Source: a virus
Length of the DNA stretch: 64,000 nucleotides
Direction: 5' to 3' (one strand)
Virus record (IMG/VR): IMGVR_UViG_3300047470_000343
Coordinates: 29,786 to 93,785 of that record
Shown: in pieces, positions 1-64,000 of the stretch
Layout of the letters: each line of letters starts with the position of its first letter
Numbering within the stretch: the stretch's first letter is position 1
Position numbers and translations under genes: made by a program
The notes under the pieces: model-generated
The model's input: the letters and a program-made list of their open reading frames with translations, nothing else
Database searches by the model: none
Told to the model about the DNA's origin: nothing

Positions 1-339
1 GTCACGGTCGCGGCCGAGTCGGTGAAGCCGCGTCGAGTGGTGATCCGGGACGTGAGCGTGGACGAGTTCCCCGGCCTGGGTGACGACGAGAAGGAAGCTG
101 CGCTGTACGCGATCTACCGGCAGGCCCGGGATGAGAGCGCGTACGAGGACTGGGCAGATGACCCGCGCTTCAAGCAGGGTGGCGATCTGAACGGTTCCCA
201 GCTCGGTGTCCGGCTCGGGCGTACGCCCGCGGCGGGCCGTACCAACGTGAAGCCCAAGTTCGAGCGTTGGTACAAGGAGGAGTTGGAGAGGCGGCAGCAG
301 GAGGCCGGCGTCGAGGAGAAGGAGCTCGTGTCGGCCTGA
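1..339 (+). CDS. Hypothetical protein, 5'-truncated; C-terminal HTH-like segment
   Basis: Frame open from base 1; GC3-rich codons; LNGSQLGVRLGRT segment; followed by a terminator. Confidence 0.7.
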   Translation, partial: VTVAAESVKPRRVVIRDVSVDEFPGLGDDEKEAALYAIYRQARDESAYEDWADDPRFKQGGDLNGSQLGVRLGRTPAAGRTNVKPKFERWYKEELERRQQEAGVEEKELVSA

Positions 340-357
340 CTCTCTCAGTACCAAGTC

Positions 358-397
358 GCGGCGGGCGCCCGGGAGTCACCGGGCGCCCGCCGCTTTT
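358..397 (+). terminator. Intrinsic terminator
   Basis: 15-bp stem GCGGCGGGCGCCCGG / CCGGGCGCCCGCCGC, 6-nt loop, then TTTT. Confidence 0.85.
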
Positions 398-462
398 GTG
401 TGCCCACACCCCTCCCCCTCGTGACTGTCCACATGTAAACTGTAATCCAGCGCAATGGCGGG

Positions 463-490
463 GACGTAAGCCCAACCAGCCGCGCAACAT
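463..490 (+). promoter_or_regulatory. Conserved bipartite promoter-like motif upstream of the ERF gene
   Basis: GACGTAAGC-13nt-CAACAT. Confidence 0.6.
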
Positions 491-550
491 GCCCCGGCAC
501 GAGCGAGCCGGGGCGCCACGCTCCGCAGGACAACAGGAGGACGGTCGACC

Positions 551-2110
551 ATGACCGCAGGCACCGCCGAGAAGGCCCCCGACGAGACCGCCCCCGAGCC
601 CGCCGAACAGTGGCCCCCCACCCGGCATCTCACCGTCGACGAGGCCATGGTGGCTGTCATGCGCGAGATCGGCGGCGTCGGCAAGAATGGGTGGAACAAG
701 GCCCACGAGTACCACTTTCGCGCCCAAGAGGACATCGTGGCTGCCGTCCGCGTGCCGATGGCCAAGTACGGGCTGCGGATGCTTCCCCGCGTCATTGAGC
801 AGCAGCATTTTCTGCGCGGCCGGTCCAACGTCGCCATCCTGACGATGGAGTACGTCGTGCGCGGCCCGGGTGGCGACGTGATGGAGCCGTCCATCATCGT
901 CGTCGGCGAGGGCGCGGACGTCTCCGACAAGGCGTCGAACAAGGCGATGACGGCGGCCAAGAAGTACGCGCTCGTCCAGGCCTTCGAGATCGCCAGCGAG
1001 AACGTTGCCGACGGAGACCGCGAAAGCCCGGAAAGCCTGGCCACGCCGCTCGACCCGTACGTCGAGGAACTCATGAAGCGGAGCGTCTGGTGCGACCGCG
1101 GTGCGCTCGGTGTTCTCCGTCAGCGCGCCATGGAGAACGGGCACGCCCACCTGGTGATGCAGGACGGATCGGGTAGGACGCTGCTCCAGACCATCGAGGC
1201 CCGCGGCGACGAACTCCTCGCGCAGCAGCGGGACGCCGAGCAGAAGCAGCGCGCAGCAGGAGAAGCGGCCTCCGGCGATCAGCCGCGGGCCGATCAGCCG
1301 GAGTACCACCGGTCGTCGCCTGACGGCGATGTCTGGGACCGGCCGCCGGCCAACTCGCCGAAGCGCCCGCAGCCCGCGCCCGCGCCGGAGCAGAACCTGC
1401 CCGACCCGCAGGAGATCGAGGGGCGTCTCGCCGACGCCGTGAAGGACCCGGCGACCGCGGTGAAGGCGCTGAACGACATCCGCAAGCACTACACGCCCGC
1501 CGTACTCAAGATGGTCCAGGTCCCGACGCAATGGGGGCAGGTGGACGGGAACTCGGCGATCACGTTCGCGCTGAGGGAGGTCGCACAGCAGGGCGCTCGA
1601 CCGGCCCCGGCCGCCCGCCCCGCGGTCGAGGCGCCCCCGCGGGCCCCGGAGCCCGAGCCGGAGCCGGAGGAGGCGCCCCAGGCCCCCGAGCGGCCGGAGG
1701 CCGTGCAGCCGGAGCCGGAGGCCGCGGCGGCGGCCGAGAAGGAGCCGGAGAAGCCGACGTGGCCGCCAGTGCGGGAGTTTGCCCCGGCGCCTGACGGCCA
1801 GAGCAAGACGGAGCGGGCCCGCTGGCTGCTCGATCGGGAAGCCGAGTTCCAGGCGCAGGTGCTCGGGATGCTCACGCTGGAGTACGTCGCGGATCTCCTC
1901 CCGGCCGGAGCGACCGGCATCGAGGACATCCCCGGCAACGTGAAGCTCCAGAACCTCATTGTCGAGAACCGTCCGCGGGTGGTCGCCGCTCTGATCGGAG
2001 CGGGGATGAAGCGGCAGGCCGAGGAGTACGCCGCCTTGGGTGAGCGAGCACCGGCGCGGAACATCGAAGCCATCATCAGGAGCGCGCTCTCGTTGCAGTC
2101 GAGTCTCTGA
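551..2110 (+). CDS. ERF-family single-strand annealing protein with long Pro/Glu-rich C-terminal extension
   Basis: N-terminal VGKNGWN..HEYHFRAQEDIV..VR..MAKYGL and GEGAD.SDKASNKAMTAAKKYAL...F.I motifs; RBS AGGAGG. Confidence 0.8.
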   Translation: MTAGTAEKAPDETAPEPAEQWPPTRHLTVDEAMVAVMREIGGVGKNGWNKAHEYHFRAQEDIVAAVRVPMAKYGLRMLPRVIEQQHFLRGRSNVAILTMEYVVRGPGGDVMEPSIIVVGEGADVSDKASNKAMTAAKKYALVQAFEIASENVADGDRESPESLATPLDPYVEELMKRSVWCDRGALGVLRQRAMENGHAHLVMQDGSGRTLLQTIEARGDELLAQQRDAEQKQRAAGEAASGDQPRADQPEYHRSSPDGDVWDRPPANSPKRPQPAPAPEQNLPDPQEIEGRLADAVKDPATAVKALNDIRKHYTPAVLKMVQVPTQWGQVDGNSAITFALREVAQQGARPAPAARPAVEAPPRAPEPEPEPEEAPQAPERPEAVQPEPEAAAAAEKEPEKPTWPPVREFAPAPDGQSKTERARWLLDREAEFQAQVLGMLTLEYVADLLPAGATGIEDIPGNVKLQNLIVENRPRVVAALIGAGMKRQAEEYAALGERAPARNIEAIIRSALSLQSSL

Positions 2111-2123
2111 CGTGGCGTGACGT

Positions 2124-2158
2124 GTCCAGGGGTGCGGCCCTTCCGGCGGCCCCTGGAC
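2124..2158 (+). terminator. Hairpin after the ERF gene (possible terminator)
   Basis: GTCCAGGGG...CCCCTGGAC inverted repeat. Confidence 0.5.
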
Positions 2159-2181
2159 GCTTGATCCGCTCTTCGGCTTCG

Positions 2182-2809
2182 CGTCACGTCACGTCACGTC
2201 ATTGAGAGGGGGGTTCGCCCGGCGCACCCCTCCGGCAGGGTTCGCCCTCTCGGGGTTCGCCTTCGAGGGGTTCGCCCCCGGGGTTCGCCCCCGGGGTTCG
2301 CCTTGCAGGGTTCGCCTTGGGGTTCGCCTTCGAGGGGTTCGCCTTCAAGGGTTCGCCCTGGGGGTTCGCCTTGCGTGCGCCCCGGGGGTTCGCCTTCCCA
2401 GGGTTCGCCTTCCGGGGTGCGCCCCTGCTCTCTCGCGCCAGGGCGAAACCGTACGCCGCCGCCGGCCGCCGGGCTGTGCCCCCGGGGAACACCCCGCGCG
2501 CTCGCCCCGCACCCGCAGGCGCACCTCATTTGACCTGCGCAGACAAGGCGAACCCTCCGGCCCGCCGCGTCAAAGGTGAACCCGAACCCGAACCCTCGAA
2601 AGGCGAACCCGTTCGCCGAACCCTCCCGGGGCGCACCCCACGCCGAAGGCGAACCCGAACCCCGCCGCGAAAGGCGAACCCGTGCGCCTTTCGCGGGCGG
2701 GGGGTTCGCCCTGCCGGAAGGCGAACCCCCCGCCGAGGGTTCGCCTTCCGGCGCCCACACGAAAGGCGCACCCCCGAGGGGATGCGCCTTTGGAGTCGCA
2801 GGGTTCGCC
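2182..2809. repeat. Array of ~20 GGGTTCGCC / GGCGAACCC 9-mers, preceded by (CGTCA)x4
   Basis: 13 direct copies at 2211-2409 (mostly 12-15 bp period), inverted copies at 2547, 2602, 2648, 2673, 2720, and further direct copies at 2702, 2737, 2801. Confidence 0.95.
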
Positions 2810-3381
2810 TACTTCGAGCGTCTCGTCTTCCGGCGCTCGCGCGCTTCGGCCGCCGTCCGTTCCTTGTCCGCGGCCCGCTCCTCCGCGAGGAGTTCGAGGA
2901 ACCGCTCGGGGTACTCGTCGGCGAGCCGGCGCCGGGCCCGGCTGCGCGGAGACGGGTCCGGCAGGAAGTAGCCGTTGCGGGCGGCCTCACCGGCGAGGAC
3001 CGCGTGAAGGAACTGGTCTTCCTTCTCCGCCCGGGACCGCACGGTCCCGATCCTCTTGAGGTACGCGCCGCGGCTCTCCCCCTCGGGGATGCCCAGATAC
3101 TTGTCGGGCTCTCGCACGATGCCCGGGATCGCCCGGCGGGCTTTGCGCGCCAACTGCGGCGAGCGGATCGCGCGCGCCTGGAGCTCGTAGTCCTCGCCGC
3201 GCGAGGCGTCGGGCCTCGCCCCGGCCTGAATGAACACCGCGACGGCCTCGGCGAACTCCTCGCCGCTCATCGACCGGTACAGCTCGATCTGCTCGGCAAC
3301 AGCAGCGGGATCCGGCTCTGGCCGCCGGGGGCGCTCTCGCCCCTCGCTCGCAGGACCGGAGATCTGTTGCGATGCCGCCAT
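2809..3381 (-). CDS. Hypothetical basic protein
   Basis: GC3-rich ORF; GGAGG upstream of ATG 3381 (alternative GTG 3405). Confidence 0.7.
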   Translation of the reverse strand: MAASQQISGPASEGRERPRRPEPDPAAVAEQIELYRSMSGEEFAEAVAVFIQAGARPDASRGEDYELQARAIRSPQLARKARRAIPGIVREPDKYLGIPEGESRGAYLKRIGTVRSRAEKEDQFLHAVLAGEAARNGYFLPDPSPRSRARRRLADEYPERFLELLAEERAADKERTAAEARERRKTRRSK

Positions 3382-3663
3382 ACGGGCTGGCCCTCCTGGA
3401 GTCACTCACGGCCGGCCGCGCCGACGGGGCTTGTACAGGACGAGGTGACCGCGCCTCCCGTGTGCCGGATCGTCCCGGGAGCGACCAGTCCCCGGCCCCT
3501 GGGCCCTCGCGGGCGCAGTGGGCTCGACGCTCTTTCCCGCAGCCGCTCCCGGGACCACCAGGGGGCCCGGAGCTGCGGAACGCTGTCTTCGACGGTTAGG
3601 CGGCGGCCACCTCTTCCAGCGGATGATACCCGCGCGTACAGTGACCGCCGCACGGGTGAGTCA

Positions 3664-3981
3664 CTATCCGGACGTATCCGACGCCGAGGAAGTCATGGCC
3701 TCCACGATGGGTGCGATCATGCTCGGCTTCCACACCAGGTCGTACGTGGTCTGCGAAGCCGCGAGGACGGCCAGGACCGTACCGACGGCCGGGATGTGCT
3801 TGAACTGATCCAGGCCGCCCGTCGCCGCGAGGGTCGCGAGGCTGCCCAGCAGCGACGCGAGGACAGCCACGGTCCGCTTGGTGTTCGCGGACCACTTCGG
3901 CTTCTGGATGATGGCGGTCAGGGGCGGGAGGAGCGCGCCTACCGCGGACCCGGTGACGATGGAATCGAGAGTGCTGCTCAT
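3664..3981 (-). CDS. Putative holin
   Basis: ~105 aa with three hydrophobic segments (LLPPLTAIIQKPKW...), located downstream of the tail genes. Confidence 0.7.
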   Translation of the reverse strand: MSSTLDSIVTGSAVGALLPPLTAIIQKPKWSANTKRTVAVLASLLGSLATLAATGGLDQFKHIPAVGTVLAVLAASQTTYDLVWKPSMIAPIVEAMTSSASDTSG

Positions 3982-4019
3982 GAGGCCTTCCCTTGGCTGG
4001 ATGGAGTGAGGCACCCCGG

Positions 4020-4047
4020 ACCATGCCCGCAGGCCGGCGCTTGCGTC
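4020..4047 (-). promoter_or_regulatory. Conserved promoter-like motif
   Basis: GACGCAAGC-13nt-CATGGT. Confidence 0.7.
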
Positions 4048-4057
4048 CCGGGCCGCG

Positions 4058-4459
4058 TCAGTCGTCCGCCAGGTCCCCAGCGATCTCCGCGGGCGGCTCC
4101 GGCGCCGGAGCGTCGGTCAGGTTCGCGATCATCCGGCGAAGGCGGTGGATGTGCTCGACCGCGGCCGCCTTCCAGCGACGCCACTGCCGCTGTTCCTCCT
4201 CCAGGCGCTCGACGCGGGACTCCAGCGTCGTCACCCGCTCCAGCGTCGCCGCGTTCGTCTCACGCTGCTGCTCCAGGAGCTGGGTGAACCCGTTCGTCAC
4301 CGTCTGCACCGCGTTCACGTAGGTGCTGGCCTCGGCCGTGTGTGCGTCCGTGTCGGTCTTGTGCCTGTTCTGGCGGTACACCAGCCAAGCGCCGCCCAGC
4401 ACGCCGAGCATGCCGAACACGGGCGTCAGGATGGGCGCCAGGGGGATAAGCCAGGCCAT
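4058..4459 (-). CDS. Lysis-region membrane protein (N-terminal TM + coiled coil)
   Basis: TM segment FGMLGVLGGAWLVY, then heptad LERVTTLESRVERLEE. Confidence 0.8.
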   Translation of the reverse strand: MAWLIPLAPILTPVFGMLGVLGGAWLVYRQNRHKTDTDAHTAEASTYVNAVQTVTNGFTQLLEQQRETNAATLERVTTLESRVERLEEEQRQWRRWKAAAVEHIHRLRRMIANLTDAPAPEPPAEIAGDLADD

Positions 4460-4533
4460 GGCGCCTCCTCGGTCGATGGTCGGTCAGGGTGCGCGGGGGC
4501 CGGGGCCGAAGCCCGCGGCCCCCCGCAGCCTGC

Positions 4534-4561
4534 ACGCTGCACGACCGCGCCCGTTTACGTC
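4534..4561 (-). promoter_or_regulatory. Conserved promoter-like motif
   Basis: GACGTAAAC-13nt-CAGCGT. Confidence 0.7.
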
Positions 4562-4572
4562 CCGGGCGGCCG

Positions 4573-4788
4573 TCAGGGCGTCAGCGTCTCGGCCGGCACG
4601 ATGTCCGCGACGAGGACTCCGCACTGCCCGCAGACCGCACGCCAGATCGGCTCAGTGGCGTTGGGGTACATCGGCACGAGGTACGTGACCCCGTTCTCCT
4701 GACAGTCCTCCTTGATGTTCTTCTCCTCGTCGGCCACGGTGCGGCAAGTGACCGCCATACGCACCGATGTGGGCTCCTCGTCGGCCAT
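4573..4788 (-). CDS. Small Cys-rich protein following the tail fibre
   Basis: VTCRT...CQENG...VCGQCG; RBS GGAGG. Confidence 0.75.
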   Translation of the reverse strand: MADEEPTSVRMAVTCRTVADEEKNIKEDCQENGVTYLVPMYPNATEPIWRAVCGQCGVLVADIVPAETLTP

Positions 4789-4843
4789 TGGCCCTCCGTC
4801 TCTCGTCTCCGGGCCGCCGGGGAGAAGTCCCCGGGGCGGCTGG

Positions 4844-4871
4844 AGAGTGGAGGGACGGAGGGCCTAGCGTC
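4844..4871 (-). promoter_or_regulatory. Conserved promoter-like motif
   Basis: GACGCTAGG-13nt-CACTCT. Confidence 0.7.
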
Positions 4872-4881
4872 CCGGGGCCGG

Positions 4882-7800
4882 TCAGCTCGCCATACCGATG
4901 TAGTCGATGCTGGTCGCTGTGGTGTTCGTGCGGGTCAGCCAGATCGTCACCGAGGACGTGCTGACGTCCGAGCAGCCGACTCCGAGAACTGAGGTACCTG
5001 GCACCTGCGTTGACGCGGTGGCCACGAACCGCGGGCTGCTGCCGTTGATGTTCAGGCCAGTGACCGTCAACGAGGTCGGGACGTTGGCCGCAGACGGCGT
5101 GATGCTCACCCGGCCGGTCACGATGCTGCTCGCGTGGAAGGTGCCGACGACGTAGGTGTCGGGAGCGGTGATGGTGGCCTGGATCTTGGTCATCGAAATG
5201 CGGGGCGTGTCCGGGACGATTGCCCCGAAGGGGGTCACTATGCGTGCCCGTTCGGTGACCCATGTGTCCTTGCCCATGTACGTGCGCCACCGGTACGTGT
5301 TGCTATCCGCCGTGTCGACGAAATCGCCGCTGTATGTGTAGAGGCTTGCGGCGTCACCGCTGCCGTTCACCTGCAAGTACGCCTCGTTCGTCCCGTCGTC
5401 GGACGTGAGGTAGATACGGGGCGACGGAGTCGATGCGAACAGCGGGAGGTAGTCCGGCTGAATGACGATCTTCTGCGTGGCTGTTGCGCCGCCGTACGCG
5501 GAGAACTTTGAGGCGTCGAGGACGATGCGAGACCCGGTGGCAGCGGTCTGCACGATGGCGCCGGTGATCGTCTTGCCGTTGATCGCGGCCGCGTCCAGCT
5601 TGTTCGCCGTGATCGCGCCGTCCGCGATCAGGACATCGGACATGACGGGCTGGATCGAGGCGTTGTCGAAGGAGACCGTTCCAGCGGTCGCATCGTAGGA
5701 CGCGAGGCGGAACTCCGCGGTGACCGTGCCCACCGGCGCGGTGACCGTGCCCGCGAGGTTCGTCCACGAGCCCTTCGTGGGGGTCGTGTTCGTGACGAAC
5801 CCGAACGTCACACCGCCCGCCGAGTCGATCCACCGGGCGTAGAAGCGGACCGACGTCCCGTTCCAGTCCGTCGACGGGTTCACATCGGTCGCGATCCTGA
5901 ACGCCTGCCCCGGCAGGACAGGGAACGTCGCCACGGTCAGAGTGCGGATGACCGCGGTCGCGTTGACCGCGTTGACCTGGGCGCTCTTCAAGGAACCGTT
6001 GCCGGTGTTGGCGATCGACCAGAACGACTGTCCGGCGACCAGAGCCGCGCCGCCCGCGCCCTCGAAACTGGGGTCCGGCAGCATGTTCGAGCCGCCGGTG
6101 ATCGCGAGCCGGTCCGCGGTGATCGCCCCGGCCTTGATGTGCGTGGCGTCGATGGAGCCCGCCGAGATGGCCGTAGCCGTCACAGCTCCAGCCGAGATGG
6201 CCGTCGCTGTCACCGAGTTCGCCGCGAGCTGCGCGGCCGTCACCGACAGCGCGCCGAGCTGCGCCGTCGTGATCGAGCTGCCGACGATCCGGTCCGCGTT
6301 CAGGGTGCCGGCCGTGATGCGGTCGCCCTGGATCGAGCCCGCGACCATCTTCGGCGTCGTGATGGCGCCGTCCTGGATGTTCACGGTCTGCACGGCCCCG
6401 GTCTCGACGACCTCGATCGTGAACATCCCGATCTCGGCGGTGCCGTCGCCGCCGGTGTAGTTCGCATAGAACAGGGGCGAGATGTAGCGGGCGTTCGCGT
6501 GGAGCACGCTCGGCGCCGTCGGCGTGGGAGAGGCGACCTGGGTGCCGTTCACACCGGCGCCCGCGTAGCCCTTGAGGTAGCCGGTGAAGCGCTGCCAGCC
6601 GCCACCGGCCGTCAGGTTCTGCGCGGCCACGGCCACGTAGTGCTGGGAGGCGACGCTCGCAGCCCCGCTGACGTTGACGAGCGTCGTACCGTCGGCGGCG
6701 ACGCCCACAACGCCCGCATAGCAACGCTGGTTGGCGGTGTTACTGGACGCCACGGTCTGCCGGATGGTGAAGCTGATCCGGTACAGGACGTTCGGGTCGA
6801 AGGGGATCAGGATGTCGGGGCGCCAGCCGCCGCTGAAGCCCGCGACCGCGCGCATCACGTAGCCGCCGGACTGCGCGTCGGACACCTGGACCGACGTCAG
6901 GTTCCCTGGGGCCGTCGCGGTGGTGGTGCTGGTGCCGTTGACCTTCCACCGGGCAGCGTCCGCACCGGCGTCGTACATCTTCTGCACGATCGACGCGGCC
7001 GTGGTGACGCTGAGTTGGCTCGTCGTGATGGACCCGGCCACGATGCGGTCCGCGGCCACACTGCCGGCCGCCAGACGGTCTCCTTGGATGGTGCCCGCCG
7101 TCATGGCGGCCGTCGTGACCGCTCCGGCCGAGATCGACCCTGCCGTGACCGAGTTCGCCGCCATGGCCGTTGCCGTGACCGCGTTCGCGGAGATCTCTGT
7201 TGCGGTGACGGAGTTCGCGGCGAGCTCGCGCGCCGTGATGGCGTCTGCCGCGATCTTTCCCGCCGCCACGGCGTCTGTCGCCAGGGCTGCGGTCTGGATG
7301 GATCCTGCGGCGATCGAGGCCGCCGTGACTGAGTTCGCCGCGAGCTGCCCGGCTGTGATGGTGTTCGCTGCTATGTGCGAAGCCGTGATGACACCGGCCG
7401 CTATCTCGGCTGCGGTGACGGAGTTCGCCGCGAGTTCCCGCGCCGTGATGGCGTCGGCGGCCACCTTCCCGGCCGTCACGGCGTCTGTCGCCAGGGCCGC
7501 CGTGGTCACCGACCCGGCGAACAGTGCGGTTGCCGTGACTGCGCCCGCGGAGATCTCGGTCGCGGTGACCGAGTTCGCCGCAAGTTCCCGCGCCGTGATG
7601 GCGTCCGCGGCCACTTTCCCGGCCGCCACGGCGTCCGCCGCCAGGGCCGCCGTCTGCACGCTCCCGGCGGCAAGCTGAGTTGCCGTGACGGAGTTCGCCG
7701 CCAGTTGCCCGGCCGTGATGGTGCCAGCCGCAATGGCTGCCGCAGTGACCGACCCTGCGGACAGCTCTGCTGCCGTGACGGAGTTCGCCGCCAGTTCCCG

Positions 7801-9729
7801 CGCCGTGATGGCGTCCGCCGCGATCTTCCCAGCGATCACCGCGTCCGCCGCGATGGCCGGGGCAGTGACCGCGCCCGACGCCAGGTTGATCGTGTCGACG
7901 ACGCCGGTTTTCAAGGCCTCGATCGCGACGTAGTCCACTTGCATCGTCGAGGCCGCGGCCGACTGCTGGTTGTAGTTGAGCCAGACGTACGGACTGATGA
8001 ACCGCACACCCGCGTTCACCAGGCCCGGGGAGCGCGGGTCGTTGTTCGGACCGGCGGACCCAGCGACACCGGTACCGGCCCGGCCCTTCAAGAACCCGAT
8101 GACGGTGACCCAGCCGTCCGAGTTGGCGACGGCCTTCCCTCCCGCGGCCGCGTAGTAGTGCGAGTTCATCGAGTTGACGCCGTCGCGGTTGACCAGCGTG
8201 GTGCCGTCCGCGCCGATGCCGAGGACGCCGACATACACCGCGTCGGATGTGCCGGCCTGCGGCATCCGGACCCGAGCGGACACGCGATACAGGACGTCGG
8301 GGTCGTACGCGATCTGGGTGTTGCCCCGCAGACGCGCGAACCCGGTGGCCTGGCCGACGGTCTGGCCGGTGTAGGCGTCGGTGACACCGGTCAGGAAGCT
8401 GAAAGAGCCTCCGGGGCCGAGAGCGGCCACCGTCCACGTGGACGAGTCGCCCAGCGTGTCGACCCACCGCTGGGTGGCGGTGTCGGCAAGGGAGCTGGAC
8501 AGGGTGGCCAGCGTGACGGCCTGCGCGGCGAGCTTGCCCGTCGTGACCGCGGCTGCGCCGATCTTCTGCGCCGTCACGGCGAGGTCTGCGAGCTTTGCCG
8601 AGTCGATCGCGGCGGCCGCGACCTTCGCCGCGGTGACAGCCGAGTCCGCGAGCGCAAGCTCGGTGACCGCGCCGTTGGCGAGCTTCGCCTGAGTGACGGC
8701 GTTCGCGCCCAACTTGGCGGCGAGGACCGCGCCGTCGGCGAGCCGGGTCGAGTCGATCGCGCCCGTGGCCACCTTGGCGGTGGTGACCGCGGCGTCGCCG
8801 ATCTTCTGCGCGGTGACCGCGAGGTCGGCGAGCCGGGTCGAGTCGATGGCGGCCGCCGCGACCTTCGCCGCGGTGACCGCCGAGTCCGCGAGCGCGAGCT
8901 CCGTCACCGCGCCGGCGGCCAGCTTGGACTGAGTCACCGCGTTCGCGGCCAGCTTCGCGTTGAGGACCGCACCGTCCGCGAGCGCCCAGGACTCCACCGC
9001 GCCCGCGGCGAGCTTCGCCGCAGTGACCGCATCGTCCGCCAGGAGTAGATCGGTGATGGCCCCCAGCGCCACCTTTTCGCTGGTGACAGCGGCCGCGGCG
9101 AGCTTCGCCGCGGTGACAGCTTCCGCGGCCAACTTGACGTCGGTGACAATCCCGTCGATCAAGTCCTGTGACACGGCCTGCCGCGGCGTGCCCTGCACCG
9201 CCACGGACGCATCACCGGTCAGCAGCGCCGTGTTCTGCGCGACCAGGCGCACCCACACCGGGGCGTAGCCCTCGACATGGACGGTGGCCGTGCCGCCGAG
9301 CAGCGCCGTGATCGTCGCTATCTGCGTGGTCAGGGACGGGGTGAAGTCCTCGGCCGGACCGACGTGGACCTGCACGAGGGAGAAGTCGGCGGGGGCCGCG
9401 TCGGCATCCGCCCACTGGCCGTCCCAGTCGATGACCAGACCGGCCAGCGCTTCCGTGACGGTCGGGGCAGAGGGTGTGGGCGGCGGCTCGGTGTTGACCG
9501 GGTCGGGGACCAGGGCGACGGTGCCGTCGGACTGCACGCCGACGGAGCCCTTGAGCGTCCCCTCCTCGTCGTAGATGTCGAGGCTGCCACCCTCGATCGA
9601 GGCGTAGTTGAGCTGGTTGGGGCGCTCCAGCGCCGACAGTCGGTCTTCGAGCGCCTTGAAGTACCCGGCGAACTGCTTCGCCTTCTCGCGCTCGTCCAAG
9701 CGGAAGGAGGACACCGCCACTCCCTCCAC
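4882..9729 (-). CDS. Tail fibre / host-specificity protein with 10-aa repeats and carbohydrate-binding-like domains
   Basis: Dozens of AVTAAKLAAG-type decapeptides, two homologous ~170-aa inserts, NMLPDPSFE CBM-like start; start may be GTG 9714. Confidence 0.85.
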   Translation of the reverse strand: MEGVAVSSFRLDEREKAKQFAGYFKALEDRLSALERPNQLNYASIEGGSLDIYDEEGTLKGSVGVQSDGTVALVPDPVNTEPPPTPSAPTVTEALAGLVIDWDGQWADADAAPADFSLVQVHVGPAEDFTPSLTTQIATITALLGGTATVHVEGYAPVWVRLVAQNTALLTGDASVAVQGTPRQAVSQDLIDGIVTDVKLAAEAVTAAKLAAAAVTSEKVALGAITDLLLADDAVTAAKLAAGAVESWALADGAVLNAKLAANAVTQSKLAAGAVTELALADSAVTAAKVAAAAIDSTRLADLAVTAQKIGDAAVTTAKVATGAIDSTRLADGAVLAAKLGANAVTQAKLANGAVTELALADSAVTAAKVAAAAIDSAKLADLAVTAQKIGAAAVTTGKLAAQAVTLATLSSSLADTATQRWVDTLGDSSTWTVAALGPGGSFSFLTGVTDAYTGQTVGQATGFARLRGNTQIAYDPDVLYRVSARVRMPQAGTSDAVYVGVLGIGADGTTLVNRDGVNSMNSHYYAAAGGKAVANSDGWVTVIGFLKGRAGTGVAGSAGPNNDPRSPGLVNAGVRFISPYVWLNYNQQSAAASTMQVDYVAIEALKTGVVDTINLASGAVTAPAIAADAVIAGKIAADAITARELAANSVTAAELSAGSVTAAAIAAGTITAGQLAANSVTATQLAAGSVQTAALAADAVAAGKVAADAITARELAANSVTATEISAGAVTATALFAGSVTTAALATDAVTAGKVAADAITARELAANSVTAAEIAAGVITASHIAANTITAGQLAANSVTAASIAAGSIQTAALATDAVAAGKIAADAITARELAANSVTATEISANAVTATAMAANSVTAGSISAGAVTTAAMTAGTIQGDRLAAGSVAADRIVAGSITTSQLSVTTAASIVQKMYDAGADAARWKVNGTSTTTATAPGNLTSVQVSDAQSGGYVMRAVAGFSGGWRPDILIPFDPNVLYRISFTIRQTVASSNTANQRCYAGVVGVAADGTTLVNVSGAASVASQHYVAVAAQNLTAGGGWQRFTGYLKGYAGAGVNGTQVASPTPTAPSVLHANARYISPLFYANYTGGDGTAEIGMFTIEVVETGAVQTVNIQDGAITTPKMVAGSIQGDRITAGTLNADRIVGSSITTAQLGALSVTAAQLAANSVTATAISAGAVTATAISAGSIDATHIKAGAITADRLAITGGSNMLPDPSFEGAGGAALVAGQSFWSIANTGNGSLKSAQVNAVNATAVIRTLTVATFPVLPGQAFRIATDVNPSTDWNGTSVRFYARWIDSAGGVTFGFVTNTTPTKGSWTNLAGTVTAPVGTVTAEFRLASYDATAGTVSFDNASIQPVMSDVLIADGAITANKLDAAAINGKTITGAIVQTAATGSRIVLDASKFSAYGGATATQKIVIQPDYLPLFASTPSPRIYLTSDDGTNEAYLQVNGSGDAASLYTYSGDFVDTADSNTYRWRTYMGKDTWVTERARIVTPFGAIVPDTPRISMTKIQATITAPDTYVVGTFHASSIVTGRVSITPSAANVPTSLTVTGLNINGSSPRFVATASTQVPGTSVLGVGCSDVSTSSVTIWLTRTNTTATSIDYIGMAS

Positions 9730-9766
9730 TGCTCCGCGGCCGCCGGGATGTCCGGGGCAGAGCGGG

Positions 9767-9794
9767 AGAGTGGAAGGAGGGACCCGTTAGCGTC
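9767..9794 (-). promoter_or_regulatory. Conserved promoter-like motif
   Basis: GACGCTAAC-13nt-CACTCT. Confidence 0.75.
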
Positions 9795-9805
9795 TCGGGC
9801 GCAGG

Positions 9806-11011
9806 TCAGCCGTAGAAGTCGCTTCGGGTCAGGGACAGGACGGCAGTGCCGGCGGCCGGGTCGATCTCCTCGGCCGTGATGCGGTGCCAGATCGCGAGCT
9901 CCCCGAGCCACGGCACCTCGACCTGGACGAGGATGCGGTCCCCGAGCCCCCACGAGCCGATTGGCGCATTGGGGTGGTGACGGACCGCGATGGACGGGAT
10001 GGTGAGCTGTTCGGAGTGCTTGGCTCGCACGGTGCGGCCGTACGTGGCCAGAGACTTGGCGTTGGCCGTGCTCTTGTGGGTGACGATCTTGGCCCGGCGC
10101 ACCCGCTTGTCGTCGACGACGACGCGCGCCCGAGCGGTCTTGGCGCCGGTGCCCTTGCCGAGGACGTAGATGTTGTTGGCGAAGAAGTCGCCCTGGCCGC
10201 CCGGCGTGGCCAGCTCGATGATGTTCTCGCCCTGAGCGAAGCGCAGATCCTTACGGGTCTTGCCGAGCCGTCGTTTCCCCAAGTCGATGTGGTGAAGGAT
10301 CTTCTCCTTCGACCCGTCCCAGTAGTGGTGTTCGAGGTAGTCGGCGTGGGCCTGGCCCATGACGTCGCTGATCACCTGCCCGCAGTCCGGGCTGTCCCAC
10401 CACTGGAGCTCCCACGGGTCCTTGCCGTTCGTGTGGCCGAGCTTGTACCCGGAGTCGTGGCCGTCGATGGTGATGCCGAGCTTGCCCTGCTTGTAGCTCT
10501 GGAGATGCGACCAGACTGCCCGGTACACGTCGAAGGCGTCCCACCGGCTGGAGATCGTGTTCGCGGGCCGCGGGGGCATCTTCCGCTTCGGATGGGTGCC
10601 GTCGATGTAGCCGTCGTGGTTCTTGTCCTTGCCGTCGTACGCCCATTTCTTCGGGATGGTGGCGCCCGAGCGGATCGTCGGCCCCAGGTAGGGCATCTCG
10701 GCCGGGTACGCCGCGTAGCCCGCGCACGTCACCTTCATGGCCTGGCCCTCGTAGGCGATGTTCGTGACGATGCCGCCCCACCGGATCCGGCCCTCGAACT
10801 CGGCGAAGATGCTCGTGGCCCACTCGGCGATGACGGGCAGGCCGTCGGGCTTGGCCATCAGCCGCATGTACTCCGGGTGGATGCTGCCCTGTAGCTGCCC
10901 CGGCCCGTTCAGCTCCCGGCGGGGCGGCCCGTCCGGGTCGAAGGGCACATCCCAGTCGAGGAAGTCCTGCCCGACCGTCCGCATCGCTATGTAGCGCCAA
11001 CCGTGGCCCAT
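9806..11011 (-). CDS. Minor tail protein (baseplate hub-like)
   Basis: WRYIA...LDWDVP...ELNGPG...IRWGGIV pattern typical of actinophage minor tails; synteny. Confidence 0.8.
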   Translation of the reverse strand: MGHGWRYIAMRTVGQDFLDWDVPFDPDGPPRRELNGPGQLQGSIHPEYMRLMAKPDGLPVIAEWATSIFAEFEGRIRWGGIVTNIAYEGQAMKVTCAGYAAYPAEMPYLGPTIRSGATIPKKWAYDGKDKNHDGYIDGTHPKRKMPPRPANTISSRWDAFDVYRAVWSHLQSYKQGKLGITIDGHDSGYKLGHTNGKDPWELQWWDSPDCGQVISDVMGQAHADYLEHHYWDGSKEKILHHIDLGKRRLGKTRKDLRFAQGENIIELATPGGQGDFFANNIYVLGKGTGAKTARARVVVDDKRVRRAKIVTHKSTANAKSLATYGRTVRAKHSEQLTIPSIAVRHHPNAPIGSWGLGDRILVQVEVPWLGELAIWHRITAEEIDPAAGTAVLSLTRSDFYG

Positions 11012-11979
11012 CAGGCGCTCACCGGCTCCTGCGAGTAGGTCACCTCAAGGCCCAGGACCGTCCGCGCGTCCGCGCGCAGCACCCCCGTGAACGTGGCTGT
11101 GCCGATGCCCTCCACGGCGATGGCCATGACGGTGCCGCGGTCGGCCGGCGCGACGGCGAACTTGTGCCCGGCCTGCACGGACAGCCGCCCGGCCTGCGTG
11201 ATGCCGTACGGCATCGCTGCGCCGTGCTGCTCGCCGAGCGATACGCGGACCTGCCCGCGGGCTTCGGTGGTGTCGGGGTGGAGTACGCCCGTCACGAGGA
11301 CGTGGATGCTTGCGTGCGTCGCCCACTCCGGGACCGTGTCCGACCAGCTCGCACCCAGCGGCCAGATCTCCCAGTCGTCGGTGATGGCGCCGACGTCGTC
11401 CGGGCTCGACCAGGCGCCCGCCAGGTAGCGGCGCGAGGTCTGGGAGCGGGGGCGCACCATCTGCCGCAGGTCGGTGACCATGCCCGAGGTGATAGTGGCC
11501 GACGACACCGGGATGTCGATGCGGGCCAGCGTGATGGCGGTGGAGTCCGGGTCGATGTCGAGGATGCTCGTCGTGCCCGGCGGCACATCGGAGATCACTC
11601 GGGTGTAGACGTACGGGCCGACCTCGGGGTCCTCGGGCGCGGGCCACGTCTCCCCGCCGTACGGGTCCTCAATGCGGACGATGATCAGGTCGGAGCGGCC
11701 GCCGTCGACGCCGGTCGGCTCCAGGTCCACCTGCTCCGTCGTGGGCATCCGCGCCGCGTACGACTGGTTCCCACCCCCCGCGACAGCCCGCTTCTTCGCG
11801 ACCATCGCCCCCGGGGCGACCTGGACGGCCATGCCCGGGGCGACCAGGGCGCTCACGAGGAGGTCAGCAGGCCCGACGATGCCCTCCCCGCCGCTCGCCG
11901 CCGTCTCGGCGATCAGCCGGAGCGTCTCCTCGGATGCTGCGGTGCCTTCTACGAACCAGGGGACGCCATCCCACGTCAT
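11011..11979 (-). CDS. Minor tail protein
   Basis: WDGVPWFV...RSDLIIVRIEDP...AITLARIDIP...MVTDLR; synteny. Confidence 0.8.
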   Translation of the reverse strand: MTWDGVPWFVEGTAASEETLRLIAETAASGGEGIVGPADLLVSALVAPGMAVQVAPGAMVAKKRAVAGGGNQSYAARMPTTEQVDLEPTGVDGGRSDLIIVRIEDPYGGETWPAPEDPEVGPYVYTRVISDVPPGTTSILDIDPDSTAITLARIDIPVSSATITSGMVTDLRQMVRPRSQTSRRYLAGAWSSPDDVGAITDDWEIWPLGASWSDTVPEWATHASIHVLVTGVLHPDTTEARGQVRVSLGEQHGAAMPYGITQAGRLSVQAGHKFAVAPADRGTVMAIAVEGIGTATFTGVLRADARTVLGLEVTYSQEPVSA

Positions 11980-12010
11980 GCGCTCTCTCCTTCTGCGAGC
12001 CGGAGAGCAG

Positions 12011-12038
12011 AGAGTGGGCGGCCGGGCGGTCTACTGTC
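12011..12038 (-). promoter_or_regulatory. Conserved promoter-like motif
   Basis: GACAGTAGA-13nt-CACTCT. Confidence 0.7.
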
Positions 12039-12044
12039 GCCCGC

Positions 12045-13082
12045 TCACCACCATGTGAAGGCATCCCGCCAGGCGATGCGCACCCGCGGCCCGGCGAACG
12101 CCCTGGTCGTCGACTTCGTGTAGGACAGCGACGCCGTCCAGTAGCCGGGCGGGATGAACATGTTCCGCAGGAGCGGGGAGGCCCGGGTCAGCTTGTCCGC
12201 GACGGACTTCGAGGAGCCGTCCTTGTAGTGGGTGACGGTCCGGATCCACGGGCGGGCGTCGATCTGGACGTAGTCCCCTTCGTCGATCGTCACGTTGACC
12301 TGCACCGCCCACAGGTCCGGGCCCAGCGTGATTTTCGGGTTCTTGCACGGCCCGTGGATCTCGATGTACGGGTGCGTGATGGTCTTGCCGAGCTGCTTGA
12401 TGCCGGTCGACTTCTGCGACCCGAGCCCGACCGGCGGCATGTAGCGGCCTGGCCGCGAGGGAAGGGTGACGAACAGGTGGTCATACAGGCTCGCCTCCTT
12501 CTCCGTGTCGTCGTAAAACCGGTCGTCGATCGCGACGAAATCAGCAACGACCGGGACGTACCCCTGGTCGGCCAGTCGGGAGTGCGAGACCGCGAACTTC
12601 CGCGGCCGGCCGTACAACCGGCGCGTACGGCCCGCCGTCCGGTGGGTCAGCCACGAGACACGGCCCGCCTTCCCCCGGATCGCGTCGGCCCGCCACACCT
12701 GCCGCATCATGTCCACGCCGTCCAGGACCCGCTCGGCCGGCCCCTGATTCTTCTTGAAGAGGGCAGCCACCAGCTCGGTGTCCGACCAGTCACCGATCCG
12801 GGCCCCGCGTGACCACGGGCGCATCGGCCAGTGCCGGTCGACCAGCTTGTCCACGCCGTCGACACCTATCTCGAAGGTCACCACGGCGCTGCGCTGGTAG
12901 TCGCGGCCCATGCGGACGCCGTCCTCGCCGGGCAGGTTGGCGTCGGCGACCTCCGGGTCGGCGAAGGCGATGTCCGGCTCCGACAGGGTGTACATGCCGG
13001 ACGACATGCGGCCGAACGTCAGCGCCGCCCCGGGGTAGTTGTCGTAGTCGTAGTACCCGAGGTACCAGTCGCCGTCTTTCAC
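12045..13082 (-). CDS. Distal tail (Dit-like) protein
   Basis: Directly follows the TMP; DGVRMGRDY, RRLYGRPR, IHGPCKNP, C-terminal WRDA. Confidence 0.8.
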   Translation of the reverse strand: MKDGDWYLGYYDYDNYPGAALTFGRMSSGMYTLSEPDIAFADPEVADANLPGEDGVRMGRDYQRSAVVTFEIGVDGVDKLVDRHWPMRPWSRGARIGDWSDTELVAALFKKNQGPAERVLDGVDMMRQVWRADAIRGKAGRVSWLTHRTAGRTRRLYGRPRKFAVSHSRLADQGYVPVVADFVAIDDRFYDDTEKEASLYDHLFVTLPSRPGRYMPPVGLGSQKSTGIKQLGKTITHPYIEIHGPCKNPKITLGPDLWAVQVNVTIDEGDYVQIDARPWIRTVTHYKDGSSKSVADKLTRASPLLRNMFIPPGYWTASLSYTKSTTRAFAGPRVRIAWRDAFTWW

Positions 13083-16000
13083 GGAGTGCCTCCCAGGCGA
13101 ATGCGGCGCAGCTCGAACATCGCGTCTTCAAGCGCGGTGCCGGTGCTCTCAACGGCGCCGATGTTCATGTTGAGATCGCCGCCGACCAGCGCGCCGGCGC
13201 CCTGCGGCGTGGACGCGCGCGAGGCGACGGTGCGGGTGGATGCGGAACGAGCTGAGGCGACAGCGCCGTTGGCGTAGCCCTTGAGCGCGCCCTGACCGGG
13301 GTAGACGACCATCCCGCCGAAGATCTTGGCGACCGCGTCGAGGATGGCCGCGCTGCGCTTGCGCTTCTTAGGCGATAGGGGTACATAAGCTTCGCCCCCG
13401 GTCTCTTCTTCACTCCATAGGCGCAGGTCACCGGCCTTGCTGATCTGGGCAATGTGGTTCTCGGCGCCGTTGGCGAAGGCCTTGACGCGTGCGCCGATGG
13501 CGTTGATGCCGCCTTCGGCGTAGCGCAGGATGCCGCCGTTGGCCTGCCGCTGCACGACGGACGGCTTGCCCTTCTCGCTGTACTGCACGGTCACGTGGAC
13601 CGTCGTGCCGGTCAGGTTGTTGATCCGGTCCTGGATCCTCTGGACCTGCGCAAGCGGCGTCGCGTTCGGGGCGGTGATCCGCACCTTCTTGCCGTCCGAG
13701 CCATCCACGGTCTTGATCTTGTAGCCGAGATCTTTCAGCGCCTGCTGTGCGGTCTTCGTCGGCGCCTTGATCTCGACACTCTTGCCCTTGGGTAGCCCCG
13801 CGACCTTGTCCCGGACGGTCCGCAGATCCTCGGCGGCCCGCTTGATGATCGTCTCAACGGTGACTTTCTTCCGGTCCGGCGCAGCGATGATGTCCGCCAC
13901 GAGCGCGCCGATATTGAAGCGGGCCACGCCCGTCGGGGCGGTGATCGTGACCTTGCTGCTCTTGGGAACCTGCTTGATCTTGAAGCCCAGGTCTTCGAGC
14001 TGCTTCTGCGCGCCCTGCGTGGGCGCCTTGACCGTGATGGTGTTTCCGTTCTTGAGGCCGTCGAGCTTCGCGCGCAGCAGCGCCAGGTCGACGTTCGCCG
14101 GGTCCACACCGTCCAGAGAGATCAGCGAGGTGACGTCGTCGGGGATCAGGCCCATCTGATCCGCGAGTTCCGCGGCCTTGTCCGCCGGGATATGGAAGGC
14201 CTCCGCGAGCGCAATCGCCTTCGCACGAGTGTCCTTGGCCGCATCCCGGGTGGTGCTCATCGCCTCCGACAGAGGCATGAGGTCGTGGTCGGCGGCGTCG
14301 CGCGCACTCCCGGCGACGCTGAGCAGGCCGTCGCGCAGCTCCTGAAGCTGCGAGTTGAGCGTCTGGCCGTTCTTCGTGGACGTCTTGACCAGCTTGTCGG
14401 CGCCGATGAGCGACTCGCCCCAGCCCTCGCCGTGCTTGATGTCGCCCTTCATCGTGTCGCCGACCTGGAGCATCGTCTGGTCGAGTCTCGCCGTCGCGTC
14501 GTGGACCGACATCACGTTGCCCTGGAGCTCGTCCAGAGCCGTCTTCAGGGCATTCACCCGGTCGTCAGACGACGCGGCCTCGTCGTTGAACGTCTTGACC
14601 GCGTTCTTCAGCCGCGTGTAGGAGTCCGTCCCCGTACCGGCGCTGTTGGCCAGCGCCTCGCCCTGCTCCTTGGCGTCCCGCTTGCCCTTCTGAAGCTCGC
14701 CGTTCATCTTGCCGAGAGCGTCAGCGGCGTCCTTGTACCGCTGGCCGGTCTTGCTGTACTTCCCTATGCCTGACTTGTCGGCTGCCGCGCCGTTGTAGTC
14801 CTTGTTCGCTTCCGCCAGGGCCATGAGCTTCTTCTGGAGGTCGCCAACGCTGCCGTCCTGCTCCAGATAGGCGTTCGTCAGATCCTTCAGGGACACTTTC
14901 GCGTCCCGCATGATGTCGACCAGATGCGTCTTGCCGTCGGCCAGCGTCGCGTCCTGGAGCGTCGACACCGCCTGGGCACGCACGTTCGCGTCGATGATGC
15001 CGTTGGAGTCCGCAAGCGCCTTCGTCAGCCCCTCCACACGCTCCTGGTGGGCCTGCGCGGCTCGCGCGCTCTCCTCCTGCTTACTGACCCACCAGCCGAG
15101 AAGGACGGTGGCACCCGCGATGGCGACGCCGAACGGGCCGCCGAGCGCGCCCGTCAGGCCGCCGAGCATCCGCTTCATGCCGCCGCCTGCGGTACGCATG
15201 CCGCTCATGACGCCACTCAGCCGGCCGCCTTCCGTTGCGGCACCGCGGTAGGACGTGGCGACCCCCGCGAAGCCGGTGGTGATGCTGGTGCCGAACTTCC
15301 GCATGACGCCGGCGACGCTGCCCATGACCTTGAGCGCGAGGACCGTTCCGAGGAATGTGGCCAGCACCGTATTGGCGTGCGGGATAAGGGTCATGAGCAC
15401 GTTGAACCCGTGTATGAGACCGCTGAAAGACACCATCAGCACGCCGAGCCCGCTGCCCGCTGCGGAGAGATTCCCGAAGGCGGTCGCCAGGTTCGAGATG
15501 AGGCTGATCAGTGCGGGTCCCACACTGTGGCCCAGAGCGCTGAAGAACGTGCCAAGCGCGGGGCCGAGCTCCGTACGGATCTGCCGGATCAGGTCCCTGA
15601 CCCCGCTGTCCCGCGCGGCCCGGCCGAAGCTGCGGAAGAAGTCGCCCACGAGCATGTTGAGTTCGTGGAACGTGCCCGCAGAGTCGTCGAAGAACTGTTG
15701 CATCACCTTCTGGCCGGGCTTGCTGTTCGCCCACCGGTTGAAGCGGATCATCGTGCCTTCGAGGCCGTCGAGGAGTCCGTTCCCGACGTCCATTCCGGCC
15801 CGGCCGATACCACCGAAGCCCTTGATCATGTCCCGCGCGGAACGGCCCAACTGCGCGGCCTTGTCCCCGGCGTGGTCCAAGAACTTGGCGAGAGAGCCGG
15901 TCTCGCGCCCTGCCTGAACGGAAGCCCGCATCCACTGCGTCATCCGCTCCGCGCCCGCGCCCACCCGCTCGACGAACGGCCCGGAGGCGACCAGGAAGTC

Positions 16001-18151
16001 CAGCGAAGCGTGACCGAGGTTCGCGAGCCCGTCCGTCATGTGCCCCACGACGGAACTGTTCGTGGACGCGATCTTCTTGAAGTCACGGCGGAACACACCG
16101 GACTGCATGAACTCGGCGCCCCGGTGGGCGAGCTCGCCCATCTGGGCTGCGGAGTCACCCAGCGCGCCCTTCAGCAGCGGGAACACGCTCGTCGCCAGAG
16201 GCTTGATGTCACTGGCGACCTTGGAGAAGAACCGTTCGGAGACGGCAATCTTCACCTTGGACCAGGCGCCGGAAAGCGAGGAGACGGCCGAGACAGCTTT
16301 CTTGGCCGACGGCGCGAGAGCGTCCATCGCCTGCTTCAGCTTCTCCTGCTGCGCCTTGGTCACCTTGCCGTCCGCGGCGAGCTGCTGCTGCGCGACGGCC
16401 GACTGCTTCAAGGCCTCGCCGAAGCCGCTGAACGCGACCTTCGTGCCGATGAAAGCCGAGCCGATCGCGGCGACGATGCCGGGGATCGCGCCCAGAACGC
16501 CGACGGCCGGCGCGGCGGCCGACACGAGTGCGGTGAGCCCGTACATGTACGCGCTCAGGGCCGCGGCCGCAGGCTGTAGAAGCGCGAGCAGTGAGCCGAT
16601 CAGCGCCATCCGGAAGCGGCGCCGCCCGCGCATACCCCCGCGTCCCGAGATGTCCGGGGTGACGGGCACGTTGATGGAAAAGCGGCTCGCGAGGGACTGC
16701 CCGGCGCTGATCAGGGACCGCACGCCGCGCATGAACAGGCCGCCGCGGTCGCCGTCGGCACGGACCCGGGCCCGGACGACGGACGTCGCGGCACGGGAGG
16801 CGCGGGCGACGATGCTGGACACGCCGCGCGTCAGGCTGGAGACCGCCCGGACCGCAGGCTGAACAGCGACCCGGACCGCGCTGCGGGTGTCACGGGCCGC
16901 GGTCGCGGTGATGCGGCGCAGGTCCCGGGCCAGGCCCGTGACAGCCGCACGGGCGGGCTGCGTGAGGACCCGCACCCGGGCGGCAACGGCACTGCTGTAC
17001 GGGGAGATGGCGCTGCGGATGCTGCGGCCGAACGACATGACGGAGTTGCGGGAGGAGTCCGCTGCCATCCGCACGCCGACCGTGAACTGGGTGCGGTAGC
17101 GGCTGGCCATGTCCCGCACGGACCGGGCGAAGCCGGTGGCGGAGCGGCGGGACATGTCCGCGCCGACCCGCACGCGCACAGCGAAGTCGCGCAGCGGCCC
17201 GAAGATCATGCTGTCCAGCCATCCGGAGCCGCCCAGCCGGCCGCCGAACGCGACGCGCAGCGCGTCGGCTGCCTCCTCGCCGAGTCGGCGCATCTGGCGG
17301 CCGATAGCCCGGAAATCGGTGCTCCGTACGCGCAGCCCGGCGATCCTGACCCGCAGGGACAGATCGCGGCCGTACGTCGTGAGGAAGTGGCGGGCCTCGC
17401 CGAGGAAGGTGCGTATCGCGTCGCCGGTGTCGGCGACGCCCAGCCGGATTCGGGCGCCGAGGCTGCGCACCAGGCCGGCGTTCTTGCCGAGCATGGTGAA
17501 GAACGAACGGCTGAACGCCCGCCCGGTGTCCCGGCCAGCGGTGACCGCGATACGGCCCATCTCCCGGACGAACGTGCGCAGCACGCCCCGGGTAGGGGCA
17601 AGCGCCGACCGTGTGACCACCCGTAGCTGCCGTAGCGCCACGGTGGCGATCCGGGAGAGGGAGCCGCCGAGCTGACGCTCCGAGTCTCGGTCCGGCGCGA
17701 CCCGTACCCGGACCGTGGAGGCCGCCGGGTCCCGGGCCACCCGGGTGAGCAGACCTCGCAGCGAACCGCGGAGCCTGCCCACCAGACGGCCCAGGCCGCC
17801 GCCACCGCCACCACCGCTTCGGGTGTTGCCGTCCTCGTCGTCGCCCAGGCGCACGGGCAGGTTCACCGCCGCGCCCTGCGCGGCGTTGTCGGCCACGGCG
17901 GACACCTCACGGCGAAGCCGGTTGGTGTCCTCCTCGACCTTGACCTTGACCTTCGCGTAGACGCCCTTGGACGCCTCCTCGACAGCCCGCTTCAACTGCT
18001 TGCGCAGTCCCTTGCTGTCGACCTTGACGGCGATCTTGGCGGCCACACCCTCGGCGGCCGCCTCCACCTTCGTGCGCAGCTCCCGGGCGAACCCTTCGAG
18101 GGAGGCGACAACGGTGACTTCAAGGCGTCCTGCCTGCATGCCCTCAGCCAC
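13079..18151 (-). CDS. Tape measure protein
   Basis: 1690 aa, Ala/Gly-rich helical; AGRLEVTV N-terminus, LGGPFGVAI, ETGGEAYVPL; follows the chaperone genes. Confidence 0.9.
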   Translation of the reverse strand: MAEGMQAGRLEVTVVASLEGFARELRTKVEAAAEGVAAKIAVKVDSKGLRKQLKRAVEEASKGVYAKVKVKVEEDTNRLRREVSAVADNAAQGAAVNLPVRLGDDEDGNTRSGGGGGGGLGRLVGRLRGSLRGLLTRVARDPAASTVRVRVAPDRDSERQLGGSLSRIATVALRQLRVVTRSALAPTRGVLRTFVREMGRIAVTAGRDTGRAFSRSFFTMLGKNAGLVRSLGARIRLGVADTGDAIRTFLGEARHFLTTYGRDLSLRVRIAGLRVRSTDFRAIGRQMRRLGEEAADALRVAFGGRLGGSGWLDSMIFGPLRDFAVRVRVGADMSRRSATGFARSVRDMASRYRTQFTVGVRMAADSSRNSVMSFGRSIRSAISPYSSAVAARVRVLTQPARAAVTGLARDLRRITATAARDTRSAVRVAVQPAVRAVSSLTRGVSSIVARASRAATSVVRARVRADGDRGGLFMRGVRSLISAGQSLASRFSINVPVTPDISGRGGMRGRRRFRMALIGSLLALLQPAAAALSAYMYGLTALVSAAAPAVGVLGAIPGIVAAIGSAFIGTKVAFSGFGEALKQSAVAQQQLAADGKVTKAQQEKLKQAMDALAPSAKKAVSAVSSLSGAWSKVKIAVSERFFSKVASDIKPLATSVFPLLKGALGDSAAQMGELAHRGAEFMQSGVFRRDFKKIASTNSSVVGHMTDGLANLGHASLDFLVASGPFVERVGAGAERMTQWMRASVQAGRETGSLAKFLDHAGDKAAQLGRSARDMIKGFGGIGRAGMDVGNGLLDGLEGTMIRFNRWANSKPGQKVMQQFFDDSAGTFHELNMLVGDFFRSFGRAARDSGVRDLIRQIRTELGPALGTFFSALGHSVGPALISLISNLATAFGNLSAAGSGLGVLMVSFSGLIHGFNVLMTLIPHANTVLATFLGTVLALKVMGSVAGVMRKFGTSITTGFAGVATSYRGAATEGGRLSGVMSGMRTAGGGMKRMLGGLTGALGGPFGVAIAGATVLLGWWVSKQEESARAAQAHQERVEGLTKALADSNGIIDANVRAQAVSTLQDATLADGKTHLVDIMRDAKVSLKDLTNAYLEQDGSVGDLQKKLMALAEANKDYNGAAADKSGIGKYSKTGQRYKDAADALGKMNGELQKGKRDAKEQGEALANSAGTGTDSYTRLKNAVKTFNDEAASSDDRVNALKTALDELQGNVMSVHDATARLDQTMLQVGDTMKGDIKHGEGWGESLIGADKLVKTSTKNGQTLNSQLQELRDGLLSVAGSARDAADHDLMPLSEAMSTTRDAAKDTRAKAIALAEAFHIPADKAAELADQMGLIPDDVTSLISLDGVDPANVDLALLRAKLDGLKNGNTITVKAPTQGAQKQLEDLGFKIKQVPKSSKVTITAPTGVARFNIGALVADIIAAPDRKKVTVETIIKRAAEDLRTVRDKVAGLPKGKSVEIKAPTKTAQQALKDLGYKIKTVDGSDGKKVRITAPNATPLAQVQRIQDRINNLTGTTVHVTVQYSEKGKPSVVQRQANGGILRYAEGGINAIGARVKAFANGAENHIAQISKAGDLRLWSEEETGGEAYVPLSPKKRKRSAAILDAVAKIFGGMVVYPGQGALKGYANGAVASARSASTRTVASRASTPQGAGALVGGDLNMNIGAVESTGTALEDAMFELRRIRLGGTP

Positions 18152-18566
18152 TGACCTGCACCATTCCTCTCCGGGCAGCGGCCGCCAACATCTTGCGGTG
18201 GCCGGTCATACGGGGCTGCCGCGGGCTGTTCCCCTGGGGAACAGCGGCGGCGTCATCAAGGGCCGGCGGCCGGTGGACCGACACGGGCTCCTTGCGGCGC
18301 CTCTCCGCGGCGAGAATCGACACTTCCTCGATCACCTGCGCCAGGAGTTCCTTGGTCACCGTCCAGCCACCAACGGGGGTGGACATGACGCAGGAGTCCT
18401 CCGGCAGTCCGTCGAGGAGTGACGTCAGTCGCCGGAGTCCGATGAATCCGGGCTGTCCTGGTCGGAGCCAGACTCGTCGGGCGTCGATGCGGTGGTAGCG
18501 GGAGAGGTCGGACTCGACGTCTGCGAATCGCTCGCGGAGGAGCCGCCCAGTCCGAAGAGCTTTCCC
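18144..18566 (-). CDS. Tail assembly chaperone frameshift extension (gpT-like part of a G-T fusion)
   Basis: The -1 frame from GGGAAAG is open to 18144: ALRTGRLLRERFADVESDLSRYHRID...LLDGLPEDS...GGWTVTKELLAQ. Confidence 0.85.
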   Translation of the reverse strand, partial: GKALRTGRLLRERFADVESDLSRYHRIDARRVWLRPGQPGFIGLRRLTSLLDGLPEDSCVMSTPVGGWTVTKELLAQVIEEVSILAAERRRKEPVSVHRPPALDDAAAVPQGNSPRQPRMTGHRKMLAAAARRGMVQVSG

Positions 18567-18979
18567 AGTTCCACCCCGTAGACCATGGCGAGGGCCTTGG
18601 TCAGGCGTACGTACTCGGGGACCGACGGCTTGTGCGCCTTGAAGTCCTCGAACGCGTCCTCGCCCAGGAGCGCCTTGTAGATCTCCTTCACCGCGGCGAT
18701 GAGCTGGCCGGGAAGGTTGCCGTGCCGGAACACGAGATCGACGATGGCGCCGGTGCCGATGTCGCCCGAGGAGTTCATGGCCTCGCCGAGCAGCCCCATC
18801 AGATTGAGGTCGTCATCCAGCAGCGGGTCCAGCGCATCGGCCGGGAGCTCCGCCGGGAACAGGAGATCCCAGTCGTCACGCACCTTCACGGTGATGCCGT
18901 GAGGGAACTTCACCTCACGCCGGTCGGCAGAGATGTCGATGGCGTACGTCGCGTCGGTCTTGGCCGTCTTGGCGGTCAT
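18425..18979 (-). CDS. Tail assembly chaperone (gpG-like)
   Basis: Lies between the major tail and TMP genes; contains in-frame slippery G GGA AAG near its end. Confidence 0.85.
   Translation of the reverse strand: MTAKTAKTDATYAIDISADRREVKFPHGITVKVRDDWDLLFPAELPADALDPLLDDDLNLMGLLGEAMNSSGDIGTGAIVDLVFRHGNLPGQLIAAVKEIYKALLGEDAFEDFKAHKPSVPEYVRLTKALAMVYGVELGKLFGLGGSSASDSQTSSPTSPATTASTPDESGSDQDSPDSSDSGD
18560..18566 (-). other. Programmed -1 ribosomal frameshift site GGGAAAG
   Basis: Same heptamer as the lambda G/T site, in X XXY YYZ phase (CTG GGA AAG). Confidence 0.85.
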
Positions 18980-19015
18980 GGGTCGGGTCCTCCCGGTGGG
19001 TGTCGAAGCACCGGG

Positions 19016-19043
19016 AAGGTAGGAACCCTGATCGGCTTGCGTC
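19016..19043 (-). promoter_or_regulatory. Conserved promoter-like motif
   Basis: GACGCAAGC-13nt-TACCTT. Confidence 0.7.
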
Positions 19044-19090
19044 TCGGGGTGCGCCGGACCGCCGGAATTCCGCACCTGGGCAAGATCGTT

Positions 19091-19117
19091 CCCGTGTCTC
19101 TCAGTGAGAGACACGGG
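19091..19117. repeat. 27-bp palindrome, candidate parS/operator (copy 1)
   Basis: CCCGTGTCTCTCA-G-TGAGAGACACGGG. Confidence 0.85.
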
Positions 19118-19235
19118 CCGGGAAGCGCGCGGGCCGAGCTTCCCGCCGCGAGACATGACTCTTTCGGTTACAGCCCATGGGGGTCTGCCGCCTTGATAAT
19201 CGTTCGGCTGGCAGAATGCGAGCGATCTGTTCGCC

Positions 19236-20153
19236 GTGCCTGGAAGGGGCGACGTCGTGACCATCATGCCTATGTCAGCCGTAGATCTCGGCGTCGACTA
19301 CGGGCTCTTCAGCCACGTGACCGTCTTCGCCAGCGGTAAGGGAGGCGTCGGCAAGACCACCTTGACCGGCAACAACGCCACCCGGACCGCCAGCAAGGGA
19401 ATCCCCACGCTGGCCATCGACGCCAACGGCCAGGGCAATCTCCGGCGCGAGTTCGGCATGGCCGAGGGCGACAAGGGCGAGGCCTTCTACGAGGCCTTGA
19501 AGAACGGCACCCCGCTGGTGCCCATCAAGAACGTGCGCCCCAACCTCGACGTCGTCGTGGGCGGCAGCGAACTCCGACAGATCACCAGCCTGTTCATGGA
19601 GCTCGCGACGCGAGAGGGCCCCTACGCAGCCTTCTGCCGCCTCGCGCAGTGCCTGCAACCGCTGCTCCCGAACTACGGCGTCGTCTGGATGGACGCCCCG
19701 CCGGAGAACCCGAACATCCTCACCCTGTGCCTGTGCGCAAGCCGCTGGCTCGTCGCCCCGGTGAAGATGGACGTGTGCTCGCTGGAGGACGCGCTCAAGG
19801 ACATCTCCGACGCCTTCCGCGCCGCGAAGCAGGTCAACCAGCTCCTCGAACTGCTGGGCGTCGTCCACTTCGGATCGCCGAACAAGTCGAGCAGCATCCA
19901 CAAGGAAGTCGTCCACGAGGCCCGCAAGATGCTCGGCGCGAACACCCACGTGTTCGACGAGACCGTTCACGCCTCCTCCAAGACCGCCCAGCTCGCCCGC
20001 AAGCTCGGCGTCTCCGTCTGGGAGCTCGAAGAGCTGAAGCGGCCCGAGGACAAGGGTTTTGAAGACACGATTGCCAAGCTCGCCAAGGCTCACGACAAGC
20101 TGACAACCGCGATGCTGCTGCGCATGAGGAGCCGACTGGAGATGGCCGCATGA
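19236..20153 (+). CDS. parA: ParA/Soj-family partition ATPase
   Basis: Deviant Walker A SGKGGVGKTT, IDANGQGN, WMDAPP; start may be ATG 19266 or 19272. Confidence 0.93.
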   Translation: MPGRGDVVTIMPMSAVDLGVDYGLFSHVTVFASGKGGVGKTTLTGNNATRTASKGIPTLAIDANGQGNLRREFGMAEGDKGEAFYEALKNGTPLVPIKNVRPNLDVVVGGSELRQITSLFMELATREGPYAAFCRLAQCLQPLLPNYGVVWMDAPPENPNILTLCLCASRWLVAPVKMDVCSLEDALKDISDAFRAAKQVNQLLELLGVVHFGSPNKSSSIHKEVVHEARKMLGANTHVFDETVHASSKTAQLARKLGVSVWELEELKRPEDKGFEDTIAKLAKAHDKLTTAMLLRMRSRLEMAA

Positions 20154-21037
20154 CCACGAACACCGAAGACGAGCGCGGCGAACTGGAAGACGCCTTCAAC
20201 GGCACGGCGTCGCCCGAGGTGGACCCGTTCGCCTTCCTGAAGCTGGGGGGCAGCGGCCTCCCCGAGCAGCAGACCGGCGCCCCGGCGGCGGCCCCGGCCG
20301 CGGAGGTCGCAGTACGCGCCACGGCCGAGGCCGCGATCGATCCCGAGCCGGAGGTCGATCCCGAGCCGCCGGCCGATGCGCCCAAGAGTGAGCGTCTCGC
20401 GTACTTCGAGGGCGTCGTCCACCGCGAACGGGAGCTGTTCAAGGACACCGTCGCTGCGGCCGATCAGCGGTTCGTGGAGCGGGCGAGTGGCCCGCTGTAC
20501 GCGATCAACAGGGAGAGCCTGTATCTGGAGATGAGGTCGGACGCGACCGGGGAGCCGTTCACCCGGTTCCGGGACTACCTCCAGGAGCGATGGGGCATTT
20601 CCCGCGCCCACGGATACCGGATCCTCAACGAGTACCCGGTGATGACGGCCCTCGATGACTTGGCCCCGGACAAGCTCACCACCCGGCAGGTCCCGAAGCT
20701 GCTCGCCATCCTGCGCTCACGTGGCGCGGAAGATGTTCGCACCGTGTGGGAGCAGTCGGAGGAGAAGACCCCGGCAGGCTTGCAGGCGACCATCGACCGC
20801 CTTGGCTGGGGCGACCCCGAAGCCGAAGCGCTCGATGACCTCAGCGAGTCCGACCGGGAACGCGTCGCGCTGGTGGACCGCTGGGACAAGGTGATGGAGA
20901 CACTCGACCCTGCGAAGGCCCGGCAGCACCTGTCCCGCAACCCCGAGGACGCGCAGCGGCTCCTTGACCGGCTCAAGCCGTTTGTCGACGTCCTGGAAGA
21001 AGTCGCTCAGCTCCCGCCCGGCAAGGGCAAAAAGTAG
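20150..21037 (+). CDS. ParA partner, putative centromere-binding HTH protein (non-canonical ParB)
   Basis: ATGA-coupled to parA; LYAIN..SLY...FRDYLQERWGISRAHGYRIL HTH-like motif; no GxRR ParB CTPase motif seen. Confidence 0.7.
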   Translation: MTTNTEDERGELEDAFNGTASPEVDPFAFLKLGGSGLPEQQTGAPAAAPAAEVAVRATAEAAIDPEPEVDPEPPADAPKSERLAYFEGVVHRERELFKDTVAAADQRFVERASGPLYAINRESLYLEMRSDATGEPFTRFRDYLQERWGISRAHGYRILNEYPVMTALDDLAPDKLTTRQVPKLLAILRSRGAEDVRTVWEQSEEKTPAGLQATIDRLGWGDPEAEALDDLSESDRERVALVDRWDKVMETLDPAKARQHLSRNPEDAQRLLDRLKPFVDVLEEVAQLPPGKGKK

Positions 21038-21057
21038 CGCCGACCGCTGTCCGGAGC

Positions 21058-21084
21058 CCCGTGTCTCTCAGTGAGAGACACGGG
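21058..21084. repeat. 27-bp palindrome, candidate parS (copy 2)
   Basis: Identical to 19091-19117; palindrome extends to 21055-21087. Confidence 0.85.
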
Positions 21085-21101
21085 GCTTTCCGCTTCCCCG
21101 G

Positions 21102-21128
21102 CCCGTGTCTCTCACTGAGAGACACGGG
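21102..21128. repeat. 27-bp palindrome, candidate parS (copy 3, inverted)
   Basis: CCCGTGTCTCTCA-C-TGAGAGACACGGG. Confidence 0.85.
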
Positions 21129-21134
21129 ACTCGA

Positions 21135-21728
21135 TCACCGCGCCGGAGCGAACGCCGGGTCGTCGGTGAGCAGGTACCAGGCGTCGGCGTCGTCGCCGCC
21201 CTGCACGGCCAGGCGCAGCGGCAGCACGGCCTCCTTCGACTTCTGGAGGTCCGACTGCACGCCCTCCATCTGCATGGCGCGCGGCACGACGTACCGGTAG
21301 TGCTTGCCGCCGTCGATGACCTCGACCACGGCCGCGATTTCGCCGCGGCCGCCGACGCGAGGCGGCACGAACTTGTAGTGCTTCGGGGTGCCGCCGCCAC
21401 CGGCAGGCGTGATTTCGGTGATCTCGCCGCCGCCGAACACCGCCGTGAAGTTGGCGCCGTTCCACTGCTGGAGGTCGACCTCGATCGTCGCCGCGTCCGA
21501 GGTCTGGAAGGTGCGCGACGGGTAGTCCGACTGCGCGCTCTTCACGGTCTCGAACTGGGGCTCTTCGTTGAACTTGAGCGAGTCCTCGGTGGTGAGGCCG
21601 ACGCTGTACCAGCCGGAGCCCATGACGGCGGTTGCGTCCGCCGGGGCCGCGGTGCCGACGGGCGCAAGCCATACCTGGGTGCGTGCGGGGATGACGATCT
21701 GGGTGTTGTTCGTGATGTCGCCACTCAT
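21135..21728 (-). CDS. Major tail tube protein
   Basis: VWLAPVGTAAP...GW.SVGLTTED...QS.YP.R; typical actinophage tail tube; synteny. Confidence 0.88.
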   Translation of the reverse strand: MSGDITNNTQIVIPARTQVWLAPVGTAAPADATAVMGSGWYSVGLTTEDSLKFNEEPQFETVKSAQSDYPSRTFQTSDAATIEVDLQQWNGANFTAVFGGGEITEITPAGGGGTPKHYKFVPPRVGGRGEIAAVVEVIDGGKHYRYVVPRAMQMEGVQSDLQKSKEAVLPLRLAVQGGDDADAWYLLTDDPAFAPAR

Positions 21729-21766
21729 GGCGGTGCTCTCCTCGGGCCGGGGTTAAAGGCCCGGCC

Positions 21767-21794
21767 ACGATGGAGAGCGGGAGGGGTTACCGTC
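21767..21794 (-). promoter_or_regulatory. Conserved promoter-like motif
   Basis: GACGGTAAC-13nt-CATCGT. Confidence 0.7.
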
Positions 21795-21987
21795 CCGGGC
21801 TCACCCTTGGCGCGGGCCCCAGGAGCGGCAGCGGGACGCCGAACGCGGCCGCCACGATCTGCCGGACACGGTCCCGTTCCAGGAACTCGGCGATCGTCCG
21901 CCGCGTGGCTGCGCACACCGGATGCTGGAAGCGGATGACACGCACCGGCACCGGGAACTGCCAGACGTGGACTTCGTGCTCGGTCAC
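21787..21987 (-). CDS. Small hypothetical protein (66 aa)
   Basis: GTGA overlap with the upstream stop; fills the gap in the operon. Confidence 0.5.
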   Translation of the reverse strand: MTEHEVHVWQFPVPVRVIRFQHPVCAATRRTIAEFLERDRVRQIVAAAFGVPLPLLGPAPRVSPGR

Positions 21988-22427
21988 GGGCTCTCCTGCG
22001 GCGGGTGGATGGTGAGGAGCAGCCCGAAGATCCATCGGGGCTGACCGGTCTCCAGCGGCGAGTCGATGACCATGCCGGACGGCCGGACGGCCGAGAGAAC
22101 GGGCTGACCGGGCGCGGGGTCCTGGTCGACGAGCTCCTTCGCCGCGAGCGCGCACACGAGCAGCGCACGCCGCAGCGCAGCCGGGCCGGGCCAGCCGCTC
22201 GGGTCGCCGATGAGCTCCAGCGACACGTTCGGCTCCGTCGCCCATCGCATGTCCCGCAGGTCTCCGCCGGGGCCGGCCGAGATCCGAAGGTGCGGCCACG
22301 GCGCCTCGATTGCGCCGGAGACATGGCCGGGCCCGCCGAGCACCTCTTGAACCTTGGGGTGCGCGGCGAGCCACGGCAGCAGCAAGCCGACCGGGTCGGC
22401 GTCGGCGAGCGCGTACGGATCGGCCAT
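21984..22427 (-). CDS. Tail terminator-like protein
   Basis: Position before the major tail gene; PWPHLRISAGPGG...GQPRW. Confidence 0.7.
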   Translation of the reverse strand: MADPYALADADPVGLLLPWLAAHPKVQEVLGGPGHVSGAIEAPWPHLRISAGPGGDLRDMRWATEPNVSLELIGDPSGWPGPAALRRALLVCALAAKELVDQDPAPGQPVLSAVRPSGMVIDSPLETGQPRWIFGLLLTIHPPQESP

Positions 22428-22431
22428 GGGA

Positions 22432-22689
22432 TCAGCCGCGGGCGGCGTAGCCGTTGCGGCGGAGCTGACGGGCGTAGTCGGGGCTCACGAGCACCGTCGA
22501 GCCCGGCAGGTACTCCTTCGCCCCAATGCGCAGGTGATGCGCGAGGGTCAGCTTCTCCGGCTTCTGCCCCGGGCGCAGCGGCGGCCCGGCGATAGCCACG
22601 GTCTCCTCGGCGGGCGCTTCCGCCGGCGCTACGGTCTCGGTCGTCTTGGCGTCCGTCTCAGCGGGCGTCTTCCTGGTGTTGGTCGTCAT
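22432..22689 (-). CDS. Small virion-associated hypothetical protein
   Basis: YLPGSTVLVSPDYARQLRRNGYA; probably leaderless. Confidence 0.75.
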   Translation of the reverse strand: MTTNTRKTPAETDAKTTETVAPAEAPAEETVAIAGPPLRPGQKPEKLTLAHHLRIGAKEYLPGSTVLVSPDYARQLRRNGYAARG

Positions 22690-22697
22690 GAGGCAGA

Positions 22698-22724
22698 AGA
22701 GTGCCGACGCCGACCGCTACTGTC
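22698..22724 (-). promoter_or_regulatory. Conserved promoter-like motif
   Basis: GACAGTAGC-12nt-CACTCT, 8 nt before the ATG. Confidence 0.65.
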
Positions 22725-22736
22725 GCGCGCTGCGGG

Positions 22737-23267
22737 TCAGCGGCTCGCGGCGACTGCCGCCGCGGCCCGCGCCATGTAGAACACGCCCGGCGCGATCAGG
22801 TTCCCTGGGTAGACGGTGCCGACCTCCGCAGCCACAACCCAATCGCCTTCGGCGATCACCTTCACGGTCACGGTCGTCCCCGCCACCACGGGCGGCAGGG
22901 TACGGATGTTCTTGGAGATGCCGTCGGGGATCGTGTCCGCGCGGCACTCGCAGTTCTTCAGGTTGGCGACCGCGCGAGAGGACTCGTCCCGCGGGAACTT
23001 CATGTATGTCTTCGGCCCGACGCCGCGGTGGTCGCGGTCCCACTGCATGGAGTTGATCTCGAAGCGCAGGTTGTCGGGGCGCTCCTGGCCGTGCGCCTGA
23101 ATGTGCGTGCGCCGCATGTCGTGATCGGCGACGGTCACCCACTTCTTCGTCGGCGGAGCGAAGATCTTCGCCTGCCGCTCGACCCGGCGGCCGATCTCCT
23201 CGACCCGCGGGGCGATCATCACCGCGAGGCGCTGCTCCAGCCCCGGCGATACATGGAACTTGGCCAT
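22737..23267 (-). CDS. Neck/tail-completion (HK97 gp10-like) protein with MuF-like insert
   Basis: AKIFAP...VVAAEVGT...FYMARAA frame interrupted by KKWVT...R.TH...MKFPRD...NCECR. Confidence 0.65.
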   Translation of the reverse strand: MAKFHVSPGLEQRLAVMIAPRVEEIGRRVERQAKIFAPPTKKWVTVADHDMRRTHIQAHGQERPDNLRFEINSMQWDRDHRGVGPKTYMKFPRDESSRAVANLKNCECRADTIPDGISKNIRTLPPVVAGTTVTVKVIAEGDWVVAAEVGTVYPGNLIAPGVFYMARAAAAVAASR

Positions 23268-23596
23268 CACGGCACCTCCGGCGGGTTCAGGGTCGCGGTG
23301 ACGGCGATGTAGTCGGCGGCCCCGTACCCGGGCACCGTCTTGTGCAGCGCGGTCACCACCGTCCACATGCGGGTGCCGTCCCCGATGACGTCACCGGGCC
23401 GGACCCGCCACGCCGCGGGATCCACCCGCAGCGTCCATGTCCCGTCCGACTGCTCGATGGCCGCGCCCGGCCACGTGCCGCGCGCGGCCGGCCGGGCGTC
23501 CGGCGGAGGGGGCACGGGCACGCCGTGCGCATCACGCCCCCAGGGGTGATCGAGGACGTACACCGTGAGATCCCGGTCCGGGAGGAGGACGGCCAC
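23267..23596 (-). CDS. Head-closure/stopper-like protein
   Basis: 109 aa; RDAHG.P, VRPGDVI...WTV; synteny. Confidence 0.7.
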   Translation of the reverse strand: MAVLLPDRDLTVYVLDHPWGRDAHGVPVPPPPDARPAARGTWPGAAIEQSDGTWTLRVDPAAWRVRPGDVIGDGTRMWTVVTALHKTVPGYGAADYIAVTATLNPPEVP

Positions 23597-23599
23597 GGC

Positions 23600-24235
23600 T
23601 CAGCCCGCCACAGCCGTGACGAGAGCCTTGGAGATGCCCAGCTTCACCGCGGTCGCGTACGTCGTGAACGCCGTCGTGCGGTTCCCGCGGTTGGCCCGGT
23701 TCGTGTCGCCGCCGGTGAAGAACGCCTGTCGCTGCGCCGTGGTCAGCTCCAGTTGGACGCCCATGCCCCTGGTCGTGCGGTTGCAGATGTTCGCGGGGTC
23801 GTTGCCGTTCAGCTCCTCGGAGGCGACGCTCACCGTGAAACCGGCGTCTTTGAGGCACTGCCCGATCTGGTCGCGGAGGTTGTAGTCGGCGCCGCCGAGG
23901 AACGTCGCCGCGGTGGTGCCGCTCGCGCCGTGGAACGACACGGCGTGCGTGGCGGCCGCCGCCATCTTCAAGGCCTGCGCCTCGTCGTAGCGGGTCGACG
24001 TGACGTGCAGGTCATCGTTGGTGCCCGCGGTCTTGAACCCGTCGAGGGCATAGAAATTGTGGATGTCTCCGGCGACGACGTCCGCGATCTCCTGAGAGCC
24101 GGGCTCGATACCGCCGCCGTGGATCGCGAAGCACACCAGTGTCGACACCTGGGAGAGTCGCCACAGCCGTTGAAAGTCGATGCCCTCGATCTGGGCGGCT
24201 GCCAACTGCGCGTAGGAGCTGTAGAGGTCGGGCAT
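23600..24235 (-). CDS. Poly-gamma-glutamate hydrolase family protein (PghP/DUF867-like)
   Basis: AIHGGGIEPGS.EIA, LHVTST.YDE, VSFHG, NICNR...GVQLEL motifs. Confidence 0.88.
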   Translation of the reverse strand: MPDLYSSYAQLAAAQIEGIDFQRLWRLSQVSTLVCFAIHGGGIEPGSQEIADVVAGDIHNFYALDGFKTAGTNDDLHVTSTRYDEAQALKMAAAATHAVSFHGASGTTAATFLGGADYNLRDQIGQCLKDAGFTVSVASEELNGNDPANICNRTTRGMGVQLELTTAQRQAFFTGGDTNRANRGNRTTAFTTYATAVKLGISKALVTAVAG

Positions 24236-24259
24236 CAATCCTGCCTTGTCGGGTCGGGG

Positions 24260-25129
24260 CTACCAGCGGGAGTAGCGGCGGCCGCCGTACGGCCATGGGC
24301 TTGCGGGGGCGGTGGCGATCGTCCGCCACAGGCGTTTGCGGTAGTCGCCCAGGGAGTCCAGCGTCGGCAGCGCACCGGCCTGCCCCGCTACCGGGGAGGC
24401 TTCGTAGCTGATCGACTGGCCATCGGCCGACACCGAGGACACCCGGCGCCCGCCTGCGGCCGCTTCCCCGGCCGGGCTGTTGCGGTGCCGCTCAGCGGCG
24501 TGCGCCACCACGTAGCGGACGATCGGCTCTTCAGCGGCCGCGTTCAGGCCGACAAGGATCCGCACCGTGTACGTCTCGTCGTCGTTCTGCTCCCAGCCCG
24601 CCACGCTCACCGAGTCGTCCACGTCCGGGAGAGGCCAGGCGCGCGCGTCGGACAGCGGATAGAACGGGCGCAGCCCCACGTTCCGCAGCACCATCGGCTT
24701 CGGCACGAGCGGCCGCTTCAGGTACCCGGCGACGTCTGCCTGCGCCTTGGCCAGGCTGTCGCGGAAGGTCTCGCGCTGGACGGCGTCCAGCGGCAGCGGC
24801 ACGCCGAGCTCGTCGGCGAGCTGCTCGGGTGAGGCGATCAGCCCGGTGCCCAGCGGCAGGTCCAGGCGCACAGTGCGGTCGGTGGCCGGGGAAGTCTCCG
24901 CCGCGGGAGTGAAAGCGACGGTGCACCAGTACCGGCCGTCAGGCAGGTTGTCAGGGATCGTGAACCGGTACTCGTTCTCACCGACACGCACGGCTGGGCC
25001 CGCGGTAGCCACCACGGTCCCCGACCGGTCAGGAGCCGAGTACAGGTCGATCCGGCTGACCTCCCCGCCCTCGGGCTCGGGATCGCACAGCACCCCGCCC
25101 CACACGGGCCGGTACAGGTACACCGCCAC
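24260..25129 (-). CDS. Head-tail adaptor-like protein
   Basis: IASPEQLA..LG...AQADVAGYL.R, VSSVSADGQSISY; synteny. Confidence 0.7.
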   Translation of the reverse strand: MAVYLYRPVWGGVLCDPEPEGGEVSRIDLYSAPDRSGTVVATAGPAVRVGENEYRFTIPDNLPDGRYWCTVAFTPAAETSPATDRTVRLDLPLGTGLIASPEQLADELGVPLPLDAVQRETFRDSLAKAQADVAGYLKRPLVPKPMVLRNVGLRPFYPLSDARAWPLPDVDDSVSVAGWEQNDDETYTVRILVGLNAAAEEPIVRYVVAHAAERHRNSPAGEAAAGGRRVSSVSADGQSISYEASPVAGQAGALPTLDSLGDYRKRLWRTIATAPASPWPYGGRRYSRW

Positions 25130-25141
25130 AGTCCCTCTCCT

Positions 25142-25663
25142 CTACTCGCCGAGCTGCGCGCGCAGGGTGGCGACGATGTGCTCGGCGTCCTGGCGCTGGA
25201 CTTCCGCACCGACCGACAGCAGGAGCCGCGAAGCCGGCGTGCGGTAGGGGCCCATGCTGATGTGCTCGATCAGCCGCTTCGTGGAGCGCCAGACGTTGCC
25301 GTACGGCGGTACGGGCTCGAACACGCCGTCGGGGTCGGTAGGTGCGAGGCCGGTCAGCTCGTCGACGATGCAGTCGCCGATCTCCGCGGGCAGGAGGGCA
25401 TCGGGGCCGACAGGCTTCGGCGGGGCCGTCGCCCTGGTCGGCGCGGGCGGGGCCTCCAGCGGAGCGACCTCCGGCGCCTTCGTCTCGACCTCGGCAGCGG
25501 AGACGGCCTTGTTCTCGATCTCGGCTGTGCCGGTCTCGGTGTCGTCCGCGACGGCCTTCGCCTCCGCCGGGGCAGTCTCCGCCTCGACTACGGGCACGGT
25601 CTCCTCTACGACGGGCGCGGGTTCCGCCGCGGCCGCAGCCTTGCGGGTTCGGGGTGTTGCCAC
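25142..25663 (-). CDS. Hypothetical head-region protein
   Basis: RBS GGAGG; Ala/Glu/Pro-rich N-terminus with E-x-K-A motifs. Confidence 0.75.
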   Translation of the reverse strand: MATPRTRKAAAAAEPAPVVEETVPVVEAETAPAEAKAVADDTETGTAEIENKAVSAAEVETKAPEVAPLEAPPAPTRATAPPKPVGPDALLPAEIGDCIVDELTGLAPTDPDGVFEPVPPYGNVWRSTKRLIEHISMGPYRTPASRLLLSVGAEVQRQDAEHIVATLRAQLGE

Positions 25664-25695
25664 AGCATCCTCCAGTTGAGCGGGGTTGGGGCGAC

Positions 25696-25723
25696 ACCCT
25701 GACCCGCGGGGTTCGTTTACGTC
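25696..25723 (-). promoter_or_regulatory. Conserved promoter-like motif
   Basis: GACGTAAAC-13nt-CAGGGT. Confidence 0.7.
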
Positions 25724-25760
25724 GCGCTGTGCCGTCCCCGGGGGTCCGGCACAGCGCGAC
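25721..25760 (-). terminator. Hairpin terminator after the IPT/TIG gene
   Basis: 14-bp stem GTCGCGCTGTGCCG / CGGCACAGCGCGAC. Confidence 0.65.
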
Positions 25761-25769
25761 CGTCAGGGG

Positions 25770-26252
25770 TTAGGAGTAGGTGAAGCCGTTCGTCTTGGTC
25801 ACGGCCCCCGCGTCGTCGCCGACGATGACGTTCTTCGCACCGGCGGTACCGGCCGGAGTGGTGACCTGGATGGCCTCGGACGACAGGATCTTGAGGTTGG
25901 TGCCCGCCGTGCTGCCGAACTTGACGTCGGCGACGCCGTCGAGGTTCGTGCCGGTGATGGTCACCACCGTTCCGCCGGCGGCCAGGCCGGTGGCCGGGGA
26001 CACCGTCGCGACGGTCGCCGCAGGGAACAGCTTGTCGATCTGCGACTGACGCACCACCTGCCCGGCCCGGAACATGATCGTCTTGATCGAGCCCTCGGGA
26101 GCGCGGTCACGGCTGTTCGTGGGGCGGGTGCCCTCGTCGAACCGGCGCGTGGCGTACACGTCCTGGGTGACGACCAGCTCGGGGTCGGATACTGCACTGG
26201 TCGGGAAGGCGGCCTTGGTGATGCGGGCACCAGCGGCGTTGTACAGGCCCAT
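25770..26252 (-). CDS. IPT/TIG (Ig-like) domain protein, probable capsid decoration
   Basis: TVATVSPATG..AGGTVVTITGTNL....VKFG...VTTPAG...FTY; RBS before ATG 26252. Confidence 0.85.
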   Translation of the reverse strand: MGLYNAAGARITKAAFPTSAVSDPELVVTQDVYATRRFDEGTRPTNSRDRAPEGSIKTIMFRAGQVVRQSQIDKLFPAATVATVSPATGLAAGGTVVTITGTNLDGVADVKFGSTAGTNLKILSSEAIQVTTPAGTAGAKNVIVGDDAGAVTKTNGFTYS

Positions 26253-26287
26253 GAGGAGCCCCTTTCTCAGGTGTGGTCGAGTGCCGC

Positions 26288-26315
26288 AGCGTGCCCGACG
26301 AGAGGCCCTACAGTC
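26288..26315 (-). promoter_or_regulatory. Conserved promoter-like motif
   Basis: GACTGTAGG-13nt-CACGCT. Confidence 0.6.
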
Positions 26316-26329
26316 CCCGCCTGGGGCCG

Positions 26330-27577
26330 TCACAGGATGCGGAGGTCGTCCCACCCGTTCTTCGTGACGGAGAAGACCAGCAGACCCGGCTGGGACACCT
26401 CGCCCGAGCGCATCGCGTACCAGTCCGAACCGTTGTCCAGAGTCGGCGCCTGCACCCACAGCCGGCCCGCGCCGAGCTGCTGCGCACGGAAGTGGTGGAA
26501 GTGCCCGGACACGAGGATCCGGGCGTCCGCGATCGGCTGACGGCCGAACGTCTGCCCCTTCCACCAGTCCGGCGCCTTCTCCGGGCGGGCGTACTGGTGG
26601 CCGTGGTTGAGGCCCACGACGGTGCCCGCCATGTCGAGGCTGACGGTGTCGCGCCAGGGCTCCGGCGTCACGAACGACACGTGCCCGTACGCGTTCTGGT
26701 TCTTGGCGTACGCGTCCGCGATCTGGCTCATGACCTCGATGCCCCAGTCGTCCTCCGGGGGCCCCACAGGGTCCTTCCCGCGCCGTACGCGGGCATGGTT
26801 GCTGCCGCACGTCGCGGCGACCACCCGAGGGAACGCTGTCGCGAGACGGTCCAGGCCCTCGAACGTCATCCGCCGGTGCACGCGCACCATCTGCGTGAGC
26901 GTCAGATCGTTGGTGAACGCCTGGCTCGCCACGTTCTCGAACCCCTCGATGCAGTCACCTGCGTCGAGCCAGTACGCGGAGTCGGGGGCGCGGCCGACCT
27001 TGCCGAGGTCACGGACGTGGTCCTCAAGCCGGTCGAATCGCTCGGCGACACGGGCCACGAGTTCCTTGGTCCCGCCGTCCCGGCCGACCTTCCCGGCCTG
27101 CGGGTCGGCGTACACCACGGCGAGCGCCCGCTCGGTCGTCTCGGCCGGAGTGCGGGGGGTGCGGCGGCGCCGCATCGCGTCCTTGATCAGGCTGTTGAGG
27201 TCTTCCGCGGACGCCCACCCGGGCGCCGACGGCTCGATCAGGTAGCGGCAGCGCCACACCGGCCGGGTCACGGCGTCCTCGCCCTGCGCGTCGCGATGCC
27301 ACGCGGCCGGGTCGTGCCGGGCTTCCACCAGCCGGACCCGGTAGCCCTCGGGCACGACCAGGCCGAGCTCCTCCACCCGCGCACGCCACCCGAGTTCGTC
27401 CTGGCCCGGCGCCTCGGCGGCCGGCGCGGTGACGAGCATCGACCCGCCCGGCTCGTAGCGCACTCCGGGCTCCCAGCCCTTCGGCGCCGCGGTGGTGGGA
27501 CGGGTCGTCTCCGGCGGTGTGGTCTGCTCCGCAGAGGCGGGCGCCAGGAGCGCATCTAGCTGTTCGTCAAGACTCAT
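26330..27577 (-). CDS. Calcineurin-like metallophosphoesterase
   Basis: ADPQ, AGDCIE, GSNH, NHGH, GHFHH motifs; ATGA-coupled to the upstream gene. Confidence 0.85.
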   Translation of the reverse strand: MSLDEQLDALLAPASAEQTTPPETTRPTTAAPKGWEPGVRYEPGGSMLVTAPAAEAPGQDELGWRARVEELGLVVPEGYRVRLVEARHDPAAWHRDAQGEDAVTRPVWRCRYLIEPSAPGWASAEDLNSLIKDAMRRRRTPRTPAETTERALAVVYADPQAGKVGRDGGTKELVARVAERFDRLEDHVRDLGKVGRAPDSAYWLDAGDCIEGFENVASQAFTNDLTLTQMVRVHRRMTFEGLDRLATAFPRVVAATCGSNHARVRRGKDPVGPPEDDWGIEVMSQIADAYAKNQNAYGHVSFVTPEPWRDTVSLDMAGTVVGLNHGHQYARPEKAPDWWKGQTFGRQPIADARILVSGHFHHFRAQQLGAGRLWVQAPTLDNGSDWYAMRSGEVSQPGLLVFSVTKNGWDDLRIL

Positions 27578-27843
27578 CGCGGGCACCTGCATCCGTTCGA
27601 GGCGCCGCGGCGCCGGTGCCGTGCCACAGACGGGGCCTGCACGGGATAGCCGCTGGCCGTGAGCGTGTCCGCGATCCGCGTGGACGTCACCATGTGGGTG
27701 TCGAGCAGCCCGTTCAGCTTCTCCGCGGTCGCGGCGTCGAGAGACGCCAGGATGTCGCCGACTGTGCAGCGTGCGCCGCGGCGTGGGGCGGGCTCGGTCA
27801 TGAGCTGGGTCAGGGCCGTGCTCAGCCCGTCGGTGTCTGCCAC
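27574..27843 (-). CDS. Small HTH/Zn-binding-like protein
   Basis: RCTVG...TRIADTL...SVARHRR...CRC; RBS GAGG. Confidence 0.75.
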   Translation of the reverse strand: MADTDGLSTALTQLMTEPAPRRGARCTVGDILASLDAATAEKLNGLLDTHMVTSTRIADTLTASGYPVQAPSVARHRRRGASNGCRCPR

Positions 27844-27878
27844 GGCGGTTCCTCGCTCTCTCATGGGTACGGGGCCGG

Positions 27879-27906
27879 ACCGTATGGCCCGGCCCCGTAT
27901 TACGTC
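27879..27906 (-). promoter_or_regulatory. Conserved promoter-like motif
   Basis: GACGTAATA-13nt-TACGGT. Confidence 0.7.
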
Positions 27907-27943
27907 GCCGTCATCGGGGCCCGGTGTGCGGGCCCCGGCTCGC

Positions 27944-29245
27944 TTAGACCGGGTCGGTCCACGTGCCGATGACGAACGACTCCGGGCGGCTGACCTCCAG
28001 GGCCAGACGCTCGTCGGCGCGGAACGTGAGGACGCCGCGCTCGAAGTTGTCGCTGTTCTCCGAGGAGACGGTGACCGAGACGTTCTCCCGGTCGTAGATC
28101 TGGGCGCCCATGCCGAAGGAGCCGAGGAGGTACTTGTCGTCGGGCATGGCCGTGGTCTCGACGACGTTGACGCGCCACACGCGCTTCTGGGCGCCGACGG
28201 CGACCTGGAGGGCGACGCGGAAGGCGCCGTTGTCGTCGGTCTCGACCTCGACCTGCTCCCACATGGTGGGGCTCAGCACGACGCCGGTCGGCTCGTACTC
28301 CGCCAGGAGCGCCTTGGTCATGGCCCGGCGCATCTGGATGCTGAACTTGTCGCTGTTCTGACCGGTGTACGTCTGCACGCCGGTCGTGTTGAACAGGCCG
28401 GTGATCTTGGTGCCGTCGGTGCCGACGCTGTGGAGCAGGTCCCAGTCCTCGGCGAACTTGATGCCCTCGATGAGACGCGAGTTGATGAACTGCTTCAGGC
28501 GCGGCTCGTCGCTGAGGATGTTCTTGTGGCCGTCGAGCATGTGGGCGATCTCGCTGACCGGGAAGGACACCGGCTGGAGGGTCAGCTTCGAGCGGGGGGC
28601 CCGCCCGAACACGTCGGTGTCGAGGCCGGTCGGCGCGGACGTGCCGTCGGCCGCGCGACGCTCGGCGACCTGCGCGGCGTTGTTCACCCAGCCGGTCTCG
28701 CGGATGCCCTGAAGTACCGCGTTCTTCGTGGTCGCCTTCGGGAACAGGTCCCGAATGTGGAACTTGCGGCGCTGCGCGTCGGTGATCCCGAGATCCTGGA
28801 CGCCGCCGAGGGCCGCGTGGGTCTGGGTGCCGGCCGTCAGGGAGAAGATCGACTTCCCCTCCATCTCGGCGCGGATGAACGGGCGGTCCTTGAACTGCGC
28901 GCGGGCCGCGGCCTGGTAGGCGTCGGACGCGACGAACATGTCGCCGAGGGTCTTGACCTCGGTGTCGGAGCCGGAGCCGCCGCCGCCGTAGTACTGACCC
29001 GCGGCCGAGGAGCCAGCGGGGGCGTCGAGGTACTGGCCGAGGGCTTCGGCGCCGGTCGCGGCGTCGATCAGGCCCTTGATCTCCTGGGCGTCCTTGACCG
29101 CCTTGACGTAGGCGTTGCGCTGCTCGGTCGAGACGACGAATGCGCCGTTCTCTTCTTTGAACGTCCCTGCGATGCGCTCGGCTTCGGCGGACTTCTCGTT
29201 GAGCTGGCTCTTCAGTGAGCGCAGAAGGCTCTGGTCGGTAGGCAT
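27944..29245 (-). CDS. Major capsid protein (HK97 fold) with N-terminal delta domain
   Basis: IRDLFP, AAQVAE, IAH...ILSD.P.L..FI..RL, GVVLSP..W, NFERGVLTFRADERLAL.V.RPESF. Confidence 0.95.
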   Translation of the reverse strand: MPTDQSLLRSLKSQLNEKSAEAERIAGTFKEENGAFVVSTEQRNAYVKAVKDAQEIKGLIDAATGAEALGQYLDAPAGSSAAGQYYGGGGSGSDTEVKTLGDMFVASDAYQAAARAQFKDRPFIRAEMEGKSIFSLTAGTQTHAALGGVQDLGITDAQRRKFHIRDLFPKATTKNAVLQGIRETGWVNNAAQVAERRAADGTSAPTGLDTDVFGRAPRSKLTLQPVSFPVSEIAHMLDGHKNILSDEPRLKQFINSRLIEGIKFAEDWDLLHSVGTDGTKITGLFNTTGVQTYTGQNSDKFSIQMRRAMTKALLAEYEPTGVVLSPTMWEQVEVETDDNGAFRVALQVAVGAQKRVWRVNVVETTAMPDDKYLLGSFGMGAQIYDRENVSVTVSSENSDNFERGVLTFRADERLALEVSRPESFVIGTWTDPV

Positions 29246-29328
29246 TTTGGTTGCACTCCCTGTGCTGGACGGGCGATGGCGTGCGCATCACGCCCGGCCA
29301 GCACCGGGACGTCTCAACGCTGGGGCGC

Positions 29329-29356
29329 ATGGAAAGGCACAGGGGGTGTTTGCGTC
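29329..29356 (-). promoter_or_regulatory. Conserved promoter-like motif (weaker -10 match)
   Basis: GACGCAAAC-13nt-TTCCAT. Confidence 0.55.
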
Positions 29357-29411
29357 TCGGGCTCCCGGCCACGCAGGGACGCGCAGCGGGGAGCCCGAGG
29401 GAAACCGCAGG

Positions 29412-31409
29412 TCAGAGTGCGAGTGCGGCCAGTGCCGCCTTGACCTCCGTGGGGTCCAGGTGCACGGTGTCGTCCTCGTCCGGCTCGTCGTCGGGCTCGT
29501 CGGCCGGGGTGTTCCCCGGGGGAACAGCCGTGTCCGCGTAGGGGATCGTGCTGTCGGCCGGTCCGTCGTCGGCGGTGGCGCTGTCGGCGAGTTCGTCATA
29601 GGCGGCGGGATCGTCGTCCTCGTCGTCGGGCCAGCCGTCGGTGATCGAGTACTTGTCCAGCCACGAGTCGGAGTCGTCCGCGTCCGCGTCGTCGTCCATG
29701 GGGACGCCCTTCTTCGAAAGGGCGTCGAGGAGTTTCCCGATGGTGGGCCGCAGGTGTTCCAGGTGCGCGGGTCCGGCGTCGGACACCTCGATCAGCGCCG
29801 TGGCGTCCTGGAGAGCCCGGTCGGTCGGCTTGATGAACCGCTCGCGGGTGGTCTCCGTGGCGTCGGCCAGTCGCTCCGGCCCGGCAACAGGGGTGGCCAC
29901 GGTGGTGAGTTCCACCTGAACCGGCACGCCCAGGTCCACGTCCCGGCCCGACACGGTGTACGGGATCGCGTACGTGTCCGTGTCGCCGTCGTCGTAGCGG
30001 CTGACGATGATCCGGTCGGGGTAAGTCGCCTCGATCGCCACCCAGCAGCATTCCGGCTGCTCGGGGCCGCCGCGGTCGTCGTTGTCCGAGGCGAGCAGTG
30101 CGCGCGCGGCCTTGCTGAGCTGGTCGCGGAGCTGCTCGTAGGAGTAGGGCATGGGTGTGCTCATGAGTCGCTCCGGGAGCTGAATGGGTTCGGCGGACTT
30201 GGCCTCGATCACGATCTGCGCGGCCGACTTCTGTTCCAGGCCCGCGGCGGCGTTGGCCGACTTCGCCTCCATCACGATCTGCGCCGCCGACTTCGCCTCC
30301 ATCGGGGCAGCGGGTGCGGCCGCGGTCTCGTCGGGGGCCGCACCGAGCGGCACCTCGAACTCGTCACCGCCGCGGACCACGTGGAGCGTCGTGAAGGTGA
30401 CCGGTGTGGCCGGCACCGGGTCGGGGCCGTTCAGGTCGTAGCCGAGGGTCACGTGCGGGGTGAACCCGTGGTCGTCGCGGACCGCTTCGGAGTACGGGGA
30501 CCCGGACAGGGCGAGTACAACCTGCTGCCGCAGTTCCGCGAGGCCCGGCACGTCGACCGGCACCCACGTGGGTACGCCGTCCCCGGTGTCGGGGAAGACG
30601 CCGATGCCGCCGAGAGTGCCCGCCAGCGGGCCCGTGTCGTTCACGGCCGGGGTGACGATGTCGCGGAGATCGTCCGGGTGCCCGCCGAGTTCGCCGACGT
30701 CGCCGAGGTAGGCGAGCGTGATGTGCAGGTTCTCCGGGGCGGTGCCGTCGGGCTGGGCGATCGTCTCGGCGACGTCTGCGGGGATCTTCAGCGCGATCAT
30801 CACGCCGCGCCCTACCTGCGACTCGGCGGCCTTCAGCTCGATCGCCGACCACGTGGCCTTGCGCTCCAGTTCGTTGCGCGCCCGGGTCGCGGCCTTCACC
30901 TCGATACTGCGGGTCATCGGGTGCGCGCCGTGCAGCACGGGGCTCACCTCGTACAGGTCCAGGTCGTGGATGATGCGGACGCCGTCGTGGCGCTTGGATG
31001 CGCCGCCCGGCGGGACCTTGAAGCCGATGGAGAACTGCGCTTCGCCGTTCTCGTGCCACTGGCGGACCTGTTCGTAGGCGTCGCGGCCGCGGGTGGTGCG
31101 CAGGTTGTACTGGCAGGTCGCGACGAGCGCCCCGGCCTCCTTGGGCCACACGGAGCCGCCCGGGATCGAGGCGAAGCGCGGATCCCCCGGCATCCATTCC
31201 TCGATCGACAGGACACTGCCGACCGGCTCTTTCCAGTCGTGGCTCCACACCGGCTTCACTCGGCGCGTGGCCAGGGTGCGGGTGAACGCTCCGGGGATGA
31301 TGAGGTCTTCGACATCGTCGACCACGCCGGTGACTGCGAAGATGGCGCGGACGATGCCCTTTCCGCCGCGGGCGCGGCGCAGCATTGCAGTGGGCGGCGG
31401 GCTCGGCAC
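29412..31409 (-). CDS. HK97-type prohead protease fused to a 2H phosphoesterase domain and an acidic scaffold-like tail
   Basis: DLIIPGAF, WSHDW..PVG, FSIGF, LYEVSPV..GA; then HITL (30714-30725) and HVTL (30444-30455). Confidence 0.9.
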   Translation of the reverse strand: MPSPPPTAMLRRARGGKGIVRAIFAVTGVVDDVEDLIIPGAFTRTLATRRVKPVWSHDWKEPVGSVLSIEEWMPGDPRFASIPGGSVWPKEAGALVATCQYNLRTTRGRDAYEQVRQWHENGEAQFSIGFKVPPGGASKRHDGVRIIHDLDLYEVSPVLHGAHPMTRSIEVKAATRARNELERKATWSAIELKAAESQVGRGVMIALKIPADVAETIAQPDGTAPENLHITLAYLGDVGELGGHPDDLRDIVTPAVNDTGPLAGTLGGIGVFPDTGDGVPTWVPVDVPGLAELRQQVVLALSGSPYSEAVRDDHGFTPHVTLGYDLNGPDPVPATPVTFTTLHVVRGGDEFEVPLGAAPDETAAAPAAPMEAKSAAQIVMEAKSANAAAGLEQKSAAQIVIEAKSAEPIQLPERLMSTPMPYSYEQLRDQLSKAARALLASDNDDRGGPEQPECCWVAIEATYPDRIIVSRYDDGDTDTYAIPYTVSGRDVDLGVPVQVELTTVATPVAGPERLADATETTRERFIKPTDRALQDATALIEVSDAGPAHLEHLRPTIGKLLDALSKKGVPMDDDADADDSDSWLDKYSITDGWPDDEDDDPAAYDELADSATADDGPADSTIPYADTAVPPGNTPADEPDDEPDEDDTVHLDPTEVKAALAALAL

Positions 31410-31445
31410 GGCGGGTTCCTCCTAGGCGGGGCTCTCGATGCGCGC

Positions 31446-31473
31446 ACCGTGCCCCGCCCGGGGGGTTAGCGTC
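31446..31473 (-). promoter_or_regulatory. Conserved promoter-like motif
   Basis: GACGCTAAC-13nt-CACGGT. Confidence 0.75.
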
Positions 31474-31497
31474 CCGTCGTGCCCTTCCGGCCGGGCC

Positions 31498-32127
31498 TCA
31501 CTCCCACGGCTTGCCCTTCTTCTTCTTGGGCTTCTTGGGGTCCTCGCCGTCGTCCGGCTCCTCTTCCGGGTCCTCGGTCGAGCCGTCGTCCGCCGCGGCG
31601 TAGGGGTCCTCTTCGTCGTCCGCGGCCGGGTCGTTGGGCACGGCTTCGTCCGCGGTGCCGTAGTCCAGCGAGAGGCCGCCGTCATCCGCGGCCGCCGGAT
31701 CCGCGGCGGGATCGCCGGCCGCCGGGTCCTGCATCGCCGGGTCCTGCGCTGCGGGATCCATCGCGGGGTCCGGCTGGTCGCCGGTGCCGCCGGACTGCGC
31801 CATAGCGGCGTCGTCCACGTCGATGGCCCACGTGTCCGGGTCGGAGTAGCGCCACACCTGCCCGGACTCGTCACGGACCCAGCCCGTCAGCGTGCCGTCC
31901 TCCGCCTTGTCCAGCCACGCCTGTTCGCCGTTGCTGCCGGTGAAAGAGGCGTACGCCTGCGCCGGATCGGTCTCGTCGCCCTCGTCGTAGGCGTCGCCCG
32001 CCCACGGCCGGGCGTCATCCTGATGCGGTGGCTGGAGCTCCGGCGGCTGCTCGGCAGCCGGGTCCATGCCCTGCGCCGCCGGGTCCTGGGACGGGGGCAG
32101 CGCCTTCACCTCGAATCTGTAGTCCAC
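31498..32127 (-). CDS. Acidic head-region protein with basic C-terminal tail
   Basis: FEVKAL N-terminus, DPA repeats, KKPKKKKGKPWE end; probably leaderless GTG. Confidence 0.8.
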   Translation of the reverse strand: MDYRFEVKALPPSQDPAAQGMDPAAEQPPELQPPHQDDARPWAGDAYDEGDETDPAQAYASFTGSNGEQAWLDKAEDGTLTGWVRDESGQVWRYSDPDTWAIDVDDAAMAQSGGTGDQPDPAMDPAAQDPAMQDPAAGDPAADPAAADDGGLSLDYGTADEAVPNDPAADDEEDPYAAADDGSTEDPEEEPDDGEDPKKPKKKKGKPWE

Positions 32128-32134
32128 GCCGCGG

Positions 32135-32162
32135 ACAGTGAGGGCGCGCCCGGTCTTGTGTC
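32135..32162 (-). promoter_or_regulatory. Conserved promoter-like motif
   Basis: GACACAAGA-13nt-CACTGT, 7 nt before the GTG. Confidence 0.7.
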
Positions 32163-32197
32163 CCGGGCGGCCCGCGCCGACCCTTCCCGAACCGGTT

Positions 32198-32221
32198 GTA
32201 GCGCCTCGTACGGGTCGCTAC
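32198..32221 (+). promoter_or_regulatory. Palindromic operator of the TA operon, overlapping the -10 (TACGCT)
   Basis: GTAGCG-CCTCGTACGGGT-CGCTAC, 20 of 24 positions symmetric. Confidence 0.6.
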
Positions 32222-32230
32222 GCTTCTCGT

Positions 32231-32467
32231 ATGAAGCAGATCAATGTACGAGTGGACGACGATGCCGCCGCCGGAATCGAGAGGCGGGCCGAGGCCGCGG
32301 GCCTGACCGTGCCGGAGTACGCCAAGCAGGTACTCACCGACGAGGGCAACGACGTGCGGCACCGCTTCCTCGCCGCGGGCGCGCACTTCGTGGACGAGTT
32401 CGCGGACGCCTTTGCGGAGGAGTTCGGGACCCCTGCCGCCGACCGCGGGTCGGCGGCCGCCGCGTGA
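32231..32467 (+). CDS. RHH-type antitoxin
   Basis: MKQINVRVDDD....IERRAEAAGLTVPEY; acidic C-terminus; upstream of the Doc-like gene. Confidence 0.8.
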   Translation: MKQINVRVDDDAAAGIERRAEAAGLTVPEYAKQVLTDEGNDVRHRFLAAGAHFVDEFADAFAEEFGTPAADRGSAAAA

Positions 32468-32838
32468 TCGTCCGCATCGACCGCGAATGGATGCTGGACC
32501 TTGCCCACCGCCACCTTCCCGGAGATCCCGGCGTGACCGACTTCGGCACGCTGGCAGCCGCGGCCGCCCGGCACGTCGACACGGTCATGGACACCCCCGT
32601 TTACACCGAGGCACATCACCGCGCGGCCGCCCTCATGGTTCAGCTCATCCGCTGCCCGGCGCTGGAGCACTCCAACGAGCTGTTCGGCGCTGTCGTCGCC
32701 GCCACCTACCTGACGGTGAGCGGCGTCATCGTGGACGTGCAGCCCAAGCAGGCCGTCGCTCTCGCGGCCCGGATCAGTCGCGACGCTCTGGACGTGCGGA
32801 GCGTCGCGACTGAGCTCAAGGGATGGGCCGCCCGCTGA
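32464..32838 (+). CDS. Doc/Fic-like toxin with degenerate motif
   Basis: DFGTL.AA.ARH...RAAALM..LIRCPALEHSNELFG; GTGA-coupled. Confidence 0.8.
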   Translation: MIVRIDREWMLDLAHRHLPGDPGVTDFGTLAAAAARHVDTVMDTPVYTEAHHRAAALMVQLIRCPALEHSNELFGAVVAATYLTVSGVIVDVQPKQAVALAARISRDALDVRSVATELKGWAAR

Positions 32839-32847
32839 ACCGGCCGC

Positions 32848-33096
32848 TCACGGTCTGACCTCGACCACGCTGGTCTTCTGCCTCAGCAGAGCCAGCACCG
32901 CATCCGCGTCGCCCGCATCGAGATCCCGCCAGGGCCCGAGGGGGCCGAGCAGCACCGGAGTGCTGGCGTACTGCTCGACCATCGCCCTCACCCGGCGGGA
33001 CCCGGTGACCGGGCCCCCGCCGGGGATCTGGACCTGATAGGCGGAACCGTCCTCCATCGTGCCCGTCACTAGCATGCTTGCCTGCCTTCCTGTCAC
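32848..33096 (-). CDS. Small hypothetical protein coupled to the giant gene
   Basis: GTGA overlap with the giant gene stop (alternative ATG 33075). Confidence 0.7.
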   Translation of the reverse strand: MTGRQASMLVTGTMEDGSAYQVQIPGGGPVTGSRRVRAMVEQYASTPVLLGPLGPWRDLDAGDADAVLALLRQKTSVVEVRP

Positions 33097-36000
33097 CGAG
33101 TGGCGAGCAGTCCCAGAAGGAACGCCCGCAGGTCGTCATCCCTGTACCAGTCGCCCGAGAACATCGTCGCGAGCCCGCGAGCCACGATCTGGTCATCGGT
33201 GACGTCCTCCGCCCGGCCGCCGAACAGCCGCTCCAGCAGCGCATCCAGTGCGCTGCGCCGGGCCCCGGGCCGTCCGGTGTGGGTCCGGGTGAACCCGAAC
33301 ACCTCCTGCGCGGCCACCAGATCCGGGTAGGAGCGCTGGAGGTGAGCCACCAGAGCGTTCACCGCGGTGCCCCGGCCGCCGTCGCCGAGGTCAGCGACCG
33401 TGGCCGTACCGGAGTCGGCGTCGTACGAGCCCGCGTCACCGTCGACCGCGGTCACGAACCGTGCAGTGCGGTCCGCGAGCCACTCCCGCGGCACGTAGCC
33501 CGCCGCATCGGCGAGCGCTCGCGCCGCCGCCTGGTCGCTGTTGTGGCTCAGCGTCAGCCGGTTCCTGCCGCCGGGGCCCATCTCGCGGACCTGCGCGAGG
33601 GTGTCACGCACCGCGCCGGGCAGCGCGGCCGTGTACGCCTGGTGGAGCCGGTCGGCTTCCTGCCGGGCGTGCTGGGCTTCCACCTGCGCCGCGGCGATCT
33701 CCGGACCGAGGTCCGGGGCGCCCTGGCCGGCCGCCACCGCCCGCAGGTTCCGCACGCGGGCCTCCGCCCGGTCCTGGTAGCGGCGGGCGTGCCGCACCGT
33801 GCCGTGCGGGTCGTCGCCGAGCTCCGGCGCGGCCGCCATCAGCCGTGCCACGACATCGGCGTCCACGTCCGTACCAGCCGCGCGCACCGCGGCGAGATGC
33901 CGCAGGGCGTACCGCCCGGGTCCGCGGTCCGCAGCCCGGTCCATCGTCCAGCCCGTGCCGTCCTGCACACCGGGGAGCTGACCCGCGGCGAGCGAGGACC
34001 GGGTGGCCGGCCGGTACCAGCGGCGGCGCCGGGAGACCTGACCGAAGTGGCCCGGGGCGGGCAGCAGCCGCGCCCAGTGCGCCACCTGGTCGGCCAGCGA
34101 CATGCCGTCACCGTGCCGGGGCAGGGAGCGGGCAGCGGCCGCGATACGGCGCAGGCGCCGAGTCTCCGGCCACGACCGCACCCGCCGCACCAGAGCCTTG
34201 CGGAACCGGTTGATGGCCTTGAACGGATACGCCACCGCGGCGGCGATGGCCTTGAGGAACGCGGCCACCAGCTCCATGATCCGGCGGGCGATCTGCGCGA
34301 GCGCCGCCTTGATGCGGGCGAGCACTCCCGGCCGCTCACCTTCCGGCAGTTGGGCCGCGATGCGCTGCGCTGCACCGTCACGGCTGTCCGCCATGCGCTG
34401 CGCGAGCCGGGCGACGATCTCCGCGCGCCGCTCCGGGGTCAGCGGCCCCGTGTCGGCGTCCCGGAGCGCTTCGCCCAGCGCGCCGTCGACGTGGCCCTGC
34501 ACCTCGTCGTCGACCCGGGAACCTTCACCCGTCTCGGGCTCGGTGTCGCCGGTCGTCTCGCCGAGGTCACCGTCCGCGTCCGTCGTCCCGGCGTTGGTGT
34601 CGACGTCGGGCTCATCCGTCTCCGGTCGGTTGCGCATCGACTCCGGGATGAGCCGCAGCAGGTCCGCGGCACGCGCCGCGGTGTCCTCGGGTGACTCCCC
34701 GTCCAGCGGCTCCAGATCGTTGAGCGTCTGCACCGCAGCCTGGACCGCGTCGGCGCGCGAGCTCATCGCCGTCCGCCGCAGCTCGGCGAGCAGCCGCTCC
34801 CGCTCGTCGCCGGTGATGCCCGACCCGTCGACCACCGCCACCGCGTCCTGACGCAGCCGCCGCATAGCCGACCGGAGCGCACCCGCCGTGATGTTCGCGG
34901 CGATCTGCTCCCGGAGCTGGTGAATGCTGCCCGGGGTCTGCGTTCCTTCCACCGCGGCGTCGACCACGGCCCGCGCCACCCAGTCGCCGTAGTCGGCCGT
35001 GAACGCCGCCGTGTCCAGGCCCGCGTTCGGGTCCCGGGCCTCGTCGTCATCGTCGGCCGGAACCTGCGGCTCGGGCAGTTGGTACAACGGGTCACCGGCG
35101 GCCATGGTCCGCTCGGAGCGCTGCCCGTTCCCGTCCTCCACCGTCAGGACCCGCACCCCGCCCGGGGCGTCCTGGACGTCCGTGACACGGTACGAGGCCA
35201 TCTCGTCGGGGTTCGTCTCGTCCGGCAGGGCGATGGTGTCGCCCACGCCGACCGAGCCGACCGTGCCCGGCTCCGGCCGCCCGGCCGGCGCACTTCCCGT
35301 GTCCGGGGCGGGCGTGCTCGGGGTCTCGCCGGTCAGGCGACCCAGGTTCGCGGCGAACCAGGCCGCCGCGGGCCGCTCCCGGTCCATGACGGTTGCCGAC
35401 TCCGGCAGGACTCCGGCCAGGATCTGGAACGTCTTGGTGCTGGGCGGGCCACCGGCCACACCCTCGATCTCTACCGTGACCTCCTTGTCGCCGACGTCGA
35501 CGGACTGCACCTTGCGGGTGAACCAGTCGCTGCCGTTGTGGCCCGTGCCGAATACCAGGTGATCGCCCGGCTTCAGCTCGGTCGCCTTCGCGATGCGGCG
35601 GTCCGCCTGATCCGTGACCCCGCCGCCTTCAAAGCTGCCGTCGTAGGGCAGCGGCTGGAACGGGGCACGGGCGCTCACGCTCTGTCGGATGAAACGGCCG
35701 TCAGCGTTGGCCAGCAGGAGATCGACGGTCTTCCCGTCCGCGCTACGGATCCCTTCCACGATCAGCAGACGGGAGGGCTCCCCGTTGACCGGCGCCACGA
35801 TCACATCACCGGTACTCAGGTAGCGCGCTTCAGTGGTCATCCCGCCGTCGTCGCTCGCCCCGGTCTGCCCGGCCGCCTGGTCGAGCCGGTCAGCGGCCCG
35901 CTTGGCTGCGCGGCCCTCCGCCGTCGACGAGTCGGCGTTCTGGCGGAGGCCTTCAGCGACCGCGGACGCCTGTCCGGGGGTGACGGGCAGGTCCCGGGCG

Positions 36001-39000
36001 ATCCGGGCCGCGCCCTGCTGCGCATCGGGGGCGTCGCCGGGGGCGGTACCCCGGTCGGCGACCGCGTCGCGCTCCTCCGGTGCAAGCTCCGGGTCCACGG
36101 TCGGCCCGGTCACGGGCTCCACCGGCGGGGCCGGCTCGCGGCTCGTGATCGGCTCCTCACGCCGCGGGGCGCCCTGCTCGCCGTCCTGCCCGTTGTCGGC
36201 GGTGTCGCCGATGACGCGCAGGTCCGTGACGGGCATGGGCTTCATGCCCTCGGTGGTGGCGACGGTCGCGGTGTCGCCGTCCAGCTCCTCCACAGTCCCG
36301 AGCATGTTGCCGTCCCGGTCACTGACCCAGTTACCGACTTCGACACGATGCCCGTCCGACGTCCAACCGGACGGGCGCGCTGCGCCGCCGTCGATGACGT
36401 TGAGGGTGCTCGGCTCGTGCGCGTCGTCGGTGCGGTCGTCGCCGAACTGCACCCGCACACCAGCGGCGTTCGCCCCGACCACGACGCCTTCGCGGCCGTC
36501 GTCGTCGGTCACGACCGACCCGGGGAACAGGCCGTTGCCGCCGCCGTCGGTCGCCACACGGTCGGCGATCCGGCCGGTGAGGACGTCGGAGTCCGCGCCG
36601 GTCTGAACCGTGGTGGACTCGTCGCCGCTCTCGCGGGTGGCGCGGGCCGCCGTGGCGTCCGGGTGCACCCACACCGACTCGCGCTTCGTCGAGCCGTCCG
36701 GGGTCTCGGCGATCAGAACGCGCACCATGTCCTGAACACGCCGGGCCCGGACCGTGGGGACCTGCGTAGGCCCGTCCGTGACGTACCCGGCCAGGGTCCG
36801 CGCGGTGCCGCCCTTGGTGATGCCGTCGATCCGCACCACGTCACCGACGTTGATGTCGGAGACCTTGACCCACTCCGCGGGCCGGCCGCCGACAGGCTCG
36901 GGCACGGCCGGGCGTTCCGGCTCCGCCGTGTCGTCTGCCGTCTGCTGCGGGGAATCCGCGGCCGGAGACTGCGGGCTGGCCGGGGCCTGCGCCGGGGCCG
37001 GGCGCTCCTCCGCCGGGGCCGGAGCCGAGGTCTCGGCTTCGGGCGCCGGACGGTCCTCCGCCGGGGCCGGAGCCGGGGTGTTGGCTTCGGGCGCCGGACG
37101 GTCCTTCGCCGGAGCCGGGGTGTTGGCACTGGCGTCCGTGGCCCGCTGGGGGGTGACCTCGGGGGTCTCGCCGACCTGGCGACCGTACTTGTACTGGTCC
37201 ACCGGCACGTTGACGTCGTCCGCGGACATCAGGCGCTGCGCGTTGTCACCGATGGGGATGACGAACGTATGCCCGGAGAGGTCGTGGCCCCTCGCCTGGC
37301 TGTCGGCGACGGTGATGCGCAGAGCCTTCTGCCGCTTCTTGTTGATGGTGATCGAAGCCGGACGGGGCTCACCCACCACGTAGCCGGTCCTGTCGCTGGT
37401 CGCTCCCGGGTAGCGGTCGGTGATCCGGCCGTTGAGGTGCACGATGTCGCCCTCGCGGAGGTCAGTGACGGGAACGCTCTCCGCCCTGCCCATGCCGCCC
37501 TGGTCCACAAGCGTGGTGAGGAACTGCTTGGCGGCCCGCGCCTTGCTGGTCTCGTGGTGCATGGCCCGCGGGTCCTCGGGCCGCAGTACGTCCAGGTACT
37601 CGCGGATCTCATCGGCCAGCCAGCCGGGGCCGAGGATGTGAGTGTGCTTCAGATCGGCAGGCTGGTACGTGTAGTGAGTGGCGTCGAGCCACCGCAGCTC
37701 GTCGTGCAGGTGGTCCAGGTCGTCCGCCACGTTGCCGCTGATCGTCTCGCCGCGACCAAGCGTGTCGACCATCGCCCGTATCGCGCCGTACCGCTCCATG
37801 TCGGCAGGGTTGTCGTTCAGGGTCTCCAGGCCGCGCAGCCCCTCCTTCTCGGGCGGGAACGCGTTGCCTGGGTTCAACCTCTCGAAGTCCCAAGCGATGT
37901 CGGGGTGGACGATGCTCAGGTCGGGCGCGCCCTGTTCCATGTCCCGCAGTACGAGATGGGCGATGGCCGCATCCCGGGTCGAGAATGTGCCGGGGTGGAA
38001 ATAGGTGCCGAGGGGCATCTCGCCCTCCCACCGCTCCTCGGGCGGTGTCATGTAGAAGCCGACGGTGTGCGGTGCGCGCAAGGAGCCGATCAGCCGGCCG
38101 TTGCGCCAGACCTCTTCGCGGCCGTGGTCCGAAACGAGCTTCGGGGACGGCGTGAACCCCTGAGCGGCGAGTTCCTGCATGCGCTCGGGGGATCCGAACA
38201 GGGCGCGCTCACCCTCTTCGCTGATGATGCGGTTCTCACCGGTCTCGTACTGCTCCAGCTCCTTGTGCGTCGGGATGCGCCGACCGTCCACGCTGCCCGC
38301 CTGGCCCGTTGAGTGTGCGGCGTTGATGCCGTACTGGGACGTGGGCGCCGGAGCGTCACCGGCGGGGGCCGCGCCCTGACCGTCGCCCGCGCCTGGAGCG
38401 TCGGAGCCGCCCGCGGAAGGGGAGTTCGAGGATGAGGCGCCGTCCTGGCCGCCGACCGGCGTCGCAACGCCCTCGCGTGGCACGTCCGCCCCGCCGGCCG
38501 CAGGGGCGTCGGTGTCAGGGAGGCGCGCGACCTTGTCGTCCCGCAGGATCGTCACGCCGTTGCGGACGTTCGGCTTGGCGTCGGGGTTGTCGCTCAGGTG
38601 CAGACGCCAGGCCTTCAGACGCTCCCCGTCGCGGGTCGCGGTGACCTCGCGGGCCGGGGCAAGGAGGAAGCCCTCCCGGGTCACCTTGTTCCCGGCGGTG
38701 TTCTGCGTCTCGACGCGCACCCGGTCACCACGCTGCGGCTCGTCCGGGTTCACGATCTCGGCGCGCGGCTCGTCGCTGATGTCCGGGACGGACGGCGTCC
38801 GCTCCGGCCGCTGCGGCGTGCTCTCCCCGGGCTCGGGGACGTAGTCCCGGTACTGCACATCGGCGCCCTCGGGGATGGCCACGATGTCGCGCGGGTGGAA
38901 GCGCCTGGGCTGGTTTTTGACCCCCCAGTAGCCGTCTCCCTGCCAGTCGGCGGAGCGGTCCACCACGACGTTCATGTGCTGGGTGTTCTTGCCGTCCCGG

Positions 39001-42000
39001 CGGCTGACGATCCGGAAGCGGTCCCCGATGCGGGGCTGGATCCGGGACCCGTCAACGGCCTGCCAGCCCTCCGGCGCGGGCACGCGGGACGCGCTGGCCC
39101 GCTCCTCCCAGGTCTCCATCCGGCGCTTCAGGTCGGAAGTGTCCTCGCGCCCCGGGTTGCCCTCCGGGAGCCGCTCCGCCAGCTCGCCGTCGTAGAGCGA
39201 CGCCGACTCCCTCTGCACTGCGTCGCCGCCCTTGAGCGGATCCCGCGACTCGACCTCAATACGAACGCCGCCGTTGAACTGCCTGGTGTGAAGTACGCGG
39301 CCCACCAAGTGCTCCGGCTCGTTGTATATCTGGTCTGCCCCAACGATGTGCACCCAGTCCCCGACCTCAATCTCGGACGCGGGAACCATGTCGCCGTCGT
39401 AGCGCTGTCGCAGCGCCGCGTACTCGTCGGGCAGCTCCGCGGCAGGGTTGGCGTTGTCGGCCTGGCGGGTGCCGGTGGGCGTGCGGCCGGAGCCGTCACC
39501 GCGGTCGCGGCCGCTGCCCGTGCTGGGAGTGCTGCCGTCGGGGAAGTTGGGCAGGCCCATGCCGGGGCCGCCCGGGAGCCCGCCGCCACCACCACCGCTG
39601 GGGACGCCGTTGCCCAGCCCGTTGCGGCGACGCCGGCGCCTGTCCCGCTCCTCGTCGTTGTTGTCATTCTCGGACTCGTCCGTGTTCGGCTCGTCGGTCC
39701 CCGGCTCGTCGGTCTGGGACTCGTCGGTCTGGGGCTTGTCGGTTTCGGGTGCGTCCGTGTTCGGGTCGCCGGTCCCAGGCGCGTCGCTCTTGGGCGCGGC
39801 ATCGGGAGCGACGCCGGCCGTCGTGTCGGTCGCTTCGGGGTTGGGGGCATCGTCCGGCGCGGCAGTGTTGCTCTTGGGCGAAAGCCGCTCAGCCCACTCA
39901 TCGCTCTCGCCGTCGGCGACATAGATGTCGTCACCTGCGTGCCCACGCGTCGAGACGGCCAGCCGCCAACCGTCAACCTGGGTGCCGTTGCGCCACATCT
40001 GCGCCCGCTCCGGCGGCTGCAACAGGTCGCCCTCGGCCACGTATATGCCGCCGAGGAACTCGCTCGATCCGCGGACCCGCAGACGCTCGCCTTCCTTCAG
40101 CGAGGCGACATCAGCGGCCTCGCCTTCCGGGCGCCGGGAAATGGCTTGAGCGGCCTCCCACTTGCGGTCGTCTTCCTCAATCTCCCGCTGTACCCACTGG
40201 TCGCGGACTGCGGCGTTCGCCTTCTTGCGCAGGGCAGGCTCCGGCGCGGTCAGGTGAACGACCCAGTCGCCCGGGTGCTCGGTGTGGCTGCCAGTGGAGA
40301 GGCTGGTCGTGCGCGTTCTGCCCTCCTTGCCGTCCGCGTGCAGGTTGATGACGCGGTGGACGGCGCCCAGACCGTCGAACCTGTTCTCGTTCCTAAACCA
40401 GCCTCTCGCCGGGCGGTAGAGGTCGCCGGGCTTGAGGTTTTGCAGACGCGTCCAGCGCATGCCGTCGGGGAGTTCGGCCTCTCCGACGATGAGCTGACCG
40501 CTACCCGTCCTGGGGTCGGCGACAGGAACGTACTCGGCGCCGAGGGCGCTACGCCTGGCGTTGTAGTGGTGGTACCCGGCGAACGACTGGTCGTCGTCCT
40601 GCCCGCGCCAGGCATGGAAACCCGCGTAGTACGACGTGACGTCGTCACGCGCCGAAATGAGGGATCGCCGCACTTCGGGGAAAGCTCCAGTGAGCCCGTT
40701 CGCTTTCTGTTCCGGGTCGTCGCCACCCGCAACGCCAACGAGGAAGTCCTTGACCTGCTGCTCTGTGAGCCCATGCCGGTCGGCATCCACCACAGCGGCA
40801 GCAATCTGGTCCGGCACAACCTGCCGGATCTGCTCGCTGTCTTCGGCCCACCGGGCATTCAGCTTCTCGGCGGCATCCTTCAGGCCGGATCGCGTAGCGA
40901 TGCGCGGGAGCATGATCTCCCGGCTTGCCGCACGGAACTCCCCGGCAAGTCGCTGTGTGGCCTCCCGCATGGAGGCTGCATGACCGGCGAGGAAATCCCT
41001 CTGGTCGCCGTCGTACTGCGCGAGCAGATGACGCGCGTTCTCGTCGAACTGGTCCAGAGGGAAGGCATCACCCGCGCTACCGATCCACTGGGGGGCCCCC
41101 TTCGGGCTGAGCGGCATGTAGGCGGGGCCGGGCATGTTCTTGACCCGGTCCAGAAGCGCATTCCGCGGACCGTCCGGGGCCGGGTTCGCCCACACGCCAG
41201 CCCACTTGCGGTACTCGTCGACGCTCTCCTGGTCGTCCCGGGTGTATTGGCTCAGGTCGAGCCCGGGAACGTCCGGGATCTCCAGTTCAGGCACCGGGCC
41301 GGGAGGCGCCATCCGCTCGACCTCATGGCCGGCAGGGACTTCGATCACGTCGTCCTGCTCATAGGCGGCATGCGGCGTGTCCGCGATGTGCACCGTCCAC
41401 GACATGACCGGGTCATCGCGGCGAGGGCCGTCTCGCCTCGCCGAGCTGCTGACGACGTACCCCTCGCGGGTGACCTCGCTGCCGTCCGCGTCCGGCACCG
41501 TGACGCGGATGTACTGGCCGGGCTTGACCGATTCCATGTCGACAGGGCCCAGCGCCGGGGCTTCGGGAGCGGGTAGCCGCTGGATCTTCTGGTCAGCGGG
41601 GATGTCAACCTGGTTGCCGCGGCCGGGCGACTGGTTCGGCCCGGTGCCGAGGTACAGGATCCACGCGTCGTAGTCTCCGTGCCGGGGACGGTGGCCCTTG
41701 CCCTTGCGGGGGTTGGCCAGGAGGTAGCCCTCGTGGACTCTGATCCTGTCCACGGTGTCCGACACTTCCACGCGGACGTAGTCGTTGAGGCGGGCCTGGT
41801 CCGGGCTGATGGTCTCCCCACCGGCCTCCGTCTCGGAACCGGCCTCGCCCTGGTCGCCGTTGGCGGCCGGGCTGCTGTCGCCGCCGTTGAGGTCGGTCAG
41901 CTCCTGGCGGACCTGCGCAGCGTCGAGCTTGACCGGGGTGCCGGCCTCCGACGTCTCCCGGTGCCCGTACGGAACCCAGTCCGGGGCGTCGACGTCGCGC

Positions 42001-45000
42001 GGGACGTCCGGCTCGCCCGGAGGGGGCATGGTCTGCCAACTGTGCCAAGCGCGCGACGCCTGCGCACGGATCTTGTCCGCAAGTCTCCGGAGAACTGCCT
42101 GCCGACGTCGGCCCTCGGGGGTCGACGCGTCAACGCTGTCCGCGGTGGCCGCGGCCTCCTGCGCGAGCCGGTTCATCTGCTGGTAGTTGAGGCCGCCCTG
42201 ACCCCAATGCTTCGCAGCCTCACTCAGCTCAGGGTCAGAGGACTTCTCCCAGTCCTTGACGAGCTTGAAGAACTCCTCTCGCTGCACGTCGCTGAGCTCG
42301 GAGTACTGGACTATGTCGCTGCCCTCTTCGGGCCGCAGGTGCCGCCAGGCCGTGTCCTTCAGCGCCACCCGCATTCCGCTGTCGCGGCGGTTGCTGTCGA
42401 CGGCCTGAGCGGCTTCTCGCGGCCCGTACAGCGGGTCGGAGTCCGACTGCGCCGTCCCGCCGGCGGTCTGGCCACCGCGGGCGTCCTGGCCATGCCACAC
42501 AGTGCCGCGGCGGCGGATCCAGCCGACGGCGTTGCCGTCCTCGTCGAGAACCTGCCCGCGGCCTTCCTCCAGGTCCAGATTGGCCAGGCGCGCGCCGTAG
42601 AAGAGCCCCAGGCCCTCGGGGGACTGCGCCGACTCCAGATCCTGCTGCCGCTTCTCCGCGCGTGCCGTTTCCTGCGAGGTGGGGGCGTCGTGCTCGGCCG
42701 TGCGCGTCTCGCCGGGCATGGACAGTTGGCGGGGCTCGTACGTCCGGGGAGCGCCGCCGCCGTCGAGGACAACGACCTTCCCGTCCTCGGCGAGGATGAC
42801 GCGGCCTTCCCCGTTCGGGGTGACCACCCAGTCGCCGTTGTTCCACTCGGGGGCGGTAGAGCTCTCAGGGGCTTCCCGGTCCGGCTTGGCGATTGTGGAG
42901 GCAGGCAGTTCCTTCGGGAGGGTGATGCCTCGGAGCTTGGCGCTCTCCTTCACGTCGCTGCGGCGCAGCGCTTCTTCGGCGGCCTGCCGCGACTCCTCGG
43001 TCTCATCCAGGGTGACGAGCTGCCGGGGGTCGTAGCCGGTCCCGCCGCCTCCCTGGGTGTTGAGGACAGCGGTGTAGAGCGATGTGTGGCCGTCTGCGTC
43101 CGTCTTCGCGGACATGACGAACCGTGAACCCCACAGCGGGTCGCCCGACGAGCCCAATCGGATCACGTGGCCCGGCTGGATCTCGTCCGGCGAGACAGCC
43201 CGGAATCCCTCGGGGAGGGTGTCCGCCCACGCGGGCCTGGGGAGGGCAGAGCCGTCGTCCGCGCGCACCGCGATGAAGTGGTCGGCGTACCAGTCGGGAT
43301 TCGCCTGGAACTCGTTGCCGGAGCTGTCGCGCAGGATCGGGTTGCCGTGGGTGCCCACGACGCGGGCGGTGACGGTCTGGCCGTCGTGATTGCGGTAGTC
43401 GACGTAGTAGCCGACCTTGTAGGCGATGTCGAAGCGGCGACGGTACCGCTCGACCTCGTACGGGGTGGCGTCCGGTCCGGGCGGCTCCTCGTTGCCCGCG
43501 ATGATGTCGTCGGCCGGGGCCTTCGGCGCGGCTTCGGGTGTCTTGAGCGCGGCGAGGTCGTTGCGGACCTGCCCGGCGTCGAGCTTGACCGGGGCGTCGC
43601 CGCCGGCCGACGGATACCGGCCCTCAGCCACGGCCTGGTTCAGCTCGTCCTCGGACGCGACCGGCAGTTGCGGCCGGTCCTGCCCGTTGCGGCGCTGCAC
43701 CTGCGCGGTGCTGATGTACTGCTCGCGCTGCTGCCCGTCCACGTCGTAGCGGGCGATGAGCCCGGGGCCGTCGAGGCGGGCGACCTCGCCCACGCGGCCG
43801 GTGCCGTCTTCCTCCTGGAAGTTGATCCGGTCGCCCGGCTTGAAGTCGTCGAGGACCCAGTCCCGCCGGTACTCGCCGGTCGGCGGCTGCGTCGGGTCGT
43901 CGTCGTTGACAGCCTCGAACACCCAGCCCAGGGATCCGGAGTCGAGGACGTCGGTCGCCCGGGTCACCGCCACATAGGCGACGCGCAGGTCTTCATCCTC
44001 GGGGACGGTGTCCCACTTGATGTGGCCGTTGTCGTCGTACTCGGGGCCGCGGAAGTCGTCCGCGATCCTCACGCGCTCCGACTCCAGACCCTTGGACTTG
44101 TGGGCCGTCGTCACGAGCAGATCGTGCGGCTTCTTCTCGTCGACCAGGCGGCCGCCGCCGGTGTCCTCCTGCGGGTACAGCTTCGCCAGATGGGCGTCGA
44201 TCTTCGCCTTCGCGTCTTCCAGCGACAGCTTGTTGTCGACCTGGTAGTTGATCGTCCTTCCGTTCTTGGTGAAGGACTCGGTGCGCTTGCCGGGCTCGTA
44301 GTAGTAGCGGCGGGACTCGCGGTCGTACAGCAGCTTGCCGACGCCGTTGGTCTTGCCGTCACCGAGCCACCGCTTGAGCTGGTCGACCTTCGGGTCGTTC
44401 CAGTCGAGCGTGACCCACACGCGGCCGCCGACGTTCTCCGTTTCCGCGGCCTGCGCCCCGGACTCCATCAGCTTGTCGATCTCGTCGCTGTGCTTCTCCA
44501 GCAGCGCGAACAGGCTCTTCAGTTGCTGGAGCTCCGGGTCGGAGTTGACCTCTTCGAGGATGTCCTCGTACGACTTGCCGTTGAAGCGGGCGAGCTCGGC
44601 GTGGCTGGTGCGCTCCCCCTTGGCAAGGGTACGAGCGGCCGTCACGAACTCCTGCAAGTCCTTCACGCCGCCGGACACGGCGATCGTGCGGCCGGCGGCG
44701 AGTCCCTCCACCGCGGCGAGCGCAACACCGGCGTTCGTGCGGGCGATGACCATCGTCTCGTCGCCCGGCTTGATGTTGCCCAGACGCGAGTCCTTGCGAT
44801 CGAAGCCCTTCAGCCGCATCCGCGTGCCCAGCAGGCGCAGGAACCGGTTGCCGACGTTGGCAACGGCCGGGCCGAAGCGGAACGACTGGGTGAGCGTGGC
44901 CCGCGCGTCGACCGGGAGCTTGCTGAGCGCGTCAGAGGCGCCACGGAAGCCGTAGATGGCCTGGTTGGAGTCGCCGACCGCGACGACCTGAACGCCCTGG

Positions 45001-48000
45001 TCGATGGCGGCGCGAACCACGCCCTCCATGACCGGGTTGACGTCCTGCGCTTCGTCCCAGAACAGGGTGTCGGCGTCGATCTTGAACCCGCCGACCGCCC
45101 ACATCTTCACGATGTAGTCGAAATCCATCGGCAGGTCTTCGTCCGCGTCGCCCTTGGTCGGGTCGGACAGGTTCGCCCACATGCGGTCGGCGAGCGGCTT
45201 CACCGCGTTGAACAGGTCGCGGGCCTCCTGCGCCGTCTTGGCGCCGGTGATGTGCTGCGGGCCCATCTCCGCGTCCGCGGACTTCGCCCACGTCTTGATC
45301 ATCAGCTCGGCGACGGTCGCAGCACCGCCCGGAGCCAGATCCCGGTTCCCGGCCTTGACCGTGTCGTACCAGCGCATGCGGTCCGCGATCTGCTGCGCGG
45401 ACAGCTTCTTGAACCCGCCCTTCTTGTGGTTGGGCAGACGGTTGTTCAGCCGCTTGTCCGCGACCTTCGCCGCATACCCGTTCGCCGTCGAGGCGGTCAG
45501 GTTCTTCGCGTACTCGCCGCGGGCCTGCGCCTCGCGCGCCTCGTTCGCCACCGACCGGTTGAACGCCAGATAGACGATCTTCTTGCCCGGCATGCGGTGC
45601 GACAGCATCTTGAGCGTCGACGACTTGCCCGTACCGGCGAGCGCCATCACGGCCATGTTCAGGCCGCGGCGGGCCGCGCCGTCGATGATGATGCCCTGCT
45701 CCTCGGTGGGCGGGTACGACTCGTTCGCCGCCGCCGCGGCGTCGATACGCGCCCAGTCCTCGTCGGAGTAGCCGCCCGCCTTCGCCGCGGGCAGGTCTTC
45801 CACCCGGTGCACCAGGCCCGTGGCTTCGGCGTCGTTCAGCCCGTACCCGGCCAGCCGGTCACGGATGACGTCGCCGCGCTTGCGCGGGATGACCTTCCCG
45901 TCCTCGTCACGCTCGACAGTCGGCTTCCAGCGGCGCCGCTCCTCCTCCTCCAGCTCGAACCGGCGCTGCTCCAGACGGAGCCGGTAGGCGAGATCGACGG
46001 AGTCGGTCGCGTCCTTCAGCGGCTCGATCTGCTCGTCGAGGGTGTCGATCTCCTCGCCGATCTGGCCGCCCTCCATGTCGGCCGGCGGGGTGGCCGGGAC
46101 CGGGCGGGCATCCGACGGCGCGGTCCGCTGCCGCTGGGGAGCGCTACCGCCCGTGCCCGTGCCCGCGGCGGGTGCCGGGACCGGCTCGGGAGCTGGCTGC
46201 TCCTCGCGCTCCGGCTGGGAGAGCCGGTCACGGCGGGCCCGCAGCTCTCGCTGCACCGCACCCACCTGGACACCGAAGCGTCCCGAACGCTCCTCCGGCG
46301 TCATCTCCTGGTCGTGGAGAGCGTCCGCCAGGTGCAGCGCGGTCTCGCTGGCCGGGCCGAACACATCGCCCGCGGCCTCGCCCCACTGCTGATCCAGGAA
46401 GGTGAACAGCTCGTCGGAGAGCTGCGCGACCCGGCCGCGGGCCTGGCCGCCGAACTGCTCCTCATACCGTGCCCTCAGCGAGCCGAGAGCCGCACTGTTG
46501 TCCGCCTTGTTCGCGGTGAACAGGGAGCCGACTTCACCGTCATCCGCCGCAGACGGGGCCGGGGTCGGCCCCGAGGCGGCGGCAGGCTGGTTCGGCGCAG
46601 CCGGGGGTTCGGTCTCGTTGGTGGTCGGCTCCTCGGCCGGAGTTTCCGGCGCGGGGGCCGGGGTGCCCGTCAGGCTGCGGCGGAACTGCTCCTGTGCCTC
46701 CCGCTCGATGCGGTCGCGCTGCGCGTCCTCGCGGCGGCGCTTCTCGACCGTCACCGCGTGGCGGGCAAGGTAGTCGTCGGTGACCCGCAGGAAGTTGTCC
46801 AGCGGCTCCGCCATGCCCTGCCGGTCAGACTCGGTCAGCCTGTTGCGCAGGCGCTGCGCGTCCTCGTGAGCGGCACCCAGGGCGCTGGCCGTGTCGTCGG
46901 TGTCGCCCGACTCCTGTGCGGCGATGGCCTGGAACACGTTGTCGCGGAGCGAGCGGGCCGGAGCCGGTATTTCCCGGCCCCACGTGGCTTCGGCCGCGGT
47001 GGTGACCTGTCCCTGTGCGCCTTCCACTCCGGCGATGCCCGCGCGCCACTCGCGCTCGTTGGCGAACGGGCGCACCGTGTCGGCCTGCTTGCGGGCCGGC
47101 CGCGGGCGCTCTTCCTTGGGCGGGGTGTTCCGGGGGGTCGGGGGCTTCGGGCCGGTGCCCGGGATGCCGCTGGTGGGCGCCGCGGCGGCCGGGGTCTCCT
47201 CCGGCTTCGGGGTGTCCTCCGCTGCGGGCTTCGTGTCCGCCGGGTCGGTGATGAGCGTCGACCCGAAGTTCTGGAAGAACTCCTCGTTCGGGTCCGGCGA
47301 GTCTTCGGGGTCACCCCAGTCCGAGGAGTCGTCCTTGCCGAGCTGCTGGGTACGGCCCTCGATCAGGTCCCGGTGGTTCGGGTCGGTGGACTGTCCGTCG
47401 TTCCTGTAGACCTCGTCGTACGCCACCACGTCCCGCATGTCGACGTCGGGCAGATGTACCAGGAGCTCACCGGGGGCGTAGTCCGGATCGAGCACGATCG
47501 AGCTGCGCAGCTCGTCTTCCCTCGCATCGTCGAAGTCGCTGCTCCGGATGACGTCGCCGCGCTTGAAGTCGGACGCCTGCCAGGGCTGTTCCGGCTTCTG
47601 GGCGGGCTGCGGACCGGTGTCGTCGCTGGCGGTCGGTTCGGTGTCCGGGGAGATCTGGGCGAGGTCGTTGCGGACCTGCTTCGGGTCCAGCATCGTCGTG
47701 CCGCCCTGGCCGCTGGGCTTCGAGGACGGCTCCGAGGCGGAACGATTCTTCGCACGGCGCTGCTGCTCACGCTGAAGTCCGGCGTGACGCATCACGTCGG
47801 CTTCGCTGGCTTCGTCGTTGGCTATGAGCTCGCCCAGGCGCTCGGTCTCGCCCGTCAGCTCGGACTCGTTCATGGTGAGCGCGTCCGACTGCGCCGGGGC
47901 TGCCTGCTGCCGCTCGACCCGCGCGAGGAACGCCTCACGCTTCGCGGCGAGCTTCTTGTCCCGTACGGCCTTGCGGGCTTCGTCCGTGGGCCACACGAAC

Positions 48001-51000
48001 TTGACCTGCCCCTTGTCGTCCTGCGTGACGGCCGGCGGGGCGGGCGTCTTCGGCGACAGGTTCACGTCCCGGGCGGCCACCTGCGAGAGGACGTCTTCCT
48101 GCTCGCCCATCAGCTCGTGGAGCTCCGCGTCCAGCGCCTTGATCTGGCCTTCGCGCCTCTTGGCGTCTTCCTCACCGCCCGCGGGCTGCGCCTTCAGGCG
48201 CATGATCTCGTTGAGGATTTCCAACTGCCGGTTGGCGGTGTCGTACTCGTCGGTGAGATCGAACTTCTTGCCGACCCGGGCGGTTGCCTGTTCGGCTGCA
48301 CGCTGCTTGTCGGAGAGGAACCCCTCCTCACGGGCGATCTTGCCTTCGATGCTGGCGAGCGCGTCCTCGATACGCATCAGCGGAAGCATCTGCGGCTTGT
48401 CGTCGATGTCGACGAGCTCGTGCTCCTCGTAGGTCTTGCTGCTGCCGGAGATCGCCGGGACGTCGATGGTGACTGCGTGCTCGGTCCGGCCCTGGTAGGT
48501 GTTCCAGACACGTTCGTACTTGGCCGTGACGTCGAGGCCGCCGATCTGCCCGATCACCTTGGGCGGGGTGTTCGCGTTGTACATGCCCTGACGGCCGCCG
48601 ACCAGGATCGCGCGGGCCGTCGTGTTCAGTGCCGAACGGGCTTCGTCGCGGCCTTCCTTGCCCTCGAAGTCGGTGGTGCCGATACGGGCGTTGAAGTCGG
48701 CGCCACGGGTCGGCTTGCGCTTGGCCTTGGCGTCTTCCAGCGCCGCGACGTACTTGGCGGCCTGCCCCGCGTAGAACTCTGCGTCGCGGATCGCACGCTT
48801 GAAGCCCTCCTGAGAGCGCTGGTGGGCGTTGAACCGGGCGCGCAGCCGCTTCACGATGGGCTTGATCTGCGCCTGCGCGATCAGGTGCGGGTCACCCGCG
48901 GTGAGTGCGCTCGCCTCGTCGGCGTCGAAGGTGATCTTGCCGATGTCCTCGACGACGCGTTCGTTCAGCGAGCCGCGCATCAACTGGCGAATGAACTTCG
49001 CCTTACGGGCGATGGCTTCCCAGAACTTCGCGTCGGTCGACCGTTCGGTGGCGTACTGGAAGATCGCCACTTCTTCGTTCGCGTTGCCCTGCCGGATGAT
49101 GCGGCCGTTGCGCTGGTCGACGTCGGCGGGCCGCCACGGAGCATCGACGTGGTGCAGCGCGACGGCGCGCAACTGCACATTGGTGCCGGTGCCCATCTTC
49201 GCGGTGGAGCCGAGCAGAACGGAGATCTTGCCGGTGCGGGCCTCGTGGAACAGGCGGGCCTTGGCCGCGTCGTCCTTGGCCTCGTGGATGAACCGGATCT
49301 TCTCCGAGGGGATCCCGCGGGCTACAAGGAGCTTCTTCAGCTCGTCGTAGGTGGAGAAGTCGGTGTAGGTCTCGTCGTCGTTGCCGTCGTCGGTGGCGGC
49401 GGCGGCCTGGTCGCCGGTGTCGGCGTCCTCGCTGGTCGCCTTCTTGCGGCGCTTCCTCGTCTTGCCCGGGTCCTTCGGCGTGCCGAGGTCGAGGAAGACG
49501 ATCTGAAGCCCGCCCGGGGTGGCGTGCGGCGCGGGGTCGTTCTTGGGGTCCGTCGGATAGACGGCGTCCTTGGTCTGCTCATAAATCCGCGTGACGTTGT
49601 CCGCGACGGTGGGCAGCTTGTTGCCGGGCCCGGCGTCGGGGTCGATCAGGCGCGGGTCGAGAGCGGACAGCCGGCCATCGGTGAGGAGCTTGAGGTAGTT
49701 GTCCTCCTTCGGGTCCACGTTCCCGCCGGACAGGCGAGCCGCACGAGCCTTGATCTGCTGCTCGTACGCCTCCTGCGCCTCGGACATCGGCATCGTGATC
49801 GTGACGGCCTTGCCGCCGGCCACCTCGGGCACGGGAAGGTCGAGGTCTTCGGACGTTTTGACGTCGGCGAAGCTGCGCCACAGGCGAAGCAGTTCGGGGA
49901 CGTTCTGGAACGCGGCGAGACGGACCTTCTCCGAGAACGTGCCGTCGGCGCCCCGCTCGACGGCGGAGACCATCTGGGCGAACGTGGAAGCGAAGTCGTC
50001 GAAGTCCATGAGCCCGAGCTGTTCGAGCAGGTCAGGGCGCAGGTAGCGCATCATCGTGTGGACTTCAGCGATGGAGTTCGCCACCGGAGTGGCCGTCGCG
50101 AACGTCACGACACGGCCGGTGTTGGAGCGCTGACGCAGCCACTCCAGCTTCATTTCGAGGTCGCTGGCCCGGTTGGCGCCTTCGATTGCAGCGATAGACG
50201 ACGGCGTAGCCAGGTTCTTGAACATGTGGGCTTCGTCGACTACGAGGTAGTCGATGCCCATGTCCTCGAAGTTGAGCCCGGCGGCGTCCTTGAGCCCGCT
50301 CAGCTTCCGGTCGAGCTTTTCCTCAAGGTTCTTGAGCTGGTTCTGCATCCGCTTGACGAGGCGGGTGTCGTTCTCCGCGCCGTCGAGGGCCTGCTGCTTG
50401 AAGATCTTTTCCCGCAGGCGCTCCAGCCGCCGCGTGATGTAGGCCTCTTGCACCTCGGGGCGCATCTGGATCGACTCGAACGCGGTCTGCGTCAGGATGA
50501 TCGCGTCGTAGTCACCGGCCGCGGCCCGCGCGATGAACTCGCGTCGGCCCTTGCCTGCCAGGTCGTCGCTGGAGGCGGTCAGGATGCGGTTGTTGGCGAC
50601 GGACTCGGGGAACAGCTCGGCGAACTCGTGCCGGAACTGCTCCAGCATGTGACCGGGGACCACGATCGCGGCCTTGTTGACCAGGCCCAGGCGCCGCAGC
50701 TCCATGACGCCCATGGCCATCTCGGCGGTCTTGCCTGCGCCGACCTCGTGGGCGAGGAGGACGGACGGCTCATTGACCATCCGGGCGACGGCGGCGTGCT
50801 GGTGCGGGTGCGGCTTGAACCACTCGACCAGGCCCGGGATGGTGCGGCGCTGCCCGTCGTAGGAGCGCGGCGCCATCGCGTTGAAGTTGTCGTTGTAGAG
50901 CCGCTTGTACTTCTCGCCGCGGTCCGGGTCGCGCCAGAGCCAGTCAGTGAACTCCTCGCGCAGGAGTTCGGCCTTCGCCTCGGCGTCCTCGGTGCCCTTG

Positions 51001-54000
51001 GAGTCGTACTCGCTCTTCCCGTTGACCGTCTGAGTGACGCGGATCTTCTTGTTGGTGAGGATCGCCTCGACGATGTTCACCGCGTCGTAGCCGGGCGCGC
51101 TCCACGTGTCCTTGGTGCGGTAGGCCATGGCCTTGCGGGCCGACTTGGGAAGGTCGACAGCCCACAGGGCGCCTCCCTGCCACGACACCTTGATCTGGTC
51201 GGTGCCGAGGGTTTCGCGGAGGAACTGCTCGACCGGTTCACGGCCGATCCAGGAAGCACCGATCGGCGCGGCGATCTCGCCGGTGGACAGGTCTGCCGGG
51301 ACGACCCGCTCAAGCTGCTCGACGTGCAGATCGAACTGCGGGTCGTCGACCGCGGCCTGCCGCGCCTCGGCGAGCTTCTCGCGCACGTTGCCGGACAGGT
51401 AGTCGGCAGCCATGACGAGCTTGCCGTCCGGCGCACGGAACGCCAGCGGGTACTCCACACCCGTGTCCGGGTCGACGGACCGCACGGCCAGGAGCCGGGC
51501 GACAGCGTCCTCGGGGTCGGTGTTCATGACCCGGGCCATGCCGTCGGCAGTCAGCCGGCCGTCCTGGTCCATCACGATCGCGAGGGCGTCCTGCGGGTCG
51601 TCCGCGTGCTGGGCGATCTCACGGAACTTGCCCTGCCGCTTGGTGAAGACGGCGGCCCGGGTCGTCTGCTTGGTGTTGTCGTCGTACTCGTCCAGCGGCG
51701 AGATGTTCGCCATCGTGGGGTCCTTGGCGAACAGACCTCCGCGCGGCGCCCTCTTCCGGTAAGCCTTCTTCTCCTGCTCACCGGTCTCGGCGTTGGTGAC
51801 GGTGCGGTGCGTCCACGTGAACCGGTTGATCGCGCCGTACTTGGCGGCGTACGCCTCGTACTGCTCGTTCAGCCCCGCCCGCAGCCGCTCGATCAGCGAC
51901 TCGTCGGCGTCCTTGCGGGACTCCTCCGCGAGCAGCGACTGGAACGTGTCACGGACCGCGAGGAGCTTGCGCGCTTCGTCGACCTGGTTCTTCGGCACCG
52001 TGAACGGGTGAACCATGCGGTCGCGGACCTGAGTGAACGTTCCGTCAGGCTCGGCCTGCACGTGCCCGTCCACGCGGGCCGAGCCCGGCGGCAGAAGCAC
52101 GACCTTGCGGCGGTTCTCCGGCGCGGCCTGGTAACCCAGCCCCATGTCCTTCGCCGCGGCGACCGACCGCTTCAAAGCCCGGTCCAGGTTGGCGAGCAGG
52201 TTGCCGTCGCCGTCCGCGCGCAGCTCGTGGTCGTTGTGCTGGCCGCTCCCGACCGCGAGCTTCCCGAGCACCTGCTCGGGGTGGTCGTGGAAGTAGGAGT
52301 TGTAGAAGACCGGCGGCTCGTCGCCTTCCGACGGAACGTCGCTCTTGGGCGGCGTCTGCCCGGGAAGGGCGTACGTAGGCAGGGAGTGCACCCACATCGG
52401 CGGATCGTTCTGGCTGCGCTCGGACGGACGCTTGACCTCGCCGTTGCGGGCGCGGCCCGACGTGAACGTCTTGTCCTTGTCGCGGCGCTTGAAGATCAGA
52501 AGGTCGGTCATGACCGGAGTGCCTGCGGTCCGCTGGTGCGCACCGGACGGCAGACGGATCGCGGCGACCAGTTCGCCCTTCTCCGCCATCTCCATACGGG
52601 CGGACTCGGCCCGCTTGCCGTGGCCGTCCATCGTGAGCGCGGACGTGATCACGGAGACCAGGCCGCCGGCCCGGGTCAGATCCAGGGACTTGAGGATGAA
52701 GTGGTTGTGGATCGAGTGGCCGCCCTTGTTGTGCACCAGGTCGGGCACCTTGTAGCGGCCGAAGGGGACGTTGCCGATCGCCATGTCGAAGGTGCCGTTG
52801 GGGGCACGGGTGTCGCCGAACGACTCGTGACGGACCTCGGAGTGCGGGTAGAGGGCCTTCGCGATACGCGCCGTGATCGGGTCGACCTCGACGCCGGTCA
52901 TCTCGGCGCCGTCGGGGGCGTAGCCGATGAAGTTGCCGACGCCGGATCCCGGCTCCAGCACCATTCCGCCGTCGAACCCGAGTCCCTCGACCGCGGCCCA
53001 GACCTGCTGAACGATCTGCGGGTCGGTGTAGTGGGCGTTCAGAACGTTGTCGTTGGCGTCCGCCCACTCCTTGTCGGTCAGGAGCTGACGCAGCTTCTCC
53101 GCGAGCGGCGCGAACTGGCCCTCGGGGCGGGGCTTGAAGAGGTGCGGGACCGCGCCCCACCCGGAGTACCGGGCGAGCTCGGTCTGCTCGTCCGGTGTTG
53201 CCGGACGGTTCTCGGCCTCCAGCCGGTGAAGGATCTCGATGGCGGCGATGTTCGCCTTCGCCCGGTTGAGCGGGCTGGACGGCGCCAGGGTCTCGCCACT
53301 GGCCGGAGGCTCGAACGACGGAGCGGTGGCCTGCTGCTCCGGGGTGCCGAACGCTACAGAGCCGGAATCTCCACCGGCGGCATGTCCTTCGTCTCCGTGC
53401 CCGGCTCCTTCTCCATCCCGTACACCATCTCGTGCAGCACCCGTTCCCGAGCTCGCATCTTCACGGACTTCCGCTCGTTGGCCCGATCCACGACGTCCGT
53501 CCCCGCCACCAGAGGCGGCAGCCACTCGTCCGTCAGATCCTCGATCGCCGCCACGATCTCCGCCGACCGCTCCCGGGCGAACTCCTCCAGCGCCGCGTTC
53601 GTCGGCATCGCTGCCACCTCGCTGGGCCGGTACGTCTTCCAGAACGTTCGAACGAGATCCTCGTACGCCACCGTCGTTGCTCCTCTGTGTGTGATCGGCC
53701 AGGGCCTTCAGGGCGATGTCCACGTTCTCCCGCGCGGTACGCAGAAGGCTCTGGACGTGAATGTTGCGGCGGGCATCCATGCCGCGGGTGGCGCGCTGGA
53801 CCGCATCCAGCGCGGCCCGGAACTTGCTGATCGCGTCGGACGGGGTCAGCTCGCCCCGCTCATACTGATCCAGCACGTCGGCGGCCTGCACAGCGAGGTC
53901 GCGCGCAGCCTGCTCTCCGTGCAGTTCACGGATGTCGTTGATGGCCGGGAACATCTGGTTCGAGGCCTCGCGCAGCGCCGCGAGGACGTGCTGCTTCATG

Positions 54001-57000
54001 GCGGTCTCAGACGCCATGTGGGCCAAGTCCCGCTCGTCCTGCTTCGCCTGCTTGTCGGCGGCCGCACGGTTCTTGTCGGCCTGCTCCTTGTCCTGCTCGC
54101 GCACCAGGTCGGCGACAGCCGCCTCCTGGGTCAGGAACGACTTCTTCGAGGTGTAGCGGGTGCCGTAGCCGAGACGGCTCCACTTCCAGCGGCCCGTCGA
54201 GCCCCTGAGCGCCGAGGTATGCCCCTGTTCGCCGTCGATGGTGACGGGGATGCTGCCGTTGTCGTTCGGGGTGCCGAGGGAGACGCGGGCGAGCTGCTGC
54301 GCGTACGCCTGCTCGTCCTGCTTCTGCGCCGCGGCGAGGATGGCCTCAGCCTCGGCCTGGCTGCGCGCAGACTTCTCCGGATCGTCGTCATAGTCGCCGT
54401 CCGCCCAGTCCTTGACGGCCCGCTCGTACTCGGCGTCGAGGCTCTTGCGCGGCTCCTGCGACCAGTCCCGCTTTTCGGGCGTCGCCTGCTCGGGTGCCGG
54501 CTGCGGGGCGTTCTGCTCGGGGGCGTCCGGGTTCGGGGCGTCGGTCTGCGTCGGCTTCCCGGCGTACGGGGTGCCGTCGGGCCGCATGATGTCGCCCACC
54601 GGGTGCACGCGCGTGCCGCGCTCGGCGCGCACGAGGACCGACCCGGAGTCCTTGTTGACGCCCATGACGTCGCCGACACCGTCGGGAGAGTTGACCTCGT
54701 CACCGACCGCGGGGAAGTCCCCGTCAGCCGAGGCTTCCGGCGCGTTCTGCGGGGCCGGGGCGGGCTGCTTCTGTTCGGCCTGCCGCTTGGCGTAGTCCTT
54801 GGCGATGTACGAATCGGCGTCGCCGTGGTCGATGTCCCACTGGCCGCGGACGTCGTCCATCCGCTGCCCGAAGTCCTTGCGCCAACTGTTGACGCGGTTC
54901 GGGTTGCGGCGGAAGAGCTCGGGATCCCACCAGTCCACTTCCTGACCCGGGCGGGACGGCTCCTCGACCTCACGGCCGACCGCCAGGGCGAACATGCTGG
55001 CGTCACGCCAGGACTTGAAGCCCTTCCCGGCGCCGCCCGTGTAGCCGATATCGCGGCCGTCGTAGGCGCGGACGACGTCGAACTCCTCGGGGCCGCGCTG
55101 GACGATGGCGAACCCGAAGTGGTCCGCCGCGGTGACCTTCCACTTGGGGTTCGCCGCGATGGCGCGGAGCATGTTCTTACGGTGCTCGTCGAACGCCGGG
55201 TCGCCGCCGTTCTTCCAGTACTCGCGCAGCTCACTGGTATTGCCCGGCTTGTGGAAGCCGCCGGTGCTGTCGTCGTCGTTCTTCGGCCCGATGTGGCCGA
55301 CGGCGATGTTCTGCCGGGGGATGCCGGAGGTGTCGGCGATGGACTGCGCGGCCTGCACCAGCGGGTTCGGTCGCTCGGTCGGAGCCGCCGGAGCGTCAGG
55401 CTTGGGCGTGGCGGCCTGCTCGTCCAGCCACTTCTGAGCAGCGCGAGCCCGGAGGCTCTTTCGCCTATCCATCAACGGTCCCTCGTGGCCGTTGCCGATT
55501 GCGGCGATCAGCTCGATCCACTTTCGGTCGCGCTCCGGACCAGCCGGGTACTTCCACGATCCGTCGGGGTTGACCATCTCGGGGTCGACCGTGTGACGCA
55601 GGAAGGTGATCGCCGCGCCATCGGAGCGGAACAGAGCGAAGGGCAGCGGGCGACCGGTCTCGACGTCGCGCAGCTCCACGGAGTCGGGGCCGTTGCGGTA
55701 GTCGGAGCCGTGGTTGTGTACGAACGCGATGTCGCCCGCCACGGCACCGGAATGCTTGTTGGCGGCGGCCTCAAGGTTGTCTCGGGCCGAGGACGGAGGG
55801 GCTTGAGAGACGAGCTGCTTCCAGTGCTCGCGCACCTTGTCGTACTCGCTCTGGCCCCCGGCCGGCCGGTGGTACGGCTCGGCCGTACCGGTGTTGGACG
55901 CGGCAGCCACGACCGGCGCGGTCGGAGCCGCAGGGGCCGGAGTCGGGGGGGCCGGGGTGCGCTTCGCGGTCGCGCCCTCGCGCTTCTTCGCCGCCTTGTC
56001 CGCGAAGACCTTCTTCGCATCGACGCTGGCCTGGCGCACCATCTCCTGGCCCTTGGGCGACTCCAGGCGCTGGTGATAGCCGGGGGAGTCCCAGTCGAAC
56101 GGCTTGCCGTCGAGCTGGGCCGCCTCCAGGCGGTTCGCGAAGTCGACCGCTTCGCCCTTGCGGTCCGACATGGCCAGGCGGACACCGCTGCCGGAGACGA
56201 TGACGGCGTATCCGGACTTCCGCTGACCGTCCTTCTCCACGGTCATCTTGGCGATGACGAACCGGCCGCCTCGGGAGAGCTGCGGCTTGTCCAGCTTGGC
56301 GAACAGCGCGGCGGTTTCCCGCTGGTGCCGCTCCTGCGTGGCCTTATTGGTGGTGTACGGCTCCAGGTTGCCCTTCTGCCAGTACTTCTGAAGCTCGTCG
56401 AGGTTCTTGAACAGCTTGCCGCGAGGACCGGAGCTCTCACTGGGGGGAGCGGGGCGCCAGGCCCGAGGGACAAGCGGCTGGATCTTCGGGCGCTTCTTGC
56501 TCGGCGCGGGGATCGGCTCTTCGCCGTGGCTGGTGAAGCGTTCGTGAGCAAGATTCAGGGCGTCGCGCAGGTTGGCGGCGTACCGGGCGACTTCGTCTTG
56601 GCCGTCATCGTGGGCCAGTTCGGAGAGCTTGTCGGCGTCGTCCGCGAGCCATGACAGCCGCTCGACGTCGTCCGGGTCGAGCTGGTTCTTCTTGTCGTCC
56701 CGGACGTCGAATCCGGTGCCCACGTCGGCCAGGTTGTCGTAGAGCTCGTCTGCTTCGGTGTTGTGCCAGTTGGCCGGCCAGACGCCTTCCAGGTCCCCGA
56801 AATACTCCTCGCTGAGGTCGCGTACGGCGCGGCGGGCGTGGCTGGTGTCCCAGAACTGATTGAAGTGGTCGCCCACCTTGGGGCCCCGTGCGCGCAGCGC
56901 ATCCCCGTTGCCCATGAGGTGCCGGGCGTGCTCCGTCTCTCCCTGGTAGTTGTCCATGGGGAGGAGGTCAGAGAAGCGCGGGGTTGCGAGGTTGCCGCGC

Positions 57001-57602
57001 CGCGGGGCGGGCAGAGGGTCGCCGTCGTTGTCGTTGATGTGCGACATGGCGCGGCCCTGCGGGACGAGCGGCTGATCGTCGTCGTTCTCCGGGTCGTCGG
57101 GGCCGGCGCCGAGATCCTGGCCCTCGATGTCCTCGCCGATCGGCTGGTCCTGGTCGTCGCGCTCGTGGACGGTGTCCGGGGTCAGGCCGTTGTCGCCGCG
57201 GTCGTTCGCGCCGTGGTTCTTCTCGGGGTCGTCGTCCGTCTCCGGGTCGTGCGGAGCGTGGCCACCGCCGCGGGTCTCGTCGCCGAAGCGCCGTTCGTCC
57301 TCGTCGCGGACCTTGGACTTGCTCTTGGTCGGCGCCGTGCCGTCCGGGCGGCTGACCATGGTCAGCCGCGAAGCGTTGATGCGTGACTGCTGGTGGGTGG
57401 CCAGGTTCTCCACGAGCACGTCACGGCCGCCGAGCGCGCGCAGCACGCGGGCCATGCCGCCGCCCCACATGCGGGCGATGCCGCCCGTCTCAACGAAACG
57501 GCCCTTGGAATCGCGGGGGTGCAGATCCGCGTTCCAGGTGCGGCGCAGCCTCTTGGTTTCGAGGCTGGCGAGGAGGCGGTCTACGGCGCTGGTGATCGGC
57601 AT
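33093..57602 (-). CDS. Giant polyvalent protein (~8,169 aa): DarB-like N6-adenine MTase + SNF2 helicase, UvrD-like SF1 helicase, many SH3/KOW-like repeats
   Basis: HPRDSKGRF N-terminal motif; LEPGSGVG and GNVPF; HEVGAGKT, VDEAH, GTGTNVQ, PWRPAD..QR.GR; ALAGTGKS, DEAQD, VGDSNQAIYGFRGA, LTQSFRFG, TAHKSKGLE, YVAVTRA; leaderless ATG 57602. Confidence 0.93.
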   Translation of the reverse strand: MPITSAVDRLLASLETKRLRRTWNADLHPRDSKGRFVETGGIARMWGGGMARVLRALGGRDVLVENLATHQQSRINASRLTMVSRPDGTAPTKSKSKVRDEDERRFGDETRGGGHAPHDPETDDDPEKNHGANDRGDNGLTPDTVHERDDQDQPIGEDIEGQDLGAGPDDPENDDDQPLVPQGRAMSHINDNDGDPLPAPRRGNLATPRFSDLLPMDNYQGETEHARHLMGNGDALRARGPKVGDHFNQFWDTSHARRAVRDLSEEYFGDLEGVWPANWHNTEADELYDNLADVGTGFDVRDDKKNQLDPDDVERLSWLADDADKLSELAHDDGQDEVARYAANLRDALNLAHERFTSHGEEPIPAPSKKRPKIQPLVPRAWRPAPPSESSGPRGKLFKNLDELQKYWQKGNLEPYTTNKATQERHQRETAALFAKLDKPQLSRGGRFVIAKMTVEKDGQRKSGYAVIVSGSGVRLAMSDRKGEAVDFANRLEAAQLDGKPFDWDSPGYHQRLESPKGQEMVRQASVDAKKVFADKAAKKREGATAKRTPAPPTPAPAAPTAPVVAAASNTGTAEPYHRPAGGQSEYDKVREHWKQLVSQAPPSSARDNLEAAANKHSGAVAGDIAFVHNHGSDYRNGPDSVELRDVETGRPLPFALFRSDGAAITFLRHTVDPEMVNPDGSWKYPAGPERDRKWIELIAAIGNGHEGPLMDRRKSLRARAAQKWLDEQAATPKPDAPAAPTERPNPLVQAAQSIADTSGIPRQNIAVGHIGPKNDDDSTGGFHKPGNTSELREYWKNGGDPAFDEHRKNMLRAIAANPKWKVTAADHFGFAIVQRGPEEFDVVRAYDGRDIGYTGGAGKGFKSWRDASMFALAVGREVEEPSRPGQEVDWWDPELFRRNPNRVNSWRKDFGQRMDDVRGQWDIDHGDADSYIAKDYAKRQAEQKQPAPAPQNAPEASADGDFPAVGDEVNSPDGVGDVMGVNKDSGSVLVRAERGTRVHPVGDIMRPDGTPYAGKPTQTDAPNPDAPEQNAPQPAPEQATPEKRDWSQEPRKSLDAEYERAVKDWADGDYDDDPEKSARSQAEAEAILAAAQKQDEQAYAQQLARVSLGTPNDNGSIPVTIDGEQGHTSALRGSTGRWKWSRLGYGTRYTSKKSFLTQEAAVADLVREQDKEQADKNRAAADKQAKQDERDLAHMASETAMKQHVLAALREASNQMFPAINDIRELHGEQAARDLAVQAADVLDQYERGELTPSDAISKFRAALDAVQRATRGMDARRNIHVQSLLRTARENVDIALKALADHTQRSNDGGVRGSRSNVLEDVPAQRGGSDADERGAGGVRPGAVGGDRGGDRGSDGRVAAASGGGDGRRGSGQRAEVREDASSGTGAARDGVRDGEGAGHGDEGHAAGGDSGSVAFGTPEQQATAPSFEPPASGETLAPSSPLNRAKANIAAIEILHRLEAENRPATPDEQTELARYSGWGAVPHLFKPRPEGQFAPLAEKLRQLLTDKEWADANDNVLNAHYTDPQIVQQVWAAVEGLGFDGGMVLEPGSGVGNFIGYAPDGAEMTGVEVDPITARIAKALYPHSEVRHESFGDTRAPNGTFDMAIGNVPFGRYKVPDLVHNKGGHSIHNHFILKSLDLTRAGGLVSVITSALTMDGHGKRAESARMEMAEKGELVAAIRLPSGAHQRTAGTPVMTDLLIFKRRDKDKTFTSGRARNGEVKRPSERSQNDPPMWVHSLPTYALPGQTPPKSDVPSEGDEPPVFYNSYFHDHPEQVLGKLAVGSGQHNDHELRADGDGNLLANLDRALKRSVAAAKDMGLGYQAAPENRRKVVLLPPGSARVDGHVQAEPDGTFTQVRDRMVHPFTVPKNQVDEARKLLAVRDTFQSLLAEESRKDADESLIERLRAGLNEQYEAYAAKYGAINRFTWTHRTVTNAETGEQEKKAYRKRAPRGGLFAKDPTMANISPLDEYDDNTKQTTRAAVFTKRQGKFREIAQHADDPQDALAIVMDQDGRLTADGMARVMNTDPEDAVARLLAVRSVDPDTGVEYPLAFRAPDGKLVMAADYLSGNVREKLAEARQAAVDDPQFDLHVEQLERVVPADLSTGEIAAPIGASWIGREPVEQFLRETLGTDQIKVSWQGGALWAVDLPKSARKAMAYRTKDTWSAPGYDAVNIVEAILTNKKIRVTQTVNGKSEYDSKGTEDAEAKAELLREEFTDWLWRDPDRGEKYKRLYNDNFNAMAPRSYDGQRRTIPGLVEWFKPHPHQHAAVARMVNEPSVLLAHEVGAGKTAEMAMGVMELRRLGLVNKAAIVVPGHMLEQFRHEFAELFPESVANNRILTASSDDLAGKGRREFIARAAAGDYDAIILTQTAFESIQMRPEVQEAYITRRLERLREKIFKQQALDGAENDTRLVKRMQNQLKNLEEKLDRKLSGLKDAAGLNFEDMGIDYLVVDEAHMFKNLATPSSIAAIEGANRASDLEMKLEWLRQRSNTGRVVTFATATPVANSIAEVHTMMRYLRPDLLEQLGLMDFDDFASTFAQMVSAVERGADGTFSEKVRLAAFQNVPELLRLWRSFADVKTSEDLDLPVPEVAGGKAVTITMPMSEAQEAYEQQIKARAARLSGGNVDPKEDNYLKLLTDGRLSALDPRLIDPDAGPGNKLPTVADNVTRIYEQTKDAVYPTDPKNDPAPHATPGGLQIVFLDLGTPKDPGKTRKRRKKATSEDADTGDQAAAATDDGNDDETYTDFSTYDELKKLLVARGIPSEKIRFIHEAKDDAAKARLFHEARTGKISVLLGSTAKMGTGTNVQLRAVALHHVDAPWRPADVDQRNGRIIRQGNANEEVAIFQYATERSTDAKFWEAIARKAKFIRQLMRGSLNERVVEDIGKITFDADEASALTAGDPHLIAQAQIKPIVKRLRARFNAHQRSQEGFKRAIRDAEFYAGQAAKYVAALEDAKAKRKPTRGADFNARIGTTDFEGKEGRDEARSALNTTARAILVGGRQGMYNANTPPKVIGQIGGLDVTAKYERVWNTYQGRTEHAVTIDVPAISGSSKTYEEHELVDIDDKPQMLPLMRIEDALASIEGKIAREEGFLSDKQRAAEQATARVGKKFDLTDEYDTANRQLEILNEIMRLKAQPAGGEEDAKRREGQIKALDAELHELMGEQEDVLSQVAARDVNLSPKTPAPPAVTQDDKGQVKFVWPTDEARKAVRDKKLAAKREAFLARVERQQAAPAQSDALTMNESELTGETERLGELIANDEASEADVMRHAGLQREQQRRAKNRSASEPSSKPSGQGGTTMLDPKQVRNDLAQISPDTEPTASDDTGPQPAQKPEQPWQASDFKRGDVIRSSDFDDAREDELRSSIVLDPDYAPGELLVHLPDVDMRDVVAYDEVYRNDGQSTDPNHRDLIEGRTQQLGKDDSSDWGDPEDSPDPNEEFFQNFGSTLITDPADTKPAAEDTPKPEETPAAAAPTSGIPGTGPKPPTPRNTPPKEERPRPARKQADTVRPFANEREWRAGIAGVEGAQGQVTTAAEATWGREIPAPARSLRDNVFQAIAAQESGDTDDTASALGAAHEDAQRLRNRLTESDRQGMAEPLDNFLRVTDDYLARHAVTVEKRRREDAQRDRIEREAQEQFRRSLTGTPAPAPETPAEEPTTNETEPPAAPNQPAAASGPTPAPSAADDGEVGSLFTANKADNSAALGSLRARYEEQFGGQARGRVAQLSDELFTFLDQQWGEAAGDVFGPASETALHLADALHDQEMTPEERSGRFGVQVGAVQRELRARRDRLSQPEREEQPAPEPVPAPAAGTGTGGSAPQRQRTAPSDARPVPATPPADMEGGQIGEEIDTLDEQIEPLKDATDSVDLAYRLRLEQRRFELEEEERRRWKPTVERDEDGKVIPRKRGDVIRDRLAGYGLNDAEATGLVHRVEDLPAAKAGGYSDEDWARIDAAAAANESYPPTEEQGIIIDGAARRGLNMAVMALAGTGKSSTLKMLSHRMPGKKIVYLAFNRSVANEAREAQARGEYAKNLTASTANGYAAKVADKRLNNRLPNHKKGGFKKLSAQQIADRMRWYDTVKAGNRDLAPGGAATVAELMIKTWAKSADAEMGPQHITGAKTAQEARDLFNAVKPLADRMWANLSDPTKGDADEDLPMDFDYIVKMWAVGGFKIDADTLFWDEAQDVNPVMEGVVRAAIDQGVQVVAVGDSNQAIYGFRGASDALSKLPVDARATLTQSFRFGPAVANVGNRFLRLLGTRMRLKGFDRKDSRLGNIKPGDETMVIARTNAGVALAAVEGLAAGRTIAVSGGVKDLQEFVTAARTLAKGERTSHAELARFNGKSYEDILEEVNSDPELQQLKSLFALLEKHSDEIDKLMESGAQAAETENVGGRVWVTLDWNDPKVDQLKRWLGDGKTNGVGKLLYDRESRRYYYEPGKRTESFTKNGRTINYQVDNKLSLEDAKAKIDAHLAKLYPQEDTGGGRLVDEKKPHDLLVTTAHKSKGLESERVRIADDFRGPEYDDNGHIKWDTVPEDEDLRVAYVAVTRATDVLDSGSLGWVFEAVNDDDPTQPPTGEYRRDWVLDDFKPGDRINFQEEDGTGRVGEVARLDGPGLIARYDVDGQQREQYISTAQVQRRNGQDRPQLPVASEDELNQAVAEGRYPSAGGDAPVKLDAGQVRNDLAALKTPEAAPKAPADDIIAGNEEPPGPDATPYEVERYRRRFDIAYKVGYYVDYRNHDGQTVTARVVGTHGNPILRDSSGNEFQANPDWYADHFIAVRADDGSALPRPAWADTLPEGFRAVSPDEIQPGHVIRLGSSGDPLWGSRFVMSAKTDADGHTSLYTAVLNTQGGGGTGYDPRQLVTLDETEESRQAAEEALRRSDVKESAKLRGITLPKELPASTIAKPDREAPESSTAPEWNNGDWVVTPNGEGRVILAEDGKVVVLDGGGAPRTYEPRQLSMPGETRTAEHDAPTSQETARAEKRQQDLESAQSPEGLGLFYGARLANLDLEEGRGQVLDEDGNAVGWIRRRGTVWHGQDARGGQTAGGTAQSDSDPLYGPREAAQAVDSNRRDSGMRVALKDTAWRHLRPEEGSDIVQYSELSDVQREEFFKLVKDWEKSSDPELSEAAKHWGQGGLNYQQMNRLAQEAAATADSVDASTPEGRRRQAVLRRLADKIRAQASRAWHSWQTMPPPGEPDVPRDVDAPDWVPYGHRETSEAGTPVKLDAAQVRQELTDLNGGDSSPAANGDQGEAGSETEAGGETISPDQARLNDYVRVEVSDTVDRIRVHEGYLLANPRKGKGHRPRHGDYDAWILYLGTGPNQSPGRGNQVDIPADQKIQRLPAPEAPALGPVDMESVKPGQYIRVTVPDADGSEVTREGYVVSSSARRDGPRRDDPVMSWTVHIADTPHAAYEQDDVIEVPAGHEVERMAPPGPVPELEIPDVPGLDLSQYTRDDQESVDEYRKWAGVWANPAPDGPRNALLDRVKNMPGPAYMPLSPKGAPQWIGSAGDAFPLDQFDENARHLLAQYDGDQRDFLAGHAASMREATQRLAGEFRAASREIMLPRIATRSGLKDAAEKLNARWAEDSEQIRQVVPDQIAAAVVDADRHGLTEQQVKDFLVGVAGGDDPEQKANGLTGAFPEVRRSLISARDDVTSYYAGFHAWRGQDDDQSFAGYHHYNARRSALGAEYVPVADPRTGSGQLIVGEAELPDGMRWTRLQNLKPGDLYRPARGWFRNENRFDGLGAVHRVINLHADGKEGRTRTTSLSTGSHTEHPGDWVVHLTAPEPALRKKANAAVRDQWVQREIEEDDRKWEAAQAISRRPEGEAADVASLKEGERLRVRGSSEFLGGIYVAEGDLLQPPERAQMWRNGTQVDGWRLAVSTRGHAGDDIYVADGESDEWAERLSPKSNTAAPDDAPNPEATDTTAGVAPDAAPKSDAPGTGDPNTDAPETDKPQTDESQTDEPGTDEPNTDESENDNNDEERDRRRRRRNGLGNGVPSGGGGGGLPGGPGMGLPNFPDGSTPSTGSGRDRGDGSGRTPTGTRQADNANPAAELPDEYAALRQRYDGDMVPASEIEVGDWVHIVGADQIYNEPEHLVGRVLHTRQFNGGVRIEVESRDPLKGGDAVQRESASLYDGELAERLPEGNPGREDTSDLKRRMETWEERASASRVPAPEGWQAVDGSRIQPRIGDRFRIVSRRDGKNTQHMNVVVDRSADWQGDGYWGVKNQPRRFHPRDIVAIPEGADVQYRDYVPEPGESTPQRPERTPSVPDISDEPRAEIVNPDEPQRGDRVRVETQNTAGNKVTREGFLLAPAREVTATRDGERLKAWRLHLSDNPDAKPNVRNGVTILRDDKVARLPDTDAPAAGGADVPREGVATPVGGQDGASSSNSPSAGGSDAPGAGDGQGAAPAGDAPAPTSQYGINAAHSTGQAGSVDGRRIPTHKELEQYETGENRIISEEGERALFGSPERMQELAAQGFTPSPKLVSDHGREEVWRNGRLIGSLRAPHTVGFYMTPPEERWEGEMPLGTYFHPGTFSTRDAAIAHLVLRDMEQGAPDLSIVHPDIAWDFERLNPGNAFPPEKEGLRGLETLNDNPADMERYGAIRAMVDTLGRGETISGNVADDLDHLHDELRWLDATHYTYQPADLKHTHILGPGWLADEIREYLDVLRPEDPRAMHHETSKARAAKQFLTTLVDQGGMGRAESVPVTDLREGDIVHLNGRITDRYPGATSDRTGYVVGEPRPASITINKKRQKALRITVADSQARGHDLSGHTFVIPIGDNAQRLMSADDVNVPVDQYKYGRQVGETPEVTPQRATDASANTPAPAKDRPAPEANTPAPAPAEDRPAPEAETSAPAPAEERPAPAQAPASPQSPAADSPQQTADDTAEPERPAVPEPVGGRPAEWVKVSDINVGDVVRIDGITKGGTARTLAGYVTDGPTQVPTVRARRVQDMVRVLIAETPDGSTKRESVWVHPDATAARATRESGDESTTVQTGADSDVLTGRIADRVATDGGGNGLFPGSVVTDDDGREGVVVGANAAGVRVQFGDDRTDDAHEPSTLNVIDGGAARPSGWTSDGHRVEVGNWVSDRDGNMLGTVEELDGDTATVATTEGMKPMPVTDLRVIGDTADNGQDGEQGAPRREEPITSREPAPPVEPVTGPTVDPELAPEERDAVADRGTAPGDAPDAQQGAARIARDLPVTPGQASAVAEGLRQNADSSTAEGRAAKRAADRLDQAAGQTGASDDGGMTTEARYLSTGDVIVAPVNGEPSRLLIVEGIRSADGKTVDLLLANADGRFIRQSVSARAPFQPLPYDGSFEGGGVTDQADRRIAKATELKPGDHLVFGTGHNGSDWFTRKVQSVDVGDKEVTVEIEGVAGGPPSTKTFQILAGVLPESATVMDRERPAAAWFAANLGRLTGETPSTPAPDTGSAPAGRPEPGTVGSVGVGDTIALPDETNPDEMASYRVTDVQDAPGGVRVLTVEDGNGQRSERTMAAGDPLYQLPEPQVPADDDDEARDPNAGLDTAAFTADYGDWVARAVVDAAVEGTQTPGSIHQLREQIAANITAGALRSAMRRLRQDAVAVVDGSGITGDERERLLAELRRTAMSSRADAVQAAVQTLNDLEPLDGESPEDTAARAADLLRLIPESMRNRPETDEPDVDTNAGTTDADGDLGETTGDTEPETGEGSRVDDEVQGHVDGALGEALRDADTGPLTPERRAEIVARLAQRMADSRDGAAQRIAAQLPEGERPGVLARIKAALAQIARRIMELVAAFLKAIAAAVAYPFKAINRFRKALVRRVRSWPETRRLRRIAAAARSLPRHGDGMSLADQVAHWARLLPAPGHFGQVSRRRRWYRPATRSSLAAGQLPGVQDGTGWTMDRAADRGPGRYALRHLAAVRAAGTDVDADVVARLMAAAPELGDDPHGTVRHARRYQDRAEARVRNLRAVAAGQGAPDLGPEIAAAQVEAQHARQEADRLHQAYTAALPGAVRDTLAQVREMGPGGRNRLTLSHNSDQAAARALADAAGYVPREWLADRTARFVTAVDGDAGSYDADSGTATVADLGDGGRGTAVNALVAHLQRSYPDLVAAQEVFGFTRTHTGRPGARRSALDALLERLFGGRAEDVTDDQIVARGLATMFSGDWYRDDDLRAFLLGLLATR
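53354..53671 (-). CDS. TnpV-like protein nested out of frame within the giant gene
   Basis: RBS GAGGAG 8 nt before GTG; GC3-rich codons; FWKTYRP...MRARERVLHEMVY. Confidence 0.7.
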   Translation of the reverse strand: MAYEDLVRTFWKTYRPSEVAAMPTNAALEEFARERSAEIVAAIEDLTDEWLPPLVAGTDVVDRANERKSVKMRARERVLHEMVYGMEKEPGTETKDMPPVEIPAL

Positions 57603-57609
57603 GCGGCGG

Positions 57610-57637
57610 ACCATGCACACCGGGGGTGGTTAGTGTC
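57610..57637 (-). promoter_or_regulatory. Conserved promoter-like motif for the giant gene
   Basis: GACACTAAC-13nt-CATGGT, 7 nt before ATG 57602. Confidence 0.75.
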
Positions 57638-57673
57638 GCGGGCTCGATTTCTGGCCCGTGGCCTGCGGCGGTG

Positions 57674-57889
57674 CTACATCGTCTCGTTCAAGATGTGGAG
57701 CAGGAACCAGCCGCTGAATCCCGTCCACCCGATGGTGAAGGCGGCTCTGCCGAGCTTCGAGGTCCGGACGTGGAAGAGCCGTCGGACGTTCTCGCTGAGG
57801 GTGTCGTCGTCCTGGCGGTTGATCAGCGCCCACGTCTCGTACAGGGCGAATACGGAGGTCCACGCAGACCAGACGAGCCAGCTTTTCAT
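57674..57889 (-). CDS. Small two-TM membrane protein
   Basis: WLVWSAWTSVFALYE...DTLSENVR...FSGWFLLHI; ATGA-coupled. Confidence 0.8.
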   Translation of the reverse strand: MKSWLVWSAWTSVFALYETWALINRQDDDTLSENVRRLFHVRTSKLGRAAFTIGWTGFSGWFLLHILNETM

Positions 57890-58515
57890 GATGTCGTCTC
57901 CATCGCTGAGGAGGGCAGGGGGCGGGGGCCGGTGCCGTCGTACGGGGCGGCGAGGCCGGCGTTCATCAGTGCGCGAATGAGGTCGTGGCCGTAGGGGGTC
58001 GCGATGGTGGCGAGGTAGCGGCCGTACTTCTCCCGGCGCTCGGTGTCGACGGTGAACGCGGGCCCGTGCTTGGCGACCCAGTCGCGGACCCAGTCGGCGG
58101 CGTGCTTCCCGGCGTCGGTGTTCTTCTCGGCGGTGTTGATGCCGAGGAGCCGGACGCGTTCGTAGGCGCGGAGTTCGAACCCGAGGTCGATGGCGAGGTC
58201 GAGGGTGTCTCCGTCGATGACGCGGGTGATGCTCGTGGTGTAGGTGTGCGGCGCCGGGGCGTCGGTGAGGGTCGCGAGATAGCGGCCCTTGGCGTCGCGG
58301 GTGGTCTGGACGGTGAGCGCGCCTCCGCCGGCCTTCAGGTGCGCGCGGGCCCATGCGGCGGCCTTCTTCGGGTCGTCGGTGGCCGTGTCCGCCGTGGCGA
58401 TGGCGGCCAGGCGGACGCGTTGGGTCAGGTGCAGGTCGAACCCGAGGTCGATGTCGAGATCGAGGGCGCCCGCGCGGCCGAGGCTGAGGATGGTGGTGCG
58501 GTAGGTGTGCATCAC
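57886..58515 (-). CDS. Thermonuclease (SNase-fold) with a duplicated degenerate N-terminal copy
   Basis: RVIDGDT...DLGF...RVRLLGINTAE...EKYGRYLA in the C-terminal half. Confidence 0.88.
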   Translation of the reverse strand: MMHTYRTTILSLGRAGALDLDIDLGFDLHLTQRVRLAAIATADTATDDPKKAAAWARAHLKAGGGALTVQTTRDAKGRYLATLTDAPAPHTYTTSITRVIDGDTLDLAIDLGFELRAYERVRLLGINTAEKNTDAGKHAADWVRDWVAKHGPAFTVDTERREKYGRYLATIATPYGHDLIRALMNAGLAAPYDGTGPRPLPSSAMETTS

Positions 58516-60971
58516 AGGTCACCGCTTTCGGTGGTGCGGTAGCGCAAGCGGCACCGGCAGTTGATGGTCAGGTGGAGGGGGGCGAGCTGGTCTCCGGGGA
58601 AGCGCATGGCGAAGCCGCCCACGTCGAAGGGCTTGCCGACGGGCAGGGTGGTGCCGTCCGCGGCCTGGTGGGCGGCGCGTACGCGGTCGTCTCCGCGGGT
58701 GACCCAGGTCCGTTCGATGCCGGGGCCGATCGCCGTGGCGGTGGCTTCCGCGGTGCCGTTGACGGTGGCGACGGCCGCCATCTCGGCCATGCCGGATCCG
58801 GTCTGTGCTGCTTGGTCGCCGAACGCGGTGCGTACGAGCGCGACCAGGTCGTCGATGTCGTCGGTGACGTCCTGCGCCTGAGTGAGGAGCGTGGCCACGC
58901 CGTCCAGGAAGCCGCGGGCGATGTCCTCCGCGGCTGCCACGGCGTCGAGGACGGCCGCGGTGATGCGCTGCGAGGCCTCCGGCGGCACATGCGGTGCGCC
59001 GAACGCGTCGGCGGTGCGCTGCGCGGTGGAGGACGCGACCCGGGCGAGGACCCGGGCGAGGGTGCCGGTGACTTCTTCGAGCCACCGGTCGGTGCCGACG
59101 ACCCGGGCCACGTCGAGTGCCGTGTCGCCGCCGCGCCGGTCCTCGGGGCCGGTCGGCTTCCAGAACTTGGTGCCCTTGCGGGCCTTGGGGGAGCGCAGGC
59201 GTGCGGTGACGACGCCTTCCTGCCGGGCGAAGAGGGATTCCAGCGCGAGCGCTACCGCTTCCTGTGCCCGGTCGTAGTCGTCGTCTGTGACCTCGAACGA
59301 GGGCCTGTCGACGATCGTGAAGGGGAGCGCCTTGGTCTGGATGCCGCGGGCTTCGTCGACGGCGGCCGCGGCCGCGCCGGGCTCGATCGCCTCGGTCTGC
59401 CCCATGCGGGCTTCTGCGACTGCTGCGGCGGCCTCTCCCGGGCCGGCGGCCTGGTCCTGTCCGATGCGGGCGTCGGCGACGGCTGCGGCCGCCGCTCCGC
59501 CTTCGTCCAGTGGCGGGGTGCCGGCGGGCTGTCCGCCGTCGGCGCGGGCCTGCGCCACCGCGTCGGCCGCTGTGGCGTCCCCTTCGGGCTGCTGCGCAGG
59601 ATCGAGGGGGGCGTTGGGGCCGCCGGGCGGCATGCCGGGCATGCCTTGGGAGCCGTCGCCCTGGATGCCGAGCGCTGCGGCGTCGGAGGGGCGCAGCGGT
59701 ACGGGGGCCTTCTGGGGGGAGATCCACAGGGCGCGGGAGTGCGGGTTGTTGAAGGGGGTCATTCCGGCGCGGCGCCGGTACTCGTCGATGGAGATCAGGC
59801 CCTTGTCGAACTCCTCGCGCGCCTCTTGGCGGCGCCGTCGGCGGGGGAGTTCGAGGGCCTGGACGGTGGAGGTGTTGAAGCGGATCCCGAGATCCTGGTC
59901 GCCGAGGTCACCGGCGAATGCGTCTGAGATGAGCGCCAGGTGGCCGAGCTCGGTGTGGACCCAGAATCCGTATTCTTCCTGCTCGGCGTTGTCGAAGGTG
60001 CGGCCCGACGCGTTGCCGGTGACGGACTCGGGTACGCCGAACGCGCCCAGGATCTCGATCTTGGAGTTCATCGCGGCGTGCTCGTAGGCCATCTCGCGCG
60101 GCCGGGCGGCGAGATCGACGTAGTTCATGCCGCCGGGGCCCGCGCCGACCACGGACACGTGACCGGCGAACTCCGAGCCGGGCAGGAACCGGGCCTCAAG
60201 GCGGTCCATGTCCGAGTCGGTGAGGCTGCTCGTGTCGACGGCGACGATGCCACCGGGCCGGGCGTCGTTCTTGATGAAGGCGACGTTGTACAGGCGTGAC
60301 AGGTGGTCGAGTTCGATGCTGATGCCCGCTGCTTCGAGCGGGGTCTGTCCGGAGAACGGGTCGGTGGGGTGCGGTTCGCGGATCCAGCGGACGCGTTCGG
60401 GTTCGAGTTCGCGGACGTGTCCGAACAGGGTCGTGAACTCGAAGTGCTTGATGTACTCGCCCTTGTCGTCCGGGATGGGGATGACCCGGTCGGGCGGCAG
60501 GAGGTCGAGGCGGGTGATGGTGCCGCGGTTGGAGCGGGTCACCTCGACGAATGCGCCCCGTTTGGAAAGCAGGATCTGTGCGGAGAGCCGTTTGCGGAAC
60601 TGTGAGCCGCTCTCCATCGGGTTGGCCCGTGGCCCGTTCAGCAGTCGCAGGAGCGGATGGTCGTCGACGACTTCCTCGAACTCGCCGTCTTCGGTGAGGC
60701 CGCGCCCGATCTCCAGCGGGAGCCGGGCGGCGTGCTTGCCCATGGTGTCGATCGCCTTGTAGACCCAGACGACGCGCTCATAGCCTTCGGTGACGACGCG
60801 TCCGATGTCCCAGCCGTCGGCGCGGCCTTCGGTTCCCCACCTGTTGCTCGTACCGGCGTACGTGGTGGAGGTGTAGCCGCCCGTCCACGCGATCGTTTTC
60901 GATTCGGCGGGCTGTACGGCTTGGTTGGCGATCAGGTTGCGTAGAGCTGGCAGCCAGCGGCGTCGGGCCAT
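58512..60971 (-). CDS. Portal protein fused to a C-terminal MuF-like (minor head) domain
   Basis: HPLLRLL..PRANP, FSGQTPLEAA, NDARPGG, EILGAFGVPES; C-terminal TWVTRGDDRVR.AH...MRFPGD...INCRC. Confidence 0.92.
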   Translation of the reverse strand: MARRRWLPALRNLIANQAVQPAESKTIAWTGGYTSTTYAGTSNRWGTEGRADGWDIGRVVTEGYERVVWVYKAIDTMGKHAARLPLEIGRGLTEDGEFEEVVDDHPLLRLLNGPRANPMESGSQFRKRLSAQILLSKRGAFVEVTRSNRGTITRLDLLPPDRVIPIPDDKGEYIKHFEFTTLFGHVRELEPERVRWIREPHPTDPFSGQTPLEAAGISIELDHLSRLYNVAFIKNDARPGGIVAVDTSSLTDSDMDRLEARFLPGSEFAGHVSVVGAGPGGMNYVDLAARPREMAYEHAAMNSKIEILGAFGVPESVTGNASGRTFDNAEQEEYGFWVHTELGHLALISDAFAGDLGDQDLGIRFNTSTVQALELPRRRRRQEAREEFDKGLISIDEYRRRAGMTPFNNPHSRALWISPQKAPVPLRPSDAAALGIQGDGSQGMPGMPPGGPNAPLDPAQQPEGDATAADAVAQARADGGQPAGTPPLDEGGAAAAAVADARIGQDQAAGPGEAAAAVAEARMGQTEAIEPGAAAAAVDEARGIQTKALPFTIVDRPSFEVTDDDYDRAQEAVALALESLFARQEGVVTARLRSPKARKGTKFWKPTGPEDRRGGDTALDVARVVGTDRWLEEVTGTLARVLARVASSTAQRTADAFGAPHVPPEASQRITAAVLDAVAAAEDIARGFLDGVATLLTQAQDVTDDIDDLVALVRTAFGDQAAQTGSGMAEMAAVATVNGTAEATATAIGPGIERTWVTRGDDRVRAAHQAADGTTLPVGKPFDVGGFAMRFPGDQLAPLHLTINCRCRLRYRTTESGDL

Positions 60972-60972
60972 G

Positions 60973-61338
60973 TCACGCCCCCTCGCCGCTCATCCATACG
61001 GCGATGGCCAGGAGGGCGCCGAAGGGGACAGACCAGGGGGTGAGCGTGTAGGCCGCGGCGGTCATCAGTGTCAGCCCGACAGTGAGGGGGCCGTAGCCGC
61101 GGTAGAGGCGTACCGGGCGCGGTACGGGGGGCTCCTTCTGGAGGAGGACCGACCCGCCGGCGGCCGCCATCGCTACGCCGATCAGGAATGCGACAGCGGG
61201 CGGTGATGCTGCGTAGAGGGCTCCCAGCAGGCCGACCGTCCCGACGCTGCCCAGGAGGAGGCCTGTCAGGTCGCGGGCGAGGCGACGCCGCAGTTCCCGG
61301 CGGCTGGGGAGCGGTTGTGACTGCGTTGGAGGATTCAC
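60973..61338 (-). CDS. Membrane protein upstream of the portal gene
   Basis: About four hydrophobic segments; probably leaderless GTG. Confidence 0.75.
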   Translation of the reverse strand: MNPPTQSQPLPSRRELRRRLARDLTGLLLGSVGTVGLLGALYAASPPAVAFLIGVAMAAAGGSVLLQKEPPVPRPVRLYRGYGPLTVGLTLMTAAAYTLTPWSVPFGALLAIAVWMSGEGA

Positions 61339-61345
61339 GCCGCGG

Positions 61346-61373
61346 ACCGTAAGAAGGGCCGCGGGTTTGCGTC
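61346..61373 (-). promoter_or_regulatory. Conserved promoter-like motif
   Basis: GACGCAAAC-13nt-TACGGT, 7 nt before the GTG. Confidence 0.75.
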
Positions 61374-61378
61374 CCGGG

Positions 61379-61537
61379 CTAGTCGCCCAGGTCGATCACC
61401 GCGTACGCGAATCCGCCCCAGGCCAGCGCGGCGACTATGAGGGTGACAGCTGCGGCGGCGCGGGCGTCACCGGTGTGCGAGAAGGTGAGTCCGCCGGAGA
61501 TGAGACCGCAGGCGAGACCGGCAAGGAAGACGCGCAT
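61379..61537 (-). CDS. Small two-TM membrane protein (52 aa, below the ORF-track cutoff)
   Basis: MRVFLAGLACGLISGGLTF...LIVAALAWGGFAYAVIDLGD; RBS AGGA. Confidence 0.65.
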   Translation of the reverse strand: MRVFLAGLACGLISGGLTFSHTGDARAAAAVTLIVAALAWGGFAYAVIDLGD

Positions 61538-61549
61538 GGGAAGGGGTTC

Positions 61550-61999
61550 CTATCGGGCGGGGCGGGAGACGCCGGAGACGTAGGCGCCGATACCGCGCCG
61601 CTGGATGGTGCCGCCGGGGATGAGCTTGGAGTTCGGGGGCGGCTCGGGGATCTTTCGCTTGGCGCGTACCGTCTGGTCGCCGCCGATCAGGTGCCGGTTG
61701 TCGATCAGGGCCTCGCAGTCCTCGCCGGAGACGTCCTCGTAGGGGCGGCGGCAGCCGCGGCAGTAGACCTCCAGCGCATCCACGCGGGTTCCGGCCGGGG
61801 CGGTGAAGCTGCCGCGGAAGTCCGCGGCCTTCGCGATCCGGTCCTCGACCTTGATCTCTGCGGCGACGATCCACACATGGGCGCGGGTGTCGATCTCGAC
61901 CGGCGCGGCCGGGGCCGGCGGGGGTGATTCCAGCGGCTCGTCGAAGAGGTCCGCGAACAGGCTCAGTTCCAGTTGGTCCCGCACTACCGCTGTTGTCAC
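61550..61999 (-). CDS. Hypothetical protein with a CxxC motif
   Basis: RBS GGAGGA before GTG 61999; VYCRGCRRPY...C...H. Confidence 0.75.
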   Translation of the reverse strand: MTTAVVRDQLELSLFADLFDEPLESPPPAPAAPVEIDTRAHVWIVAAEIKVEDRIAKAADFRGSFTAPAGTRVDALEVYCRGCRRPYEDVSGEDCEALIDNRHLIGGDQTVRAKRKIPEPPPNSKLIPGGTIQRRGIGAYVSGVSRPAR

Positions 62000-62106
62000 A
62001 GACGATCCTCCGGTATCGCAGTGGCCCCCCAGCGTCAACGCCTCGATGCCATATGGACGTAGTGACCGGCCAGGGCGTTACACCCGCCCGTTCAGGGCAG
62101 CAGAAA

Positions 62107-62145
62107 GCCCCGCCCATCCGCCGCGGGGGTGCGGGTGGGCGGGGC
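62107..62145 (-). terminator. Intrinsic terminator after the methyltransferase gene
   Basis: GCCCCGCCCATCCGC / GCGGGTGGGCGGGGC stem, followed by TTT on the minus strand. Confidence 0.75.
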
Positions 62146-62160
62146 CGTCAGGGGCAGCGG

Positions 62161-63246
62161 TCAGGGCGTGACCGGGAGCGCCCAACTGGGTCCGTCCGTG
62201 TCCTCGTAGTACACGGTCTGCCGGTTCGGTGTGATGTTCAGCAGGAAGGCGTCACGCGCGGGTTCGTCCCCGAAGATCTTCGCCAGATCCTCGACGGTGT
62301 CCCACAGCTTCTGCGGGCCGATCTGCCGCACGGCCCCGGAAGTGAGGACGGTGGCGGTGGAGCCGTCAGGAGTCCACAGCCCGACGCCGTGAAACTCCCC
62401 GCTGTCCGTGTACCACTGACACGACGTATAGCCGGGCAGCGCCAGTGACGCCGGGAACCGGAGCCGGCCGAGCAGCTCGGCCGGCGGGATGCTGGTCTCG
62501 GTGGGGCTCTCATGGAGCGCCGCGTCGAACTGCGGTGCTGATCCGCCGATGCGCCGCGTCATGAAGTGCGCCGGGATGGGCAGGAAGCGGCCGGTGGCGT
62601 GGCCGCGGCCGGTGAGGGTGACGCGGACGATGCCGTAGCCGAGCGGCGCCACGATGACGGCGCCGGGGGCCGCCTGCTCCAGGAGCGGTTTCGGGATGGA
62701 GTGCAGGCCCACGGTCGCGATGATGCGGTCGTAGGGGCCGTTGCGGTCGTAGCCCTGGGCGCCGTCGCCCACCACTGTGGTTGGGTTGAAGCCCGCTTGC
62801 CGCAACCGTCCGGCCGCCGCCTCGACGAGACCGGGGTCGATGTCGACGGTGGTCACGCTCCCATCGCCGAGCCGGTGGGAGAGCAGCGCCGCGTTGTACC
62901 CGGTGCCGGCCCCCAGCTCCAGAGCGCGGTCCCCGTCGCGTACGTCCAGGGCGTCGAGCATGGCCAGCATGATGGAGGGCTGACTGGAGGAGCTGCTGGG
63001 GACGCCGTGCTCGTCGAGCTGTGTGGTCAGGGCCGCGTCGCTGTAGACCGCTTCCAGGTATCCCGGGTCTTCCTGGGTGAGCTGCTGCCACTCCCCGGTG
63101 CTGTTCTGCTGGTAGAAGGCGGGCACGAAGAGGTGGCGGGGCACGGAGGCGAACGCGTCGCCCCACGCGCTGGGTTGGTTGGCCGTGAGGCTGTCGGCCA
63201 TGCGCTGTCGCGCGACAGTAGCGGTGCCGTCGTCGAGCAGGGTCAT
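62161..63246 (-). CDS. PIMT/PCMT-like O-methyltransferase of an ATP-grasp RiPP system
   Basis: VPRHLFVP, SSSSQPSIMLAML, LELGAGTGYNAALL, PYDRIIAT; ATGA-coupled to the ATP-grasp gene. Confidence 0.9.
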   Translation of the reverse strand: MTLLDDGTATVARQRMADSLTANQPSAWGDAFASVPRHLFVPAFYQQNSTGEWQQLTQEDPGYLEAVYSDAALTTQLDEHGVPSSSSSQPSIMLAMLDALDVRDGDRALELGAGTGYNAALLSHRLGDGSVTTVDIDPGLVEAAAGRLRQAGFNPTTVVGDGAQGYDRNGPYDRIIATVGLHSIPKPLLEQAAPGAVIVAPLGYGIVRVTLTGRGHATGRFLPIPAHFMTRRIGGSAPQFDAALHESPTETSIPPAELLGRLRFPASLALPGYTSCQWYTDSGEFHGVGLWTPDGSTATVLTSGAVRQIGPQKLWDTVEDLAKIFGDEPARDAFLLNITPNRQTVYYEDTDGPSWALPVTP

Positions 63247-64000
63247 GCGGTGGCTCCCATCAGATATGTGGCGTGTGCTGCGGCGATCGGCAGGCCGGTG
63301 CGGTTCTCGACCCATCCCCACGTCCCGGCGGGGTTGTTCTCGAAGAACACCCACCTTCCCGTGGGGGTCACGGCGAAGTCGAACGCCCCGAATGCGATGC
63401 GGTAGTGGGCGAGGAACCGGCCGACAGAGACCCTGACGTAGCCGGGAACGTCCACGGTGTCGTACACGATGTGTTCGTAGTCGGTGCGCCAGTCGGTACG
63501 GGCGGCTTCGCTCGTCGTGGTCAGCTTGCCGCCGAAGACCTGCCCGCCCACGGCGATCAGGCGTACCTCGAACTCCTTGGGGATGTCTTCCTGGAAGTAG
63601 TGGGCGGTGGTGCGGATGCTGTCGTCGAAGTCGGCCGGGTCGACGCGGTGGGTGGCCACCATCAGCTTGCGGTCTGCGCCGACGTCGAGCCGGCCGCCGA
63701 GGACCGGCTTGCAGATCAGCGGGCCGTCAACGTCCTTCGCGAAGGCTCGCGCGGCGTCCGGATCGTTCGTGATGATGCTGCGCGGCACCGTCATACCGCA
63801 GCGGGTTGCCGCGACGAGCTGCTGCGGCTTGTGCGCGGCGATGCGGTCGGAGTGCGGGTTGTTGATCCACGGCACGCCGGGCAGCGCGGCGAACACGTTG
63901 AGGATCGCGGCATCGGCCTGGTTCTGCGCCCACGTGGCGTACGGCTCGGGGACGGTGTCGGCGATGCGGGGACGTGGGGGGCCCCCCCCCCAGAACCGCC
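63243..64000 (-). CDS. tgmB: ATP-grasp ribosomal peptide maturase (MvdD/RimK-like), 5'-truncated
   Basis: WINNP, KPQQL..A...G..VPRSIITNDP, ICKP, FQEDIPK.FEVR, DWR, FGAFDF, WVFFENNPAGTW. Confidence 0.9.
   Translation of the reverse strand, partial: RFWGGGPPRPRIADTVPEPYATWAQNQADAAILNVFAALPGVPWINNPHSDRIAAHKPQQLVAATRCGMTVPRSIITNDPDAARAFAKDVDGPLICKPVLGGRLDVGADRKLMVATHRVDPADFDDSIRTTAHYFQEDIPKEFEVRLIAVGGQVFGGKLTTTSEAARTDWRTDYEHIVYDTVDVPGYVRVSVGRFLAHYRIAFGAFDFAVTPTGRWVFFENNPAGTWGWVENRTGLPIAAAHATYLMGATA

Follow-up and report, generated by a model that had tools for sequence, protein, structure and literature searches.

DarB of phage P1, a head protein of 251 kDa, is described as present at about 40 copies per virion and as directed to the capsid by its N-terminal 30 residues (PMC9024508), and, according to PMC12810830, the Dar proteins of P1 are ejected along with the DNA. 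In the wider setting of polyvalent proteins, Iyer et al. (2017) report an MTase-SNF2 dyad together with a UvrD-like SF1 helicase in a 12,242-aa plasmid protein of Streptomyces viridifaciens; they place UvrD-bearing giants in conjugative-transfer-like contexts and propose that these proteins act on transferred ssDNA. The gene considered here is related to both descriptions. It occupies more than a third of the window, the 64,000-nucleotide stretch of viral DNA that was analysed (positions 29,786 to 93,785 of IMG/VR record IMGVR_UViG_3300047470_000343), and its product is a very large member of the already described polyvalent class that is thought to travel with DNA.

What is added here is the assignment to a phage-plasmid family, an architecture of fixed ends and swappable cargo, a nested gene in the +1 frame, and three internal peptides that resemble the end of the protease polyprotein. 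The giant-gene family belongs to the Gilgamesh-like Streptomyces phage-plasmids of ~114-135 kb, and the phage that hosts this gene probably also lives as a plasmid. The main texts of the literature searched contained nothing on this giant family or on the nested gene; actinomycete giants in a phage context may be listed in the supplement to Iyer et al. (2017).

The giant gene among head genes

The gene and its neighbours are laid out as follows, in the coordinates of the window.

58512..60971 (-), portal protein fused to a MuF-like domain at its C terminus; same block, upstream of the giant ORF
57886-58515, SNase-like nuclease
57674-57888, 71-codon ORF, read as a membrane protein
57629..57642 (-), promoter-like motif of the late genes, CCCGCGACACTAAC, ending 27 nt ahead of ATG 57602
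33093..57620 (-), giant ORF, 8,175 codons from GTG 57620 or 8,169 from ATG 57602, stop codon at 33093-33095
29412..31409 (-), polyprotein of prohead protease and 2H phosphoesterase, with an uncharacterised C-terminal half
27944-29245, capsid, downstream of the giant ORF

The giant ORF is real, conserved and not an assembly chimera. Its translation contains no stop within the frame at 33093..57620, and the ATG at 57602, in frame with GTG 57620, gives a protein that begins MPITS and has HPRD at residue 28, the position found in most relatives annotated at NCBI. The GC content at the three codon positions (0.72/0.49/0.89) is like that of the neighbouring genes, and the predicted mass of the chain is ~880 kDa. 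The single uninterrupted frame of ~8,169 aa that the first-pass annotation had read at 33093-57602 is thus borne out. The possibility of a chimera, which it had also named, is refuted by collinear open frames in four other viral contigs (8,152, 7,699, 7,243 and 7,243 codons) and by Ka/Ks values below 1 in every window: 0.44 overall, 0.09-0.66 in full 300-codon windows, and 0.09-0.78 over all windows. In three further rhizosphere metagenome runs, contigs of at least 95% identity cover every one of the 30 bins into which the 20 kb compared were divided; these contigs are short pieces, none of which spans the giant gene, and the listed joints, all with sides of 20-23 letters, were distrusted. No RNA run containing the giant ORF sequence was listed. 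Around aa 1316-1420, composition and selection signature fit the +1 frame and not the giant frame.

As first proposed, the gene lies between portal and prohead protease among head genes and has its own copy of a shared promoter-like motif, at 57629-57642 on the minus strand. The same motif precedes the capsid, protease, tail-tube and other minus-strand genes. It was recognised by reading intergenic regions side by side, whilst a scan for upstream 12-mers found no shared motif. With up to 3 mismatches the 14-mer gives 23 hits against 14.1 expected, a number reached in none of 100 shuffles, and all 11 copies with up to 2 mismatches lie on the minus strand, 9 of them outside called ORFs. Scanning 31300-33400 for sigma-70 promoters and terminators gave nothing.

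The P1 darB gene also adjoins the portal (prt) and prohead protease (pro) genes, and both P1 and the window element are of the phage-plasmid type. Another counterpart is gp48 of Streptomyces phage Gilgamesh (4,624 aa, 'hypothetical protein'), which occupies the same locus between the protease and a portal-MuF fusion (gp46, whose annotation reads 'portal and MuF-like fusion protein'). The position is also kept on a circular Streptomyces plasmid of 132.6 kb with portal, capsid and ParA/ParB genes. Giant proteins annotated 'UvrD-helicase / helicase-related' on ~114-135 kb Streptomyces plasmids and contigs (such as NZ_CP107821.1, 5,247 aa) share both family and gene order with the window protein, and many of them carry both helicases. 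These giants are shorter (4.5-7.5 kaa). This siphovirus-type head-module context differs from the conjugative-like context described by Iyer et al. (2017).

Enzyme modules and their carrier

The domains recognised along the chain are listed from the N terminus.

57276..57602 (-), conserved N-terminal domain of ~105 aa, with LHPRDSKGRF at 57495-57521; candidate capsid-targeting or anchoring end
54906..56399 (-), ~110-aa repeat domain, three copies (aa 408-518, 594-697, 796-905)
47769..54269 (-), DarB-like module (aa 1118-3284), N6-adenine MTase followed by SNF2-type ATPase
52467-53111 (-), N6-adenine MTase of the DarB-like module (aa ~1504-1718)
48930-50966 (-), SNF2-type ATPase of the DarB-like module (aa ~2219-2897)
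43821..45734 (-), UvrD-type SF1 helicase module (aa 3963-4600), from Pfam, PHROG and motifs
36666..41846 (-), region with six copies of a ~75-aa small domain (aa 5259-5340, 5358-5428, 5824-5901, 6282-6358, 6706-6787, 6907-6985)
33096..36905 (-), conserved carrier core (aa 6906-7438) with the C-terminal module (aa 7439-8175)

The N6-MTase, SNF2 and UvrD/SF1 motifs reported at first reading stand up at their positions by Pfam, PHROG and intact catalytic motifs. PHROG 10089 ('DarB-like antirestriction') matches aa 1118-3284 with E=0 and 1249 bits. Within this span the Eco57I-type MTase match at aa 1599-1688 scores 25.3 bits, exactly Pfam's cut-off, SNF2-rel_dom at aa 2273-2646 scores 35 bits (cut-off 24.9), and Helicase_C lies at aa 2757-2845. 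The MTase motifs (VLEPGSGVGNF at aa 1554, NVPF at aa 1617) and the SNF2 motifs (GAGKT, DEAH, QRNGRIIRQG) are intact, so that a DarB-type MTase and a C-terminally fused SNF2 ATPase are both present. The DarB-like identity proposed for this part also holds: alignments with P1 DarB are collinear (E 7e-22, 5e-22 and 4e-9), the first joining the MTase regions at 29% identity and the second the SNF2 regions, and NVPF is common to both proteins (aa 180 in P1). Judged by sequence, this part of the window protein is a true homologue of P1 DarB. The module lies inside the chain here and at the N terminus in P1 DarB, so that the N-terminal signal of P1 has no counterpart at the equivalent position. The window protein is 3.6 times the length of P1 DarB (2,255 aa) and adds to it a UvrD-type helicase, two families of repeat domains, and a lineage-specific N terminus and C-terminal core.

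In the second module, Pfam UvrD-helicase (aa ~4010-4229) scores 37.4 bits against a cut-off of 23, and UvrD_C (aa ~4499-4558), at 23.2 bits, falls under its cut-off of 25.6. A PHROG DNA helicase covers aa ~3963-4559 (E 2e-52), and SF1 motifs I, II and VI are intact (GTGKS 3996, DEAQD 4189, VAVTRA 4550), which places the module with the UvrD/Rep/PcrA-type SF1 enzymes. By single-sequence comparison with the PDB, which gave this match only, its nearest solved structure is F-box DNA helicase 1 (FBH1, 9xzj_F, E 4e-16). NCBIfam returned only weak SNF2 and UvrD pieces from the giant protein; the precomputed annotation of relatives lists PF28553-PF28555, families that local scans never returned. Over aa 1501-3000 and 3901-4500, which include the DarB and UvrD modules, Ka/Ks is 0.15-0.40, indicating purifying selection, and the values for the UvrD module (0.15-0.23) are among the gene's lowest.

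Like other polyvalent proteins, with their 2 to 15 effector domains in chains often longer than 2,000 aa, this one carries several (MTase, SNF2 and UvrD in 8,175 aa), and it lies beside phage packaging or late genes, one of the two settings of the class, the other being conjugative genes; here portal-MuF is upstream, and protease and capsid are downstream. The signature metallopeptidase and LPD domains were not found: a local Pfam scan of the giant protein gave no peptidase or LPD family at E<=0.01. MuF-domain polymorphic toxins and effectors reportedly have an N-terminal MuF in the effector's own chain; membership in that class was rejected, as the giant protein has no Pfam match to MuF and the MuF-like domain sits on the portal protein instead. 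That polyvalent proteins of mobile elements combine such domains agrees with Iyer et al. (2017). The earlier view that two helicase superfamilies in one chain are unusual was too strong for this family: among 120 listed giant relatives the DarB module occurs in all and the UvrD-type module additionally in 32, and Iyer et al. (2017) report the same combination.

The other recognised parts of the chain we regard as the carrier. Its N terminus was correctly singled out by the first-pass annotation: HPRDxxGRF is fixed in the family, most relatives that possess the N-terminal domain have it between aa 25 and 42, and LHPRDSKGRF occurs once in the six-frame translation of the 93.8-kb contig. The alignment of this domain has many invariant columns, and its identity to Gilgamesh gp48 is 62% in one comparison and 44% in another. 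Since no similarity was detectable outside this lineage, including in a PDB profile search, a capsid-targeting role for the candidate domain rests on analogy.

Repeats surfaced in windowed BLAST; self-BLAST of the whole protein gave none. Of 61 family proteins, 59 contain between one and five copies of the ~110-aa domain, which has no family match; its middle copy here coincides with a ~170-aa stretch that is absent from the window protein's three closest relatives. The ~75-aa domain is probably beta-rich; the only hits of a PDB profile search were short ones to designed beta-trefoils, considered unreliable. Three copies of it are found in gp48.

The C-terminal module of ~730 aa forms part of a conserved C-terminal core of ~1,270 aa, which is 35-43% identical to gp48, and aa 7801-8100, within the module, are the most constrained segment of the gene (Ka/Ks 0.09). 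A hydrophobic stretch near aa 7780-7800 was noted by eye. There are only 52 matches to the module among 1.84 billion representative proteins, of which the large ones (2.4-7.2 kaa) end with it and the others are shorter proteins or fragments. The core has no Pfam, PHROG, PDB or Atlas assignment. For the C-terminal module, a PDB profile search found designed helical repeats only, and the Atlas homologue P0123 (scores <=0.80, TM <=0.29) gave no leads. Short relatives have weak PHROG matches to 'minor head protein' and no meaningful Pfam matches. The core is the part common to all members, and because it has no assigned function the protein could serve chiefly for something other than anti-restriction.

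Comparison within the family points to an architecture with constant ends, an HPRDxxGRF N terminus and a C-terminal module of ~730 aa, and exchangeable cargo in the middle, where the DarB and UvrD modules are variously present or absent. Gilgamesh is the only phage with this C-terminal module among 50,697 phage records (two records). Its gp48 shares with the window protein the N-terminal domain, an internal segment (51%) and the C-terminal core but, unlike it, has no DarB, UvrD, Pfam match, frame-shifted segment or internal tag of the kind described below. The window copy (8,169-8,175 aa) is the longest member with this C-terminal module in these searches, followed by one of 8,152 aa on a viral contig; a relative of 8,746 aa lies on a 496-kb linear plasmid.

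Internal peptides and a nested gene

Two further features lie within the giant ORF, namely three short peptides, here called tags, that resemble the end of the protease polyprotein, and a small gene in another frame.

29415-29465 (-), last 17 residues of the protease polyprotein, VHLDPTEVKAALAALAL, the model for the internal tags
47646..47699 (-), tag 1, ending TTMLDPKQVRNDLAQISP, ~27 aa past the end of the DarB module match
43539..43592 (-), tag 2, ending PVKLDAGQVRNDLAALK, 80 aa past the end of the UvrD module match
41883..41936 (-), tag 3, ending PVKLDAAQVRQELTDLN
53354..53671 (-), 105-codon gene nested in the +1 frame; GAGGAG precedes its GTG start, and its TAG stop directly adjoins the beginning of the conserved DarB module

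A loose tag pattern occurs four times in the whole contig, at the C terminus of the protease polyprotein and three times in the giant ORF, and the C-terminal peptide itself is conserved in 7 of 7 related elements. Across 61 family proteins the pattern gives 57 matches against 1.2 expected, where the counts compare a pattern with shuffles and a small HMM missed even known copies. Tags follow the DarB and UvrD modules at set distances (the 80-81 aa offset after the latter recurs in 6 of 16 UvrD-bearing relatives) and are present in none of 10 DarB-less members; the strict pattern is found in only 27 of 45 DarB-bearing members. A 95%-complete relative (G004) has lost all three as clean deletions and another (G002) retains one; the tags are thus dispensable. 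The internal tags carry Q-V-R and the protease peptide T-E-V-K, which is also contained in the capsid's probable delta-domain boundary (SDTEVKTLGD). The motif E-x-K, a candidate site for cutting by the protease, does not occur in the giant protein (0 against 1.1 expected). The tags were rejected as universal cleavage sites because G004 has none and E-x-K is absent. Short terminal peptides carry proteins into the procapsid in HK97, where the prohead protease has such a C-terminal tail, and in T4, where internal proteins have such a sequence. The tags of the window protein, candidate docking peptides, differ from these in being internal and optional.

The codon-position GC signature shifts over aa 1316-1420 of the giant frame, and a frame-shifted segment of this kind is found once in each of 5 DarB-bearing genes and not in gp48. 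Among close relatives, Ka/Ks over the nested gene is 0.44-0.67 when it is read in +1 and 1.0-1.31 when the giant frame is read, its SD and start codon are present in 5 of 5, and a DNA-level check found the giant frame open across the stretch in all 5 DarB-bearing relatives. These comparisons show, so far as sequence can, that a separately initiated small gene overlaps the linker before the DarB module. The case is a clear one, and this conserved, overlapping same-strand gene within the giant ORF is apparently the product of gene fusion. It occurs in 14 of 401 Streptomycetaceae genomes, always in +1 relative to the DarB frame. Four of 16 members of the nested-gene family match Pfam TnpV (PF14198) weakly (best E 7.2e-5), the window's own copy gave no TnpV match at E<=1, and a PDB profile search with the nested protein found nothing. 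A loose parallel only is offered by TnpV-carrying elements described as inserted into snf2 genes of Streptococcus suis ICEs (PMC9815147); 'TnpV' and 'overlapping' are absent from the text of Iyer et al. (2017). An analogy with P1 Ulx was rejected, as there is no similarity (E 0.097) and P1 ulx lies downstream of darB.

What the giant protein may do

The gene was at first read as an injected multi-enzyme protein. The enzymes are there; missing from that reading was a lineage-specific carrier, which in gp48 exists without them. We consider it fairly probable that the product of the giant gene is a polyvalent protein of the head interior in a Gilgamesh-like phage-plasmid, an injected carrier with acquired anti-defence cargo. 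The carrier would consist of the ~105-aa HPRDxxGRF domain, the repeat domains and the ~1,270-aa C-terminal core, and the cargo of a P1 DarB-type N6-adenine methylase/SNF2 translocase and a UvrD-type SF1 helicase. The gene would be transcribed together with the late head genes, and its product taken into the procapsid through the N-terminal end, as for P1 DarB, perhaps aided by the internal copies of the protease polyprotein's C-terminal peptide. On infection the protein would leave with the DNA, and the methylase/translocase, perhaps with the helicase, would act in cis on the entering molecule so that restriction is blunted; the same action in cis may aid establishment of the plasmid prophage. 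We infer late expression, ejection, enzymatic activity and the effect on restriction, and packaging and injection by analogy with P1 DarB and from the position of the gene. The virion packaging of P1 DarB, cited as precedent in the first-pass annotation, agrees with its description in PMC9024508; a DarB-type head protein that shields DNA in cis against type I restriction is known from P1 only. Weighing against this explanation, a chain of ~880 kDa would have to traverse the tail unfolded or in pieces.

A more elaborate history can be proposed, which as a whole we hold only tentatively. In it a lineage-specific head carrier would have captured cassettes from actinomycete plasmids that were ready-made for anti-defence. 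The DarB cassette would have come with a small upstream partner gene, and the carrier frame would have joined DarB by reading across that partner in another frame, with the result that the partner survives, independently translated, in the Gly/Arg/Asp-rich linker. Each cassette would have brought or gained a C-terminal peptide mimicking the capsid-docking peptide of the protease polyprotein. If this is true, one mRNA yields two proteins, an injected multi-enzyme chain of ~880 kDa and a small protein that works with DarB.

It is unlikely that the protein instead works in the producing cell, made late and left unpackaged, where it would methylate or remodel progeny or plasmid DNA or serve plasmid maintenance or replication. 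This reading accommodates the late-type motif and the place in the head module just as well. The element itself is a plasmid prophage and has a ParA-like gene, related UvrD-bearing giants lie on large linear plasmids without phage genes in the 42 kb shown, and matching UvrD-type modules on plasmids are mostly on those typed as conjugative (894 of 1,244 records). However, both the cultured phage Gilgamesh and the plasmid examined have the gene between portal and protease, a DarB-less carrier holds the same locus, the tags reproduce a peptide from the protease polyprotein of the head, and the P1 homologue is described as acting from the virion (PMC9024508, PMC12810830).

Also improbable, although it complements an injected head protein rather than excluding it, is that the carrier performs an essential job, as an internal core, an ejection or pilot protein, or a head-filling protein, with the enzymes as dispensable passengers that matter little. 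Every full-length member has the N-terminal domain and the ~1,270-aa core, including gp48 and further relatives that lack DarB and UvrD, and the strongest constraint falls in the C-terminal module; the hydrophobic stretch and the weak 'minor head protein' matches of short relatives point the same way. Against passengers of little consequence, the DarB and UvrD catalytic motifs are all kept, at the low Ka/Ks of their modules.

That the chain is a polyprotein, cut by the prohead protease at or near the tags or elsewhere into separate enzymes inside the head, is very unlikely: the tags do lie at module ends, they resemble a protease peptide whose T-E-V-K recurs at the probable delta-domain boundary of the capsid, and a need for processing of polyvalent proteins has been argued (Iyer et al. 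2017), but the internal tags have Q-V-R in place of E-V-K, E-x-K is absent, G004 has no tag at all and no peptidase domain was found in the chain.

The context is corrected in one respect: UvrD-bearing polyvalent giants, earlier assigned to conjugative-type settings, are here genes of a phage head module. Carriers with and without DarB and UvrD, in Gilgamesh and in plasmid prophages, make possible tests of targeting, ejection and anti-restriction in cis in actinomycetes. If the N-terminal domain or the tags are loading signals, they would be usable to load foreign proteins into the heads of Streptomyces phages. Streptomyces is a host rich in restriction and other defences, and the devotion of about one-fifth of a ~130-kb phage genome to one gene suggests that this protein is important for infecting it.

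The giant gene and its setting

The gene is a single open frame at 33093..57620 on the minus strand, 8,175 codons long from a GTG. The upper bound of 57602 in the first-pass annotation proves to be an in-frame ATG (MPITS...), from which the frame has 8,169 codons and the HPRD motif falls at residue 28, matching most annotated relatives. In a window of about 70% G+C the frame has a G+C content by codon position of 0.72/0.49/0.89, a pattern shared by the neighbouring genes, and the order of genes on the minus strand is as follows.

Genes of the head region, in minus-strand order
58512-60971 (-): portal protein with a C-terminal MuF-like domain
57886-58515 (-): SNase-like nuclease (PHROG endonuclease, E 1e-41; Pfam SNase)
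57674-57888 (-): 71-codon ORF, read as a membrane protein, between nuclease and giant gene
33093-57620 (-): giant ORF
between giant ORF and protease fusion (-): small unassigned ORFs
29412-31409 (-): prohead protease fused to a 2H phosphoesterase
27944-29245 (-): major capsid protein

Minus-strand late genes share an upstream motif of 14 bases, one copy of which lies 27 nt ahead of the ATG of the giant gene. Allowing up to 3 mismatches there are 23 matches against 14.1 expected, a count reached in none of 100 shuffles; allowing up to 2, all 11 matches lie on the minus strand, nine of them outside called ORFs.

The source contig (93,785 bases, of which the window is 29786-93785) is classed in the IMG/VR record as linear and estimated to be 69% complete. 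That the ORF might be an assembly chimera, an alternative raised in the first-pass annotation, is refuted by four other viral contigs with the same N-terminal end and open frames of 8,152, 7,699, 7,243 and 7,243 codons, and by Ka/Ks values below 1. Three of these four genes were rebuilt from their loci for alignment. The 8,152-codon relative is collinear with the window protein from end to end (48–98% identity per 250 residues); the window protein has about 170 additional residues at 501-750, which coincide with a third copy of a repeat domain of about 110 aa. Against the closest relative, Ka/Ks is 0.44 overall, 0.09–0.66 in full 300-codon windows and 0.78 in the final 75-codon window, and is lowest in the UvrD module (0.15–0.23) and at aa 7801-8100 (0.09). 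Contigs from three further rhizosphere metagenome runs, short pieces none of which spans the gene, cover at 95% identity or more 30/30 bins of the 20 kb compared.

Among cultured phages the closest is Streptomyces phage Gilgamesh (129 kb), whose nucleotide sequence is 74% identical across part of the capsid region. Its gp48, a 4,624-aa ‘hypothetical protein’, occupies the same locus, flanked by a ‘portal and MuF-like fusion protein’ on one side and by the protease on the other. For the C-terminal 737 aa of the window protein, Gilgamesh is the sole match among 50,697 phage records; matches are also found in eight Streptomyces plasmids of 114–133 kb, seven of them typed as non-mobilizable. One of the eight, circular and 132,597 bp long, carries the portal, a 5,247-aa giant gene, the protease fusion, the capsid gene and ParA/ParB in conserved order. 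When aa 1400-2900 were compared with 5.8 billion proteins, 412 of the 623 scored were giants (4,496–14,307 aa), and the several dozen closest were actinomycete proteins (Streptomyces, Kitasatospora and others), encoded for the most part on 120–138-kb contigs. The synteny with Gilgamesh, together with these plasmid matches and contig sizes, places the window in a family of phage-plasmids resembling Gilgamesh; P1 is another element of the phage-plasmid type.

Several other features of the window deserve mention. A ParA-like ATPase gene lies within the tail module on the strand opposite to the tail genes. A near-perfect palindrome of the CCCGTGTCTCTCAGTGAGAGACACGGG type occurs twice at 21038-21134, between the ParA-like operon (19236-21037, +), which it directly follows, and the tail-tube gene; it is a candidate centromere site or bidirectional terminator. 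Beside an ERF-family gene (551-2110), a 700-base non-coding stretch (2111-2808) is dense in direct and inverted GGGTTCGCCTT-type units, an iteron-like array that is possibly an origin. The SNase-like nuclease gene overlaps the portal stop by 4 bases and could be further head cargo; where the window has this gene and the 71-codon ORF, Gilgamesh has only a ‘membrane protein’. Further enzymes are encoded in or next to the head module. One, exonuclease-like, follows the capsid gene (26330-27592, -), where Gilgamesh has an annotated metallophosphoesterase; the other, a PCMT-like protein methyltransferase, lies upstream of the portal block (62161-63354, -).

Enzymatic modules on a lineage-specific carrier

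Profile searches with Pfam and PHROGs, and a check of motifs, placed the methylase, SNF2 and UvrD-type domains where the first-pass annotation had put them; every catalytic motif looked for is intact.

Enzymatic domains of the giant protein
aa 1118-3284: ‘DarB-like antirestriction’ (PHROGs, E=0, 1249 bits; far clearer than Pfam)
aa 1599-1688: Eco57I-type methylase (Pfam, score exactly at the cut-off)
aa 2273-2646: SNF2-rel_dom (Pfam)
aa 2757-2845: Helicase_C (Pfam)
aa ~3963-4559: DNA-helicase family (PHROGs, E 2e-52)
aa ~4010-4229: UvrD-helicase (Pfam)
aa ~4499-4558: UvrD_C (Pfam, under its cut-off)

The N-terminal domain, both repeat domains, the C-terminal core and the stretches aa 3285-3960 and 4600-5230 drew no usable match in sequence and profile searches. 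Six copies of a domain of about 75 aa lie between the UvrD module and this core. The segments shared with gp48 are listed below; the methylase and helicase region has no counterpart in gp48, which has no Pfam match at all.

Segments shared with Gilgamesh gp48
aa 20-184: N-terminal domain, 44% identity
aa 6064-6278: internal segment, 51% identity
aa 6910-7325: core segment, 35% identity
aa 7439-8175: C-terminal module, 43% identity

A comparison of the C-terminal module with 1.84 billion representative proteins gave just 52 matches; the module reaches the very C-terminus in the large ones (2.4–7.2 kaa), and the others are shorter proteins or fragments. To view the family, 11 segments of the window protein were mapped onto all fetched relatives. 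Where relatives have the N-terminal domain, HPRDxxGRF mostly stands at residue 25–42; most relatives have a DarB module and some a UvrD module, and aa 6906-7438 and 7439-8175 are retained even by members that lack enzymes altogether. All of the 120 giants listed have the DarB module and 32 the UvrD module too, 16 of these with this C-terminal module. Because the carrier segments persist where enzymes are absent while DarB and UvrD come and go, the enzymes are cargo on a lineage-specific carrier. A rival reading gives the carrier itself a mainly structural or ejection role. No member with this C-terminal module among the search returns is longer than the window copy (8,169–8,175 aa); plasmids carry still larger relatives. 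The identity profile is mosaic: the UvrD module is 97% identical to that of the closest relative, G001, and the DarB module, at 65–88%, is no nearer to G001 than to more distant relatives, which suggests recent cassette exchange between elements.

A nested gene and recurrent tag peptides

Across aa 1316-1420 of the giant frame, G+C by codon position shifts from about 0.7/0.5/0.9 to about 0.9/0.7/0.4 and position 1 takes most substitutions. These signals, Ka/Ks and the start site define a nested gene.

Nested gene
53354-53671: about 105 codons, +1 relative to the giant frame, Shine-Dalgarno sequence and GTG start

Each of the five DarB-bearing genes compared as DNA has exactly one such segment, always just before the methylase, and gp48 has none by codon-position G+C. 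In all five the +1 frame keeps a non-repetitive protein of about 105 aa with a GAGGAG- or GGAGG-type Shine-Dalgarno sequence 5–8 nt before the GTG; the giant frame there is Gly/Arg/Asp-rich. For three close relatives with a located +1 ORF, Ka/Ks over these bases is 0.44–0.67 in the +1 frame and 1.0–1.31 in the giant frame (the comparison with a distant plasmid copy is saturated). The conserved part of the DarB module begins right beside the TAG stop.

Homologues of the small gene occur at 15 loci in 14 of 401 Streptomycetaceae genomes sampled (one copy is annotated in RefSeq as WP_127354346.1), always +1 relative to a long frame that runs into a DarB-like module. At seven loci the long frame is open across the small gene, which is thus nested; at the other eight it opens shortly before or within it, and the small gene lies just upstream of a shorter DarB-like gene or overlaps its 5′ end. 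We infer that the two genes were formerly a pair and that the carrier frame was joined to DarB by read-through of the small gene in another frame. The giant frame runs across the nested gene without a stop, so that the long chain would remain the default product. Pfam TnpV matches 4/16 members of the small-gene family (best E 7e-5), the window copy not among them. A loose parallel is described in Streptococcus suis ICEs, where TnpV-carrying mobilizable elements insert specifically into the ICE snf2 gene (PMC9815147); in the present case, DarB-type SNF2 genes have a weakly TnpV-like gene at their 5′ end.

An acidic linker followed by VHLDPTEVKAALAALAL closes the protease-2H polyprotein, and a C-terminal peptide of this type is conserved in 7/7 related elements, one of which, Gilgamesh, has a polyprotein with an overall identity of only 40%. 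Three look-alikes (tags) lie in the giant protein at aa 3311, 4680 and 5232, and in a six-frame translation of the whole contig the loose pattern occurs only at these three and the protease C-terminus. Across 61 family proteins there are 57 matches against 1.2 expected from shuffles, with at least one in 35 proteins (seven of the 57 are a different motif inside the DarB module). With a stricter pattern, a tag is found in 27/45 DarB-bearing members against 0/10 DarB-less members; the next tag is at most 63 aa from the end of the DarB match in 17 of the 27, and lies 80–81 aa past the UvrD match in 6/16 UvrD-bearing members, as in the window. Given this rarity, excess, restriction and recurrence of offsets, the resemblance is not due to chance. 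We treat the tags as candidate docking aids, optional ones that may travel with the cargo cassettes, optional because the relative G004 (95% complete) lacks all three as clean deletions and G002 retains one. HK97 provides a precedent for a capsid-targeting tail peptide of a prohead protease. The capsid protein also has T-E-V-K in common with the protease peptide, within ..SDTEVKTLGD.. at residues ~93–100, a possible delta-domain cleavage site about 98 residues from the N-terminus.

Relation to P1 DarB and a possible mode of action

P1 DarB aligns collinearly with the window protein over the methylase (29% identity, E 7e-22), SNF2 (24%, E 5e-22) and a further segment (E 4e-9); both have the NVPF catalytic motif, and in the P1 record darB directly adjoins prt and pro. 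DarB (251 kDa) is described as a P1 head protein packaged in about 40 copies, whose N-terminal 30 residues are enough to bring a reporter into the capsid and whose localisation is helped by Ulx (PMC9024508). The small gene has no similarity to Ulx. Polyvalent proteins were defined by Iyer et al. 2017, who took DarB as the archetype of what they named the MTase-SNF2 dyad (PMC5512222); these proteins, the dyad and its co-occurrence with UvrD are already known, and dozens of relatives are present, unremarked, in public Streptomyces assemblies. One, on the 496-kb linear Streptomyces plasmid NZ_CP107890.1, is an 8,746-aa UvrD-bearing giant followed in tandem by a 4,569-aa toprim-domain giant, with no phage gene in the 42 kb examined; the window gene is a close cousin lying in a phage head module. 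Against phage records, the UvrD-type module matched stand-alone helicases only, at 31% identity or less in the 25 best rows. The literature searched yielded no description of a phage-plasmid head-module context for UvrD-bearing giants, of the carrier-plus-cargo architecture and its narrowly distributed C-terminal module, of the nested partner gene or of the scaffold-like tags.

An alternative is that the giant protein acts only in the producing cell, and another that the chain is processed into pieces; the E-x-K motif, a candidate protease cut site, is absent from it (0 against 1.1 expected, not significant). We think it rather more probable that late transcription is followed by loading into the procapsid, exit with the DNA and action on that DNA as it enters. 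The giant gene would be transcribed together with the head genes. On the model of P1 DarB, the conserved N-terminal end of the chain would direct it into the procapsid, perhaps with assistance from the tags. Having left with the DNA, the methylase and translocase, and perhaps the SF1 helicase too, would act on the incoming molecule, so that restriction would be countered and the establishment of the plasmid prophage aided.

What the first reader, a model, noticed from the sequence alone, without database searches (positions are those of the whole stretch)
41890..47699. The protease/scaffold C-terminal peptide recurs three times inside the giant protein: candidate capsid cargo-loading signal
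Seen: the protease-2H protein ends DTVHLDPTEVKAALAALAL (29412-29470). The giant protein has TTMLDPKQVRNDLAQI (~47652-47699), APVKLDAGQVRNDLAAL (~43545-43596) and TPVKLDAAQVRQELTDL (~41890-41940). The shared pattern is LD-x2-[QE]V-x3-L-x2-[LI]. Each copy sits in a low-complexity linker, and two of them bracket the UvrD-containing region. Established: scaffold C-terminal amphipathic helices bind the inside of HK97-fold procapsids (e.g. P22). Inference: the giant protein reuses this docking peptide several times so that it, or its processed fragments, is packaged and injected. That would be an internal, repeated address label for virion cargo.
Basis: partly seen in the sequence, partly recalled or inferred. 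Interest (0 to 1): 0.9.

Follow-up and report, generated by a model that had tools for sequence, protein, structure and literature searches.

The report
Shared docking helix on protease and giant cargo
A Streptomyces phage carries the same short helix at the very end of its head protease and three times inside an 8175-residue anti-restriction protein; it is probably a tag that loads both into the phage head, but binding has not been tested.

Summary
The pattern LD-x2-[QE]V-x3-L-x2-[LI] occurs four times in the six-frame window. Three copies are in the 8175-aa ORF and one is at the C-terminus of the S78 protease/2H/scaffold fusion.

- **Specificity:** a profile built only from internal giant-protein copies finds only other giant-protein copies and the extreme C-termini of protease homologues. 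The search covered 3.9 M residues from 110 related loci. Profile-profile comparison of the two sets gives 95.9% probability.
- **Conservation:** the tail is kept in 85 of 87 related Streptomyces/Kitasatospora phage or phage-plasmid elements. Internal copies (1-3) occur in 72 of 89 giant proteins.
- **Position:** the copies sit just after module ends (DarB-like, UvrD, a third module).
- **Structure:** AlphaFold2 shows isolated short helices flanked by disorder.

Tail and internal copies do not co-vary between elements. Some relatives, such as phage Gilgamesh, have the tail but no internal copy. The canonical protease sites (h-E-x-K|S/A) form a different class, which weakens the cleavage-site rival. 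I rate this a new variant of known capsid-targeting signals.

The parts
47652..47699 (-). Internal motif copy 1 (giant residues 3308-3323, TTMLDPKQVRNDLAQI). It lies 24 residues after the end of the DarB-like methylase/SNF2 module.
   Evidence: 30 bits; DarB-like PHROG match ends at residue 3284.
43545..43592 (-). Internal motif copy 2 (giant residues 4677-4692, PVKLDAGQVRNDLAAL). It lies about 15 residues after the UvrD helicase plus SH3-like barrel module.
   Evidence: The AlphaFold2 helix spans residues 4682-4693 and is flanked by pLDDT <50. The motif is cleanly absent from the orthologous linker in three relatives.
41889..41936 (-). Internal motif copy 3 (giant residues 5229-5244, PVKLDAAQVRQELTDL), directly after a third conserved module (residues 4700-5225).
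29415..29468 (-). C-terminal tail of the protease/2H/scaffold fusion (residues 648-665, TVHLDPTEVKAALAALAL). It is a terminal helix held on a disordered acidic linker of about 75 residues.
   Evidence: conserved in about 95 homologues; helix 653-664, disorder 587-650.
33093..57620 (-). Giant ORF of 8175 aa; the true start is probably the ATG at residue 7. Modules: conserved N-terminal region, DarB-like N6-methylase plus SNF2 helicase (1118-3284), UvrD helicase (about 3940-4560), many small SH3-like barrels, and a conserved C-terminal third (6064-8175).
29412..31409 (-). Prohead serine protease (S78) fused to a 2H/LigT phosphoesterase and a scaffold-like C-terminal half.
27944..29245 (-). HK97-fold major capsid protein with an N-terminal delta-like helical domain. 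It is the presumed receptor for the docking helix. E-G-K-S-I at residues 129-133 is invariant and is the likely maturation site.
58512..60971 (-). Portal protein fused to a MuF-like domain, upstream of the giant gene. This is the head-module context.

Best explanation
The element is a self-contained amphipathic helix of about 12 residues. It has a hydrophobic staple and capping box at its start (V-x-L-[D/S/T]-P-x-E-V). It ends either at the chain terminus (protease) or at R-P-[E/D] (giant protein). It sits in disordered linkers.

I propose that it is a docking peptide for the inside of the assembling prohead. The most likely receptor is the HK97-fold capsid protein or its delta domain. The protease/scaffold fusion uses one copy at its C-terminus to be built into the prohead. 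The DarB-like giant polyvalent protein carries 1-3 copies, one after each enzymatic module. These would bind the same receptor at several points, so the protein is enclosed and later leaves with the DNA as anti-restriction and helicase cargo.

Shown: the motif identity, its specificity, its conservation, its placement at module ends, its helix-in-disorder structure, and the head-module context.

Inferred: binding to the capsid, encapsidation of the giant protein, and its ejection.
For: 1. A profile built only from internal copies retrieves only giant-internal copies and protease C-termini from 17,647 six-frame ORFs (3.95 M residues). The counts are 55 + 32 + 0 other. After iteration they are 146 + 47, plus one copy in a split giant-protein fragment.
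2. hhalign of internal copies against tails gives probability 95.9%, E=5.6e-9, in exact register.
3. The tail is present in 85 of 87 distinct elements although the linker before it varies freely.
4. The internal consensus has invariant V and L, a capping box and a Pro stop. 72 of 89 giant proteins carry 1-3 copies.
5. Copies lie right after module ends.
6. AlphaFold2 places both the tail and copy 2 as isolated helices between disordered stretches.
7. Residues 1118-3284 match the DarB-like antirestriction PHROG with E=0. The gene lies between portal-MuF and protease, as darB does in P1. P1 DarB is packaged through a short targeting signal (PMC9024508).
8. Scaffold C-terminal helices contact the capsid N-arm or spine helix in P22 and 80alpha (PMC12749128). 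From my own knowledge, the HK97 protease C-terminus directs encapsidation (Duda et al. 2013, J Mol Biol 425:2765; I could not read this paper here).
9. Plasmid-type relatives without the phage N- and C-terminal modules (P0030-P0039) have no copy.
Against: - No binding evidence of any kind was obtained.
- Each element's internal copies are no more similar to its own tail than to the tails of other elements (observed 26.96, shuffled 27.99).
- The two classes differ systematically. The tail reads E-V-K-A-x-L-A. The internal copies read [E/Q]-V-[R/S/A]-x-[D/E/Q]-L and are followed by R-P-E. They could therefore have different partners.
- 17 of 89 giant proteins, including Gilgamesh gp48, have no copy while their protease keeps the tail. 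The motif therefore cannot be the only packaging signal. The conserved N- and C-terminal regions may be the main one.
- No stand-alone helicase among 120 shorter homologues ends in the motif.
Confidence: 0.5

Rival explanations
1. The motif is a recognition or cleavage signal for the prohead protease. The giant protein would be a polyprotein cut at, or next to, each copy into DarB-like, UvrD and other fragments. The copy on the protease would be its own last self-cleavage site (E-V-K|A).
For: The tail contains E-V-K-A, which matches the E-x-K-[S/A] pattern. That pattern is strongly enriched in the disordered linkers of the protease: 8 observed against 0.27 expected here, and a mean of 4.95 per homologue. 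It is also invariant at the capsid delta boundary as E-G-K-S. Copies mark module boundaries. An earlier scan note (e1-5986456) made the same suggestion.
Against: - Canonical sites have a hydrophobic residue at P4 in 89% of cases. The tail site never has L, I, V or M at P4.
- In internal copies the would-be P1 residue is not conserved (R 35%, S 27%, A 13%, also E and D). The invariant residues are the hydrophobic V and L of a helix face.
- E-x-K-[S/A] is not enriched in the giant protein: 3 observed against 4 expected.
- Serine proteases bind extended strands, not capped helices.
Confidence: 0.15
2. The helix is a shared short linear motif, but its partner is not the capsid shell. Possible partners are the portal-MuF domain, the scaffold-like domain of the protease (residues 424-566) forming an internal core, or a host factor.
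For: The same evidence that the motif is specific, conserved and a tethered helix applies here. T4 targeting sequences bind the scaffolding core rather than the shell (PMC7411985). The portal carries a MuF domain, which has been proposed as a cargo adaptor (PMC5512222).
Against: A terminal helix on a protease/scaffold fusion is, by precedent, a capsid-binding element. A portal has only 12 subunits, which is too few for the usual protease or scaffold copy number. A host-factor motif would be expected in other phage proteins too, and none was found in 110 loci.
Confidence: 0.2
3. The helix is only a structural spacer that arose by duplication of linker cassettes. Its likeness to the protease tail would be convergence or an old recombination relic with no common function.
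For: Copies are gained and lost cleanly between close relatives. Copy number varies from 0 to 3. No co-variation was found.
Against: Invariant V and L and near-invariant L are kept across copies whose flanks have diverged completely and across genera. The tail is kept in 85 of 87 elements at the extreme terminus. The copies are not DNA repeats, because codons differ.
Confidence: 0.1

Closest known systems
C-terminal capsid-binding tails of prohead proteases and scaffolds (HK97 gp4, lambda C/Nu3, P22 gp8, 80alpha scaffold, herpesvirus UL26/UL26.5)
   Same: A short conserved helix at the extreme C-terminus of a protease/scaffold protein, tethered by a flexible linker and encoded next to an HK97-fold capsid gene.
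   Different: There is no sequence similarity to those tails. Here the same peptide also recurs inside another protein, which has not been reported for those systems as far as I could find.
Capsid targeting sequences of packaged phage proteins (T4 IPI-III/Alt CTS; P1 DarB N-terminal 30 residues)
   Same: A short peptide that suffices to load cargo into the head. The cargo here is DarB-like and the gene sits beside the portal and protease genes, as in P1.
   Different: Those signals are single and N-terminal. In T4 they are removed by the protease and bind the scaffold core. Here the copies are internal, repeated, placed at module C-terminal ends, and shared with the protease tail.
Encapsulin cargo-loading peptides and domains
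   Same: Short conserved peptides in disordered regions of cargo that bind the interior of an HK97-fold shell. From my own knowledge, family 2 cargo carries repeated motifs in a disordered domain.
   Different: This is a complete tailed-phage head module with portal, protease and tail genes. There is no sequence likeness to encapsulin peptides.
Polyvalent proteins of phages and conjugative elements (Iyer et al. 2017, PMC5512222)
   Same: A giant multi-enzyme protein (methylase, SNF2, UvrD) next to the portal/MuF genes, predicted to be packaged and delivered with the DNA.
   Different: That work proposes MuF and metallopeptidase domains for loading and processing. A linker helix shared with the prohead protease is not described there.

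Membership tests
Protease/scaffold C-terminal capsid-binding tail | Located at the extreme C-terminus of a prohead protease or scaffold protein encoded next to the major capsid gene | tested here: met
   P0002 is S78 protease + 2H + scaffold-like half. The capsid gene is immediately downstream. The tail ends 1-4 residues before the stop in homologues.
Protease/scaffold C-terminal capsid-binding tail | Conserved while the preceding linker varies; helical | tested here: met
   85 of 87 elements keep it. AlphaFold2 gives helix 653-664 after a disordered stretch at 587-650.
Protease/scaffold C-terminal capsid-binding tail | Binds the capsid protein and is required for incorporation | not testable with these tools
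T4/P1-type capsid targeting sequence (CTS) | Single N-terminal propeptide of the cargo | tested here: not met
   The copies are internal, at residues 3311, 4680 and 5232 of 8175.
T4/P1-type capsid targeting sequence (CTS) | Sufficient to load a heterologous protein | not testable with these tools
   This needs reporter fusions.
Prohead protease cleavage site (h-E-x-K|S/A class of this phage group) | Hydrophobic P4, E at P3, K at P1, S/A at P1' | tested here: not met
   Tail P4 is D, E, A, T, N or S and never L, I, V or M. Internal copies lack a conserved P1. The tail keeps E-V-K-A only.
DarB-like / polyvalent packaged protein (for the giant ORF) | Methylase plus helicase modules homologous to DarB; many domains in one polypeptide; gene in the head module | tested here: met
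   phrog_10089 DarB-like, E=0, residues 1118-3284. Pfam Eco57I, SNF2, Helicase_C and UvrD. The gene lies between portal-MuF and protease.
DarB-like / polyvalent packaged protein (for the giant ORF) | Present in virions and ejected | not testable with these tools
   No proteome of this phage group was found in the literature searches.
Encapsulin cargo-loading peptide | Shell without portal, tail or packaging genes; cargo co-encoded | tested here: not met
   Portal, protease, head-tail adaptor and tape-measure-size genes are present.

The most novel reading that the evidence does not exclude
The phage uses one docking helix in two versions. The version on the protease/scaffold is cleavable (E-V-K|A inside the helix), so that protein is released and expelled at maturation. 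The version on the cargo is non-cleavable ([E/Q]-V-R-x-[D/E], with an R-P-E stop) and is repeated after each enzymatic module of the roughly 880-kDa giant protein. The cargo would then stay tethered at several points to the capsid wall until ejection. This would be a modular address-label system: new enzyme modules become packaged cargo simply by gaining the linker cassette.
Probability: 0.15. Interest if true: 0.8.

Novelty: new variant of a known kind. Interest (0 to 1): 0.6.

Why it matters
How giant polyvalent proteins get into phage heads is an open question, because only a few targeting signals are known (T4, P1 DarB, the HK97 protease). This is a precisely defined 16-residue candidate signal. 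It is conserved in about 90 Streptomyces and Kitasatospora phage or phage-plasmid elements and shared between the assembly protease and the cargo. That makes the question directly testable with reporter fusions and point mutants. If the signal is real, it would be a portable tag for loading proteins into actinophage capsids. It would also explain how anti-restriction modules are added to or removed from the packaged arsenal by cassette gain and loss.

Tried and rejected
- **Co-variation of tail and internal copies:** in 22 elements each element's internal copies were no more similar to its own tail than to other elements' tails (p about 0.91). The core is near-invariant, so the test has little power.
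- **Split-gene idea:** I asked whether modules were once separate genes ending in the tail. Among 120 shorter homologues of the UvrD module, the motif occurs only in fragments of giant proteins, never at the end of a stand-alone helicase. There is no support.
- **DNA repeat or recombination joint:** the copies share 33-48 of 63-66 bases and differ in codons, so they are not a DNA-level repeat.
- **The search for related loci with a single sequence or the full-length alignment:** this failed. It worked with a C-terminal alignment.
- **Duda et al. 2013:** the paper is not held. I cite it from memory only.
- **Chance or composition:** rejected.
Full report
**Context.** The window is part of a 93.8-kb virus record with about 70% G+C. 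All genes discussed are on the minus strand. In order they are:
- a portal fused to a MuF-like domain (58512-60971);
- a staphylococcal-nuclease-like gene (57886-58515);
- an uninterrupted 8175-codon ORF (33093-57620);
- a 209-aa gene of unknown function;
- a protein joining an S78 prohead protease, a 2H/LigT phosphoesterase and a long C-terminal half (29412-31409);
- an HK97-family capsid gene (27944-29245).

The nearest GenBank phage is Streptomyces phage Gilgamesh, which has the same gene order. Related elements are mostly 125-135-kb contigs or plasmids of Streptomyces and Kitasatospora, and a few lie in chromosomes.

Shuffles of the giant protein give 0.0027 matches against 3 observed. In the whole record the four are the top hits of a motif profile, and the next hit has E=1.6.

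**The tail and the internal copies are the same element.** I built an HMM only from internal copies found in 36 full-length homologues.
- I searched it against 17,647 six-frame ORFs (3.95 M residues) from 110 loci. It found only giant-internal copies and the last residues of protease homologues: 55 and 32, with no other hit.
- After four more rounds restricted to giant proteins it found 146 internal copies, 47 protease tails and one copy in a split giant-protein fragment, and still nothing else.
- Profile-profile comparison of 47 internal copies with 36 tails gives 95.9% probability, E=5.6e-9, in exact register.
- In three whole Streptomyces genomes (25.7 Mb), all hits better than E=0.01 lie in giant ORFs. 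The protease tail scores E=0.018 and one unrelated frame scores E=0.010.

**Anatomy of the motif.**
- Tail consensus: acidic linker, then T-V-R-L-D-x-x-E-V-K-A-x-L-A-x-h-x-x, then the chain end. It is present in 85 of 87 distinct elements.
- Internal consensus: (D/G)-T-V-T-L-(D/S/T)-P-(D/E)-E-V-(R/S/A)-x-x-L-(D/A)-x-(I/L/V)-R-P-(E/D). V is 99%, the central L is 100% and the first L is 94% conserved.

The L before the D/S/T and the V four residues after it form a hydrophobic staple. D/S/T-P-x-E is a helix capping box, and R-P closes the helix. In the protease the chain end takes the place of R-P. This reading follows from general helix-capping rules and is my inference.

AlphaFold2 agrees with it. 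In the protease the order is:
- protease domain, residues 18-173;
- disordered, 175-195;
- 2H domain, 200-355;
- mostly low-confidence stretch with two short helices, 362-417;
- a further domain, 424-566;
- low-confidence acidic linker, about 574-650;
- terminal helix, 653-664.

In the giant-protein segment 4570-4800, a confident SH3-like barrel is followed by the motif helix at 4682-4693, with pLDDT <50 on both sides.

**Placement.** In full-length homologues the copies lie just after the ends of conserved modules. The order is DarB-like module, copy, UvrD module, copy, third module, copy.
- 72 of 89 distinct giant proteins have 1-3 copies in the part seen.
- Close relatives can lack a copy cleanly from an otherwise alignable linker.
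- Plasmid-type relatives without the phage-type N- and C-terminal regions have none.
- Gilgamesh gp48 lacks the enzymatic middle and has no copy, yet its protease keeps the tail.

**What the giant protein is.** Residues 1118-3284 match the DarB-like antirestriction PHROG with E=0. Pfam finds an Eco57I-type methylase, SNF2/Helicase_C and UvrD. P1 DarB is a 250-kDa protein packaged at about 40 copies. It is loaded through a short N-terminal signal and encoded beside the portal and protease genes (PMC9024508). Polyvalent proteins next to portal/MuF genes are predicted to be packaged (PMC5512222).

**Best explanation.** The helix is a docking peptide for the prohead interior. The protease/scaffold fusion uses it at its C-terminus. 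The giant cargo uses it after each module, which gives multi-point tethering and co-assembly. Precedents:
- Scaffold C-terminal helices contact the capsid N-arm or spine helix in P22 and 80alpha (PMC12749128).
- The SPN3US protease C-terminal propeptide has been proposed to target that protease into the prohead (PMC7411985).
- From memory, the HK97 protease C-terminus directs encapsidation (Duda et al. 2013; not readable here).

The receptor, encapsidation and ejection are all inferred.

**Cleavage-site rival.** An earlier scan note (e1-5986456) suggested E-x-K sites. I tested this.
- E-x-K-[S/A] is strongly enriched in the protease linkers: 8 against 0.27 expected here, and a mean of 4.95 per homologue.
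- It is invariant as E-G-K-S-I at the capsid delta boundary. These are probably the true processing sites.
- Those sites have a hydrophobic P4 in 89% of cases. The tail's E-V-K-A never has L, I, V or M at P4. Internal copies do not conserve the would-be P1. The giant protein is not enriched in E-x-K-[S/A].

The motif is therefore a different class of signal. The tail could still be cut at E-V-K|A to release the protease, which is the basis of the novel case.

**Weaknesses.**
- Tail and internal copies do not co-vary and they differ systematically, so a common receptor is not proven.
- The motif is dispensable in some family members, so other regions must contribute to loading. The N-terminus with W-N-x-x-L-H-P-R-D-S-K-G-R-F and the C-terminal third are conserved in relatives, and both are shared with Gilgamesh gp48.

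**Novelty.** Literature searches found no description of a peptide shared between a prohead protease tail and internal sites of a packaged giant protein. I rate it a new variant of known capsid-targeting signals. The mechanism is plausible and directly testable.

Noticed in passing
window 29412-31409 (protease) and 28850-28864 (capsid residues 129-133): E-x-K-[S/A] with a hydrophobic P4 occurs 8 times in the protease fusion against 0.27 expected, all but the tail copy at domain boundaries that are disordered or low-confidence in the model. It is invariant as E-G-K-S-I in 39 capsid homologues. These are probably the maturation cleavage sites. They would free the 2H phosphoesterase as a separate packaged enzyme.
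   Followed up: partly
window 57500-57602 (giant residues 7-47): The giant protein probably starts at the ATG of residue 7. Its N-terminus carries a near-invariant W-N-x-x-L-H-P-R-D-S-K-G-R-F-x-E-T-G-G block, shared even with Gilgamesh gp48. This is a candidate primary anchoring or processing element.
   Followed up: no
L013, L045, L041 and the contig lists: Relatives are mostly 125-135-kb contigs. One is annotated as a complete plasmid (S. kronopolitis, 135 kb). A few lie inside chromosomes of 7-10 Mb. This suggests a phage-plasmid lifestyle with occasional integration.
   Followed up: no
window 57886-58515 and 26330-27592: Two genes sit inside the head module: a staphylococcal-nuclease-like gene between portal and giant gene, and an exonuclease/metallophosphoesterase-like gene just after the capsid gene. 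Neither carries the motif.
   Followed up: partly
window 23600-24238: A poly-gamma-glutamate hydrolase gene (Pfam E=1.7e-56) lies among the head-tail connector genes.
   Followed up: no
L041:1509-7436 and the adjacent ORF: In one chromosomal relative the giant gene is split into ORFs of 1976 and 2605 aa, each with one motif hit (G002). It may be a decaying prophage copy.
   Followed up: no
protease residues 424-566 (window about 29712-30140): AlphaFold2 predicts a confident extra domain after the 2H domain: a helix, a beta sheet and two long helices. It has no Pfam match and may be the scaffold or core-forming part.
   Followed up: no

What the first reader, a model, noticed from the sequence alone, without database searches (positions are those of the whole stretch)
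53354..53671. Dual-coding region: a TnpV-like gene nested on the same strand inside the giant ORF
Seen: a 105-aa ORF in another frame with RBS GAGGAG, G/C-ending codons and a globular-looking sequence (MAYEDLVRTFWKTYRP...MRARERVLHEMVYG). Over the same stretch the giant frame turns into Gly/Arg/Asp-rich text (GGDRGGDRGSDGR...), which is what an off-frame reading of a high-GC gene looks like. It ends just before the MTase domain. Inference: it resembles TnpV-family proteins (C-terminal R..A.E.VL.E..Y). A small gene plus MTase-helicase cassette may have been fused into the giant ORF by reading through the small gene out of frame, leaving both intact. It could be a partner or regulator of the DarB-like module. 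Standard annotation would drop it.
Basis: partly seen in the sequence, partly recalled or inferred. Interest (0 to 1): 0.8.

Follow-up and report, generated by a model that had tools for sequence, protein, structure and literature searches.

The report
Small gene nested inside giant gene
A complete 105-codon gene for a small acidic TnpV-like protein is written one base out of frame inside the floppy linker of this phage-plasmid's 8,175-codon anti-restriction (methylase-helicase) gene, and the same two-frame layout is kept in every relative examined, so one DNA stretch very probably encodes two proteins that annotation pipelines mishandle.

Summary
At 53354-53671 (-) the codon-position GC signature moves from the giant frame to the +1 frame. 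That frame holds a 105-aa ORF with a GTG start, a GAGGAG Shine-Dalgarno 8 nt upstream and a stop 12 codons before the start.

- **Conservation:** all 44 Streptomyces-type loci compared keep the small ORF, its start and its SD. All 44 also keep the giant frame open across it.
- **Other lineages:** three distant Actinomycetota genomes (one 46% GC) and six cultured phages of Proteobacteria and Cyanobacteria have the same layout. Chance openness there is below 0.001 to 0.41 per locus.
- **Selection:** the small frame is under purifying selection (pN/pS 0.39). The giant frame in the overlap is a Gly/Arg/Ala/Asp linker (pN/pS 1.27). Synonymous divergence in the overlap is depressed.
- **Family:** the protein is a confident helical fold and a remote TnpV relative. 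It does not itself pass Pfam's TnpV threshold.
- **Rejected:** no slippery sites, so no frameshift fusion; an independent metagenome contig rules out assembly error.

Forms without the N-terminal module also start the giant ORF upstream of the small gene. Function is unknown; a partner of the DarB-like module is my inference. This scan has already noted the same layout on other DNA. I found no paper describing it.

The parts
53354..53671 (-). Nested small gene: 105 codons plus TAG stop, GTG start, frame +1 of the giant ORF. It encodes an acidic, all-helical, TnpV-like protein (P0001).
   Evidence: for the ORF and for the codon-position GC; conserved with start and SD in 44/44 loci; pN/pS 0.39. 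AF2 pLDDT 95. TnpV link.
53680..53685 (-). Shine-Dalgarno-like GAGGAG, 8 nt upstream of the GTG. It lies inside giant-frame codons.
   Evidence: An SD-like motif 4-12 nt upstream of the start is present in 44/44 loci.
53708..53710 (-). TGA stop in the small frame, 12 codons upstream of the GTG. It closes the small frame towards the N-terminal module.
   Evidence: open frame 117 codons.
53354..53707 (-). Overlap stretch as read in the giant frame: a low-complexity Gly/Arg/Ala/Asp-rich linker (about residues 1305-1422 of the giant protein).
   Evidence: The giant frame is open here in 44/44 related loci. Giant-frame pN/pS is 1.27.
33093..57620 (-). Giant polyvalent-protein ORF, 8,175 codons.
53780..57620 (-). 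N-terminal module of the giant ORF (about 1,280 codons), coding in the giant frame up to the overlap. Absent in 14 'short-form' relatives.
   Evidence: (GC3 0.85-0.95 in the giant frame).
52557..53351 (-). Conserved helical N-terminal region (motif NIAAIEIL...RPATPDEQ..LARYSGWG), followed by the N6-adenine MTase core (Eco57I-type Pfam match at residues 1599-1688).
   Evidence: The region may be the LPD36 domain that PMC5512222 places N-terminal to these MTases; that identity was not tested.
49683..50804 (-). SNF2-type helicase domain of the giant protein.
   Evidence: PF00176, PF04851; Helicase_C follows.
44934..45659 (-). UvrD-like SF1 helicase domain of the giant protein.
   Evidence: PF00580, PF13245.
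58512..60971 (-). Phage portal gene directly upstream of the giant gene (context).
   Evidence: PF04860, E 1.6e-40.
29412..31409 (-). Prohead protease with a 2H phosphoesterase domain, downstream of the giant gene (context).
   Evidence: PF04586, PF13563.

Best explanation
This is a genuine same-strand overlapping gene pair.

**Shown:**
- The giant polyvalent (DarB-like MTase / SNF2 / UvrD) gene of a Streptomyces-type phage-plasmid is read in frame 0 straight through 53707-53354.
- There it encodes only a disordered Gly/Arg/Ala/Asp linker between the N-terminal module and the MTase part.
- The +1 frame of the same DNA carries a separate 105-codon gene with its own start signals: SD GAGGAG and GTG at 53671.
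- That gene encodes a small acidic helical protein remotely related to TnpV.
- Protein-level selection acts on the small frame. The giant frame is selected mainly to stay open.

**Inferred:**
- Both products are made from the one late, head-module transcript.
- The small protein is made by internal initiation.
- The nesting locks the small gene to the 5' side of the MTase module and ties its output to that of the giant gene.
- My preferred role for the small protein is an accessory factor of the DarB-like module, such as a chaperone, packaging adaptor or activity regulator. This is comparable in logic, not in sequence, to the small accessory proteins P1 DarB needs. I put about 0.35-0.4 on that part.
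For: **Coding signature.** GC by codon position switches to the small frame exactly over the ORF.

**Conservation in Streptomyces-type loci.**
- In 44/44 loci (window, 4 plasmids, 7 IMG/VR contigs, 32 genomes) the small ORF is intact.
- All 44 have an ATG/GTG start preceded by an SD-like motif 4-12 nt upstream.
- In all 44 the giant frame, always the small frame -1, is open across it.
- These loci fall into about 10 clades below 45% aa identity. The chance of openness is about 0.46 per locus.
- 30 loci carry a 700-1,300 aa N-module fused in the giant frame with no stop before the overlap.
- In the 14 loci without it, the giant frame has a strong-SD start about 50 nt upstream of the small start. 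Several of these have no other usable start.

**Lower-GC DNA, where chance openness is small.**
- L057 (46% GC): 3e-4 from the stop rate in neighbouring genes, and 0/5000 by codon resampling.
- Phages LASTA 0.009, VvAW1 0/3000, Atu_ph08 0.016, PEp14 0.12, Mwe-JY07 0.14, Itty13 0.41. All six have the same +1 nesting.

**Selection, 15 independent pairs.**
- Small frame pN/pS 0.39; giant frame in the overlap 1.27; downstream giant 0.26.
- Synonymous divergence of the small frame is 0.170 against 0.269 in the flank, lower in 14/15 pairs (sign test p 0.001). This is the signature expected of a second constraint.

**The protein.**
- AF2 on 38 homologues gives pLDDT 95 and pTM 0.84, four helices plus a conserved tail.
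- The family has 767 representatives at E<=1e-3.
- Median pI is 4.9.

**Start codon.** The GTG is displaced by one codon between the window and its closest relative, yet a start is kept.

**Assembly.** An independent metagenome contig is identical, with no indels.

**Context for a packaged protein.** The giant gene lies between the portal and prohead protease genes.
Against: - There is no direct evidence of translation of either frame. No RNA run holds the stretch, and no Ribo-seq or proteomics data were available.
- In the high-GC short forms alone, openness of the giant frame could be passive (P 0.54-0.65 each). PGAP places the giant start downstream of the small gene in one of them.
- The small frame's pN/pS is high (0.5-1.0) in one clade (L001/L007-L019), partly because dS is depressed.
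- P0001 itself gets no Pfam hit.
- No solved structure resembles the model, so nothing supports any particular biochemical role.
- Per the literature, stand-alone tnpV genes exist in Tn4451-type transposons that are not described as carrying a methylase-helicase (PMC3158075). This argues against an obligatory partnership with the DarB-like module.
Confidence: 0.82

Rival explanations
1. There are two or three separate, non-overlapping genes. The giant 'ORF' is an accident of high GC: the MTase-helicase gene really starts downstream of the small gene, and the frame-0 reading across it is never translated.
For: Off-frame ORFs are common in this DNA. About 48% of 105-codon windows are stop-free in this frame relation, and resampling gives 0.46. 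PGAP annotates exactly this arrangement in plasmid NZ_CP108543.
Against: In the window and 29 other loci, an N-module that clearly codes in frame 0 runs into the overlap without any stop, so its ribosomes must read through. The frame relation is identical in all 53 loci examined. In several short forms the only usable giant-frame starts lie upstream of the small gene. In lower-GC DNA the open frame cannot be chance: L057 <2e-4, VvAW1 <3e-4, LASTA 0.009.
Confidence: 0.05
2. Programmed ribosomal frameshifting joins the frames. One version is a -1 shift at the end of the small ORF giving a TnpV-MTase-helicase fusion. The other is a +1 shift from the N-module into the small frame giving an N-module-TnpV product.
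For: The giant frame is the -1 frame of the small ORF, which is the classic geometry. In the deposited sequence of Sinorhizobium phage PBC5 the upstream module is in frame with the TnpV-like part.
Against: No X_XXY_YYZ heptamer in phase occurs anywhere in the small ORF in any of the 44 loci. A stop closes the small frame 12 codons upstream of its start, and every locus has its own SD and start. The giant frame is open over the entire small ORF, not just a short overlap. No in-frame fused homologues were found among longer proteins, though that is weak evidence. No conserved RNA structure was found at the start.
Confidence: 0.06
3. The small frame is a decaying relic: a once-independent gene overrun by the giant ORF, or a compensated double frameshift or assembly error. 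It no longer makes a protein.
For: pN/pS in one clade approaches 1. There are no expression data.
Against: The ORF, start codon and SD are intact in 44/44 Streptomyces-type loci and in distant phyla. Pooled pN/pS is 0.39. Motifs are invariant (W11, T13, Y14, R15). The AF2 fold from the alignment is confident. An identical sequence occurs in an independent sample without indels.
Confidence: 0.04

Closest known systems
TnpV (Pfam PF14198), transposon-encoded protein of Tn4451/Tn4453-type mobilisable transposons
   Same: Small (about 100-120 aa) helical protein of mobile elements. The C-terminal ...R..A.E.VL.E.VY helix and the N-terminal aromatic/Pro motif align. Relatives of the window protein hit the TnpV model nearly full-length (positions 24-111) at E about 1e-3. 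One nested homologue passes the curated cut-off. hhalign gives 96% probability between it and the window's family.
   Different: The window protein itself gets no Pfam hit at E<=1. Its actinobacterial family (W-x-T-Y-R-P ... EKEPGTE tail) is a distinct, unnamed branch. Classic tnpV is described as a stand-alone gene, postulated without proof to act in excision (PMC3158075). Here the gene is nested inside a methylase-helicase gene.
Polyvalent proteins with the DarB-type DNA methylase-SNF2 helicase dyad (Iyer et al. 2017, PMC5512222); phage P1 DarB
   Same: The host gene has an EcoKI/TaqI-like adenine MTase fused to an SNF2 helicase, plus the UvrD-like helicase reported for gigantic Streptomyces plasmid proteins. 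It sits in the head module next to the portal gene.
   Different: The paper's text contains none of the words TnpV, overlapping or frameshift, so it does not appear to describe a second frame. tblastn with two nested TnpV-like proteins listed no phage P1 record.
Embedded out-of-frame gene pairs of phages, e.g. Rz1 wholly inside Rz in the +1 frame (embedded class cited in PMC9144972); comS inside srfAB of Bacillus subtilis (own knowledge)
   Same: A complete small gene with its own start lies in the +1 frame inside a larger same-strand gene, and both are kept.
   Different: Here the host frame over the overlap is only a disordered linker of a multi-thousand-residue protein. The pair is conserved across at least three phyla. 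The embedded protein's function is unknown.
Small accessory proteins of the P1 Dar system (Ulx, DdrB) needed with DarB against EcoB/EcoK (PMC12810830, citing Piya et al. 2017)
   Same: A small protein genetically tied to a DarB-type virion protein. This is the functional analogy behind my preferred role.
   Different: No sequence or fold relationship was shown, and the P1 proteins were not compared directly. This is analogy only.

Membership tests
TnpV (Pfam PF14198) | The protein itself scores above the curated gathering cut-off (27 bits) of the TnpV model | tested here: not met
   P0001 has no family at E<=1. No match to PF14198 was found in six frames of the whole virus record at E<=10.
TnpV (Pfam PF14198) | Remote homology to TnpV, shown by profile methods or transitive links | tested here: met
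   TnpV is the commonest sub-threshold family, hit by 15/38 members with best E 0.0045. Relatives P0020, P0045 and P0060 hit positions 24-111 of 111 at E 4e-4 to 1e-3. The nested L057 protein scores 27.4 bits, at or above the cut-off. It aligns to the window's family profile at 96.2% probability, E 2e-9.
Same-strand nested (overprinted) gene pair | Both reading frames stay open across the overlap in diverged relatives, more often than chance allows | tested here: met
   44/44 Streptomyces-type loci, with chance 0.46 each. 3/3 distant Actinomycetota, including a 46% GC locus with chance <2e-4. 6/6 cultured phages with chance from <3e-4 to 0.41.
Same-strand nested (overprinted) gene pair | The embedded frame is under purifying selection and has its own start codon and ribosome-binding site | tested here: met
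   Pooled pN/pS is 0.39 over 15 independent pairs. Start plus SD-like motif is present in 44/44 loci. The codon-position GC signature follows the small frame.
Same-strand nested (overprinted) gene pair | Both products are actually translated | not testable with these tools
   No RNA run holds the stretch. No Ribo-seq or proteomics data are available here.
Polyvalent protein, DarB-type MTase-helicase dyad | N6-adenine MTase fused N-terminal to an SNF2 (SF2) helicase in one very large polypeptide of a phage or conjugative element | tested here: met
   Eco57I-type MTase at residues 1599-1688. SNF2-rel_dom, ResIII and Helicase_C at about residues 2270-2845, and UvrD at about residue 3988 onwards. 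The architecture is described in PMC5512222.
Polyvalent protein, DarB-type MTase-helicase dyad | Delivered with the DNA (virion-packaged) and protects it from restriction | not testable with these tools
   Only context is available: the gene lies between the portal and prohead protease genes.
Programmed -1 ribosomal frameshift cassette | In-phase slippery heptamer X_XXY_YYZ in the upstream frame near the junction | tested here: not met
   None in any of the 44 loci, over the whole small ORF.

The most novel reading that the evidence does not exclude
TnpV-like proteins are an ancient, near-universal companion of DarB-type methylase-helicase modules. Their gene has been kept overprinted on the linker just 5' of the MTase since before these elements spread among Actinomycetota, Proteobacteria, Cyanobacteria and (by this scan's earlier notes) Bacillota. 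On this reading the nesting is functional. Two initiation sites on one mRNA would fix the ratio of a small chaperone, adaptor or regulator to a giant injected anti-restriction enzyme, and the small protein would be required for that enzyme's packaging, delivery or control.
Probability: 0.3. Interest if true: 0.85.

Novelty: new variant of a known kind. Interest (0 to 1): 0.7.

Why it matters
Long, deeply conserved same-strand overlapping genes are rare in bacteria and their elements, and few are well documented. This one sits inside the largest genes of many phages, phage-plasmids and plasmids. Examples are the DarB-like 'polyvalent' anti-restriction proteins of cultured Klebsiella, Erwinia, Vibrio, Pseudomonas, Agrobacterium and Microcystis phages, and of Streptomyces plasmids.

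Annotation handles it in three faulty ways:
- it omits the small gene;
- it truncates the giant gene to make room for it;
- it calls genes on the wrong strand.

As a result a whole protein family of 767 or more 50%-identity clusters is largely missing from proteomes and from virion mass-spectrometry databases.

If the small protein is a required partner of DarB-type enzymes, it is a missing component in models of how injected anti-restriction proteins are packaged and work. It is also directly testable in tractable phages.

The case is also a clean natural example of how a disordered linker can host a second gene. Selection acts on the protein in one frame and almost only on 'no stop' in the other.

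Tried and rejected
The planned test of the small protein (A2) against the 800 residues after the overlap (A4) was not run, so there is no evidence on binding.
- **Foldseek** against PDB found nothing at E<=0.001. VIA-align wide gave a best Z of 5.7, which is background for a helical protein.
- **PHROGs** gave only a weak unknown-function hit, E 0.08.
- **ESM Atlas**: the nearest clusters are unnamed actinobacterial proteins. One cluster has TnpV on 19% of members, score 0.88.
- **In-frame fused forms** among longer proteins: none found, which is weak evidence.
- **Conserved RNA structure** around the small start: RNAalifold predicted no pairs.
- **Slippery heptamers**: none.
- **tblastn of P0001 against cultured phages**: no match. 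Matches came only with the less diverged L057 and LASTA proteins.
- **Phage P1**: not among the records listed by tblastn with either nested protein. The idea that P1 Ulx is the counterpart stays an untested analogy.
- **RNA runs**: no RNA holder listed.
- **PF14198 search** in the class of G068 found only G068.
- **Literature**: four searches and five papers read in part turned up no description of a gene nested in DarB-like or polyvalent genes. The library lacks most subscription journals.
Full report
**What is in the window.** The window is 70% GC and forms part of a 93.8-kb IMG/VR virus record. The minus strand carries an 8,175-codon ORF at 33093-57620.
- The ORF lies between a portal gene (58512-60971, PF04860) and a prohead protease with a 2H phosphoesterase domain (29412-31409).
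- It contains an Eco57I-type N6-adenine methylase (residues 1599-1688), an SNF2 helicase (about 2270-2845) and a UvrD-like helicase (from about 3988).
- This is the DarB-type methylase-helicase 'polyvalent protein' architecture of Iyer et al. 2017, which notes the extra UvrD helicase in gigantic Streptomyces plasmid proteins (PMC5512222).
- Related plasmids carry ParA/ParB and a portal gene next to the giant gene, so these are phage-plasmid-like elements.

**The observation.** The ORF 53354-53671 (-) has 105 codons, starts with GTG and is in frame +1 of the giant ORF.
- GAGGAG lies 8 nt upstream of the start (53680-53685).
- A TGA closes the small frame 12 codons before the start (53708-53710).
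- Between about 53690 and 53360 the GC-rich codon position jumps from giant position 3 to giant position 1, the third position of the small ORF. It jumps back at the small stop.
- In the giant frame the stretch is 30% Gly, 13% Arg, 13% Ala and 11% Asp, with 9% hydrophobic residues.
- Contigs from an independent rhizosphere metagenome cover 53000-54000 with no differences and no gaps. No run shows indels, so assembly frameshifts are excluded.
- An open off-frame of this length is not unusual in such DNA: 48% of windows, or 0.46 by synonymous resampling. The decisive evidence must therefore be comparative.

**Relatives in Streptomyces-type elements.** tblastn and pattern scans gave 4 plasmids, 7 viral contigs and 32 genome contigs. 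These are Streptomyces, Actinacidiphila and Wenjunlia, at 27-81% identity. With the window that makes 44 loci.
- In all 44 the small ORF is intact.
- In all 44 it begins with ATG or GTG preceded by an SD-like motif 4-12 nt upstream.
- In all 44 the frame one base behind it is open across the whole small ORF and continues into the methylase-helicase.
- 30 loci carry a 700-1,300-aa N-terminal module fused in that frame.
- 14 lack the module. In these the giant frame still has a start with a strong GGGGAG-type SD about 50 nt upstream of the small start, and in several there is no other usable start.
- The PGAP start downstream of the small gene in NZ_CP108543 is therefore probably an artefact of avoiding the overlap.
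- In three other plasmids PGAP annotates the giant CDS and omits the small gene.
- The loci fall into roughly ten clades below 45% aa identity. Chance alone (0.46 per lineage) is therefore unlikely, about 4e-4.

**Lower-GC relatives settle it.** A profile of the wider family found nested copies in three distant Actinomycetota genomes.
- One locus, L057, is only 46% GC. There the small ORF (ATG start, AAAGGAGG SD) lies in frame +1 of a long ORF. That ORF runs from a globular upstream domain, through a Ser/Gly/Glu/Thr linker, into the same conserved N-terminal motif of the methylase.
- The chance of that frame being open is 3e-4 from the stop rate in neighbouring genes, and 0/5000 by resampling.
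- tblastn with this protein and with the LASTA homologue hit cultured phages of Klebsiella, Erwinia, Pseudomonas, Vibrio, Agrobacterium, Ochrobactrum, Sinorhizobium and Microcystis. Nearly every hit lay under a feature annotated as DarB-like antirestriction, DNA methylase or helicase.
- I checked six of these. All six have the +1 nesting with the giant frame open. Chance values are 0.009 (LASTA), 0/3000 (VvAW1), 0.016, 0.12, 0.14 and 0.41.
- The frame relation is the same in all 53 loci.

**Selection.** Nei-Gojobori estimates were made on 205 pairs and pooled over 15 phylogenetically independent pairs.

| Region and frame | pN/pS |
|---|---|
| Small frame | 0.39 |
| Giant frame inside the overlap | 1.27 |
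| Giant frame downstream | 0.26 |

- Synonymous divergence of the small frame is 0.170, against 0.269 in the flank. It is lower in 14 of 15 pairs (sign test p 0.001).
- The protein-level constraint therefore lies in the small frame. The extra loss of synonymous change fits a second constraint from the other frame: no stops, and linker composition.
- The start codon has moved by one codon between the window and its closest relative, yet is retained.

**Rivals.**
- *Frameshift fusion.* There is no in-phase slippery heptamer in any locus. The small frame is closed just upstream of its start. The giant frame is open over the whole ORF rather than over a short junction. No fused homologues were found.
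- *Separate non-overlapping genes.* This is excluded by the N-modules that run into the overlap without a stop, and by the lower-GC cases.
- *Relic or error.* This is excluded by conservation, purifying selection, the confident fold and the independent contig.

**What the small protein is.**
- AlphaFold2 with 38 homologues gives pLDDT 95 and pTM 0.84: four helices plus a conserved extended tail EKEPGTE..MP.
- No solved structure matches.
- The family is acidic, with median pI 4.9, or 4.4 for the wider family.
- It is large: 767 representatives at E<=1e-3, mostly 90-190 aa.
- P0001 itself has no Pfam hit.
- TnpV (PF14198) is nevertheless the leading sub-threshold family for 15/38 members. It covers nearly the whole model in wider relatives.
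- The nested L057 protein passes the curated cut-off and matches the window's family at 96% hhalign probability.
- I therefore call the protein a remote TnpV-superfamily relative, not a Pfam TnpV member.
- The literature offers only an unproven Xis-like guess for TnpV (PMC3158075).

**How it most likely works.**
- *Shown:* two frames are conserved, the small gene has its own start signals, and the overlap is confined to a linker that ends exactly where the conserved domain N-terminal to the methylase begins.
- *Inferred:* one late transcript yields both proteins. The small one is made by internal initiation, and in short forms from a start only about 50 nt from the giant start. The two outputs are thus coupled and the genes cannot be separated.
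- *Functional guess:* the small gene keeps its position just 5' of the methylase whatever lies upstream. This points to a role with the methylase-helicase module as chaperone, packaging adaptor or regulator. P1 DarB likewise needs small accessory proteins (PMC12810830).

The dual-coding reading, the TnpV lead and the annotation warning are right. The 'cassette fused into the giant ORF' story is not needed, because the overlap also exists in relatives without the N-module and in other phyla.

**Novelty.**
- Earlier notes of this scan describe the same TnpV-in-polyvalent-gene layout on other DNA: Bacillota conjugative elements, plasmids and proteobacterial phages.
- I verified the phage part myself. 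I did not test the Bacillota part.
- My searches and the five papers I consulted, including the polyvalent-protein paper and a Bcep22-like phage paper that looked for DarB accessory genes, found no description of a nested gene.
- G271, flagged as unpublished, was not used for any claim.

Noticed in passing
L055:8455-8778 and L055:9068-9340 (G298:C7): This distant actinobacterial locus has two TnpV-like copies. One is nested in the giant ORF. A second, diverged paralogue lies directly upstream, in the same frame as the giant ORF and separated from it by a single stop codon (8776-8778).
   Followed up: partly
L058 (Sinorhizobium phage PBC5, NC_003324 23745-28981): In the deposited sequence the upstream module is in frame with the TnpV-like part (gp22 ends with it), and the DarB part is a separate CDS (gp21). 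This is either a frameshift error in an old genome or a natural in-frame variant.
   Followed up: partly
L063 (Pseudomonas phage Itty13, NC_070969 4524-9823): The RefSeq CDSs over this region are on the opposite strand. The other strand carries an ORF of more than 1,766 codons with the conserved methylase N-terminal motif and the nested TnpV-like gene. This is probably a wrong-strand annotation in 68% GC DNA.
   Followed up: partly
L004:5895-6339 (NZ_CP108543) and L001-L003: PGAP is inconsistent. It annotates the small gene only where it also moves the giant start downstream of it (6339), although a strong-SD GTG at 5919 opens the giant frame upstream. In three other plasmids the small gene is simply absent from the annotation.
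   Followed up: yes
window 43167-56654 (+): A 4,495-codon ORF lies antisense to the giant gene, and further same-strand off-frame ORFs of about 370 codons lie at 52045-53160 and 54131-55234 (-). I read these as shadow ORFs of high-GC coding DNA, but did not test that. They show how little a single open frame means here.
   Followed up: no
window 53669-53674 (-) versus L006:5995-6000: The small gene's GTG is displaced by one codon between the window (ACG GTG GCG TAC) and its closest relative (ACA GCG GTG TAC), so a start is kept while its position shifts. Two other metagenome samples carry a G>A variant (minus strand) at 53672, the base before the GTG.
   Followed up: partly
L057:8568-8888 (G068:C48): Besides TnpV, the nested protein of the 46% GC genome gives a weak sub-threshold hit to EcoEI_R_C (PF08463, E 0.012), the C-terminal helical domain of type I restriction R subunits. 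It was not seen in the Streptomyces family members.
   Followed up: no
L006:6315-6400 and L013:6315-6400: The window's closest relatives have an extra insertion of about 25 residues in the giant frame directly after the small gene's stop, before the conserved FEPP...NIAAIEIL region. The junction therefore tolerates indels in multiples of three.
   Followed up: no
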